A stretch of 64,000 nt of DNA from positions 18,478,001 to 18,542,000 of the forward strand of contig NC_087245.1 in assembly GCF_037042905.1 (NCBI RefSeq), given 5' to 3'. Both the position numbers and the translations under genes were made by a program. Below, in pieces: positions 1 through 64,000 of the stretch; position 1 is the first letter of the stretch; every line of letters starts with the position of its first letter. The stretch comes from Lytechinus pictus. Lineage: Eukaryota. The notes under the pieces were generated by a model that worked only from the letters and a program-made list of their open reading frames with translations, was not told the origin of the DNA and made no database searches.

Positions 1-1164
1 TGTAATTATGTAACAGCAAAGTACCTTTACTAACATTCTTAAGAAAAAAATGTAGATATTATTGGCACTTTTGGCAGGTATTATTAATTTAATAGCTATA
101 GCCCACATGATAATTTTATATAGAATACAATGCTTTAATAGTACCATAGGCACACTGAGAAGAGCAAATCAGATTTTTTGTGAGAAGAAAACAAAATGTA
201 CCAGACCTGATTAAATCCAAGATGAACATACACCTGTATTATAAAATGTATTTTATGATCATAAAGAATATGTACTAGTATTAATGTCAATTTTAAGATT
301 AAAAAAATGATATTAAAAAGTATTTTAAATTTTAATAGCAGTACCTGGAAACCAGTCTTTCATTATCGATTATGTACGAGTTATAAGGTAATCGGAATGT
401 TTGTAAATCGCTTCTGAGATTTTTTTCATTCAAAATAAAGATCCTGGGTATAATCATCCTTTCATCAAATCTTGGATGTACTAAATCTTACGATCTTGCT
501 TGCTGACAAATGTGGCTGTATCTAATTTCATTGTATTGTCTGCGCTGCTTGTGTACAAACGAAGATACATCATTCAAATCATGATTATGGCTGACCAAAA
601 TACTATGATGACATAATTTATTGATCGCGCCACATTCCTTCCACAGCCTCTTTGCTTTGTGATATTAAGAAGTGCCACTGTAGATTCATAGAGCTAGATC
701 ATGTAACACAGATATCTGAAAAATTTCAAACTTGTTTTAAATGTGAGCCAGTGCCATCAGTGAAGAAGTTGAGGGTTAGTGAAAGTCAGATACTTTGAAG
801 CAATGTCATCAAAGATCTCATGAATTCACAAGTTGGAGTTTTATCATGCTCCAAACTGTAGTGCAAACACCTAAGATAATCAATTATTGTTCAAACACAA
901 ATGATGCAGATTGTGATCTGAGTATGTTGCCAGATTTAGCTGCATCTTATCCTAATATTATGTGGCATACCGTTAATTCTCAGAAAAATATACCAGAACA
1001 AGAGCTGAACTTTCATCATTTACCAACTTCTAAAAATAGCTAGAATGACATGCAGATTCTAGGAGTTATTACATCCAGCTATCCTCAAGCAATTGAGACT
1101 GACCACAGTCTGTGACACTGAGCCTAATATTTTGTTTTTGTGAATCCTGCCTTTGTCATATATT

Positions 1165-1728
1165 AGGTGTCATGTCCGTTACGCGAATTGTCATGTCCGT
1201 TACGCCATTTTTATGAAAATGAGAAAATGATTGCTACACATGGTAGGGGGTTTAATTCTAACATAGAATCTGAATCTGCTGTACCTTCAGACAAATTTCC
1301 TGTAAGCTGTGAAAACTTTAAGTGAAAAACGTAACGGACATGACACTGATAATGGTAAAGAAATCACATTAATCTGAAGATCGATTTCTCTAAAATTGAT
1401 GAATGGCATGAAATATAACAATGATTTTCTGTTGATTTAAACATTAATCATCTATACAAAAGTTAAAAGAGACCTGTGGGACCTTATTTGCTTTTAGTAG
1501 AGACAGGAAAGTTGAATTGTTTAAAAATAGCCACATTTTTTAGATTTTGCAATTTATTATTTTATTTTTTTGATGATGGAAAAAACCACAAAATTTTATC
1601 AATATTGTGATTTTTCTATTGGAAATTGAAACTTTATAGATTACTTTTTAAGAAAATTTGACTGCTTAAGTGAAATCTGAAACTTCATTTTTTCTCGAAA
1701 GTGAACATTTTCCATGGAATTGCCCATA
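1165..1728. mobile_element. Fragment of a DNA-transposon-like repeat
   Basis: TGTCATGTCCGTTACG duplicated at 1168-1204 with an inverted copy near 1330-1345; terminus-like TTCCATGGAATTGCCCATA near 1710-1728. The other end was not found. Confidence 0.35.
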
Positions 1729-1941
1729 TACTCAAATTATTCTCACAACATTGCTCCAAAGAATCTTTCAAAAATTGTTCTGCACCTGTAAAAAGTCTAT
1801 CAAACAAGAAAATGGAATCCATGTAAAAACATGAAATACCATACATAGATTTCCACAATTATGTACCAATATTGTATGTATCACCACTCTTTATGCCTGC
1901 CCTATTTTCAGGAGGAAAACAATTTAAGATATAGTGATTTT

Positions 1942-2412
1942 GACACCGTTCTCACTACCTTCCTAAAACTAGTTTACTGGAAACCAGTTAAGTGGAAACT
2001 ACATGTAGTTTAACGTGTAATGACAATGGTCGAAGCAATATTGGAAGCGATCTCCTAAACCAGTTAAGAAAACCACCTCGCGATGTAGTTTTTAAGATCG
2101 CTTTGCCTTGTTAAACTGGTTTTAGCGTAAGTAAAGGTCACAACCATTCTTCGGGAAGCGATCTTCGCACATTTTGAGCGTGCTTCTCCACACGACAGGT
2201 GTAGAATGCCTACGCTGTGGTTTTGAATTTGACGCAAAACTTGTCACCCCACTGAGAGCGTTTCCATAGCAACAAGATCGCTTTAAGTGAAGTGACTTTA
2301 AAAACCACTTTCGTGTCATCAAATGAAAACGCTAGCAAAGCGATCTTCCGAACTGGTTTCCTGAACCGGTTTTCAGTAAACTAGTTTTAGAAAGCGTAAT
2401 GAGAACGGTGTC
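1942..2412. mobile_element. MITE family A, 3-bp TSD (Harbinger-like)
   Basis: TIR GACACCGTTCTCA.../...TGAGAACGGTGTC flanked by TTT/TTT; same body as 16586-17048 and ~9790-10223. Confidence 0.85.
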
Positions 2413-3145
2413 TTTGTCTCAAAACAATTAGCATATCAATCTCGAGGGCAAAATATGCTGGAATTAGCTCTGTAGTATTATAGTAAAGGTAACGTTAGCA
2501 GCAGATAAATGAGATGAGGTGTATTTTTGCCTGAATTCATCTTTGGGGAGATATTAGAACATATTGTACATACATGTAGTTCTAATCTGTAAAGTTTGAT
2601 TTTTTGTTAAATGTATGTATGTAATTGGACTTCACTGTATGGAAATAAAAATCGAAGGCTGGTTCCCATGTTTTTAGGACTTAATTGCAGTGTCCCAACA
2701 AATTATGAACTACAACTTTCATATTTCATACACTTCAACATTTCCTTAATAAATAAAACACATTCCAAAATACATGTATCCCTTGAGAAAAACAAATTTT
2801 CAATATTTATGTACAGAAAAAAAAAATCCGTGATCTTCCAGAACTACCCTTGGGTTAAAAATGTTCATATCCATTATGGATGGTATTCAATATTCCCTCT
2901 AACAGAAGTACATCACAATAAATTGGCTTACATGAGAGTCCCCTATGGAAAAGTTACATCAATATTTTTTGTACATAAATAGCCTCATCTGACTTTCATG
3001 AGGAACCGAGATTGATTTTTACCCGAATGCACCAAACCACAAATTTGCTCTTGCTTTCTTCCTCTAGTTACAATACAGGTCCAATTCATTCTGCATCGAA
3101 GTTTAGTGACAATTGAAAAGATGTATTTGGAATATAATTTTATGT

Positions 3146-4160
3146 GGAGCGTTGTGGCCAAGTGGATTAATGTCTGGACTTAGAAACAGAGGATTGTGGG
3201 TTCATATCCTAGCCACACAGTATTTTCCTTCAGCAAGAAATTGATTCTCATTGTGCTGTACTTAACTCAAGTGAGGTACATATGGGCATGGACCTATGAA
3301 AAGATGGACGATTAACGCGAGCATTTCTTTGATCCAATGATAGTCACTGTCACCTGGTTATGCGCATCTTAATGAGAACATACAGGTGTTGTAACAATAG
3401 CAATTACCATGACTACCAAGGGTATCTGATCACTCAAAGACAGAACAGTTTCCCGGTCTTGATTTTTGTTGGCTGATACCCTGTTTCAGCATGTGCCTTT
3501 CAGTCAATATGCCTCATATGTGGAGCAGCAATCTTGAGAAGCAGACAATTTTTATGATATAAAATATGATATTATTCGATCCGCTAACTACCGCTCACAT
3601 ATAAGGACCTCATTAACATTGAGAGATACACGATCTATGTATGTTATGTGTCACATATATATCTAGAATATTATGGAGAAACTTAGGAAAAATGAATTTT
3701 AAATGGTAAAAAATCAATCACAATATTGCCTCTATATTAAAATATGCAGACATTTCCCCAAATAAAACACATGGAACTAAGATTAACAAAGATAAACAAA
3801 AACTGCACATCGATTTTCCATTATTTCAGTGATTTGTTATCAACTGCGCATACAATTTGTGAAATATAAATGTCTAATCACGAACTGCTTCAGTCCCTTC
3901 TCACGGTGACGACCATAGGACCAAAGAAGACTAGTATGAAGAGAATGCTATTCAGATGACAATTACAGTCACCTGTTAAGGAATTCATTATCAAAGCGAT
4001 GAATGTCCATCTCTTCATAGGTCCATGATATGGGTACCTGGCAAGAATTATTTCCTTGAAATGATTATGCGTTGTAAAAGGCTGTCTGCTTAATACTACC
4101 TGGGTAATATCCAAGTCCTTTGTACGCACATAGAGATCTGCACTTCCAAGAACTATATAT
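3146..4160 (+). mobile_element. tRNA-derived SINE, interrupted by a DNA transposon
   Basis: Head GGAGCGTTGTGGCCAAGTGG (box A) and GGTTCATATCC (box B-like). The body resumes after the insertion as ATATGGGTACCTGGCAAG. Confidence 0.7.
3287..4027. mobile_element. Non-autonomous DNA transposon with CATG ends and 7-bp TSD (P-element-like)
   Basis: TIR CATGGACCTATGAAAAGATGGAC / GTCCATCTCTTCATAGGTCCATG; TSD ATATGGG at 3280-3286 and 4028-4034. Confidence 0.8.
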
Positions 4161-4166
4161 TTTTAA

Positions 4167-6528
4167 AGGTCAAGTCCACCCCAGAAAATGTTGATTTGAA
4201 TCAATAGAGAAAAATCTAACAAGCATAATGCTGAAAATTTCATCGAAATTGGATGTAAAATAAGAAAGTTATGACATTTTAAAGTTTCACTTATTTGTTA
4301 GAAAACAGTTATATGCACAACTCAGTGACATGCAAATGAGAGAGACAGTGATGTCCATCACTCACTATTTCTTTTGCTTTTCATTGTTTGAATTATACAA
4401 TGTTTCAATTTTCACCAATTTGACATCAAGGACCAACTTGACTGAACTAAGCCTGAGTAGAATCGATTTTAAAATTGGTGTTCGATCGATGTCATTGAGC
4501 GCCGGTGCAGATTTTGCAAAATCGGTGCATCGAAAAAATTAATAAATAAATAAAAATACGTCGGCCGGCCGATTCGTTTGGTTCACACAATCAACCATCA
4601 AAATAAACAGTAATGTCCAACTTTACTACTACTTACTTGATTTGTAGTCCCCCAAAATGAAACCGATTGTGTAATTATGATGCCTATTCACCATTAATTT
4701 GAAGTTATTTCGATCATAGTTCGAGTCTTACTCGTTTGCTCGTGCCGAGATAATTTATGCACGATCGATGAATTCATGAATGGAAGTCATCGATCGTGCC
4801 GCGCATGCGCAGTACTATGCTTTAATCAAACCAGAAAATAGCTGGAAAATTGACGCGATCAACGTAAAATAAACCTTGCTATCATGAACAATATTAATAT
4901 CATGACCATAGAACATTATTTAATCGTAATATTTAACAATAATTTGCATATGATAATCATTAATGATGTGAAACGTTTGTATTTCAATTTTCAACGACGG
5001 ACATCATATATGACAATCGACTTGAGTGAGTGCACTTGTCTAAAAAAAAATTATCACGTCAGGATTGATTCTCGAACATTGTCAACATGCAGAAACTCTT
5101 TTCAGGAGCGTAATATCACCATATAACATTTTACATGACAAAACAGAGAAAATTGCGTTTGTTTTTTTTTCCCATCAATTTGAAGCTAGTTTGTGCCCAA
5201 CTTTGGGCTTTGATTTCATGAATGGAAAATATGGCCAACGTCAACGAACGCGCATGCGCAATGTGCTTCTTTTCTCGGAGCTCGGAGGAGACGTCCAGAG
5301 ATGGAATAAAAATAAAAATAATGCCAGTATAAAACTATTAATACTTCCATATGAACATGACATACTTTGCTGACATCGTCAATATTTTTAGTATGGCCAT
5401 AAAATCTTAATGAATCGTTATTATTTAACATCCAATAATAATTTATATGAATTTAGAGCTCGATCCGAGACATTCATATTTATTTTGATCGCATGCTCTT
5501 GTCTTGTGTCTAAAATTAAAAAAATTGGATTATCATATCAGGATTAATTTTCGAACATTGTCATAACTCATATTCCACGATCTTTCCTTACAATCGTTAT
5601 ATCAGCATTGAATACCAATTCAAATGACCATCCAGAGAAAATTACGTATTTATTCCCATCAATTTGGAGCTCATTTTGGATCCAACTACACAATCTCAGG
5701 CAAGTTACAGTGATCCCGCTGGTTGCACTTGTTTGCTGGCGCTGGCAAGCACGCCTGTCGTTTCGGGAGAGTGAGTGTAAGGCCGGGGCTGCGGGCGGGG
5801 ATGGTGTGTGCGAGTCTGGACCATGAATGCTAGTTGACCGAAAATCGTTCAGATCGACTCTGCATGATTCATGTCTTTGATATTGTTTGATTTTAAACTC
5901 ATATGTTGTCATCTGCAAATATCATTGTTGATGATATTTTGGGGAAGAATTCTGCATTGGTCCCCGGCTTTTTTGTTTTGTGATCATGGAAAATACAAAC
6001 AAACTTTGCTCTGTCATCTGCTTGTGCAACGCTCACCCGGCCAGTGCATACAATACGTGCGTAGCGCAACGACGCGACGGCCGGAGCTAAAACAAATTGA
6101 CTCGATTTTCCCCGCCGCGCCTTCAAAATTCGATGCGTCGATGTTCGATCGAATTAAAGCTGTCGAACACCGGTTTTCAAAATAATCGATAAGACTCAGG
6201 CTTAGACTGAACCATAAGATGTTAGAACAATACCACATGTTCAGGGACGAATAAAACTTTGTCTCACAGGACAATGAGGAGAGAATTAGAATAATTCATA
6301 TTTCATATAATAAAATACAAAAGAAATAGTGAGTGAGTGATGTCATCATTCCCCTCATTTGCATACCGACCAGGATGTGCATATAACTGTTTTTTTTAAT
6401 TAAGCGAAACTTTAAAATGTCATAACTTTCTTATTTTACATCCGATTTTGATGAAATTTTCGGTGTTATGAGTGTTGGATTTTTCTTTTATTATCCAAAT
6501 CAACTTTTTGCTGGGGTGGACTTGTCCT
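4167..6528. mobile_element. TTAA-targeting MITE family B (Kolobok-like AG..CT ends) carrying a nested element
   Basis: TTAA|AGGTCAAGTCCACCCC ... GGGGTGGACTTGTCCT|TTAA; long imperfect palindrome; at least 4 sibling copies in the window. Confidence 0.88.
4448..6204. mobile_element. Non-autonomous hAT-like element nested in family B
   Basis: TIR TAAGCCTGAGT / ACTCAGGCTTA; exact 8-bp TSD GACTGAAC at 4440-4447 and 6205-6212; CpG-rich. Confidence 0.85.
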
Positions 6529-9507
6529 TTAACATCATCATTATTATTTGTCTATATCAAAGCTAGTATTAAAAATCAATTACAATTTTCAAAATTTCAG
6601 AAAAGTGAAAAGAAAATGTTTGATTAATAGTACTACATTTTGGGGGGACAATCTGTTAAAACTCATTTACATAAGCATTGGTACATGAGATGACCGTTCA
6701 ATATTTTTTCATCCGTCGATTCTTTGTATAATTTAATATTAAAGGATGTTTGGTAATCTCTCTCTCTCTCTCTCAGTAATGTTTTTTTTCTTAAAACATA
6801 AATGTGAAATAAGATTTTAAAATAATGAAAAATTAAATCAACCCTAATATGGACTTTGACCTGCTTCTCTTGGCTTTCATCAAGGCATGCATGCTTGCAA
6901 GGATAATGAATAATCCCATATCTCTCTTGCCACCTAGCCCTGGATAGCACACTTTTGTTTTGATTTCAAAGGGGCCCCCATCCGTGGTATGCTTCACCGC
7001 AAATGCAATTTCAACAGAAAAATCAATACTGGAAAGTTATCACGTGAAAAGAGGCTCCATATTCAGATAATATTCCATCCCTGGGAAAGAATATATACCA
7101 ATCATGATGAAAGCTAGCGGATTGAAAGCATTTTATAATTTCTTTCTGTAGTGACTTTAATGGATAGTAAAAACTACTTGTGAATGATAAGCGATTCCTC
7201 CTAACAATTAGCAAAGCTTCTATACCTTAAACACATGTTTTACATGTTTGGGGCACTTATGGCAAATAAAATATAAAGATTTGAACCTGCCGATTTTTTA
7301 CATTTTGTGAAAAACCAATCTTTATAACTTGTGTCAAAAGAACAAAAAATCAGTTCTTAAAGACTAAGTTTCTACAGTTGGGGAAAAAATCAGGAAAAGT
7401 TTATATGTTTTTTTTTATTTATAAATGTTTAGGGTAGGCCTACAAGTAAATGCATACATGGATATTGGTCTGGATTTTCACGCAACCTACATGTACAATG
7501 CCTAAAATTAGGATGAATTTATTGAGGTTACACTTTTTACTGTGAAAATTTTACATGAAAGTGCTGGAAAAACAAGACCAATACATTGCACACTCATCTT
7601 GATTTATAATAAGATCTTACTTATCAAACTTGTCAGTACGATCTTGACAAAAGATCAAATATTCATTCACATAAAAACAATGTAGACAGACTCCTTCCTC
7701 TGTTCTTTTTTTATTATTATGAAAAGGGTTGTCATGACAACTTACAACCATCAACAAAGTTTACAATGCAGTATTTCCTGCAAAGCCTGCATACAGCTAC
7801 ATGTACATGGTAAAGGCTCAATAATGTGAATTTTGCTAATTATCATCTTTATGTAGGCCTATAGTAACATTCCAATCAATTAAGTGTTATGACTGTTCAA
7901 TATATTTTCATCCCCTGAATAGACATTGCCTCTTTGTGAAATTGTGAATTTTGCATTTGAGGATGTCACGCCTTTTTTTATTTTCATTTTTAATTTTTTT
8001 AATCAAAACAAGCCCTTTGAACACTTAAAAATACAAATTTAGTGACTGCATAATCAGACAGTTTCAGAGATTGTATCTTCCTTTCTCTTTTTTTTCTTTC
8101 CTTTGATTTTTAAAACACATTTTCAAAGTTGTTCAGCAAATTTTAAAAATGATTTTCAGAACAATGGTGTTCAAAGAAACATGAAGATATCTTTCAAAAT
8201 TCCAAATGATAATTAGTTGTACTTTAAAGTAAAATCATTTCATTGTCACTGATTGAATATTTTTCTTTTCAAACAGTATGCAAGTTGGAATTCCTTTTTT
8301 ACATACACTGTGTAGTTGTGAAGTATGAAAAAAAAATTGCATCCAGATACCCAGAAAATAACATGAATTATATTTTAATCAACCAAGAGATGGGGGATTA
8401 CAATATTGCAAGCTCTGGAGCATAAAAATGATAGTATATTAATAGGCCTACACATCCATATGTTCATAGCACCATGACCCATTATGCTTTTTAATAAACA
8501 GGCGGACGGGGTGAACTGGCGGGGAAAATAACCTTCTCTAAAAGTTTCTTCTTGGATTATCCCTTGGTATTAAATGCACATGTATCTCTCATGTCATTAT
8601 GTTAAGTTATGAGGTAAAGAAAGACAGATTTTTGTTGGCTTCGTAAGAATATGACATACAATACAATGTATGTCCCACATGTAGACATTAGTACTCTAAT
8701 AAACATTAATCAGCTTAGTTCAATATGGCCAGACGCACATAGGATCGGCAAGCCTACATGTAAAAACTGTAACTCTAACCTTAACTCAATATTTTCTCTT
8801 ATGCATTTTGTTTGAAAATTTCATATAAAAGTCCTACTGAAGTGTGGCCAGACCATTCAACTTCCATGCCTGCAATGGATAATGTTTCGATTTGGTGGCT
8901 ACGCTCCCTCACTTGTGTCAGTGTTCTATCATTCAGAAATTTGTAAAGTGTGAAAGTGGGTCTCGAGTTCAAAAGGGTGAGAAGCACTGCTTTACTGTAT
9001 GTGTAAACAATGCCATTTTAGCTGATGAATCTCAAGTAACATATTATGCCTTCATGCAAGTGTATGCAATGCAAGTCATGTGCAAGCTTCTCGGGTATCA
9101 AAATCACACTCCATACATATGGCAGTAGAGTGAAAAAGGTATTCAAGTCAGGGATACGACAATGATCAATTTACACAATGAAAAGAAATGGTAATGAACA
9201 TCCTTTTGGGCGTAAATTGACAAGGGTGGGTGACGTGAAGGATTTCTGGCAGTTTTTTGCAAAGCGGGTACAATTGGTGCTTGCATACCCACAACGTAAG
9301 AAAAAATTATTGGAATTTATTCCAGTGAAAATGTTTTTAATAACCCTTGAAAAAAGACAACACCTACAAGCTAGAAGATACATGCACACTTCAAAATAAC
9401 AAGGACTTTTTGCAGGGATTTAAAGGGTTGAAGAGATTTATTACAGAAGTATGCTGTACAACTGGCCAGAGCCTGTTCTAATATCAAAGTGTTAGGACTA
9501 TACTTAC

Positions 9508-9580
9508 TGTTCCCTGTATTGTATATTGCCTTTATACTTTTTCTCATCTTATTTAGCCCACTCCTGTCTGAGTCCAGGGT
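9508..9580 (-). CDS. ASAP: ASAP-family Arf-GAP, second coding exon (start of BAR domain)
   Basis: Acceptor ttatctttgcag|, 73 nt encoding TLDSDRSGLNKMRKSIKAIYNTGN plus 1 nt, donor |gtaagt. Phase 0 start fits exon 1. Matches the ASAP motif LD.DR..L.KMKKSVKAI..SG. Further exons were not found in the window. Confidence 0.93.
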
Positions 9581-9789
9581 CTGCAAAGATAAGAAAAATA
9601 GAAACATATAAAATATATTACTATTATTTTTTAATAGACCTTTCATGTACAGTACTTTGTAATTGGGAATCGCATTTTGAAATATAAATGGATACACTTC
9701 TGGAAAAAGTACAAGAATGTGTATCCCACTTTCCCCGAATGACACCTTTTACTGCTATTACTACTCAAGGACCCCCTTCTTATTACCGC

Positions 9790-10223
9790 CCTAAAACTTG
9801 TATATTGGAAACTACATGTACATGTAGTTTAACGTGTAATGAGAATGGTGGAAGCGGTCTTGGAAGCGATCTTCCAAACCAGTTTGAAAACCACCTTGCT
9901 ATGTAGTTTTCATGATCGCTTCGCCTCGTTAAACAGGTTTTAGCATAAGCGAGGACACAACCATTCTTCAGGAAGGGATCTTCGCACATTTTGAGCGTGC
10001 TATTCCACAAACTATGAGTAGAATGTCTACGCTGCGGTTTCGAATTTTGCGCGAAACATGTCACCCCACTGAGAGCGTTCCCATAGCAACAAGGCCACTT
10101 TACGTGAAATGGTTTTGAAAACCACTTTCGTATGATCAAATGGGAACGCTGGCAAAGCCATCTTCTTAGTTTCCTGAACCGTTTTCCAGTAAACTAGCTT
10201 TAGAATGTATAATGAGAATGGTC
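9790..10223. mobile_element. MITE family A, degraded copy
   Basis: Colinear similarity to 1942-2412 and 16586-17048; ends eroded. Confidence 0.75.
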
Positions 10224-10669
10224 AAGTTCTACCTCCTACTAATATCACACAAGATTATAATTCATTGATTTCTTTTTGTCTACAATTCAGAAGTCACCCA
10301 AGTTTATAGCAGGATGGTGCATGCACATCCCTCCTGGCAAAGTCGGAAAATAAACATTATTTACAATATCTTTGTCAAGATATAAAGCATATGATGAGAG
10401 GTCATTGAATGTGATCTTCTTAGTTTCCTGAACCGTTTTCCAGTAAACTAGTTTTAGAATGTATAATGAGAATGGTCAAGTTCTACCTCCTACTAATATC
10501 ACACAAGATTATAATTCATTGATTTCTTTTTGTCTACAATTCAGAAGTCACCCAAGTTTATAGCAGGATGGTGCATGCACATCCCTCCTGGCAAAGTCGG
10601 AAAATAAACATTATTTATAATATCTTTATCAAGATATAAAGCATATTATGAGAGGTCATTGAATGTGAT
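10160..10669 (+). repeat. Near-perfect tandem duplication, 254-bp period
   Basis: ATCTTCTTAGTTTCCTGAACC...GAATGTGAT begins at 10160 and again at 10414, with only a few substitutions. Confidence 0.92.
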
Positions 10670-13357
10670 AGCTGTCAGTCTAATGGCACATTTTTAATAT
10701 ACTGCATTAAAAAGAATAAACTTCGGAATACAGTTTCAGGGTGTCATTTATCTTGCTAATAACCTGCCTTGTTTTACAACCAGGAAATGTGAACAATCAA
10801 AGAAGAGTTTAATGCAGCAATGTTGTATACTGGATATGCCTATGTATTGTACTGTGTACAAATCCTGAGTGAAGACTTCCCTATTCCAGGATTAAATAAA
10901 GATAAATTAAAAAGCAATCTATTGTCATTACTAATACCGGTGACCCTGCACTACACCTCTGCTGACCTGCCTCTGCATATACACATACATGTAGGCCTAG
11001 TTCAGCAAATTCCTCAAGGGGATATATTTTTTTTAATTCTAAAAAAAATGTTAAATGCAAGACGAACTTAAATAGTCATATTATAATCAAATTTAATATA
11101 AATCATTGCGACATACGGGTCAGTCTTTTAGAGTGCAAAGGAGCTTCAAAGGAACATGATTTGGTGAAATAAAATCATTGACTTCTATTCAATTCTGCTT
11201 TGCCTCAATGAATAGAAGGTCGACTATTTCACCTTGTGCAAAATCTTTGCACTGTTTGATATTTCCATCCCCATCCCGATATTCATCCCAGATGGACAAC
11301 GAATTCTCAAAAAAGGTATACAGATACAGATAATATACAATAATTCTGAATGAGAGCTCTTTCTACATCTTTGCAGAAAAGTTTCCAATAATTATTTACA
11401 GGGGCTATTTAAAACCCTTGATGACACTATAGCATTTGAGAGGGGGGTTGCCCTTATATAGCCCCCCAGGTAAATTTCCCCTGATATATAGTGAGTGAAT
11501 GACCCCTCTATTTGTGCCCTAATTCTTTTTTGCATGCAAGGAGCATGAATATTTTATCTAATTATCTCTGGCTGAGCTGAGATGAGACAGGAAGATCTGT
11601 CAATATAAATCTACAGTGGATCTTTACAGGCGACTGCCTCGGCATCCATTAATAATGAATCCAGGTTCAAATGAAGAAGATACTGTGATTGCATGAAAAT
11701 AGATGTTTGCAAGTTAGTGCAGTGGGTGCATATCATCATTTGCTCACAAAAATTATACAGATCGCTAAAGCTCAAATCTTCCATGACAGATCATTAATAA
11801 TGCAAAGCCCTTTGGGATTGGGAGAGTAGCTCAAAACACATGAAATGCCACATTCAAAAAGACATCATACCATCAATATCAATATGCTATATTATATAAA
11901 TGTGCTTTTTACATGAACATCAAATTTTATGAAATATGTAATGCTACATGTATGATTGTTTGCCTTTTCTCTATTTTGGGGTGGTCTGATTTTGTGGTCT
12001 GAGGGAAAGACCATGAAAAATGTATAGTCAAAATTTAGTTCTAGTTTTCAATAAACTATCAAGTATTTCTGTTGCCACATTGTACATGTTTTTATGTAAT
12101 CATACATTCTAAACAATATACATGTACATGAAACATGTAGGTTCGAGCACCTGGAATGAAGTACTGAGACAACAACACAGGGACAAATCACTTCCTTGAA
12201 ACCTGAAAGACTAGATTCAAGTTCAATTGAAGTGGGCGATACCTGCAGCTGGTAAAGACATCATTTGAATTGAAGAAGATGATGATGATCATTGGTGGTG
12301 AACTAGTATGGCCTGTTCAGATGACAAGGTATTTTACAAAACAACCACCCACATACATGTAAGTTTATTATTTTTACAAAAAGGGAATAATCAAACAGGC
12401 ATAACACAGAAATTTTATTATTTCCAGAAAGGAAAATGAAACACATTTAATTTAAATTAATGAATCCAGTTTCATTAGGTTTCAAAACACAATGATTATG
12501 TACAACACGAATTGGTGGTACACACTAGGGTCAATGACAACACATTATTACCTGTTCATTTGTACAATATAAGGACTACATGTATATGAAAATATCAAAT
12601 ATTTCATTTTTCCTCCAATAACATTATCATGGTTTTACTCCAGCATTGTTGAAAGCAACTGTGATAACAAGTAGAAGCCTTTTAATAATCCAATCCACAC
12701 ACATACATGTAAATGGGGGTGTTCATTATCAATTTTAATATACTAATATAAAGCTTTTTAATCAAATGTTCATACACATGAACACACTCATCATTTATTT
12801 GTACATGTACTTGTAGCTAATACAAGATATTGGTTTTAACAAGGCTCAGAATGAAAGCATTAAAACCATATCACAAAGCATCGGTCTTCAATATGAAACC
12901 AAGTGAGTGCATTTACCACCATTACCAAGTCCCTCTGACAGGAATTCTAGCTGTCAGTCTAAATCAAGTTTACACTTTCTCAGCAGTTGTGTTGATCCAA
13001 TCAACCACAATACAATAATTTTTATTAGTCTGAATGAGGGGTCTTCATAAAAGCAAGTAAAGTGTGAATGTCAGCAGGTGGAGGTTGTTGCTTACATCCA
13101 ATGACTTTAACAGATGGAGGAACAGGACAGACTATTTTCATCTTCATTTCAATGGAAATGATTTCACCTTAGAGTTGGAAAGACTCTTGATGCACCCGAG
13201 GTCCCTTCATTCATGAAATTGCTATCAATAATAAAATGAGGATCAACATTTGCTAAAAAAGCTACTTGTTATTTGCTGTTGATACATGTACCTATACAAA
13301 GAGGCCTGTTTCATGAAGATTTATTTATGATAACTACCACGGAAACCTTCATTTTGA

Positions 13358-14143
13358 GGGTGCGTTTATCCGCCACTTTTTTACCCTAGAATCATGATCT
13401 GAATCATGATTCAAATCATGATTCTGCAGAATCACGATTGCGTTTAGTCGAAATTGAATATAATCATGATTAGAATCACAAACATGAAACACGAAAAAAG
13501 GGGCGTTTGGAAAGATGTTTCTACAGAATCACATACGAAAATGTTCGAATAAACGATATCGTGATTACAATCATGATTCTATGACGTCATTGTGTCGGGC
13601 TACTTTAGGTTTGACTCTTGCCAAGCTTAAGACGCGCTGTGCTCAGTGTATTTATACATAATATGATATGCATGCATTCTGTGTTGGGCATCGCATCGTC
13701 CACTTCTTTTCATCTTCTTTTTGGTCATGTCTTCAACTTCAAGTGAACTAGTAAATGAACTAACTGAACAGACGATGATATCAATTGTTGTTGAGTTAAC
13801 AAGTGTCAATATGAAATTGGATCTACGCTAAAATTTACATCCGAACACAATTTTCGATAAACCGACAAGAAGAATAATAAGTAAACAAATTGTGGTATAA
13901 TAGACTGAATTCGGAAGGTACAGGATTGATTTTTCGAGAGCCAAAACACGTGCGAAAAAGTTGACCCAACTTCCTCTGTCAAACTGCGCACTGTGATGCG
14001 CACTGGATCGGTCCGAATCCGAGGAAAAACAGCTTTAAAATGAAGGTCGTCTGAACGCTGATTCTGTGGTATTGTGATTCATGTTTGTGTTTTAAATCAT
14101 GATTCAAATCATGATTCTGGCTTGAGGTCGCATAAACGCAGCC
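13358..14143. mobile_element. Harbinger-like MITE nested in a smaller degraded MITE (~13301-14226)
   Basis: TGA|GGGTGCGTTTAT ... ATAAACGCAGCC|TGA; subterminal GAATCATGATTC repeats. A related fragment lies at ~21891-22105. Confidence 0.8.
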
Positions 14144-14419
14144 TGATTGGCTCCTGAGCCCTACTTCAATTATGGCAAAGTTACCACATTTTGTATTTTT
14201 TGTATGTCCTTTGTGAAGCAGACCCCTGAACTCTTGTTAAATAGAGGAATTCTTTCTTTCTTTCTTTTTAGAATTTTCTACAATTTTCTGATCCTCACTT
14301 AACAAAATTTTATTCAAAATTGACTTAATTCCTATAAACATTCATGTTCATTAATTTATAATGAAATTACAAAAATTAAGCACTCGAGAGAGTGGATTTG
14401 GCACTATACAAGTCACATT

Positions 14420-14540
14420 TATCTTTATCATTACTTCTTTTATTATTATTATTAGTACTATTACTATCACTATTACTATTATCATTATTATTATTATCAT
14501 TGTTGTTGTTGTCACCATTGTCATTATTATTATTATTACA
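14420..14540. repeat. Degenerate trinucleotide microsatellite (TTA/TCA/TTG)n
   Basis: Visible 3-nt periodicity; source of the Ile/Asn-rich spurious ORFs. Confidence 0.9.
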
Positions 14541-15543
14541 CAAAATAAAAATAAATACACCCTGATAATCAATGATCATAGGAGCTGCAATAACTTCCCA
14601 AATCTTATACAATAAGGAATACAAGGTAAATCTTCCATCTCGCTTTCCAAAGACAGACCATCATCATGATACCGAGCTATTATCCACCTATTTCTTCAAA
14701 ATAGGTTGTCCTTTGCATGCTTGAATGGGTAGAGTACCGGTAGATGTTGAAAACAAAGCTCTCCGCTGATGATTTCTTTCATCCTCTCTGTAATAAACGC
14801 GAGATACCAGGCAAGGGACTGAGATGGGCGAGGGACTGAGAAGCGTAAATCATTTATGTGACGCTCTGCCTAATGTCACATGAAAGGAAGCTATATTCTT
14901 GCCATTTATCTCCCCCTCCTGACCAACACCCCGAAGTGTGTTTTATCAGATCTATGGACCAAGTGATAATGATATAAGTCTGTTTCTAATGCACATGTAC
15001 CATTACCAAGTTTAATATCCACTTATTGTTTGCTGTTTGCATTTTCTTAGGGTTTTTTTATCTGATCACATTGTAGTGTAGTGCAATAATTGAAGCATTT
15101 AAATGGAAGAGAGAAGGCATCATAACCACTGAAATCTATATATTTCACAACGCACATACATACGCCTTTTTAATAATAAGAGCTTCAATGACACATTATT
15201 CAGTAGGCTGATGGGTTATAGTAAATTGTCAACAATTCTACATAAAAGAAATCATGTGCATGTAATACATGTATATGTGACCTAACATGACTGTAACATA
15301 TTAAAAATCAAGAAAAACATGAATGTTCCCTGAAAGAATGATTAAATGGATTAGGCCTAATAGATTAATGAAGTGATTACAAACATAGAAAGAAGATATC
15401 TGCAAACTAAATAAGCATGAAACATTTTGAATGTCAATTGATTGTACCCTTTTTGCATGGATAACACTGTACAGTTATTTGAGACCATGATTTGGGGAAA
15501 GTGTATAAACACAGATGGGTTCTACACCAAGTGACCTATCAAA

Positions 15544-16407
15544 GGCCGTGTTTATGCTTCCACTTTTCAGGCCAGAATAAGCGTTTCCATACGTGATTAG
15601 TCCAAAACACGGTTGCGTCCATGCTTACTTTCATTTAAACGACGTTTCAAAACGCCGATCGTAAACTCACAAAAAGGTGCGTTTGTAAACGTCGTTTGAC
15701 CAGAATCAGGCTTTCTGGGGAAGTATAAACAGAACCACGATCGTAAACGTGTTTAAATGACGTCATTTGGTACATGCTTCTGGTGAGATGAAAATCCGCG
15801 GGCAAATACAGTCATATTGCTCCATGGTCGCATGTTACCTCCACGGAATAACCTCTCATCTCCCTTGTTACATTTGCATGTGTGATAATTGATTAAAGTA
15901 CTATCACTATACTCTTCCAATTTGTCACCACGATGAATGTTGAGGGATTTACACAAAAAAAACCTGGAACATTAGTTATAATGAGGAGACGTATCGCCAG
16001 ATGCCCCGGCCAGTAGCATAAACAAATAGATGTTTTATTATTATATTATGTATATTTAAATATTCTTTATTTTTTTCTCACTATTATCCTCACCATGGTG
16101 GAAATTATATGGCTATGTCAAGAAGCTCCATGCAATGACTCAGAAATTATACGATGTTTAAATAACAGTCGATGTACCTTCCCCATAATAACACTCGGAA
16201 AAAAAACTTTCGAAAAAGGGCGCGCCCAGTTTGATCTCGCTTTCCTGCTCAACGAGAATTACGATGCGATGCCAGCTGGAGTTCGTGATTTCGCCTCTGA
16301 AAAGTTAAGCATAAACAGCATTCCCAGAACCACGTTTACAATCAGTGTTTTGAAACAACGTTTGAAAACGCTGATTCTGTCTTCGCAATAGAAGCATAAA
16401 CACACCC
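15544..16407. mobile_element. Harbinger-like MITE
   Basis: AAA|GGCCGTGTTTATGCTTC ... GAAGCATAAACACACCC|AAA; 3-bp TSD. Confidence 0.78.
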
Positions 16408-16585
16408 AAATTGATAGCTACATGTTCATGTAGATGGATCAGCAGAATAATGTCTGCCATATCTTTTCTAAATATGTGCACTTTATTATAGGAACAAAGA
16501 GCTTTCGGGATAATAAATCTTCATCAAATTCTCAACTTTAAACCCATTGACTATTCATAAATCCATGTAGGCTATTTGAAACATA

Positions 16586-17048
16586 GAGGCTGTTCTCACT
16601 ACGTTCCTAAAACTAGTTTACTGGAAACTAGTTTAGTGGAAACTAGTTTAACGCGTAGTGAGAACGGTCAAAGCGGTCTTGGAAGCGATCTTCCAAACCA
16701 GTTTGGAAAACCACCTCGCGATGTAGTTTTCAAGATCGCTTTGCCTCGTTAAACTGGTTTTAGCGTAAGTGAGGACACAACCGTTCTTCGGGAAGCGATC
16801 TTCGTACATTTTGAGCGCGCTACTCCACACGACAGGTGTAGAATGCCTATGCTGCGGTTTCGAATTTCGCGCGAAACGTGTCACCCCACTGAGAGCATTT
16901 CCATAGCAACAAGAGCGCTTTACGTGAAGTGATTTTGAAAACCACTTTCGTGTGATCAAGTGAGAACGCTAGCAAAGCGATCTTCCAAACTGGCTTTCTG
17001 AACCGGTTCCCAGTAAACTAGTTTTAGGAACGTAGTGAGAACAGCCTC
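16586..17048. mobile_element. MITE family A, intact copy
   Basis: ATA|GAGGCTGTTCTCACTACGTTCCTAAAACTAGTTTACTGG ... perfect inverted end|ATA. Confidence 0.9.
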
Positions 17049-17472
17049 ATATTTGATTGCTAGCAGAGAACTTTAGCCTTCATGTTTGTACTCTCACTAC
17101 CAGGCTCACTTTACACTTATGTAAACATATGAAACTAATTCTAAATGTCTTTATTTTCAATTTTTTATTTTCAAATGCACATGAATAAATACTGCAGCAA
17201 AAACACCATATAGCGGTACATAATTTCGAGCAGTGCAAATGCAGAAGTTAGGCCGACAGGACTGATGTACATGTAAAAATATCCTTGATCCAACTGTAGA
17301 TACTTTTACACCCTCCTGGTCACAAAAATATCTGGCATTTCCTTATTGGGAACTCTACCCAGATCACAAAGTACCAGGTATTTTATGATGAAAACCAGAA
17401 AACAATCATGCACACTTCAAGTTGTGAGATCTTTGTAGGGATATGAAAGAAGATAATGAAAACTTCTATATA

Positions 17473-18361
17473 GGGCCGTCTGCACCATCCCGAGTTTTCA
17501 AATTAGCGCGCTATTTCTGATCCGGCAAATTATCCCGATCTGAAAAATCTCGAGATAGTTGGCGGTGGAGACGCAATTATCGCGCTGGTTCGTAGGATTA
17601 ATCTCGAGATTGCAATCCCAAGTCAACTCGGGTTTATTTGCAAAATAGCGCGCTATTTTACGAATTATCCCGCTAATTCGTCGGTGCAGACGCACTCGAG
17701 ATTGGACTCGGGGTAATTTATTCATGACGTCAGTCCATAATGCAATTCGCGTTCCACTTCCGCCTTGGTCAAAACATAAACACGTGCGAAAGTCAACTTT
17801 ATACATGCGAATAGCGTTCATCAATTGCCTAATAAGCAACGATGGTGTCCCACCAGTGAATGGATTTTGGGAGAGACCAGACCGAAGGGGGAGGCGCTCA
17901 TCGACGATGGTCATATTCAATAACAACACTGACAGCAGTGTTGTCTTATTCCTTCGCAAAATGTGAGCAAATAGCATTTCTTTCCTCCTTCTCTCCCTCT
18001 CTCTCTCTCTCTGTCGTTGCCTCCTACTCCGCCATCATATTTAACGAAGAATACATCACTTCTTCACTCGCTGAGCTGAGAGGATTGTTGCATAACACCG
18101 GTCGAATTCGGCGAAAGTGCTGGTGAAAGGAGTACATTGCTTGCATATCGCAGGAAGTTATTCAAAAGCGCGGGCCGTTGAAACTCCAAGATCCGAAAGT
18201 GCGCATGCTCGTAACATCGGGCTTGTTGCCTCGCTCGAGCAGGAATCGCTCTTCTTGCGATGGTGGAGACGGGGTTTCTTGAATCTCGAGATTAATCGCG
18301 AAGTGGGCCGATCGGGCTAAAATCTCGAGATTGAGCAAACTCGGGATGGTGCAGCACCACC
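17473..18361 (-). mobile_element. Harbinger-like deletion derivative with a transposase-like remnant
   Basis: TIR core CTGCACCATCCCGAGTTT / AAACTCGGGATGGTGCAG; flanks ATA/TTA; minus-strand fragment VWSLPKSIHWWDTIV at ~17838-17882. Confidence 0.75.
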
Positions 18362-18459
18362 TTATGGGATCTTTATCTGGTTCCAACAGAAAGAGTAAAT
18401 GCATGAGATAAGGTATTTTGAGGAATGAATTTTAATACAAGGTCTTGTGACTTGGAGCA

Positions 18460-18712
18460 CTTTTTTATCAGGGAGGTGTGAAAGCAATTCTTGATCATAT
18501 TGACACCAATGTTTGATATGAGCATGGAGGTCCATGATATAAGAGTTGACATTTACATGTATGGTCCTATTAGTTGCTATTTCCCATAAAAATCTTTTTT
18601 TGATCAGGCAGGTGTGAAAGCAATTCTTGATTATATTGATACCAATGTTTTATATGAGCGTGGAGGTCCATGATATGAGAGTTGCCATTTTGGTCCTATT
18701 AGTTGCAATTTC
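18460..18712 (+). repeat. Diverged tandem duplication (~135-bp unit)
   Basis: AGGTGTGAAAGCAATTCTTGAT...TGGAGGTCCATGATAT...GGTCCTATTAGTTGC occurs twice. Confidence 0.8.
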
Positions 18713-18917
18713 CAATCAACATTCAGGTCTAATTAGCACATACATGGACAGTGTACTACAATGCACAAGCCATCAAATATTTACAACCTCCCAGCCCTCT
18801 CTGCAATGTATGTATTGATGCCTACATGTTATGTAATCAAGCTTTCTTAATGCACTGCTGCTGATACGACCACTTATGTTGTTTGAAAAATAGTGGTAAT
18901 ACATGTATACATGAAGC

Positions 18918-19085
18918 AATGATATAATAATAGTGATGAGGATGATGATGATGGTGATGATGATGACGATGATGATAGTAAGATCAATAAAAATATTAAT
19001 AAATATTATTAACAATATAACAATAATAATAATTATAATAATAATAATGGTGATGATGATAATAATAATAATATTGATGATAAAG
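18918..19085. repeat. Trinucleotide microsatellite (GAT/AAT)n
   Basis: Visible periodicity. Confidence 0.9.
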
Positions 19086-19511
19086 AGCAATAGAAAAAAT
19101 AACAATACTGTGTAGTATTAAGATAATTTAAAAAATCATCATCGTATGATGAATTCAATTTTTGATCATGATGGCCTGTTCATTTTCCATTCTCGGGCTC
19201 ATGCTCAATGCATTGTTCAAGCCTAAAACAAATATTTGACAGTGAATGGGAACTTGAACACAGGTCATGAAATTGGCAACTTCACAGCTAGAGGTACATT
19301 TGATAGGTATTACCAAGGTCATCTCACATATGGAGAGTGTTAATTACATGTGTACAAGCAAATCAAAGGCTGTAGTAACCTTGCAATCAAATGGAACGAT
19401 GAATTCCTATTGCTCCATAGTCTACCATGGTAAGGGCATGGCACATGGTAAAGAGATACGAGCCTATTTCATGTGAAACACTTAAAAGAAGGAAAGCATG
19501 GGGTTGTTTAA

Positions 19512-20104
19512 AGGACAAGTCCACCTCAGAAAAATGTTGATTTGAATCAGTAGAGAAAAATCAGACAAATGCTGAAAATTTCATCAAAATTGGATGTAAA
19601 ATAAGAAAGTTATTACACTTTAAAGTTTCGCTTATTTTTCTTAAAATAGTTATATATGCACAATTTAGTCACATGCAAATGAGAGGATCGATGATGTCAC
19701 TCACTCACTATTTCCTTCGTTTTTTATTGTTTGATTTATACAAACTTTCATTTTTTACAGATTTGACAATAAGGACCAACTTGACTGAACCATAAAATGT
19801 TAAACAATGGTAATTCCTCATGTTCAGGGAGAAATGAAACTTTGTTCCACAGGACAATGGGGAGAAAATTAGCATATTTCATATAATACATTACAAAAGA
19901 AATAGTGAGTATGTGATGTCATCAGTTCCCTCATTTGCATACCGACCGGGATGTGCATATAACCGTTTGGTGAAATTAAGCAAAATTTTAAAATGTCATA
20001 ACATTCTTATTTTACATCCGATTTTGATGAAATTTTCAGCGTTATGCTTCTTTGATTTTTCTCTTTTTATTCAAATCAACTTGTTGTTGGGGTGGACTTG
20101 TCCT
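19512..20104. mobile_element. TTAA MITE family B, uninterrupted copy
   Basis: TTAA|AGGACAAGTCCACC ... GGTGGACTTGTCCT|TTAA. Confidence 0.9.
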
Positions 20105-21130
20105 TTAACAAAGGTTCAGAATAGATGTGACTTGAAGTCGCACTTAAATTCCCAGTTGCACCCGGTATAAAAGCTATCACCTCATTGGTCAAATAAAGCT
20201 CAGGGGACATGCACTATTGTGTATCAATCAATGAGATTACACGTTAAATACTACATGTATTTGACTTTGAGTGTCACTGTCATGTGAAACACCCCCAGGT
20301 TTATTGGCTCTATCCAGACTCTTAGTACGTACAGTGTACATGATTTACAAGGGGTTAGTTACACCTACATGTAGTTACATGTGTGTGCTCTGATAAAAGC
20401 TGACAATTAATTTTTGATGGCAATCATTTTTTGAAATATAGCACTTGACAATATTGTGTACTTAGAGCCAATGTGTAATGCTGTCATTTTCATTTTATTG
20501 TTTTGGTTTTTTTTTGTTTACTCCGAGGCCTACATGTGGGCTACATGTCGTAAATTGTGTATTTCATAATTCAGAAAACATGAATGCCTAGATATTATGC
20601 ATGGGAAGCAATCTACCCTCCCATCTAGTCTGCAGGCACAGACCCTAATTGAAACTTTGATCAGCAAGTGTGTCTCCACGCAAAGACTAGCACATACAAG
20701 ACTTGCTATTTCATCGAGAGGGCCTTCAGTACACAAGGTATGAGTAGGCTGCACATTCAGACCCTTAACTCGAGTGACGGGGTTTGCACAGCAGACTACC
20801 TCCCACCCCTGTCATCACAATAATCTTTGCAGCCTATATTTAAAAGCAGGGCCTACAGTACATGTACAATGCAACAAAAGTGCATACATTTTAGAAACTA
20901 AAATTTATACTGTATGAGAATAAAAATAATTTGAATTTGAGAGAAGGGCAAAAGGTGCTATCATGTTACATTGTGGAGATAATTAATATTTCCATGGATA
21001 CATTTATCTTTATATCAATGAAAAGTATGCAAACCATCTACACACGGCTTCTTTCAACATGAAAACAGTCCAGATGGACACTACTCATCAATGAGAAGCC
21101 ATACAAACGGCACACAGGAGGGCTAACAAT

Positions 21131-21890
21131 AGGGGCTTTCACACATGCCAAAAAACTATAAATATTTATTTTGCAAATGTGAAGCAAAGTACTCGAAAAT
21201 ATTTCCATAAATAACAATCCTGCATATTATTAGGTACTTATTTTTCCAAATCAAAATAAATTTTGCATGGAATTCTTGAAGTCACTGAATATTTAGTGTG
21301 GAAATTATTCAAAAGACCATTTGAGGCAAGATGGATTTGCATCCTTTGACTGAGGAATGCTCTAGGAAAGTTGCATACATAATAGATATTATTAAATTGT
21401 GTGAATTCAATTGTGTGAATAATGTAGTGTAGGGTCTATCTAAAATAAATTGTATTGTTTATATCTATAGGGCCTAAGTTGCCTACAATGTGAATACTGT
21501 GAAATATAAAATACATAAAACTGAATGGTGTAAATGTGCAAAATAAACTTGGGCTGGGTTTATGTGAACTCAATCCAGAATCATGATTCAAAACACAAGA
21601 GTCAAACAAAAACTGCCGCCCTTTCACACAGTAAAAAAAATCGTAATTTGAATGATGATTCCAGTGAAAAATCAGGCTCATGACGAATTTTAAGCACGTG
21701 TGAAACCAAACTAGAATCACGAACACTAGTCACAATCACAAATTCAAATTCTACTCTGGAGGTGAATTCCAATTAAGTTTCACTCAAATTACAGTACAAA
21801 TTTTCCGTGTGAAAGGTTCCGATGACTCTAAAGACGAATTGCAATCTTCTTTACAATGATGATTCAAGATTCACGTGGGAAAAGGCCCCT
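21131..21890. mobile_element. Degraded MITE-like element
   Basis: AGGGGCTTTCACACATG at left and CACGTGGGAAAAGGCCCCT at right; internal TTTCACAC/GTGTGAAA motifs; no clear TSD. Confidence 0.4.
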
Positions 21891-23417
21891 AGCCCGACAC
21901 AATGACATCATAGAAACGTGATTCAATCACGATTGCGTTTCTACGACCTTTCTCATTCATGATTCTACAGAAAAACGCCCCATTTTCTGTGTTTCATGTT
22001 TGTGATTTGAAAGATGTTTATTTTAACTTCTGACTAAACACAATCGTGATTCTGCAGAATCATGATTTGAATCCTGATTTGAGTTATGATTTTTTAATTG
22101 CACCCCTTGTTTTGGTACTTAAGGTCATGAACTGATCAATTCCCATACTGCACAACTATATTCCTGATTGGGCTGGTGTTAATACACCCAATGATAGAGA
22201 GAAGCTATTGATGCATTGGTAAATATGATAACAAAAGGTGGTAGGTAGACCAGGACATATGCCGGATTGAATCATATCATCGGTATGATATCACTGCAGC
22301 TTCCATGTCATAAAGATATTGGATTACTGCTTTTTCTTTTGTGTGCTCTTGCCGTGTGTCCTGTGTACGTACATTGTAGTTCTAAAATGCATGAATTCAT
22401 ACATGTAGTTAATGTTTTCTTCATTTTTAAGGCTAAATGCTATGATTACCATTACAAATGGCGTTTCAGAATGGAGAGGACTATTTCATTTAGCATGTAC
22501 ATGTACAAGTACTGAATATCATAAAGTACATTTTTTAGGTCATGTACACATATGAGTCATAATTCATGAAACAAGGTACATGTACTGTACTGTACTGATA
22601 AATCATCTTTATTATCATAATGACAAAATCCAATATAAGAATACCTTCGTTCCTTAAATTTTTTTTTACTTAGTTTATTGACTTCCCTCCCCCAAAGAAT
22701 GTCATTTGCATGTAGGCTGACATATACATTTAAAGGCCTCAATAATGTTTTTATGTGTCTTTTACATGTATAGTAATGTCACATTTATGTCTGTAAAAGT
22801 TAATGAACTGTCATTCATGCCTAAATGTATTCATACCATTGCATGAATAAAGCAATAATATCAATGTCAACAGTCCTCAAAAGACCCTTCAATAAATCCT
22901 CATCAAATATAGAGTCCAGCTAGCACAGCAAATCCCCAATCAGCTCCAAGCTGGCTTTGTTTTTTAATTGGATTCGGCATGTAATTAGAGAGAGATCCCA
23001 AGCTCATTATCCAGCAGACTAGTCTTCATTAGGGCCTAGACTCCATTAAAGATAGATTCAGGGCAGAGTCAGCCATCTGTAATTGATTTCCCAGTGAGGA
23101 TCTAATGTTGATGGGATATGTGGAACAAACTGACTCCTTTTTGATCTACAATGTATAGGATGATGATGTGGGTGGGGTTACTGGGGTGAATCATTTATAT
23201 CATGTATACATGTAGGATTCATCTTTCTCTGGCAACGACTGCTCCTATGGAAATCTATATAACAGCAAGCATAGACCCCAGTACCTGAAATCTAACTCTA
23301 ACCCTTGAACTGATTCTAACAATATCATGAAGGGGAAAAAAAAATCCAAGATTGTAAAAACTGTACTTCTACAACTTTGGCATTGCCAGAATTGTGAGAT
23401 AAGGTGGAGGGAGGTAA

Positions 23418-23846
23418 AGGCCCTGTCACATCGTTCCGTGCAACGCTCGCATGTAACTTGCAGGTGACTATTTTTTACACTGCAGGTCACTTGTAGTTCG
23501 ACCGTATCTCGCACATATCTTGCACACACTTGCCCGAAGAAGCGCACGCAAGTCTGATTTGCACGCAGAAAAGTTTTAAACATGCTCAACACTTGTGGCA
23601 GATAAGTTGCAGGTGTGTGTATTTGAGTTTTGTCAGACGTGTTTCAATCAGGTGTGTGTATTTGAGTTTTGTCAGACGTGTATCAATCAGATATGATTAT
23701 TTACGTCTGGGACCGACCTTTAACGTCACCATCCGAAAGACGTGACCAGGGATCAAACCTCGAATCTCTGCATCAATTTGTAACTTCCCCACATAGCTTG
23801 GATTACAGGCGCACGCCAGAACGCCCAGGTGATTACTGTAGGGCCT
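23418..23846. mobile_element. Harbinger-like element with TAA TSD containing a SINE-like segment
   Basis: TAA|AGGCCCT ... AGGGCCT|TAA; internal ~40-bp tandem duplication at 23610-23691; segment 23640-23730 recurs inverted at ~34580-34650. Confidence 0.55.
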
Positions 23847-25218
23847 TAATAATGTCAGGAAACATTTTTAAAAGCAGTGATTGAGCAGTACATTGACTTT
23901 GATGTGGGTGTGGCTGTTCATGGGAAGCGAATAGAAAAGGTAAATCTACAGTCAAACCCCCTTTCCTGTGAGAAGCAGATGAGGGTGGGATGGGTAATAT
24001 TGCTACCGGTGCTCTATTTAGAAAAGGGTAATCAGACAAATTGTTTCCAATACTACATTTACACTACGGTATACAAGGGTGGAGCTGCCAAAGGGAATTA
24101 GAAATAAAATAGAATTTGTGAGCATCTTCACATGAGATTTCACCTTGCCAGGCATGTAGTTCCCTCGTGGGATTTCATGGATTTGAAGACTTACAGTTTT
24201 AGACCTCATACATGAACTAGTTACTCATGGGAGTGCAGAAATTGAATGCCTCTGGAGAAATCATATTACACTGTACACTTCCATTTTAAGATAGGAAGGG
24301 GAAATGTAATCTGGAATCCAGACTCCCTCCTTTAGTTTGATGAAAGAAGTATTTGCACAGCGTTGTACTTTACATTGCAGAAGGGAATTCCATTTTCAAC
24401 CCATCTATTAGATCCTCCCCCTCTCCCTTGTAGATTCCAAATATATTGAATTAAATGCACAATACACTTGAACTCCAGACTTGATATTAGAAAGAAAAGT
24501 CATAATAAAGGCTATACTTTTTACACACAAAGGCAAGAGATGCAAAAACTGCACAACTACATAGAAGACGTCAACAACACAGATTGAGGGGTTGACTAGT
24601 TCACATTTTAATATACACATGGGTACATTCTAGGCATATTTTTATTGAAAAAAAATATCTATTGCAAACAAGTTTAACACACTTCAAGAATAAAAAAAGC
24701 ATATTATCTGTGGTAGATTCTATACGGTAACAAGTGACGACATGTTCATCAAAGCCTACATATCATCTACATGTACACTACTCTTTTTCTTGAAAGAGAA
24801 TTCTAAGATGAAGAACCTTGGATCATTGTACAGATAGAAGGCATTCATCAGTAAATAATTCATGCAATCAAGCTTGCTATTGGCCTCCTAGAAACTCCCT
24901 CAGTTAAGGGTGACTCATAGGCTTTACATGTACTGTACCTGGCTTGGGATTGTTTTATAATTCACCGCGCTACAACTTGGGACAACAAATTGTGACAAAT
25001 CAGGCAAAAACAAGCTATGTACAGCATGTACTGTAGCCTACATGTAGCCAGCATCCCCCTGTACTGCTGAGAAGTCTGAAATAATGTAAGTCTCCTTTTT
25101 GTACATATATATATGGTGCCGACCCTCTCTAAATACCTTATTCAGATTTATACTCTCATTTTCCTTAATCCAGGCACATGGTCTGGTCTCCTACACTCCT
25201 TTAATAGCCATACTTTAA

Positions 25219-26233
25219 AGGTCAAGTCCACCCAAGAAAATTGTTGATTTGAATCGATAGAGAATAATCAAACAAACATAACGTTGCAAATTTCATCGAA
25301 ATCGGATGTAAAATAAGAAAGTTATGACATTTTTAAGTTTCGCTTATTTTTCACAAAACAGTTAAATGCACAACTCAGCGATATGCAAATGAGAGACAGA
25401 TACCCCTTTCATAAACCCAATAAAACCCAATTATGCGGCTAAAAGCAGTATAATTTGGTTGTAAAATCAGAGGAGGACAAGAGTTATCCGCATTATTCTG
25501 ATGCTGCTTTTATCCGCATAATAGCAGCATCGGGACAAGATTTTGAGTTCATGAACGTATTTCCAAATAATGCGGATAATTGCCATGGTGCGGTCACAAG
25601 GTCACCCTTTTCCAACACAACCGCATCGGAGGGGGCGTGTCCAGTTGTCATGACGATTATCCGCCTTTTTCAGGACGGGCGCTCTTAAAAATAATGCGGA
25701 TAATTTTCTGAGTTTGTGAACGCAATTTTTATTGAATTATCCGCATTACTCTTAGGCGGCTAATTGGAGGATAGGTTTTATTGGGTTTATGAAAGGGGTA
25801 AGAGAGTCAATGATGTCCATCACTCACTATTTCTTTTGTTTTAAAATTGTTTGAATAATACAATTTTGCAATTTTTACAGATTTGACAATAAGCACCAAC
25901 TTAACTTAGCCATAAACTGTTAAAATAATGGTAATTCCACATGTTCAGGGAAAAAATAATAGTTTGTTTCACTTGAAAAGGAGGAGAAAATTATAATATT
26001 TCACATTTCATATAATAAAATACAAAAGAAATAGTGAGTGGGTGACGTCATCAGTCTGCCAATTCGCATACCGACCAGGATGTGCATATAACTGTTTTGT
26101 GAAATTAAGCGAAACTTTAAAATGTCATAACTTTCTTATTTTACATCCGATTTTGATGAAATTTTCAGTGTTTTGCTAGTTGGATTTTTCTCCTCTTTTT
26201 CAAATCAACTTTTTGTTGAGGTGGACTTGTCCT
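25219..26233. mobile_element. TTAA MITE family B with nested family C
   Basis: TTAA|AGGTCAAGTCCACCC ... GGTGGACTTGTCCT|TTAA. Confidence 0.88.
25401..25800. mobile_element. MITE family C
   Basis: TACCCCTTTCATAAACCCAATAAAAC / GTTTTATTGGGTTTATGAAAGGGGTA; near-identical to 33162-33552. The terminal TA may be the TSD, or a 3-bp AGA TSD may apply. Confidence 0.88.
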
Positions 26234-26546
26234 TTAAGTAATTACCCAGGGTAAAGCTTAGCCCATTTTGGTTTCAGAAAATAGTATAATATCGAAAGGT
26301 CACGAAAGTGGGACGCCCCCCAAAAAAAATTTTCTCAGTAACCTTGCAAAACCTTGAAATTAACCATTAATTGTGGTTTTACATGTAGGTGTTTAGACAG
26401 CCCGCCCCTGCCAAGCCCTCCCCTCCCCCCTGCCACATTAAAATTAATTCCACTGCATACTGCTAGCTACATCTGGCCCTGACAAAAAGCCTGAGTATCC
26501 AGCTTTAAGATGTACAAGTATGTTTTCAAAATAACTTAGAGCTTAA

Positions 26547-27111
26547 AGGGGTACTCCGGGCTGAAAATATTTGTATCTAAATAAATAAAGTAAAATTCAC
26601 AGCGCACAATGCTGAAAATTTCATAAAAATCAGATAACAAATAAGAAAGTTTTAATACTGAATTTTAAAGTCTAGAAATATTTTGTGAAAATAGTTATAT
26701 GCACATCATCATGAATATTCATTAGGTGAGCTGATGATGTCACAACCCCACTTTTTCATACATGCGTGAATAATGTGTCTCCTTTATATTGAAATAAGTT
26801 GCAGCAATGAATATCTAATGTAAAATCAGTTCTCAATCCAATTTAAGTTCTTGGTAGAAAAAATTTGAATAAACTCAACTTCATATGACAAAATACAAAA
26901 GAACAAGTGGGGATACATGTATGACATCATCAATTTGCTCATTGAATATTTATGAAGATATGCCTCAAACTGTTTCACCGGAATAATGCAAATCTCTAAA
27001 ATGCCATAACTTGTTATTCCTTGTCCGATTTTGATCAAATTTTCAGTGTTTTGTTTGTCTGATTTTTCTTTATCTGTTTCAATCACATTATTTTCAGCCC
27101 GGAGCATCCCA
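26547..27111. mobile_element. TTAA MITE family D (Kolobok-like)
   Basis: TTAA|AGGGGTACTCCGGGCTGAAAAT ... TTTTCAGCCCGGAGCATCCCA|TTAA; sibling at 28567-29147. Confidence 0.82.
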
Positions 27112-28117
27112 TTAAAACATCTCCCCTGCAGAATGTACATGGATGTTTCTGTATGTAGCTGAAACATGTCACGGATCACACAAATGCTGCTTTATTATAA
27201 AAAGCCTTTCCGAAACATGTTTACATGGATGTCCAACAACTGGAAAATACCCTAAAACATGTTTTGAAACCTTAATTATGCTACAACTTTAGGTAAAGGC
27301 ACCCAATATAATGCATGGTAGGTTTCCACTTTCCACATAAACGAACTTGTTGTATAACCTAAATATGTTGACCGGAACAAGTACAATAATAATCTTCATA
27401 TACTGTACATGTATGCAGGCATACATCTACTCTAACAATGCCTGTGCAGTCCTCTCCAGATTTTATGTATCAACCAACATTCATGAAATATCCGATTTCC
27501 TACAGTAGGCATGCACATACTGTACATATAGTACATGAACAACAATGAGAAGGCCTACACGACACATCCATATATTTTTAATCAAACCTATATACAATGT
27601 AGTACACTTCCTCAATAGTAGGATCCATGATTTTGTGTTGTACCGGTTTTATACTTGATCAGGAAGTACAGCTAGAAAGATTTTACTCCCAATAGGCCTA
27701 CATGTACATGTATAGTGGTAGAACTTAAATAGTGCTCTCTAAAAAGGAACCTGAAGTTATAAAATGTATCCTACACACATAGTTCCTCATATTAGACTGG
27801 CAGCACCAGCACTTTCACAATAACAATACTCTGGTATTTGTGTATAAATTCAAAGGAAGTTTTACAAGTACATGAATAGACAAATTGCATGTACTTGAAT
27901 CCTCAGACAAACTAAACTGCCTACTCCTTTGTTACACATACTTGTACTCTTAACAATTTACATAGTGGTAATGTATATCAAGTGTGATGTTTTTAAAGTG
28001 CATCTTCAGAATTAGAATCGTAGAACAACTTCTCCTGGACAGCAGATGCCGGAACCCATCTCAAGTTTCAGATTTTTTGCAAGCAGTTTGGTCCGTGAAT
28101 GTAGAGCCATCTCTTTC

Positions 28118-28520
28118 GGTAAATTGCCAATTCGTCCACTGCCAACTCATCCACTCACCACATGGTCTACCTTCATTTTATAGTCTAAAGTCATTCCGTC
28201 CATCAACATTTCGTCAAACAACCATTTGGTCCAATCATCACTTCGTCTAATCACCAGCTCGTCTATTATCATTTCGTCTAATGACCAGTTGGTCTAATAC
28301 CCATTTTCTTTTCATTCATTTTGCACAATTAACACTAGTCTAATTAGACCACATGGTATATGGACTAAATGGCTATTGGACAAACTGGTTATTAGACAGA
28401 ATGGCATTAGACTAAATGAAAGTAGACCATGTGGTGAGTGGACGAACTGATGGGAGACTAAATGATAGTAGACGAATTGGCAATTGGATGAATTGGCATT
28501 AGACGAATTGGAAATAAACC
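28118..28520. mobile_element. Foldback-type element built of short subrepeats, 8-bp TSD
   Basis: TCTCTTTC|GGTAAATTGCCAATTCGTC ... GACGAATTGGAAATAAACC|TCTCTTTC; TTCGTCTAA-like units on the left arm and TTAGAC units on the right arm. Confidence 0.8.
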
Positions 28521-28566
28521 TCTCTTTCTACCATCAACAGTCCAGTCCAGATCAGATTCAGCTTAA

Positions 28567-29147
28567 AGGGACGGTCCGGGCTGAAAATATTTATAATATA
28601 TCTTAATACATAGTCGAATTCACTGAACAAAATGCCGAAAATTTCATCAAAATCGGATAACAAATAATAAAGTTATTGAAGTTTAAAGTTTAGCAATATT
28701 TTGTGAAAACAGTCGTCATGAATATTCATTAGGCGGGCTGATGATGTCACATCTCCACTTACCGTTTTCTTATGTTATTACATAAAATCATAATTTTTTC
28801 ATTATTTCATACTTGTGTGAATAATATGCTCCCTTATAATGAAATAAGTTGCAGCAATGAATATCTAATGCACTAAATCAGTTGTCAATCCAATTTTTCT
28901 AGTTCTTGGTAGAAAATATTTGAATAAACCTAATTTTATATAATAAAATACAAAAGAACAAGTGGGGATATGACATCATCAGCCCACCTCATTAATATTC
29001 ATAAAGACGTGCCTAGAACTGTTTCACCGGAACTATGCAAATCTTTAAAATTCAATAACTTCCAATTTTGATAAAATTTTCAGCATTTTACTTTGTGAAT
29101 TTTACTCTATTTATTGAGATATAAATATCTCCAGCCTGTACCATCCC
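28567..29147. mobile_element. TTAA MITE family D
   Basis: TTAA|AGGGACGGTCCGGGCTG ... CAGCCTGTACCATCCC|TTAA. Confidence 0.82.
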
Positions 29148-30512
29148 TTAATAATAGACCCTAATCTTCCCCCAATATATGGAAGGGTTATAAAGTGAGA
29201 GGAGGGAATAGAAACCTGGGATGGACCTTCTACAGACAGAGAGGTCACAAGGTGATCATATGAAAGCAGGAAACCTGCCGGGAGTTGCAGGAAATTTCAG
29301 AGGAAGACAGTCAACTATGTGCTAACGTGTTATGTGCCTGCCTGCCTGGCAGTGCTCAGTCCTGTGCCTAGTATCAGACAGTTTCAACTTGACACAGTTG
29401 CAATATTGAAAGAGCTAGAGAAATCTACTTTGCAAGAGTAAAGGTGTTAAAAACAAGGCTTGAATGATACTGGGCTACTTTTTCACCATTCAAATCTCTT
29501 CAAAGTATCGGCAAACTTTAATAAACGTAACATCCCTTTTTCATCTACTAATTCATTGAGAAAATTTGAGTTGGACAGTAAAATGAATCGTGCCATCTCT
29601 CAGTAACATTATGTGGTTTTTGTGGAAGGACCTTTTTCAAACTTACATGTACATGTATGTTTTCAATCTGCCATTTATATTCAAGAAGCTGTACATGTAT
29701 GTATAATGTATCCTGATAACTGAAATAAAACCGAAATAATGGGTATTCCATTCTTTTTTATTTGGACACTGCAATAATCAATAATCAATTTCAGACCTCA
29801 TCTTTTAAGCAACATATGTTTTATGATATGATCTTGCATTCTACTTTAAATAAATTCAACTGTTGAGAACAAATAATAATCAGATCGGGGTTATTTTACC
29901 AGATTGGGATACATAAATTCTTTAAATACATGACCATATTCAGATTGATTCATCCCACATAACATGCAGAATTAGTGCCTTGAAACATTACATGTAGTTT
30001 ACATGAATATTACCTACCCCAAAATCATTGTAAAGAATTGGACATAAGTTTCAACATCATAATCTAATTAAGCAAGGATTAATCTTATTAAGCTGCTTTT
30101 AACTCTTGACTCACTCAGATGCCTATCATTTGTACATTAATAGTACAAGAAAGTGTATACTGACCAAGGAAGTGCTGTTTATTCCGATCCTTTTTTCAGG
30201 TCAAGTCTATTTGATCTAACCTACTTCCTGTTAATTCAAACAATTAACCAACAAGTTCCTTTCCCTTCACTGCTTTGACAGGACAGCTATAGTGTTCAAG
30301 TGCTGGCCAAATATAGACAGCGCTATAAAGTACTTCTTTCGGTGAGCCATGTTTGGACAATGCCATTTTACCTACCATACACATTCAATGTAACATACAT
30401 GTACATTCACATAAATGTAGTATTTGTACCAAGTTCAAATACATGTACACCAATTAATTTCATTCCAATTTTAAGAATTTTAAGTAAATTTTAACTTGCC
30501 CACAATCCCATT

Positions 30513-31614
30513 TAGTGCTGTTGTCGGGAACAAAAATCCATGTCGACATGTCGCTTAAAAATCAATCCTGACATCGACAATGTCGACATGAAAAAGGGAC
30601 GGTAATTTAGCCTAGGCTCCCTAACATAAAAAAGAATAATTCGATCATGGCACATAACACTCAATCAAATGTATTCACCTTGACACGAGTGATATCCCCA
30701 CACTAGATCTAGATTTATATAATTTCGGGAAAACATATATTCACTAAGCTAGAGTGAATTCACTTCCAAAATCACAGATTTAATCCACATTTTTTTCTGG
30801 AGAATCAAGTTTTTGTACCATGATCCGGTCTCGAAAGCATTGCGCAATAACACTCGGAGCCAATTTGAGAATCACCAATTACAACAGTGATCATTGCGTA
30901 TTATACGCTGGTACACATGTGCTGCAAACGCAAGCTCCTCAAATTGACAATAATAATATGAAAAAAATAATAAATAAAAATCGATCGATAATTTCAGTAT
31001 CACTTCCGCAGCGATCCGTGCAACGATCTCCAAACGAAGGACGGGAAGTTTTCTGTGAATTCGTGAAATGAAGTAAGCGCTCAATTACGGCGGTCACAAT
31101 TTTGACAAAAACACGTGTTCGCTGCTGCTCACGTTCATGTGAAAAGTAATGCATTGAGGAGCAGCGTATTATCAAGCACAGTGAATAGCGATGGGTACAC
31201 ATTTCCGTTGATGGGTACGGTGAATGCTGCTACGCTACGCTCGCTATATATAGTGCTAGACATAGATCGAGCGCGCTGCATATAGAGCTAGATCGATCTT
31301 GAGCGATCGTCAGGGTGGCTAGGGCAGGCCGTCCCCGCGCACACTGACGTATTTCTGCTGCCGCGCAGCTCGCAGGTATTCTTTTTTAATTTAATGCGCT
31401 GCTAAGCTGAATGAACCTTTTAATTGCGCCAATCTGTGGATAAATGCTTCTAACTTTTCAGGTAAGCTTTACACTCGTGACTTTAGGCTAGACCCCTTTT
31501 TATTTTATGTTTACATGTCGATGTGGGTGCGTGCATGTCCACATGTCGGAAACATTGAAAATCCTTCATATGTCGACATCAATGTCGATATGAGGCCTAT
31601 CGACAACAGCACTA
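30513..31614. mobile_element. Non-autonomous hAT-like element
   Basis: TIR TAGTGCTGTTGTCG / CGACAACAGCACTA; exact 8-bp TSD ATCCCATT; subterminal ATGTCGACAT palindromes. Confidence 0.9.
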
Positions 31615-31654
31615 ATCCCATTCCTGTACTTTCTGTTTGGTCTAGTCCTACATT

Positions 31655-32136
31655 AGGTGGTTTCAGACTGCCTCGAAGTTCGTCAGTTCCAGGTATTTTC
31701 TGATCGGGAAATTTACCCCGATCAGAAAATACCAGGTAATATTGGCAATGTGAAAGCAAATTACGCGTAATCTCCCCGAAAGAAAATACCCACTAAAAAG
31801 TAGGTACTTGTCAAAATTACGAGAACTTTCGCAGGGATTTTTCCAAGGTCGCAGGTATTTTGGCAATGTGAAAGCAATTTTTTACAGGAAGTTTTAGCCC
31901 AGCGTGTAGTTGGGCGCGGGCCCCTTGGGTGGCTGCTGAGCTAGTGATTTTGAATCTCGTGCCTCGCTTGCTTATCAGACCATACTGCGCATGCTCATAA
32001 CTTCAGGAACTTATCCCGAAGGGTATGTTACGGGGGGGGTGTGAATGTGGGAATAATTAACGGGTATTTACTTGCCTGAAAAAAGTTCTCGTAATTTAAC
32101 GGGGATTCTTGTGATCGAGGCGGTTTGAAACCACCT
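31655..32136. mobile_element. MITE family E (3-bp TSD, Harbinger-like)
   Basis: ATT|AGGTGGTTTCAGAC ... GTTTGAAACCACCT|ATT; inverted sibling at 36226-36701. Confidence 0.88.
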
Positions 32137-32647
32137 ATTGTCTTATCCTAGTGCCTCTACAACCATTTTGTCTACTACTGTTAAACCTAAATACCATCCC
32201 GCTATACATTGTATACCATTTTTTTTTCAATTCTTCATTTTAAAGGCTATACCCATTTCGACTATTAAATATACACCACTAATTTTATACTATTAAATTA
32301 AATGTATATGATTCAAATTTCCATTTGACGAAGTGCAAAATGATTAGTAAACCGAAATTAGACTATACAATAGATAGTACCCGGTAGATCAAATAGGTTT
32401 AGCCCATCATAATGTGGTATCAGAATATAAGAAAACTACATGTACACCTGTACTGCTTGCAGTAAAAAAAAGTGATGTATTTTTTATATATTTAAGAACC
32501 TAAAAAAATGTGTCTGTCTGACAATGTTTGGACAATTTATTTTGTGATTTTTTGCATATTTTTCTTCATATGACTTTTTGGCACAAACAGTTCCTAAATT
32601 CATCATACATCTTGGCCCAAGACTTATTATTCCCTTTAAAGTTATAT

Positions 32648-34184
32648 AACAAGTGGAGCGCCTCTGGCAGTCTCACCTGCATCCCAATTCAATATAGCAG
32701 CAGTGCTGACTTTGAAAACTACTAGTTATAAAATAATTATTTTAAAAAAACACCATTCATATAATGATACAATACTACGTCCATTGACAATAAATGACAT
32801 TTGACCTTGATCATGCGACCTAAGACTTGTCAGTGATACTTCATTGCCCCTATATCCACATTTTATAAACTAAATGTCTATAAACTTTGAAAGTTATGAC
32901 AGCAATCTAATAATTACCTCCAAAATGGCCAAAGTTCAATGACCTTACCTTTGACTTTGGTCATGTGACCTGAAACTCGCATGAGATGTTCAGTGATACT
33001 TGATTACTCTTATGTCCAAGTTTTATAAACTACCCGGTAGATCCATACACTTTCATAGTTATGATGGTTATTCAACAAATACCCCCAACATGGCCAAAGT
33101 CCATTGACCTTGGTCATGTGACCTGAAACTTGCACAGTACTTGATTACTATAATACTCTGATACCCCTTTCATAAACCCAATAAAACACAATTATGCGGC
33201 TAATAGCAGCATAATTTGGTCGTAAAATCAGAGGAGGACAAGAGTTATCCGCATTATTCTGATGCTGCTATTATCCGCATAATAGCGGCATCGGGACAAG
33301 ATTTTGAGTTTATGAACGTATTTCCAAATAATGCGGATAATTGCCATGGTGCGGTCACAAGGTCACCCTTTTCCAACACAACCGCATTGGAGGGGGCGTG
33401 TCCAGTTGTCATGACGATTATCCGCCTTTTTCAGGACGGGCGCTCGTAAAAATAATTTATGGAGTTTGTAAACGCAATTTTTATTGAATTATCCGCATTA
33501 CTCTTAGGCGGCTAATTGGAGGATATGTTTTATTGGGTTTATGAAAGGGGTATAAATGTCCAAGTTTTATGAACTAGACCAATACACTTACAGAGTTATG
33601 ATGGTAATTCAACAAATACCCCCAACATGGCCAAAGTTTATTGACCTTAAATGACCTTAGTCATGTGACCTGAAACTCCCACAGGATGTTCAGTGATACT
33701 TGATTACTCTCATGTCCAAGTTTCATGAATCAGATCCATAAACTTTCAAAGTTATGATGGTAATTCAACAGATACCCCCAAAATGGCCAAAGTTCATTGA
33801 CCTTTGACCTTGGTCATGTGACTTGAAACTCGCACAGGATGTTCAGTGATACTTGATTACTCTTATGTCCAAGTTTCATGAATCAGATCTATAAACATTC
33901 AAAGTTATGATGGTACATGTAATTCAACAGATACCCCCAACTTGGCCAAAGTTCATTGACCCTAAATTACCTTTGACCTTGGTCATGTGACCTGAAACTC
34001 AGGCAGGGTGTTCAATAATACTTGATTAACCTTATGTCCAAGTTTCATGAACTAGGTAGATATATTTTCTAAGTTATGCTGTCATTTCAAAAACTCAACC
34101 TTCGGTTAACATTTGGTGTTGACGACACCACCATCGGAAAAGTGGTGCCTATAGTCTCACTCTGCTTCACAGGTGAGACAAAAA
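32648..34184 (+). mobile_element. Helentron/HINE (pearl-like) non-autonomous element with an internal ~125-bp tandem array
   Basis: Starts AACAAG; subterminal inverted repeat GTCTCACCTG / CAGGTGAGAC; 3' hairpin GTCTCAC..GTGAGAC followed by AAAAA. About 7 units of GGCCAAAGTTCATTGACC..GGTCATGTGACCTGAAACTC..TTGATTACTCTTATGTCCAAGTTT. Confidence 0.7.
33162..33552. mobile_element. MITE family C nested in the tandem array
   Basis: Same TIR and body as 25401-25800. Confidence 0.88.
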
Positions 34185-35441
34185 CAGTGTGATTCATTTT
34201 TTTTTTTACTTTCAAGCACTAAAGGGCCTCATAACCATAAAGTAAAAATTACAGATTTTTAGTGAAAAAGGCTGATTAATAACACTCTCATATCATTCAA
34301 CCAATGAAAATCCTTCCCACCAGGAGGCAGGGCAAAGAAGCAATTGTTGTTGTTTTTTTTAGTCACCAAAAGTCTTTTGAAATATTTCATCATTCTACAG
34401 GAATTACGTTAGAGTTTTAAATGTCTGTGAATACATAATTTTTCATTCCAACATCTGGAGCAAATTCACCTAGAAATATTTCTAAAATTGACGACACAGA
34501 GATAAAATAGCCCCATCCTATTTCAATTTTTTTTTCTTCAAGTAACATGGGCACAAGCTTATCATCTGCTATTCCTTTTGTGATATTAAATGTTGGTCCC
34601 AGACGTAAATATTCATACACGTATACATATGTGATTAACACACATCTGCTTGCATTCAAATATACATGTACATCATCTGCATCGCAATGGTTAATTTTGC
34701 CAGGATATGTCTACGCAGGCACTGCTCTGCTCCACATCACGTTTAGATGCACAAGATAAAAATTAATCTCAGATAAAATAAGAAACTTTATCTACGAGTT
34801 CAAAAGTGATCTCAGAATACCAATTTCATTCTGAAGATCTGAATAAGAAAAATTTTTAAAAGAGAATAGGGAACTCACTGTACTCACAACAAACACCCCT
34901 GAATAGGCCAATTAATAAAAAAATAAGATTAAATTTTATGAAAATACGCATTATAAAAGAATGAGATTAATAGTATACAATAATGATATTTGTTTGACTA
35001 TCTGGAGTGTGTGCCAGATGTTGTGTTGCACAGTTTCACTGACTTGCATAACCACAACACAGACAGGGTGATTGCAGATTGCAATTGCCTCTCCCACGAC
35101 TTATCCATGACCAAGTTTCTTCCATTCCACAAAGCAAACTACAAACATTAAGAAGAAAGTAAACTGGATTTCAATGTTGACATCACATTTTAATGCAGAT
35201 GCTTGCTTATTCTTTGTCTGCTCTTTAACTTGATTTTGACTGTTATTATTAGGGCAGTTCCGAAAAGTAATCAACCTTTTTGTACATCCGACCCCCATTT
35301 TTCTCAAAAGAACCAGAAATCATAGACAGAAAATTTCATGGTCTCACATACATGGGGTCGGACGTACATATTTTATGAAATTTCCCATTCGACTTGGTCA
35401 TGGATGACTAGAAATGAATGATCAACATTTGTGAGACTAAT

Positions 35442-35652
35442 GGGGTGTTGCAAGAAACTTGCGATCAATTGCAAGTCTATTTTTGGTCCCTAAATCAATC
35501 ATATGTCTTGTAGTTAATTGCAAAATGTGATTGATTGCTCATCTGCTCCTTTAAACAAGAAGATTAATCTGATTTGCTACAGCTAACTTTGATCTATCAA
35601 TTGTAAAATTGAAACAGAATATTTGCAATTGATCGCAAATATTTTCTTGCAA
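35442..35652. mobile_element. Short palindromic MITE remnant
   Basis: TTGCAAGAAACTTGCGATCAATTGCAA / TTGCAATTGATCGCAAATATTTTCTTGCAA. Confidence 0.6.
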
Positions 35653-36225
35653 GTGACCGTGGCATGATTGTGATTGGCATAATTCATAGCCTGCAAACCC
35701 AAAACCAGTACGTGATAAATATAGATTTGATACAATCAGTTGGGGGATCCCACTCATATGCCCTCCCCCTTCATGAGAAACCCTTGGAGCCCCCTGCAAG
35801 CACAGACTCATATTTGACATTTTAACCAATACCATGTCTAGAGTGAAGACTAGATGCCAAATCTCTCTCTGTCTCTCTGTGTCAAATAGCCACAGTAGAG
35901 TATCCTGTCCGTAATGAGACATGTTAGCTTTAGAGCAGCAATATTTTTTTTTTTCAAAAATGTCTTTTCACAAAATGATATTTGCATCAATAGGCCTATC
36001 CAATTCACGTATCTTCTTTTACTAGAATCGCGCAGATATGTGTATGAGCAGACAAGGGGACTGCGCAGACTTGGGGAAACTTGCCATATGACTTTAATCT
36101 CCAGGATCCTCCTGGCTACTCCACTCCCCTCCCTCCCCCCCCCCAATCTTGTGACTCGTGTCATATCTCACTCACACTCAGCCTCACCTAGCCAGGAGGC
36201 TCCTGGAGATTAATGTCATATCACT

Positions 36226-36701
36226 AGGTGGTTTCAAACCGCCTCGATCACAAGAATCCCCGTTAAATTACGAGAACATTTTTAGGCTAAAAAATACCCA
36301 TTAATTATTCCTGCATTCACACCGCCCCGAAACATACCCTTCAGGATAAATTCCTGAAGTTAGGAGAATGCGCAGTATGGTCTAATAAGCAGGCGAGGCG
36401 CGAGATTCAAAACCACTAGCCCAGCAGCCACCCAAGGCGCCCGCGCCCAACGACACGCTGGGCTAAAAGTTCCCGTAAATTGCTTTCACATTGCCAAAAT
36501 ACCTGCGACCTTGGAAAAATCCCCGCGAAAGTTCTCGTAATTTCGCCAAGTACCTACTATTTAGCGGGTATTTTCTTTCGGGGAAATTACGCGTAGTTTG
36601 CTTTCACATTGCCAAAATACCTGGTATTTTCTGATCGGGGTAAATTTCCCGATCAGAGAATACCTGGAACTGACGAACTTCGAGGCGGTCTGAAACCACC
36701 T
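36226..36701. mobile_element. MITE family E, opposite orientation
   Basis: ACT|AGGTGGTTTCAAACCGCCTCGA ... TCGAGGCGGTCTGAAACCACCT|AAT. Confidence 0.88.
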
Positions 36702-36752
36702 AATGACTGTGCTAAATCTCCATGGAGCTCGGGACTGGATGCCATTGCTCTG

Positions 36753-37261
36753 CACGCACCAAGTATTTTGGAGACAACAATGTTGCTCCAAAATACTTGT
36801 TTTCTTTAGGGTTTTGAGCCCAAACAGGCAAAGTTATGTAAATTGGCTGCAATACTATTTGTAAGCTTTTGGCACTACAGAGACATATTTTTGAATAGTA
36901 TTTAACATAAAATTAAAGAAAATATCAAAAGTAGAGGAGCGTTTACTCACAGTCTGTTATGGTCGCCATCTTCCCGTCTTTGTTATCGTAGCCTAGCAGC
37001 TAGCTACAAGACGCGTATAGAGGGCGACAATATCATGAGCAGTGCTAACTTTTTTTTTTTTTAAATCGGCTGATAAATTTCATGAGTCTTACCTAAATTT
37101 ATTGGGTAGTAATACATTTCAAGATTTTATGAAATATTGAGATAATACTAAGGTCAAAGGTGAAAATAAACTTTGCAATTATAGTATTGTAGCCCATTTA
37201 CATAAGTTAGAAAACAATTAATTTGGAGCAACATTGTTGTCTCCAAAATACTTGGTGCGTG
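36753..37261. mobile_element. MITE with 40-bp perfect TIR
   Basis: CACGCACCAAGTATTTTGGAGACAACAATGTTGCTCCAAA and its exact reverse complement; flanks TG/TA. Confidence 0.8.
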
Positions 37262-37769
37262 TACTGTTATACAAATAATGCATGCAGCCGAGTGCGTTAG
37301 TGGAAATGCAGAGCACGCGAGGTTTCTTTAGATAGGTGCCGCACTGTGCACGAGCCGCTGGCGGCGAGTGCCCAGTGTGCTCCATCTGAAGAAACCGAGC
37401 TTTCTCTGCATTTACTTTTACGCACGACAGAGCAAGTGCATTATTTGTTTTATAAAATAGCAACACAGAAACAATTTTTTCAAAAGTTACAGTACAGTTT
37501 TGTTGGACTTCTACCGCACTGGTTTGCTAGCGTGCAATGTCAATTTTCGTTGCGCACCTTTTGCACAGCCGTGCAGTGCACAAAAAAAGTTGGATGTCAT
37601 GTGACGCATATTGGCCAATCGCGATGCTCGAAATAATACACCTATCTTATAAAGAGCAATGAATGGTACCGGTACTGACTACCATGACTACTGGCATCCC
37701 GTCCCCGTCCCTGGCGCAGGTCATGAAATACGCAGTGCGCAACGCGCAACCCCCATACGCGGTGTTAGG

Positions 37770-39006
37770 GAGGAAGATAACACGATATTTGGTATTCTGA
37801 AAATGGTGTTAGCTAAAATTTCGTTCAAAGATAACACGAACATTTAACACTGCATTAAGGAGAGGTTAAGTTGTGGATGACGATGGCTGCACTTTTTCTA
37901 GCAGACGCAAACGTCAAAAAGAACATATACGAGCATATAACTATCGTCTGGCAGAATTTACTGTAATTTTCTTTCATTTTCCAGCTTTATTTTCCATCTA
38001 CCTATCTCTCTATACTAACAATGATAAAACAACAATTTCTTTGGAATTTCCTGTAAAAATACAATTCAAATGCATCTTTGATTTCGATTAATTGAAATAT
38101 TTATCATAAATGCTCATTAGTTATTTATTTGGTTACTTTTTGCAATATTATAAAAAAGACGGATGGAGAGGAAGAAACTTTAAAACGTCTAAAAAAACAA
38201 AAACAGAAATTAAAAAGAATGGAATTGGCGATTGGGGAACTCTTCTATAATATTAACAATATTTTTACCCTTTTTCAATGGTTATATAGTTCCAATGATT
38301 ACACCTTTTTAACTCGATCGCTATACGCATCCAATATTTTAATAAAGAAAAAAATTACAATTTTGTATGTTTGATATTTCTATGTCAGATTTAATTTTTC
38401 TTAAAGTGCTTTTCATGCTTTTCAAAATTTACATTTCATATATATTTTTTTATGAATTATGCTTGCCCTCATATTTTAGGGGCGATCGTCCCCTGCCTGC
38501 TCCCCAATCGATCAAGGCCTCTGTCTCCTGTCATAATTTTGTATCCACGCCGTCTGACTCCATTCTGTGTTCTATTCTGTGTATATACGTTGTATCTACA
38601 TTATGTGTGTAAACCAGTGAAAGAAGAATTTCCTCTATGGACAATAAAGTTATTCAATTCAATATTTCAATTCAATTAAATTCTTAATTGTCACAATCAC
38701 CCCTCCCCACGTCTATTTCCAGCCCTAACTTTTATTTAGCTGTATGCGCTTACAAGATGATGTCACAATGCATGTTTCGTGTCACCGAGCGCGCAATTCC
38801 CCTTTTCCCTGAAAATTTTGCGCGATTTGACTTTAACAGCGCATTTGATTGGATTAAATAAATGCAGAGTGGAAGGAGCTGAAGATAACACGCAGATAAC
38901 ACGGTTTTCAGAATACCGATTTGGGGGTATGTTAGGGGCGTGTTAAATCAGAGAGATAACACGATATTTAACACGAAAGTTAACACGATTTTCAGAATAC
39001 CGCCCC
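37770..39006. mobile_element. Composite or degraded MITE region
   Basis: GGTATTCTGAAAATGGTGTTA at 37791 versus TAACACGATTTTCAGAATACCGCCCC at 38981-39006; repeated GATAACACG motifs at both ends. Confidence 0.45.
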
Positions 39007-39238
39007 AGGAGCCTCTCTCTCCTGCCTAGCCTGTTTTCAAGACATAAAATGGTGATTTCGATTAGCGGCGAATTTATTACCAGACCAAAGTCGCCTCGGG
39101 ATATCAAAATATATTTCAAGAAAATTTTTACATTCAGGTTCTATGCACAAACAACACAGCGCGAAGCGACACTGTAATATATCAATGCATAATACAGAAA
39201 CAGAATATTGATCAACCATCCACGCATATGATACACAC

Positions 39239-39364
39239 CTCCTCCAACGCGGAAACGACATTTCGGCAAGCCCCCATCCGAGCCACGAAATTCGACGTCG
39301 TCGGCGAACTGATGTCATCTGTGGTCTCCGCTAAGAACTCGGCGACGGTGATAGTGTCCGGCAT
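39239..39364 (-). CDS. ASAP: ASAP-family Arf-GAP (BAR/PH/ArfGAP/ankyrin/SH3), first coding exon
   Basis: Minus strand reads MPDTITVAEFLAETTDDISSPTTSNFVARMGACRNVVSALEE (126 nt, 42 codons), then donor GAG|gtgtgt, phase 0. Closely matches the remembered ASAP1/ASAP2 N-terminus (MPDQISVSEF..ET..D..SPT.S.F..R...CRN.V..LEE). CpG-rich context. Confidence 0.95.
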
Positions 39365-39540
39365 GATTACCGCATGAGAAATTGCACTGTGATGGAAGAA
39401 ATCCTTCAGTTTTTCCCAATATTTTGCAACGTTTCCTGTAATTTTTCCCTAGAAAATAAACATCCGTGGTCGGTCGACCCACGATCGGCGCTGCAGTTAT
39501 ATTGAGTTATTTCACCTTGACCAGGAGATGGCGCTATGTA
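39365..39540 (-). promoter_or_regulatory. ASAP 5' UTR/promoter region with CTCF-like motif
   Basis: CpG-rich sequence directly upstream of the ATG; CCAGGAGATGGCGC at 39521-39534 resembles the CTCF core consensus. Confidence 0.55.
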
Positions 39541-40441
39541 ATTCAGCTTGATTCAGCTGTGAGATATGATTCACGTGTTGTTGTTTTTTTTTTGGGGGGG
39601 GGTTCTTTCTATCTTTTTGGAATAAAGTTTGTACAAAATAATTTCGGATTTTACTCTATTTCAATAAAAAAATTCTCTTTCCTAATGTTATATCCGATAA
39701 CATTCTGAAGTATTGACAAAACTTTTCTTTTTATTGTTATTCTTAAATATCATTTTCCCCAATGAAATGGAAGCATTTATGATAAAAGAGGCAAGGGGTA
39801 GGATTCAATAGATTTTATTTGGATTTCGAAAAGTGGAATTGATCTTTGGGCATACCATATTTCACTGAGTTCTGGATAGGTTGTTGTGACATTCCATGGC
39901 TGCCAATGTCTCTCAATGTAACACTTAGAATTGAGAGATATACATTTCTGATAGGCCTTCATATTAATGTCATAATTTTGCCATAAATTTGAAAGTTATG
40001 AAAATATGTATGTGCAATTTTATTGCATTCACATTCATTTTGTTTAGGTGTATTGGAAAGTGAGATCAATTGTTAATTTAACTTGTTTATGACTGGGCCC
40101 CATATATGCTGTATGGAATACAAGAGAAGTATCATTTTTATTTGATACTTAGAATGCTTGGAAGAATGGATAGTTTTTTTTTCCTTACTAATAACTTCCA
40201 TGTGTCCAACAGTTCCTCATGAATTTGCATAGAGATGTATGCAAAGAATAATTCTGCTTTTATAGTGTTTCTGAATAGTTTGACAACTTCTGAGAGCAGT
40301 TCACATAGTGCCATATATTTTCAAATTACACAGATTAAACATACCCCATTTTGCCATTCCATTGTTTTAAACATATTTGTGTATTCTTATAGTTCCCTTT
40401 TCTGCTGCTAGCTATCTGCCCCCCCCCCCCCTTCCTCCATA

Positions 40442-41177
40442 CAGTGCGTCCCACAAAAAACGAAACTGAGATTTATCATAACTTAATCACAAATACAATA
40501 GACAAATGACCTACCATTGTTAAGCTTAGGATCTCCTCTTTCATCTGAAATTACTTAGATTATTTCATTTGGCGGGCTATATCTGGGTTTCAAAAGAAAA
40601 ACCACATTTTTAAAAGGTTCAATATCTGCTCTTTAATTTGATACCTCAATTACAGAAAATGGTCAAGAAATAACAAAGTTCTGGTTATTTGAAATAAGGC
40701 TTGAATTTCAATAATTTCATAAAATGAAGAGGCTCTACAGGCTAGCGTTCAAACTCACTAGACACTCCGTTTTGTTGACGATCAGCCATAACCATGCGAT
40801 AGCTTCTGTGGGAAACCGGTGAAAACACATTTATTTAATGAAATTATGGAAATACAAGCAGTTTCGAAGGAACATAACTTTTTTACTTATTGACCATTTT
40901 TTTGTGATTAAGGTATCAAATAAAAGAGCAGATATTGAACTTGTTAGGCATGTGATTTTCTTTTTGAAATTCAGATACCCCGCCAAATGAGTTTTTGGTA
41001 TCCCTTCTTCAAATTGTTTTTGCTCACTCATGCGTGAATGAGGAATAATCTCAGTAATATCAGATGAAAGAAGAGATTCTAAGCTTTACATTGGTAGGTC
41101 ATTTGTCTATTGTATTTGTGATTAAGTTATGATAAATCATCGCTTAATCTCGGTTTCTTTTTTTCTGGGACGCACTG
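40442..41177. mobile_element. Tc1/mariner-like MITE
   Basis: TA|CAGTGCGTCCCA ... TGGGACGCACTG|TA; long imperfect TIRs. Confidence 0.87.
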
Positions 41178-42784
41178 TATTGCTCTACCTTCTGTCTTAA
41201 GTCCCATTTCATCTCTCAAGCTCTCTGCCAAGCTCCACTCTTTTTCCCTTCTCTTCATATTTCTCTCCCTCTTTCTCGTGATATTAATGATATTTACCCA
41301 AACACTAAGGAAGCATGAAAGCAAGCAACCAGAGGACAGAAGGCTTAAGATCCTATCTGAGGGACCTAGAACTGAGGATAAATGCCTTACCAAAGGGCAC
41401 TAGCACACCAAGTGATAATTAAACCCATGTCACTGGAATCTAAACCCCACTCAACTGATCTTTCACTCCCCCTCTTCCTCTCTTTCACTCCATCTTTCAA
41501 CTGTCAATCCACCTGCACATGCCCCCACACTCCTTATTTCACTATTTCTCTCTATCCTGCTCCCACCCTCTCAATTCCTCTTCCTCCCAATTGCTCCTTT
41601 TCATCTCTCAAGCCACCTGCCATGCCCCTTCCCTTTTTTTTTTCTCTCTCTCTGAGTTAGGAATAATAAGGCAAACTCACCATAAACAAGAAAAGAAAAT
41701 AAGCAAATGATTCATGTACTTTTAAATTTATTACTTTTAAAGCATCTGTACAGTACACATGATTATCAATTCAAAATGGGTTTTTCTAACTTTACAACAT
41801 ATCAGATAATTAGTGCATTCTCTTAAATGAAATTTTACAAATCATGACCCAAAGTCAATTGCTTTATTCACTCTAAATTAAAAAAATAAACGTTGTTATA
41901 TGACAACCTTTATCATATTCTTTCAATTGGAGGAACAAATACTAGTATACAAAATATGATATAGTGCCACAAAAGAATGAAATAGAGAAACAAATGCAAA
42001 TAAATTTAGCTACCTGCACAGTACCTGTTTTATACCTGGGGGCATTGTAAAAGGTGAACAGAGTTTGAAGATATGAATAAGGATCTAATGAAATTACAAA
42101 GTTATTTGTCTTCTGGATATAAAGTACAGTCAACGTTTATCATGGATGGCCACTTTGATTCTGGAACTTTGATTTTCCCTAAAGTTAGGTTGTAGAAAGA
42201 TCAATGCAACTTACTACCTAATGAGGGTCATTTATAACTTCTCTGTTTGATTGATTAATGTATTCATTCTTCTTTAATCCACTGTGCAATAAAAAGTAGA
42301 CGTACTGCGTCTTGATACAAGCAACATACAAAAATATATCCTACACACAAATCAAGTCAATACAGAATATCTTAGCTTTATTGTCACTAAAAATTGTGTG
42401 TACTAATTAGTAAGATTACTTTCCCAATAAAAACACAAATTCATTTCACCAAAGATGTCAGTTGAACTAAATGCCAAAATCTTTCAGAAAAAATTATTTT
42501 CAATGCAAATGCAAACCCTAAGATCTGATCGTACAAACATTGCCAAGGCCTTATATCAGACATTTGAGAGTGATCCCCTATAATCAGGGTTGTGATAAAA
42601 AACGTTTTTTATTAAAAAAAACAAATAAAACGTTTTTTATTGTTTTAAAACGTTTTAAATCGTTTTAAAACGTTTTTTTCCAACGAATGATGCAATTTTC
42701 TCTAAATCAATTAAACTATACACTAAATACAGTATGATTTAAGCTCTTGATGTTTCAAATAAGAGATTACCACAATTTTGTTAA

Positions 42785-43393
42785 AGGCCAAGTCCACCCC
42801 AGAAAATTTTTGATTTGAATCGATAGAGAAAAATCAAACAAACATAACGCTGCAAATTTCATCGAAATCGGATGTAAAATAAGAAAGTTATGACATTTTT
42901 AAGTTTCGCTAATTTTTCACAAAACAGTTCAATGCACAACTCAGCGATATGCAAATGAGAAAGTGGATGATGTCCATCACTCACTATTTCTTTTGTTTTT
43001 TATTGTTTGAACAATACAAAATTTTAATTTTTACAGATTTGACAATAAGGACTAACTTAACTTAACCATAAACTGTTAAAACAATGGTAATTCCACATGT
43101 TCAGTGAGAAATAAAACTTTGTTTCACTTGACAAGGAGGAGAAAATTAGAATATTTCATATTCCATATAATAGAATACAAAAGAAATAGTGAGTGGGTGA
43201 CGTCATCAGACTGCCAAATTGCATACCGACCAGGATGTGCATACATGTATAACTGTTTAGTGAAATTAAGCGAAACTTAAAAATGTCATAACTTTCTTAT
43301 TTTACATCCGATTTTGATGAAATTTTCAGTTTTTGCTTGTTGGATTTTTCTCTTTTTTTTCAAATCAAGTTTTTGTTGGGGTGGACTTGTCCT
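42785..43393. mobile_element. TTAA MITE family B nested in the hAT-like element
   Basis: TTAA|AGGCCAAGTCCACCCC ... GGGGTGGACTTGTCCT|TTAA. Confidence 0.9.
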
Positions 43394-43795
43394 TTAATGA
43401 ACTTACAACAGAAAAGTTCATATTTCCCCCAAAATTACTAAATCATGGAAATTGAATGCCTACAAAAAAAGAACACATTAAGTAATTTGACATTTTATTC
43501 CCTAATCTAATACATGAACATATACATGAGTCTGAATCGAGGGGGGGGGGATGGGGCGAGGAGAATTTGCACAATGGAAGAAATTGACGTACATGGGGTT
43601 TCAAAGCTTAATTTCATTACCGGTAAATCAATATGCTTTATTTCATTTGAATCAATTATACCAATTTTAGTGCATGAAATACAAATTCAATTCAAATCTA
43701 TAAATAAAGCCCTTGAACTACATATTTTTTAATTCAGGAATTCTGATCAAATGTATATTAAAAACAATCAGTAGGCCTATAGAATGTTTTTTTAA

Positions 43796-44473
43796 CCCTA
43801 CATTGTAATAAGACTGGGGGGGGGGGCTGATTCAGCCCCCCTCGTCATTTTTTGCGATAAATCCACTGCACATATTTTTTTTACCGCGTCACTCACAGAC
43901 TTTCCTTTTTCAAGTCTCACGCAACTTTTGAGACCAAAATTGCGACCCCCTGGTATGCGGTTCCGAAATTATGCAACATTTTGTAAGTGCATGCAGACCC
44001 AAAATTGCTCAAAAAGTGAATTTGTGTACAAATCTAATTCAAATAGTGTTTTTAGCCATAATTCATAAATGTGCCATTATTTTTCCTTTTACTGATTAAA
44101 ATAAATTAATTTCACCTTGTTTATGGTCAAAATATAGTCCCTGACTATTTCCATTGAAAAAACAATAAAAAACATAAAAAAATAAATGTGATGTTGAAAT
44201 TTTTTTAAAGAACATTTGATCAGATTCCTATAAAGGGTTTGTGAACCAAAAATGATAATTTCAGGGGCATTATTTAGTTAATTAGAGCAAACTTTTGATT
44301 TTACGCATAAATTAGTAATGAGATTTATGCAAAATTTGATTTGTAGTTTTTTAGATTATGCCATGGGTAATGCGTGTGCCAATTTTCGTTGTGATCCCGC
44401 GATCGACGGCCCAGATCATAAGGGGGGGCCCCCTCAGTCTTCTTAGGAAACAAAATAGCCCAGTCTATTTAGG
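43796..44473. mobile_element. piggyBac-like non-autonomous element, degraded
   Basis: TTAA|CCCTA...AGACTGGG at left and CCCAGTCTATTTAGG|TTA at right. Confidence 0.55.
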
Positions 44474-44992
44474 TTACCGGTATTATGTTTTTTTAAACTT
44501 TTTTATATTTCTTATGTACAGAGTTTTTAAACTTTTTTTTATTACTAATAGAAATTTTTGGCAATTTTCCAATTATTAACAATAAGTAAAAATAATGATA
44601 CAGATACGAATTTTGGCAAGAACTCACATTGGGCTTATACATGAAATCCCGTTTTTAAGCAATTCGGGATCTGATAATATGCACTTGTGGTGTATATCAT
44701 AACTGCATACCCATGCATTCATCCCAAAAATAGTCTTGAACGATATGGCGTGGCCCTGTCGTGTTTATGGATTTATCATAGAAATCTTTAGGGGGCCATT
44801 AAGGTCCCCTGGAATTGTTAGGGTTAAGGTTTGCTAGCTGATTATCTTATACTGTTTAAAGTACTTTTCTTCATCTTTATGAAGCGCAAAGTTTCACCAA
44901 CTTGTGTGTACCTCAAGAGTATGATGTCAGGTTTACAGAATTTGTAAAATATTATTGCACTTGTGCAACACTTCCATTTCATTCAAGTTCTC

Positions 44993-45153
44993 TTACATGT
45001 ACATGTATTTTAGCTTATTTTAATAGTGTTTCTTTACCTGTCCAAAAAGTGAGTACAACACTCAGATATATGTTTCTATTACATGTACATGTATTTTAGC
45101 TATTTTAATAGTGTTTCTTTACCTGTCCAAAAAGTGAGTACAACACTCAGATA
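44993..45153 (+). repeat. Tandem duplication, ~86-bp period
   Basis: TTACATGTACATGTATTTTAGC...GAGTACAACACTCAGATAT occurs twice. Confidence 0.88.
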
Positions 45154-46760
45154 TGTTTGTTAAAATGAGAATATTCTTAATATGGATTGATGTGCACAAT
45201 TGAACAGAGAGAAGAGGAACATGAAAAAGCAATGGAGAAAGGGGAAAGAGAAAGAGGAGAGAAGGAGTCGTGTTGAAAAAGAGTTTTAGTTAGAAGAAAA
45301 TAATACACTTCAGAAATAACAGTGTAAAAAAAAAAACATTTATCTAACATCACATCCATGCAAATTTATAACACACAAGTCTATGCGGTGTTTTAAAACA
45401 CGTTTTTTTTGTAAAAAAAACAGGTGTTTTAAAACGTGTTTTAAAACACGTTTTAAAACACACCGTTTAAAACGCGCCAACCCTGCCTATAATAACAAAT
45501 AAAATCTCCAATATGCATGGTAGGCATTAATTCCATAACAATTAGTATTCTGAAAGGTCGCAATGGTCAGATCTGGCAACTTTCCTTGGTTATAATTGCC
45601 TGAAAACATATGTGTCTATGGTAACTGTTGGAAATGACAACTTTGTCAGTGCTAAACAACTTTCATAAAATGGTCCCCAACTGACTTATTGCTCATTTCC
45701 CTTTTTGTTCAGTTGTTGTTTTTCATTATCTTCTTCTTATTCTATCATGGTTTTTACATGGATTGAAGCCAATGCAAATTCATTTTGTATACAGTTGTTC
45801 GTAGGGGATTCTCCCATTGATTATTGTGTACAGCCTTTATAATGCGAGTCAAATTACATTCTGATATAAAAATTACTACATTGAATTTCTTCTACTTTTC
45901 TCTTTTCTGTTCTTCTAGACATGCAAGAATACTTTGGTAATTGTTAATTGCATGTAACAACATTATGGCTCATCTTATTTGTCTTGTTCTCATCAACAAA
46001 GGAGCAAGACTCCAGTGTCACTCCATCGAAGATCTTGGTAACCTCACTGTATTTGTTACACCTCCCAATGAAAGAGGGATGACTTGTGTGTAATACGGTA
46101 TATGAACATCAAATTACACTGATATATTGTCTGTTAAATAACAGTTTATAGTAACTGTCTTGCTTTTCTTCTCAGTCTTATGGTATCTTGGTGCAATCAC
46201 TGTCTTGGATTGGGAGCACTAACACCAGAAAACCAAAGTACAATATTTATTGCTGATCATTTTAAGAATATGGAATTGAATCAAGTTGTACAACACCATT
46301 AAAAACTATGAAGATCACCAAAAAAATGTAACATTTAATTTAGAATAAATAGGTTGTAACTAGATGTTCATATCTCATCAATGCGCTCTTTTGGGGGTGT
46401 GTTTTTTATTGTCGCTATTTTTGTCTTCAAGTTCAAGGTGTCACTTCTTTAGTAACAGTATTTTACATGCTCATCTTTTGAAAAAATTATACAGTACAAA
46501 TTACAAGTCTTGTAAAATCATTGCAAAGAAAGTATAAATTTACTGTAGATGTAGGAAAGGGAAAATGACTCATGAATTCTGAGAATACAGCAAAATATAC
46601 TTCTTTAGAAACTCAAATAAAAGCTCCTCACAATTACAACAATGTAAATCAAGAGTATTGCTCTATGGAAACACACATCTTGATTTATAAATGTACATAA
46701 CATTGATGAAAAAACTGATGTGATTATTTACATAAAAAGTAGAAATCTTCTGAGATGTTG

Positions 46761-46783
46761 TCATCTGGCATCGAACACCACCA
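46761..46783 (-). CDS. POLR2K: RPABC4/RPB12, last coding exon
   Basis: Acceptor ctttctttttcag|, then TG GTG GTG TTC GAT GCC AGA TGA = (M)VVFDAR*, the conserved RPB12 C-terminus. Total CDS 79+93+23 = 195 nt, 64 aa plus stop. Confidence 0.95.
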
Positions 46784-46968
46784 CTGAAAAAGAAAGATGA
46801 ATTGAATTAAGGATAACAATGTCATGCAACATGGAAAATGACTCCCTTTCACAAATTATACATCTTACCGTTCATGATTGATCTTTCATCCTGAGTAATT
46901 AATACAAGACTTTTGGTAATCAATATCTTTTCACAGACTGGACATACACATTTTTGGATTTGTCTTTG

Positions 46969-46999
<31 letters not shown>

Positions 47000-47156
47000 G
47001 GGGGGGGGGTGGATTTTACAAGTGGTTAATCCCATGAATTAATCAACTTATTATATACATGCAACCACCCATCCAACCCCCCTATCCAAATCCACTTTCC
47101 CCATTTTCACTTCAAACTAAAAAAAAAAATGCTTAGATATTCTCTAAAAAGGATAC
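46784..47156 (-). other. U12-type (minor spliceosome) GT-AG intron in POLR2K
   Basis: 5' splice site GTATCCTTT; branch-site-like ATCCTTAAT at 46806-46814, about 22 nt from the AG. Confidence 0.9.
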
Positions 47157-47249
47157 TTCTTTTGGTGCGTTTTTTGTACATGATACGATAACCACATTCC
47201 CTGCATCGGATAGGATCTCTCGCTCGAATCTCGTTCTCTTGATGGCATT
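47157..47249 (-). CDS. POLR2K: RPABC4/RPB12, second coding exon (zinc ribbon)
   Basis: Acceptor tttaatacag|, 93 nt encoding (E)[30 protein letters not shown], donor |gtatcctt. Completes the CxxC...CxxC motif typical of RPB12. Confidence 0.97.
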
Positions 47250-47759
47250 CTGTATTAAAGAAAACAAGCAAATTTGATTGAGTTGGGGAAAAAAATCTGA
47301 CTTCAATCAGTAATTCTGATTGTTTTTTATTGGTCCTTAGCTTTCACTTTTCTTTCCATAGTGTCATAGTCTATGCCTGACTTCAAATAATTTTAAAATT
47401 ATGAATCTAAACACTACAGTCTAGAGAGAAATTAAAATCAGTGTTATTTTTTATAATGCATTTAAAAGTTATCATCCTACCCCGAGAAATATTAATTTGA
47501 AACGTTCATGTGTTATATCTTAATATATTGTAGTTAAAATTTTAGGCTAAAAATCCATCCTATCCAATCAAAAGACAAAACTAGCATGCATAAGTTGTGA
47601 ATTAGCACACAAATCCAATGGAGCTTGAACTCTTGTGGCATTCAAATTGTTAACTTTTATAAAGCATGTCATTAGAGACAGAAATAACCATCTGTTCTAT
47701 AATTCTTTTATCAATACCACCATTTCTGAACCTCTCTCAATTCACAGACATGCTATATA

Positions 47760-49575
47760 CAGTGCGTCCCAAAAAAAACTATACACTTTTGAAATGGCTG
47801 CCAAATAAAAAATATAGCACTTTGGGGGAAAAGACTTATATATATGGAAAGCCAATAAAGTCAACTTTCAGATGACACCAAAAAGTTGGAAAACTATTCA
47901 TGCTTGAGCGAGCACTGCCCACTGAAACAAAGGGTATGAAAATTAGGGTGGGCCGGAATTAGCCTTCCAATTTCTTTCAGGTTTTTTGTTTGGTACATGC
48001 AAAGTTAAGGGTTATTTGGTAAATTAAAGATCAGTTGTGATCAGTTTATTGTTTGTGAAAATTTAATGCGTTATTAAATTGAAATTTAAAGCATGAGTGA
48101 TTATGAATTGCAATTTTTAGTGCAGCATTTTGTCTTTATCATGTGGATCTCAACAATGTGTTCATGACAGTCAGGAGAAGAGGGGGCAATATGACTTAGG
48201 TCGGCGAAGTACGTTGATGGGATAAAGGTCAACAGAACATTTAGCAACCCCTCTCTCCATCTCAACCCCCCTCCCTCCCCCCGCTTCTCTCCTGAGAGAC
48301 TAAGCTCGGCTAGGCTGGGCAGGAATTAGCCTTACAGTTTTTTAGAGTGGTTAGTCCTTTGGAACTTGCTAAGCTAAATTAATGAGTGAGATAAGTTTTG
48401 GTTTCTTAGGCAAATTACTAAGTTACTAAATTGCATGAGTTACTAAATTGAAATTTAATCATGAGTGAACAGCAATTGTAATTTTAGTGTAGCATATTCA
48501 TCTTGTGGACCTCAGAAGTGTGTTCGTGAGAGTCAGAGTAATGCGATGGTACATGTTACAAGCAAGAGGGCGAGATATGCTAAGACTTGGTTAAAAGGGC
48601 ATTCCTCTTCCTTTTGTCCTTTAAAAATTACAAATTAAAAGTCATATGTAACCTCCCCTCTCCACCACCATTTCCCAGCCCCCCCTCTCTCTCTGTCTCA
48701 CTTCCTGGATTGTAGCGTATTCAAAACTTATAACTGCCAAGTGACCGGTGGCTGATGGTCAGTTTTGTTATTGAATGATTACCAAGAAATTTAATGTTTA
48801 TGATGATTAATGAAATAATTAATTGAAAAAAAATGAATGTTTGATTGATCACATTGCACATTGAATGAGTTGATTTACTGATAAATTGTTGATTAAATTA
48901 TTGATAGGAAAAAGTTGATGCCCCGATTCAGAATGAATCATTAAATCAACATTCTGCTCTGGACTTCACGTGTACATGACAAGAGCCATTGGTCTCTCAA
49001 CAGGAGGGGAGGGCGGAAAAGAGGGAGGGGGCAGGGGCTGAATGTTCTGTTGAGCCTTATTCCATCAACCTACTTCTCCCACTTAAGTCCTATCTCACCC
49101 CCTATTCTCCCGACTCCCATGAACACATTGCTGAAATCCACATGATAAAGTTGATATGCTGCCCAAAAAGATATCCAAATAATAAAGTTGAAATGCTGCC
49201 CAAAAAGTGTAATTTGTGTTCACTCATGCATTAAAGTTCAATTAATCATTCATAAAATTTGCTTATGCAACCAAAACTGGTCACGGTTGATCATTAATTT
49301 ATCACAACGCCCTTAACTTTGCAAGTTCGAAAGGATTTGCTGCCTCTCAAAAACTGACATAAATTGGAAGGCTAATTCCAGCCCACCCTAATTTTCATAC
49401 CCTTTGTTTCAGTGGGAAGTGCTCGCTCAAGCCTGAATAGTTTCCCAACTTTTTGGTGTCATTTGAAAGTTGACTTTATTGGCTTTCCATATATGTAAGT
49501 CTTTTTCCCCAAAGTGCTACAATTCTTTATTTGGCAGCCATTTCAAAAGTGTATAGTTTTTTTTGGGACGCACTG
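47760..49575. mobile_element. 1.8-kb Tc1/mariner-like non-autonomous element in a POLR2K intron
   Basis: TA|CAGTGCGTCCCAAAAAAAACTATACAC ... GGGACGCACTG|TA; ~210-bp TIRs; no transposase ORF. Confidence 0.9.
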
Positions 49576-50072
49576 TAGAGTTGTACCAATAAGAGATGAT
49601 TCGCCTTATATAGACATTTAGCAAATATATAAGGTTTACACTGTAATTGTTTCCTTAAAATCAAGATTAATAAACATAAATAAATGGATTTACAAACTAG
49701 ATCTGACCCTAACAATTACCTTTAGATCCAGAAAATATGAAGAATAAATTGAAAATACAGACTTCTCAAAACATACATCTCAAAAGACCAAGCAAAGAAG
49801 TTCATTATTAAAGTCTTTATTTGTATTATTCATCCCTACACGAAATGGTCGATTGTCATTTTCCGGTCTCTGCTCTCCGGTTTAGGATTAAGATCAATTT
49901 ATTCATCATGATAGTTAAAGATACAGGTACATGAAGACCTAATAAAATTCCTCCTTCCCACACCATGTACTACAGCACTACTGTCTGTGCATTAATTGGG
50001 GAAGGCTGTTAAGTGAAAAATGTCTGAACTAGGAAAAAGGTTTCATTGAAAATGCTGTTATTCATTACTTAC

Positions 50073-50151
50073 CCCCACATATGTATATCATCGTGGCACT
50101 CTTATTAGTACTGCCCGGTGTGCTACCACCATCTCCTTTCGGTGTATCCAT
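50073..50151 (-). CDS. POLR2K: RNA polymerase I/II/III shared subunit RPABC4/RPB12, first coding exon (whole exon 50073-50182 including 5' UTR)
   Basis: Acceptor ctcttttag| before 50182; ATG at 50151; MDTPKGDGGSTPGSTNKSATMIYICG plus 1 nt; donor |gtaagt. Confidence 0.93.
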
Positions 50152-51854
50152 AGCCTTCTTCTAATGTTCAATGTTTCTGGGTCTAAAAGAGGGAAATCAG
50201 AATTATGAACAAGGGATCAGTCAGTAATACCTTTTTTATCAAAATTTGTTCCTTACATGTAGATGACTGCAAATTATAGAGCCATATCAATTTTAATGAA
50301 CAATAATATTCACTCTTTTTTATTCTTAAGGTAATTTTAGCCAGTATATTCTGTAAGATGAGATTTAACTGCAGTTTCTTGATTTCCCCTATTTCACTTT
50401 TGTCATAGAGAAGCAACTTCTTGCATAATGTGAAGATTACTTGCAGCGCAGAGGCTGAACATAAGCTATCAATAACGCGAGTGGAATCATTCTTCTGAAC
50501 CAAGCTCAGTGTTTGAGTTTGGTTTAGCAGCCTTTTCATGCTCATAACACCAACACCAACACTGAACACTGAACTTGATATAAATCATCTAGAATAACTG
50601 CGCCAGTGTGCAGCCGCTCAAGGGTTTTTTTCCACCCTGTAACTATTTTGCACAAACTATTTTAATCCATACTGTTCACATATCATGTAAAAAGTACTGA
50701 TGGTATTTCCCTTTGTTATCTCGAAAATTGACTGATGGCAATCGTGGTGGTCAAGAGTGACCACAACTTCAGACCGGGATAGCATTCCCCAGTCTGTGGC
50801 AGCCCTGCCCCTAGTGTACGGCATGATGCACATTTCCTATGGCGCTCCCGCAAGCTCCATTGCAAAAACATGTTAAAATGGCAAGCGCACACGCAGCAGC
50901 TGCACACAGGGGACTACATTTTGCGGTGTTGTTGTGGTAATTTTCATGCTTTTTCTTATTTTTCCGATCATAACATTGACTTCCGAGAAATAAAGGCGGC
51001 TGACAATGGCTTGCGAAAGGGCTATTTTATCGTGAGGACTTTTCCAAAATCCACAAACATTGGGAAAACCATAAAAATCCACTTTTTTAGACCCCTTATT
51101 TCTTAACTGCAATGTTAAGAAATAGTGAGTGTGACATTTTTGACACGAGATTTAGGTCAGAAAATTTCACTTTTTGTTCTGAGATTTTGTCTGACCATGC
51201 CACTGGATGATTTTTTGTGTGTGGAAGTGAGCTAGTGTGAATGTGTGGTGTGTGTATAGTCTATAATTTAGGAGAGTTCAGTGGTATACTACCAAGTCTG
51301 CTGAACCTGCCACAAACTGGCACCCAGCCGCACATCTGAGCATTTACTCTAGTCTAGTATAAGTATTCTTAATTTTAATTCTTTTCTTTATAGTTATTTC
51401 ATTCTTTTGGAAGAAAGAAGCAAATTCTTTAACTTAAAGAATGTGCTTCCCCCCAAAAAACAGTTCTTGACAAGTACGAGTAGACCTTCATGTAGGGTAG
51501 GTAATGGCACTAGATTTGTGCTGTACGTAGACATGTGTAAAAAAAAGTCAATCGGTGAGTTGGCCTCAAATTTTCTTTCTATATTTTGAGTGAGCAATGT
51601 AGTTAAACGTAGCAACATCTTCACATTTTATGGCAGCCAAGTTGATTATCTATCAATGTGACATGTTTCCACTTCTCCTCACAAAGGCTCAAACAGTCTA
51701 GGTCAGCATAAAGACTTCAAAATGCCTATTTTAGCCACGAGCCCACACAGTACAGCCCATATAGTATAGGGATGGACCAATTAGACAGGAATAACCGTTG
51801 TTTCTGGGGATTTATTTAACAATTTCTCTGGATCTGGATGTACACGATGCAAGG

Positions 51855-52214
51855 CCCTCCTGGGCATAAACGCATCGGGTACTTGACCTGAATTTTACCA
51901 GGACCGGCAGGAGCAATACACCGGGTGAACACCCTACTCTTTGACGAATAGTGTATTGATTTTAACGTGCATAGGTTGTGACTCTCCTATACACAGGACC
52001 AACATATGCGTCCTTTCAAATGGACGGAGTGTTTTTCCAACTGCATTCACACCTGCACTGAATGCAGTGGTGAGGCATGCTAACACACAACACTATAGCA
52101 TCAGACTTTTTTTTGTTAGACGCGTTTCGGCATGAACGGGACTCGAACCCCTCACGTTGAGATCTACGATCTTATCCTAAACATCCGCTCTAACCAACTG
52201 AGCTACGCTGCCTC
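51855..52214 (-). mobile_element. tRNA-derived SINE with a Deu/Nin-like central domain
   Basis: Box A TAGCTCAGTTGG and box B GGTTCGAGTCC, then GCACGTTAAAA...CACTATTCGTCAAAGAGTAGGGTG...CCCGGTGT, resembling the Nin/Deu domain as remembered. Confidence 0.78.
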
Positions 52215-52671
52215 TGACATTTTACTATAATCCCCATTAACTGACGGTAGTGTGTTAGTCTATGGATCAATAATGCTACATCATACATTTCCAGACACAT
52301 TTTATGCGGTGTATGGAGTATTTTAGGCTTTATTTTTCACTATTTGGGAAATTTTGAGGTAGGTTTCAACCAACATCTGTGATAATGATGCTAATAAAGA
52401 ATAGATCTAACATTAACGTTTAAGTTATAGGTACATTACCTAATCAAATGCTTTACTTTAGTCAGATCTAACTAAGTAGAATTAAAAATAAAATGCTGTT
52501 TCGTTTATTGGTTTGTTTGTCTTTTACTTGTCCAACATATCAATCCACCCATGGGTGCATTACTGCTGCCGTGTACAGGAAAAGTGAAAGCACTGCACAT
52601 GCAAAATTGCAACAAACTCCTGCAAATTTCATAAGAGGATTTACAGAATCAAGTCCTCCTACGAAACTTAC

Positions 52672-52734
52672 CGAACGATGTGAAGTCAATTCCCCCTAAT
52701 ATGATGAATATCCCTCAAATAGCGTCACTTAAGC
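52672..52734 (-). other. Candidate non-coding first exon (3' part) of POLR2K
   Basis: Strong donor TCG|gtaagt at 52671. The ATG exon begins with an acceptor, so an upstream exon is needed. Adjoins a transposon, with CpG-rich sequence beyond 54393. Upstream boundary unknown. Confidence 0.45.
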
Positions 52735-54392
52735 CAAGGCTTGACATTAGCGGTGGCCCGGGGCCACCAGAAATTCACCTCGGGCAACCATTATTGAAAA
52801 AATGTTAAGTTTTGGTCACCCGAATCGGGCAACCAATAATTTTCAAAGTAGCGCAATTTTTCTCCTGATTTTGCACGCATTTATCAACTTTCTACATTTA
52901 AAATTGCAAGCCAATTCGTCATGCGCCCTTTTTGTTGATCTACACACAAAGTTTGCATAGTCATGACAGTACGCAGGCTACCGCTATAGCATACAGTAGA
53001 GATTATCCAGCCGGCCACGTCGGCCGGCTGGCGTGAGCTAGCTTTGCATGAAACCACAGCAGCTGTGCATGTGTTAGCAGCCTATTCAGACTCAGCTGGG
53101 AGCTGCGATAAGAAATGTTGCTGCAAAGAAATCTTCCACAGAAACTTTGAAAATCCAAGTCAAAGTCACATTTTACACCAATGAAATGCCCTTCTACAGT
53201 CCATATTACTAAAATCTGGTGTAACCTGATTATTTGCAAGCATTAAACAGAAGAATTCTGACCTCTCTTTTGACTCAAAAAGACAGATTTCCAAATGAAT
53301 TAATACACATGAAAATACATAGGTGAGTACATCACAGTCCCAGGTGTGCATTTGTATGCATATGTTGATACTTGGTTTCTTTCGAAGCTGTGTCTTTTCT
53401 AGCCAAAAATAAACAGAAAGTTTCTTTCTTTCTTGTTTATAAATTACTTCTTAAACCACTCTTGAGAAAGTAAATACTTTGGGAGAGTATTTCATTGATA
53501 TGAAGTGTGAATTTTTCCAACATTTTGGCAAATATAGGGAAAGACTTTTCTCACACTTTTTTTTCCAGATATTAATTTTGCTTTTTTCTTATTTTTTTTT
53601 CTTTCATTTTTTTTTGACAGTGATTAAACCATTCCCATTGAATATGCCTGATTAAAGAAAATGTTTCTACTGAAAAAATAATAATACAAACTAAAGGATA
53701 TAAGAATAAAAATGCGCTATTCCCAAAAGGTAAGTGAACATTATTTGCTTGGCTTTTAATTATATTCCAGTCAGAATAGACTGTTGTCACAGCTGTTAAA
53801 AAATATTTGTAATGGCTTAATTTATTCCCCTTTTCCCCATTTTTTATTAAATTTGTTTTATTAATTTTTCTTTCATTTTCTTTTGTTTCATTTTTCTCTA
53901 AATTTTTTCCTTTTCTTTTCTTTTTTTTTCCTGTTCTTTGTTTTTTTCTTTCTTTTGTTTTATTTCACTTATTTCTTTTATTAGTTTTGTTTTCTTTTTG
54001 TAATATACTTTTCGAAAATAATTTTGTTTGTTTTCCTCTTTTATGCATTGTTCTAATTTTGCAGCATATTTTTTTGTGATTTCTCCTGCTATAATATGCT
54101 GCAAAAGAGAAAACAAAAATAGCCTGGATTTGGGGCCTGCATAATCTAGGTTTTAGGATTCAAAGAGGAAGAAAGGAAAAATCATTGTTTTGTACATCTA
54201 TCTGAGTTTGCTATGCACTATTTATTTACTTTACCATTATGAGTGTGTGTCTATATGTGTCATTTTTAATTAATGTTTTTCTTTATATTTTTCGGGCCAC
54301 CAAACATTAATATCGGGCCACCAAAAGAAATTATTTGAAGGTTTTGGTGGCCCGAATGGGGCACCACCAAAAAAAGTTAATGTGGAGCCTTG
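52735..54392. mobile_element. Non-autonomous DNA transposon with CA..TG ends and 7-bp TSD (P-element-like)
   Basis: CTTAAGC|CAAGGCTTGACATTA ... TAATGTGGAGCCTTG|CTTAAGC; subterminal CGGGCCACCA/GGTGGCCCG repeats at both ends. Confidence 0.82.
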
Positions 54393-55150
54393 CTTAAGCG
54401 CTGATTTTTCTTCTCGTCGACAAAATACGGAGCGAGCTTGCGATTTCCCAATGTTTTTGTCTAATGAGCTAAAGAGGGCGCGCGATTTATCTTCATATCA
54501 AAGATACTACGAGGGAAAGACTAGGCACAAAAACTATTTCACACGTAAATCGATGCAAACGTTACGCAAAGTCTGCAAAGTGTCCAATCTTTTTACTGTT
54601 AAGACTTTGGTGGAACATTAATTGACAAACGAACGGTAGCACTTGCAGGGCTTTGTTCAAGGTATGTAGAATTTTCTATATATTTTTTCTAATTTGTCAT
54701 CGCTTTGAATGTTTTCCAAAAAGTATTAATTATCGTCAGCAAATACAATATAAAAAGTATGTTTTTTTAAGTTATTGCATTTATTGGTGTCTATTTTTTA
54801 TCAAACAATCATGGGAATTGCGCATACAATGAATCGAGAATCTACTCTAGTTTTAAAAACACCGACAAGCTGAATTAAGGTTGTGAATTGAATAGCGCCA
54901 CCAACGACCTTCCTTTTATTTCCGTGGAAGAGGCATGCGAAGCAACTTTCCAGAATGAGGTAAGCGATTTTGCTCTTTTTCATGTTTTTCATATAAAATA
55001 ATATGTAAAATTGAACGCTTTTCACCAGAAAAAACCCTGGTGAGTAGCGGAATGAGTTTCGGCTAACATTATTCGCGTTATGAAGCGATGTTAACCGACA
55101 ACTCTAAAATTAAAATCCATCGCGTAAACACGTTCATAGCGAGGTTAATC
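54393..55150. promoter_or_regulatory. CpG-rich probable promoter region upstream of POLR2K
   Basis: Locally high CpG density in apparently unique sequence upstream of the candidate first exon. Confidence 0.4.
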
Positions 55151-55152
55151 AG

Positions 55153-55600
55153 TAGAGGCGCACGGCCAATATTGGAGACTGTCTCCAATGTGGGAGATAA
55201 TCTCCAATATCATTCAGAGACTTTAGGTTTTGTAAAGAATTTGGGTATCCAATTTCAGAGACAGTCTCCAGTTTTGGAGTCCAATTTCCTTTGTTTACAT
55301 TTGCTGCAAAAGGATTATCTTGGCGGCAAATAAAAATGTGATAAGCAGATTCCTCATGAAAAATTACCCCTTTTCACCGTCTAGGCCTACTTTAAAAATT
55401 CACCGTCTACTTTTATTTTGATAAGGAATTTTGTTGTCAATCACACACAAAACAAATGGGCTTCTGACCTCAGTGAGACAAAATTTTGGGTGAAAAAAAT
55501 CATACTTTTGTTGGTGTCATTTCTTTTGTCCTTTTGCAAAGCAAGTCTCCAATGTGGGAGATTGTCTCAGAGAGTCTCCCATATTGGCCGTGCGCCTCTA
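55153..55600. mobile_element. MITE with TA-bounded TIR
   Basis: TAGAGGCGCACGGCCAATAT / ATATTGGCCGTGCGCCTCTA; internal GAGAC..GTCTCC repeats. Confidence 0.8.
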
Positions 55601-56971
55601 AAAATTACTGTTAATACTTTAATAGATAATAATAATAATACCTCGGTCCTCGCAATACGTGATAGTGCTATGTGTGTCATCAGTTTTTGTAGAATATTGC
55701 TGCATTTTTTCAAAACTCAGGGCCTAGTTTATCATTCTAAATTTAAATATATTTCTTCTTTTCAATTCATTCAACACTGTCACTAGCAATTAACATGCAC
55801 ACAATTCGGTATTAACACTCACAGTCACACTCACATATACATATTCACAGCTCACTCGGATTTAAACATGTGGGACAACATAAAATAAACTAGATCACAC
55901 ACGTCGCGGCCCGCGGAGGCCAAACACAGGCAACAACAACTCGACCACCAAATTCTAACTAACAGTTAGATATCTTATTCATACATTGGTATAATATATG
56001 TCAAATCAATAATATATTGGGCTAGCTATAAATAAAATCATAATCGGAAGGTAAATTACGATTTACGGTACCGAAAATGCAGTCTCGCTCTCGTGGTAGC
56101 TCGGTACATACGGTATACAATTCACAAGCAGCGCGCGCAGTGCAGTACAGTGCAGTGCATGCAGTGCAGTATGAATGAAGGTATTTTTTTAATAACGCAT
56201 CTCTATGCCAAAAATAGTGTTTTCTCTTTCAAAAAAAGGAAAATAAAAATTATGTAGTCTATGCCCGGAGTCTATGATCAAAAATATAGAATAAAATGAT
56301 AAAAGTTGATTTTTATACGACATTTCAACGGATAAATAAGGGTTCCCCTAAATAAGGTATGTAAACATATTTTCATATGACATGAATATGTTTATGTTCT
56401 CATGGATTTTTTTTTTGCTGTCTACGATACCCCTGCCACCCCTCCCTGCCAACATAAGTAGCACACCTAATTTTGTCTGAAGGAGAGCAGCAATAGACAT
56501 TCTACTTTGATCGATGAACAGGCTTAGTCCTACAACATCGTTGGAGTAAACTAAACTAATGAAAAATATATTGATATCTGTTGATATCCACCTCTAACGT
56601 TAGATATTGACGATCCATATCCCGACAAGATGATTTAAAAAAAATTCGGCTCACTTACACTTCAGGCCCAGATAGCTCGATACGCTTTATAATCCAACTC
56701 TATCTTTGGCTGAGGCAAGCCTGACATTTGCACCCAAGTTTGCAGCCACATTGCTTGCAAGTTGGCACTTACGTTGGGGTTGGTGCCCGGGGTTGGTGCG
56801 TGACAAAAAAAAGTCCTCTGAGTGCGCTTGATTCAATATGGGCAAGACCCGGGGCAAGACTAAAATATCATTCAATTCAGCTCATTGCCGGAGCAGGAAC
56901 ACAGTTGTTATATGAGTGACAGAAGATCTTTAGGGGCCTATCTATTTAAAAATTGTATTGGTGTACCACTA

Positions 56972-58816
56972 CAGTGCGTCCCAAAAAAAACTATACACTT
57001 TTGAAATGGCTGCCAAATAATAAATGGAGCACTTTGCTGAAAAAAACTTACATATATGGAAAGCCAATAAAGTCAACTTTCAAATGACACCAAAAAGTTG
57101 GAAAACTATTCATGCTTGAGCGAGCACTGCCCACTGAAACAAAGGGTATGAAAATTACGGTGGGCTGGAATTAGCCTTCCAATTTGTGTCAGTTTTTAAG
57201 AGGCAAATCCTTTTAAACTTGCAAAGTTAAGGGTGTTGTGATAAATTAATGATCAACCATGACCAGTTTTGGTTGCATAAGCAAATTTCATAAATTATTA
57301 AATTGAACTTTAATGCATTAGCGAGCATAAATTATACTTTTGGGGCAGCATTTCAACTTTATCATTTGGATCTCTTTTTTTGGCAGCATTTCAACTTTAT
57401 CATGTGGATCTCAGCAATGTGTTCATGGGAGTCTGGAGGATAGGGGGTGAGATAGGATTTAAGTGGGAGAAGCAGGTTGATGGAATAAGGGTCAACAGAA
57501 CATTGAGTCCCCGCCCCCTCCCTCTTTCCCACCCTCCCCCTCCCTCTTTCCCATCCTCCCCTCCTGTTGTGAGACTGATGGCTATTGTCATGTATGCGTG
57601 AAGTCCAGAGCAGAATGTCGATTTAATGATAAATTCTGAATTGGGGCATCAACTTTTTCCTATCAATCATTGAATCAACAATTTATTAGTAAATCAACTC
57701 ATTCAATGTGCAATGTGATCAATCAAACATTCATTTTTTTTTCAATAAATTATTTCATTAATCATCATAATCATTAAATTTCTTGGTAATGATTCAATAA
57801 AAAAAATGACCATCAGCCACCGGTCACTTGGCAGTTAAGTTTTGAATAGGCTACAATCCAGGAAAAGAGACAGAGAGAGAGAGGGGGGGGCTGGGAAATG
57901 GAGGTGGAGAAGGGATGGTACATTTGACTATTAATTTGTAAAAAGGACAAAAAGAAGAGGAATGCCCTTTTAACAAAGTCTTAGCATATCTCGCCCTCTT
58001 GCTTGTAACAGGTACCATCACATTACTCTGACTCTCACGAACACACTTCTGAGGTCCACAAGATGAATATGCTACACTAAAATTACAACTCCGGTTCACT
58101 CATGCATTAAATTTTAATTTAGTAACTCGTGAAATTTGCCTAAGAAACCAAAACTTATCTTACTCATCAATTTAGCTTAACACCCTTAGCTTAGCAAGTT
58201 CCAAAGGACTAACCACTCCAAAAAACTGTAAGGCTAATTCCTGCCCAGTCTAGCCGAGCTTAATCTCTCAGGAGAAAAGTGGGGGGGGGGGGGGGTGGGG
58301 GACCGGGTTGAGATGGAGAGAGGGGTTGCTTAAATGTTCTGTTGACCTTTATCCCATCAACATACTTCACCTACCTATAAGTCATATTACCCCCTCTTCT
58401 CCTGACTCTCATGAACACATTGTTGAGATCCACATGATAAAGACAAAATGCTGCACTAAAAATTGCAATTCATGATCACTCATGCATTAAATTTCAATTA
58501 AATAACGCATTAAATTTTCACAAACAACAAACTGATCACAAATTATCTTTAATTCACCAAATAACCCTCAACATTTAAGTGCCAAACAAAAAAACCTGAA
58601 AGAAATTGGAAGGCTAATTCCGGCCCACCCTAATTTTCATACCCTTTGTTTCAGTGGGCAGTGCTCGCTCAAGCATGAATAGATTTCCAACTTTTTGGTG
58701 TCATTAGAAAGTTGGCTTTATTGGCTTTCCATATCTATAAGTCTTTTCCCCCAAAGTGCTACATTTTTTATTTGGCAGCCATTTCAAAAGTGTATAGTTT
58801 TTTTGGGGACGCACTG
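56972..58816. mobile_element. Second copy of the 1.8-kb Tc1/mariner-like element, inverted relative to 47760-49575
   Basis: TA|CAGTGCGTCCC ... GGGACGCACTG|TA; the interior is the reverse complement of the first copy. Confidence 0.9.
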
Positions 58817-58916
58817 TATAATCTGTCAATAATTTCAATGAAAATTTGCCTTATCAAAGTTATCAAAAGTTAGGGTCTATCCAGAGCGGATAACAAATGT
58901 CATCATCACAGTAACT

Positions 58917-59187
58917 TATGACATCACTCACTCACTATTTCTTTTTGTTATTTTATTACATGAAATATTCAAATTTTCGACCCGTTGTCCTGTGAAACAA
59001 AGTTTTATTCCTCCCTGAACATGTGGTATTACCATTAACATTTTATGGTTCAATCAATTGTTGTCAAATCTGTAAATATGGAAATATTGTATAATTCAAA
59101 CAATATAATACAAAAGAAATAGTGAGTGAGGGACACCATCGACTCTCTCGTTTGTATGTCACTGAATTGTGCATATCTGTTTTGTGA

Positions 59188-59192
<5 letters not shown>
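58917..59192. mobile_element. Internal fragment of TTAA MITE family B ending at a (TA)n tract
   Basis: CACTCACTATTTCTTTT...AAAAGAAATAGTGAGTG core shared with family B. Confidence 0.75.

Positions 59193-59229
<37 letters not shown>
59191..59229. repeat. (TA)n microsatellite
   Basis: Direct reading. Confidence 0.97.
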
Positions 59230-59233
<4 letters not shown>

Positions 59234-59365
59234 AAAATATATACCTGGGTCTAGGCCAAAAGCTCGGATTAAATTGTGGTCTATCAGCAACGTCCAATCG
59301 TCTTGTCATATTTTTCGCCTAAGTATTTGGTGCAAGACACAGTCGTCATGTTAAGGAGTAGATGC

Positions 59366-59553
59366 CTGGAATCTATATATGTCCACACCAGAGAAGTGTT
59401 AAACAACACCGGTTTGGTATTGATCTAACACCATATAGGTGTTTATACAACAGCATCGGTTTGATTCCAAACTGATGTCGTTTCAATACTTCTCAGGTGT
59501 GGACATATATAGATTCCGGACTGGTGTTAAATCAACACTGGAGTTTTTGCAGA

Positions 59554-59554
<1 letters not shown>
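59366..59554. mobile_element. Palindromic MITE fragment
   Basis: GGAATCTATATATGTCCACACC / GGTGTGGACATATATAGATTCC inverted pair; terminus-like GGAGTTTTTGCAGAG. Confidence 0.55.

Positions 59555-59619
<65 letters not shown>
59555..59619. repeat. (TA)n microsatellite
   Basis: Direct reading. Confidence 0.97.
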
Positions 59620-59623
<4 letters not shown>

Positions 59624-59659
59624 TATTATGACTCATGAGAAAGAGACACATATCTCACC

Positions 59660-60348
59660 AACAATTTTAGTATACTGACCTGAAAACAGGAAAAAGGTAC
59701 CTTGTTTTCGACTGTTTGTAGAAACTCATGAGGAGGATACATATCTGACTACAATGATAATGCGAATGCCGAGAGCGAGCTGAAATTTCTTTATATTCTG
59801 ACCTGAAAGCTTGATATTCTATGCATTTTTGGTACCAATGATTAAGATGGGTATCTAAAAGAATAAAAGATGCGAGCGCGAAGCGCGCGAGCTGAAAATT
59901 TTGATATTTCAATCTGAAAAAAATATGACAGTTTAATGGACGTTTGTAATAAAGAACAAGATATATCCAACAAAAGATTATTGCAAATCGAAGCCGGAGT
60001 TCTTTTGAGGTTTAGAACTGAAAACAGGACATTCTATTCATCTTTTTAATCATGAAAAGTATGTGGTTTTTGCTTAAGAAATGATGCGAGCGCGAAGCGT
60101 GATCTGAAAATTTTTATAATCCAATCGAAAAGCGGACGTTTTAAGCACGATTTTAAATAAAGAACGAGTTGTGTATTTCAATCTCGCTTGCCGATTTCTG
60201 TGTAACATTACAATCTTTTTTTATTTTTGCACATCCGGAATAATGGGGGGGGGGGGGCAAAACGATATGTTTGCCCCCCCCCCAATATTTTCATTGGTGG
60301 GGTGATCGCCCCCTGCCCTCCCCCCCCCCCCCAGGATCGACGCCTCTG
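59660..60348. repeat. Interspersed repeat with spaced GCGAGCGCGAAGCGCGAG motifs and a poly-G/poly-C end
   Basis: Motif at ~59768, 59871 and 60085; ends with G-run, C-run and GATCGACGCCTCTG. Confidence 0.6.
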
Positions 60349-61342
60349 TCAAGCACTCTGCATAGAATAAATATAGAATTTGAGGTATCAGTTTGTTTGT
60401 TTTTTCTCCGCCGGATCTTGCTTTCTTCCTCCTGTTATTGTGCAGTATATGGGAGTATATATAATATTTTAAAATACTAATAGAGCATCTTTCTTTTTAA
60501 CTGGTTTATTTCTCATAATGTACATATTATGCATTAGAGTATTAGACATATTATACAGACTTATACCACACATTTTCTTTTCTTCAGATTTCTTTCATTT
60601 TTTTTATTACTGGAATAAGTTCATTTTTGTCCATTCTCGTTTAAAACAAAATGCCTCTTCAATAACTTCATTCCTTATAATAATCAATAATTTGAATTGC
60701 ATTACTCAAAATTCAATTTAGAAATTGCCATTTTCGACATCATTTCGTAATTTATCTATAGTTTTATATTAGTGCAATTAATTGTTAATGTAAACTGAGC
60801 CAGTGCCCTTCAAAGTGTATAAATTCTTTATTTTTATGTATATGTTATGCATTCTAACATATGTGACCAAGACGTATTTCCATGTGCTATCAAGTACAAT
60901 TAAGATTGAATTGAATTGAATTGTTCCGTCGATCCAGAAAGATTTAAGTGTGGTGACAGTAGAGTACAGTAATATATTCGTAGCATAATTTATGCATATT
61001 CATTTTTTTTTTCATTCTAAATTTAACAAATTAAACTCAATTTATTATTTCTTTGTCAGGTGATATGCCTACGCATGTTTAACATCATTAAGATTCTAAA
61101 TTTGCAAACAATAATTGGAATAACTTTTCCATAAATGATTATGGGTTGACCTAAAGGCCGGGCCTAAACGGGTACGTGACGTCATTTTTTTTTTCAATTA
61201 AAACAAAAACGACCCAGCTCCTTCTTCCTTCTTTCCCTTTTGTTTGTCTTTTCTCCTGTTTTCACCAGTAGAAAAATCACAGCCCCTTATCCCATTGCTT
61301 CAACTACCCTATAGCCATTTGTGAATTATGTCGGGTGGATCC

Positions 61343-63178
61343 CAGGGCCCTGGGAACGATTTTTGGGTTGGGGGTGCTAAAGTAGGCTTAAATTCAGGGG
61401 CGGATCCAGCTTTCGCCAATAAGGGGGGGGGGAGCAAAAAGTATTTCACACATATCTTCCCCGATCGGCCACTGAAAGATGATTTTTGTTTGTTTCTTCG
61501 TAACAGTCACTTCTTTGCTTTATCATTATAAAACATAGTGATTTCATAAGCCATATATTTAAATAGTGAGAGCGCGAAGCGAGAGCTAATTTTATGGAAA
61601 TTTCATGTATCTTGTCCTGAAAATCAAACATTCTGGACAATGTTTGTGATCCTGAACTAGATGCGTATATAACTGATCGAAAAGGGACCTGTTGAGGACT
61701 GTTTGTAAAGCGATAAATATTCAATAATCAAATAAAGCGAGCGCGAGCTGAAATTTTTTTGACATTCCAACCTAAAAAATTGAAATTCTAAGCCGTTTTT
61801 TGTATTCATGGGCAGGATAGGCATATAACTAAACAATGCGAGCACGAAACGTGAGCGGAAAAACAATGAGATTTAGACCTAAAAACGGGTCACTCGATTC
61901 ATGTTTTGTAAATCAAGAAAAGAATGGGTAATTGGGTATTCTGAATCAATAATGTAAGCGCCAAGCGCGAGCAGAAAAATTTTAGTCTGAAACTGGATAA
62001 TTTAAGCATGTTTTAAATGAATAAAGAACAAGCTGTTAGCTGTGTATCTCAAAAAAATGCGTGCGTGTGATAAGATTTATACCTAGTATCTGGGCATTTT
62101 TATTTTTTTATTATGAAAATCAATAATGTGATCGCGAAGCGCGAGCTGAAAATATTTGATATTCCTATCTGAAAAAGGGTCAATTTAAGCACTGATTCAA
62201 GCACTGTGTAGGAAAATTGTGAAGTGGATATTATGGATCGCTCTTAACAAATGATGTGAGCGCGAAGCGCAAGCTGATATTTTTGCTATTTTTATTTTGA
62301 CCTAGGACCCGGACATTCAAAGGACATTTTGTCATCATATGAAAATGATTACTTTTTTCTATTCCTCTTCCTAAGCGCGAGATATTCCATTCTAAAAAAA
62401 AAGGACAATTTGATTATTAGGAATTTATGAAAATGTTATATCAATAGTATTTATTAATCTAATAAGCCTATAGCATATTAAATTTTCAGGAAAAATACAT
62501 TAAAGTTTTTTTTAAAATCGCTCGCGCTCCGCGCTCGCGCTTTTTATATAAGCTTATAAGAATATTTATGTTATTTTTACTTTTAGGTCTAAAATCTCAA
62601 TTTTCTTCCTCTCTTCGCGCTCGCATCAATAATTGTTTAGTTACATATATACTTATCCCATTTATGTCAAAAAAATTTAGCTCGCACTTCGCACTCCAAT
62701 TATTTAAATATATACCGTCTTCGTGGGTAACTGCATGTAAACAGGCCTTAACAGGTCCCTTTCAATCATTCTAGAACAGTTATTAAAAATTTCTGCTCGC
62801 GCTTGGCGTTCGCAGTAATTATCTAGTTACATACGCATCTTGTTCAAGATCACAAATTACATTGCCCAGTATATTAAATTTTCAGGACAAAAAAAATGAA
62901 AGTTCAACAAAAAAAAATCGCTCGCGCTCCGCGCTCACACTTTTTATATAGGCTTATAAGAATATTTATGTTGTTTTATAAGAATAGGCCTAAAGCTAAA
63001 AAGTGACTGATCGGGGGAAATGTAGGTGCAGATAATTTCGGGCCCCACCCCCTATGCGAAAGTCGGATCCGCCCTTAATTGTGACACATACACACACACA
63101 CAGAAAAAAAAGGTTGCCCCCCTGAAAAAGCAAGGACCCCCCAGTGCCCCCCAGGAAAAAATCCTAGCTACGCCACTG
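61343..63178. mobile_element. Nested G/C-run MITE-like elements with a periodic GCGAGCGCGAAGCGCGAG array
   Basis: CAGGGGCGGATCC at 61395 versus GGATCCGCCC at 63066; at least 12 motif copies ~100-170 bp apart; additional terminus GCTACGCCACTG near 63167-63178. Confidence 0.6.
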
Positions 63179-63954
63179 ATTGGGTGTGAAACCAACCCCC
63201 CCCCCCCCCCCCCCCGCCGCCTGTAAGCCAGGGATTGAACGTAAAGCTGAATCTAGGAAGGGTCCCTATGGCGTCATAGAGCCATTGGGAGGTTATAGAG
63301 GAATGAGACCCGAATAGACCCTACTGCGCGTGGGGCAGAGCCCCAGTAGCTCATCATTTGCATAACATTTAGCAAGCTTATAGCACAATGTTGTATGCAG
63401 TCCATCTTTCTTCCTGCTCTTTATTTTCAATCCTCGGCAGCCCGGTCGTATTGTTAAGTTCACTTTTATTTTCTTGTCCCTTTTCTTCGTTTCATCCAAT
63501 TTAGCTTTTGGTTAAATCCATTCTACTTTCATTTCCCGCTATTGTTTGAGATTTTTTCATCCTTTACTTTGTTTCCCTTTCTTACTACTCATGCTACTGC
63601 ATTACATAGGTCTATTTCGGAATGATTTGTTCTTTCTCACATGTTCTTCTTTCGTTCCTGTTCCCGCTTTCCTTCCTTTTCCATGAAAAAAAATATTTTT
63701 TCTTCGTTTTATTTTCACTTTTCCCTTTCCCTTTCCTTTACCCCTCTCCTCCCCTTTCTCTATCTTTCTACCTCCCTTTACTCTTTTTCCCGGTTTTTTT
63801 ATTTTCCCGGTGAAATTCGCCAGGGGGCAGCTTGCCCCCCCCCCCCCCCTGCCCCCGCCTGTTACGCCACTGGTTTCATTAATATTAGCCTATAAGTTAA
63901 AAAGCGCCTCATCAATAATGGTTCTGCTCGAGCCTTGTCTAGTGTCAAGTAAGT

Positions 63955-64000
63955 GTCAGCGCGCCATCTAGCTTGCTAGCTAGCTAGCTGATCGATCGCC
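63955..64000. promoter_or_regulatory. CTCF-like motif at the window edge
   Basis: GCGCCATCTAGC at 63961-63972 (reverse complement GCTAGATGGCGC) in CpG-rich context. Confidence 0.35.

Follow-up and report, generated by a model that had tools for sequence, protein, structure and literature searches.

Recurrent six-base insertions at TA dinucleotides in the Lytechinus pictus genome, probable excision scars of Tc1/mariner-type transposons

Here we report that the octamer TACATGTA has arisen recurrently and independently from plain TA dinucleotides in the genome of Lytechinus pictus, and that, among the derived 6-bp insertions in repeats, roughly every second one is this word. We infer the excision step and the donor, and consider it probable that this recurrent six-base insertion at TA is the excision scar of Tc1/mariner-type elements with CA...TG ends. 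The cuts made by Tc1-type elements fall two bases inside the element ends. In the proposed mechanism, an element would insert at TA and duplicate it, its excision in the germ line would leave the two terminal bases on either flank, and the non-complementary CA overhangs would then be filled in and joined to give TA-CA-TG-TA. Such a scar would be nearly neutral and would outlive the lost element, so that scars could accumulate far past the number of resident elements.

In the window, that is, the whole 64-kb stretch of DNA analyzed, TACATGTA occurs 51 times, as compared to 2.5 (order-2 Markov) or 4.2 (order-3 Markov) occurrences expected, in agreement with a preliminary description of this DNA that had claimed dozens of recurrences. 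Thirty order-3 simulations of the window gave a mean of 3.5 occurrences and a maximum of 7. The 51 occurrences span positions 2000 to 50261, two of them being products of an 85-bp tandem duplication (44988-45154), and the octamer ranks first by count among the palindromic 8-mers of the window. A search of 812 Mb in 368 contigs returned 224,046 occurrences genome-wide. Evenly spaced pieces of 390 kb in total contained 91 against 13.8 expected, from which we infer that roughly 190,000 of the genomic occurrences are in excess of expectation; by our estimate, this excess makes up about 1.1 Mb and, the genome having an estimated 65 million TA sites, about 0.3% of these. Markov expectations served as the null, while the reversed control ATGTACAT (85,448 occurrences genome-wide) was set aside, as it overlaps scar chains. 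The observed-to-expected ratio (O/E) was 9.7 for TACATGTA, 17.9 for TAGGCCTA, and 8.4 for TACCGGTA, and the counts for TACAGTGTA/TACACTGTA were 54 against 16.

Motif density drops as CpG o/e rises (rho -0.38, p 0.0006, in 79 random 10-kb pieces), as would be expected if the octamer derived by substitution from TACGCGTA as its CpG decayed. Such decay should also enrich the sibling products TATGCATA and TACACATA, but neither is enriched (50 vs 56.8, O/E 0.88, and 87 vs 113, O/E 0.77, respectively). In addition, alignments show gaps rather than substitutions, and the low-CpG 3' gene regions contain few motifs. The sibling counts thus exclude substitution, and we give next to no credence to CpG decay, which the preliminary description had named as a possible source of the motif.

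The insertion cases in the window, together with the candidate elements and gene features, are listed in Table 1. By alignment, every one of the five cases cited in the preliminary description (2000 and 9813-9826, 43242, 26914, and 33914) is an insertion that turned TA into TACATGTA. The repeats that carry them had been assigned to four unrelated families; the insertions in these repeats stand, but families B and D align mutually and are therefore related, which leaves three unrelated families. An extra case beyond those listed earlier is the change of TA to TACCCGGTA at 33031. In a search for alleles in other individuals and a relative, contigs of four runs were also compared with positions 10701-30700 (unique stretches, gapped); the 12 of 724 indel rows listed include no motif site, which carries no weight either way.

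Table 1. Insertions, candidate donor elements, and gene features in the window
Position	Strand	Feature	Basis
2000..2007		TACATGTA inserted at TA, family-A copy	+6; 32/34 covering copies without insertion
4001..39200	-	Scar-dense block, 42 motifs, 1.19/kb, 5' intron region of ASAP-like gene	Counts and Pfam exons
9813..9826		Doubled scar TACATGTACATGTA, same family-A site as 2000	Alignment vs plain TA at 16644
26914..26921		TACATGTA inserted at TA, family-D copy (family B relative)	Comparison with 28969
33031..33039		Sister scar TACCCGGTA, 7-bp insertion at TA, tandem-repeat unit	Sibling-unit and repeat alignments
33914..33921		TACATGTA inserted at TA, single 153-bp tandem unit	Comparison with five sibling units
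39239..39364	-	First coding exon, ASAP-like gene	Weak match, ASAP3 N-terminus, E 0.068
40442..41177		Non-autonomous element, 736 bp, TA-flanked, CAGTGCGTCCC inverted ends	End search
43242..43249		TACATGTA inserted, first TA of family-B TATA site	Comparison with 6382, 19958, 26087
44994..45093		Doubled scar, two copies via 85-bp tandem duplication	Sequence comparison
47110..47343	-	ORF with RNA polymerase 7-kDa subunit exon (RPABC4/POLR2K-type)	Profile match
47760..49575		Non-autonomous element, 1,816 bp, TA-flanked, CAGTGCGTCCC ends	Near-identical copies genome-wide
56972..58816		Element, 1,845 bp, same family as 47760..49575, TA-flanked	End search
62985..62992		Sister scar TAGGCCTA, 6-bp insertion at TA, repeat	3/4 covering copies without insertion

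The spectrum of insertions was obtained from all-versus-all alignments of repeats, in which a gap was kept if at least 2 and at least 60% of the covering copies were without the bases. The main tabulation, for which the queries amounted to 1.39 Mb and excluded the window, contained 20 insertions of 6 bp, 11 of 5 bp, and 11 of 7 bp. Eleven of the 20 polarized 6-bp insertions are TACATGTA, two are TAGGCCTA, one is TACCGGTA, two are one-base variants, and four are others; an earlier tabulation that included the window gave TACATGTA for 9 of 15. CATGTA is therefore the dominant 6-bp insertion, a point on which the preliminary description had made its reading depend. The TA is duplicated in all 11 polarized TACATGTA insertions, and the five cited cases are likewise TA-bounded. 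Two of the 11 five-base insertions are of the TACAGTA/TACTGTA type, and the +4 type TACATA/TATGTA is represented by none of the 32 four-base insertions. Among six 6-bp deletions, one is a rotation of TACATG; its reading as the loss of a scar was rejected, since the scar is common to two siblings and absent in one, and is thus an inherited scar.

The four-base insertions include CATG duplications, which would suit repair or slippage that, independently of transposons, creates CATG palindromes at the TA dinucleotides of transcribed DNA. The strong tie to 5' gene regions and the absence of a donor at the family-B site, both described below, point in the same direction. At the family-A site, however, CATG was inserted without a local template, the identical word appears across unrelated contexts with TA duplicated every time, and the sister words match other element ends; we regard repair or slippage as decidedly improbable, and retain excision of a transposon as the preferred origin.

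The repeated formation of the scar can be followed at single repeat sites. At the family-B TATA site, 3,170 exact empty copies and 189 longer variants were found genome-wide, and plain TA, as the majority state, is taken as ancestral rather than the motif. Among the first 100 of the 189 variants, counted by hand, 26 contain TACATGTA, and 22 of the 29 rows with +6 are exact scars, 9 at the first TA and 13 at the second; TACCGGTA, TACCGTA, TACTAGTA, TAGGCTA, and TACAGTGTA were found as well, and TACATA/TATGTA in none of the 100. The family-A site has seven variants, three of them exact scars and two one base off. Phylogenetic analysis of 86 family-B copies, with the site itself left out, places the scar carriers in scattered positions, and tests that force the carriers into one clade reject a single origin (p-AU 0.0007 with 5 carriers and 0.003 with 7 carriers), in a tree where unrelated flanks give some rows long branches and where bootstrap support is unsettled. 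The 30 family-B loci examined, out of 328, included 8 with scars over two TAs, 13 T-to-C changes, and 4 A-to-C changes; a scar is therefore about as common per TA as one transversion. One family-B copy has kept GCACTG before TA, which are the last six bases of a CAGTGC element end.

Existing scars are themselves hit again above chance, yielding doubled chains. In 28 instances CATGTA comes directly after the motif (2.9 expected), and the chains comprise 21 doubles and one triple besides 496 singles. In addition, 2 of 58 CAGTGCGT ends adjoin a scar, where about 0.2 would be expected, the numbers being small and in the same direction as the doubled chains.

Candidate donors are present both in the window and elsewhere in the genome. 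The CA..TG-ended elements that the preliminary description had placed at 40442, 47760, and 56972 were recovered, with a common layout of TA-CAGTGCGTCCC...GGGACGCACTG-TA, and are considered non-autonomous because none has an ORF longer than 95 aa. In a young Tc1 family, the open frame is 364 aa long and matches DDE_3, the ends read TA-CACTACTC, and median identity between copies is 99.4%; CA..TG ends and a transposase source thus both exist in the genome. These ends are borne by the CAGTGCG MITEs as well as by the intact CACTACT Tc1. Inverted-repeat families with TA-CA, TA-GG, and TA-CC ends were all found in 1.45 Mb, the GG and CC ends fitting the sister words.

The assignment of the scars to these particular families is less complete. 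Among the best 150 of 729 DDE_3 candidates that were scored, none was linked to the CAGTGCG MITEs. A genome-wide search for elements with CAGTGCG or CACTACT ends recovered none at the family-B site, where we would expect about 1-2 elements from the scar-to-element ratio, and the intermediate of a TA/element/scar series was thus not seen; of the two matches, the examined one proved to be a substitution, and the letters of the other are identical. Scars outnumber elements by about 35:1, with some 14 recognizable TA-CA elements and 541 motifs in 1.45 Mb, and resident elements are not concentrated in scar-rich DNA, their flanks having 0.24 and 0.30/kb vs 0.25/kb at random. Scar flanks are non-random at positions -1 to -3 only (p <=1e-10), with T avoided at -1 and A favored at -3, and both preferences are common to the scars and the two resident families. 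In contrast, A occupies -1 at 38 of 43 Tc1 ends (88%) and at 71% of 55 MITE ends, a set biased by the query's own flank, but at 39% of scars (G at 25%, C and T at 18% each). The scar flanks therefore fit the two resident families only partly. As for a pogo-type donor, 76 DDE_1 matches were found, and the three copies examined, all of one 514-aa family, are without TA-CA ends.

A different, unseen element or enzyme could account for these discrepancies, for example, a TA-targeting element with a CATG terminus that leaves a four-base footprint of one end, or a hit-and-run transposase that is now rare or extinct. The poor fit of scar flanks to either resident family is consistent with such a donor, as is the scarcity of elements and their lack of co-location with scars, and the donor search itself covered the best 150 of 729 DDE_3 candidates and 3 of 76 DDE_1 matches. 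However, the inverted repeats of 1.45 Mb include no repeated TA-CATG-ended family, the TACATG matches being scar chains, and the parallel GGCC and CCGG scars are most simply explained by a single 2+2 rule. We consider an unseen donor unlikely. Of the Tc1/mariner excision origin proposed in the preliminary description, the insertion, the TA duplication, and the matching ends are upheld, whereas the CAGTGCG elements are doubtful as donors, with none at the family-B site and with different flanks.

Scars are distributed unevenly (variance/mean 3.3). The four densest blocks in 664 kb of contiguous DNA were examined, and all lie on the 5' side of genes, with 1.2-3.3 motifs/kb against 0.05-0.4/kb. 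The dense block of the window belongs to an ASAP-like gene, whose BAR, PH, ArfGAP, ankyrin, and SH3 exons are encoded on the same strand, 19-48 kb beyond the left edge of the window; density in this gene falls from 1.19/kb over the first 35 kb past exon 1 to 0.56 farther inside and to 0.31 in the 3' part, where exons are dense. In a dual-specificity phosphatase gene, the stretch 5' of the catalytic exon has 2.58/kb and the region beyond it 0.11; a Smad gene has 1.35/kb between its MH1 and MH2 exons and 0.12 upstream; and in a spectrin gene, density is 3.29/kb on the 5' side of the calponin-homology exons and 0.41 in the repeat exons. These densities are given with exons included, the 3' parts holding more exon sequence. 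The blocks were picked for density, gene ends were deduced from Pfam exons and the CpG rise rather than from transcripts, and gene finding covered two sets of candidate ORFs, 145 out of 274 in one and 150 out of 567 in the other, so that genes may have been missed. Since the blocks are density-selected and the gene starts indirect, the location of dense scar blocks in 5' or first large introns is a lead rather than a genome-wide result. Methylation alone is insufficient to explain the 5' bias, because the 3' parts are equally CpG-poor or poorer; the likely cause is that insertion or excision is favored by germ-line transcription. The 11 family-B copies with a scar lie in surroundings with 1.18 motifs/kb, as compared to 0.31/kb around the 44 copies without one, and this fourfold richer neighborhood points to a regional rate.

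The enrichment in 5' introns may also suggest that TACATGTA is a transcription factor-binding site kept by selection in first introns. The octamer has been described as an Irx homeodomain preference and as a sequence bound by PsMyb37 in Phytophthora (PMC3520976; PMC11134190). Selection of this kind could explain the clustering, not the origin. It is at odds with scars that fall inside repeats, including the family-B carriers in their motif-rich surroundings and the 4 of 11 polarized insertions in repeats of one dense block (L304), and sister scars partly share the blocks, which fits a regional mutation rate. We find a selected binding site very improbable, even more so than repair or slippage.

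On the excision reading, a broader proposal may be made, although tentatively: a hit-and-run transposon process could act as a fixed-word mutator, akin to the sequence-specific mutator of the preliminary description. Such a process would act at favored TAs, produce TACATGTA at roughly the frequency of one transversion, leave tens of scars for each surviving element, strike its own scars anew, and be concentrated in the 5' introns of genes transcribed in the germ line. If so, a single assembly would suffice to read germ-line transcription from scar density as from a fossil map, and in other lineages the TACATGTA "promoter motif" could share this origin before its adoption by DNA-binding proteins. 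On this view, the scars would testify to a much greater volume of past transposition than is apparent from the surviving elements. For motif finding, they are a warning: a palindrome that abounds in first introns may have been produced by mutation rather than being a binding site under selection. Through the bias toward 5' introns, germ-line transcription and transposon turnover become linked in a testable way.

Excision footprints have been described for single loci and with reporter assays, as compared to the estimated 190,000 sites here. The literature searched, mostly outside subscription journals, yielded no genome-scale report of a TA-to-TACATGTA scar in animals. The scar type is known from Tc1 of C. 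elegans, for which excision footprints were reportedly described by Eide and Anderson in 1988, and the octamer is best read as an excision scar of this type, found here at unusual purity and scale. The C. elegans Tc1 system shares with ours the word taCATGta, the TA duplication, and the CA..TG element ends. In C. elegans, taCATGta is called rare among Tc1 footprints (PMC3520976), and the typical somatic footprint is +4 (78%; PMC13148408), whereas in L. pictus +6 is dominant, +4 accounts for 0 of the first 100 of 189 family-B variants, and scars are inherited at some 190,000 sites. Sleeping Beauty likewise duplicates a TA target and leaves a footprint of terminal overhang bases after end joining (PMC7827188). 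Its cuts are three bases inside the ends and give a +5 scar, while the corresponding TACAGTA/TACTGTA words are enriched 1.5-fold only in our data (354 vs 233). Footprints of 0-3 bp are described for the ZB transposon (PMC7913693), and an amphioxus mutation-rate paper did not score indels (PMC12862219). In Phytophthora, motif-1 or AM-20 is the same abundant palindrome, TACATGTA, and one tabulated site is doubled (acatgTACATGTA) (PMC3520976); there, it is read as a transcription factor-binding site, and a footprint origin is explicitly dismissed (PMC3520976; PMC11134190). Finally, the genome-wide excision scars of DNA transposons in rice, mostly near genes, have also been viewed as the mark of an evolutionary force (PMC4423477). 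The rice excisions are heterogeneous, with 8 of 94 perfect and others showing deletions and fillers (PMC4423477), whereas in L. pictus one fixed six-base word dominates.

The sister scar word TAGGCCTA, which like the main six-base scar word TACATGTA has TA as its insertion target, was observed 10 times in the window versus 0.3 expected, and 154 times versus 8.6 expected in 1.45 Mb of sampled genomic DNA, an excess over expectation larger than that of TACATGTA. Outside the window, the stretch L135:7400-10000 is saturated with both intact and decayed scar words, including 16 in a single 2-kb bin, and its local composition has therefore been reshaped by repeated scarring. An 886-bp element with GGGGAAGGCGG ends (L134:6800-7690; C1, ~46 kb right of the window) is located within a TACATGTACATGTA chain, and thus represents the insertion of a different family into a scar chain.

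Repeat families B and D are very abundant genome-wide, with one 24-mer present in at least 3,170 exact copies. At the family-B site, TATA is replaced by TAATTA in 7 of the first 100 listed of its 189 length variants; this replacement is recorded as a +4 change.

Mobile element families and fragments outside the window are listed together with these repeats below.

Coordinates of scar words, repeats and mobile elements (L-numbers, genomic stretches outside the window with local coordinates)
Feature	Location	Characteristics
TAGGCCTA occurrences	window 7435, 7854, 8443, 10992, 15352, 27693, 35991, 43772, 55382, 62985	
Families B and D	window 6229-6532, 19654-20108, 25835-26237, 42777-43400	TTAAAGG-ended palindromic repeats
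Very young Tc1 family	L240-L269	~1.9 kb, 364-aa frame, CACTACTC ends
DDE_1 family	L312-L314	at least 3.6 kb, 514-aa DDE_1 frame
Integrase-like and reverse-transcriptase-like fragments	L130:6713-7554 and 8588-9055	immediately right of the window

Many copies of the Tc1 family contain two transposase halves in head-to-head or inverted arrangement. Members of the family encoding the pogo-type DDE_1 domain share 96-98% identity, and no terminal inverted repeat was evident within the three stretches examined. The integrase-like and reverse-transcriptase-like fragments suggest a remnant of a tyrosine-recombinase retroelement.
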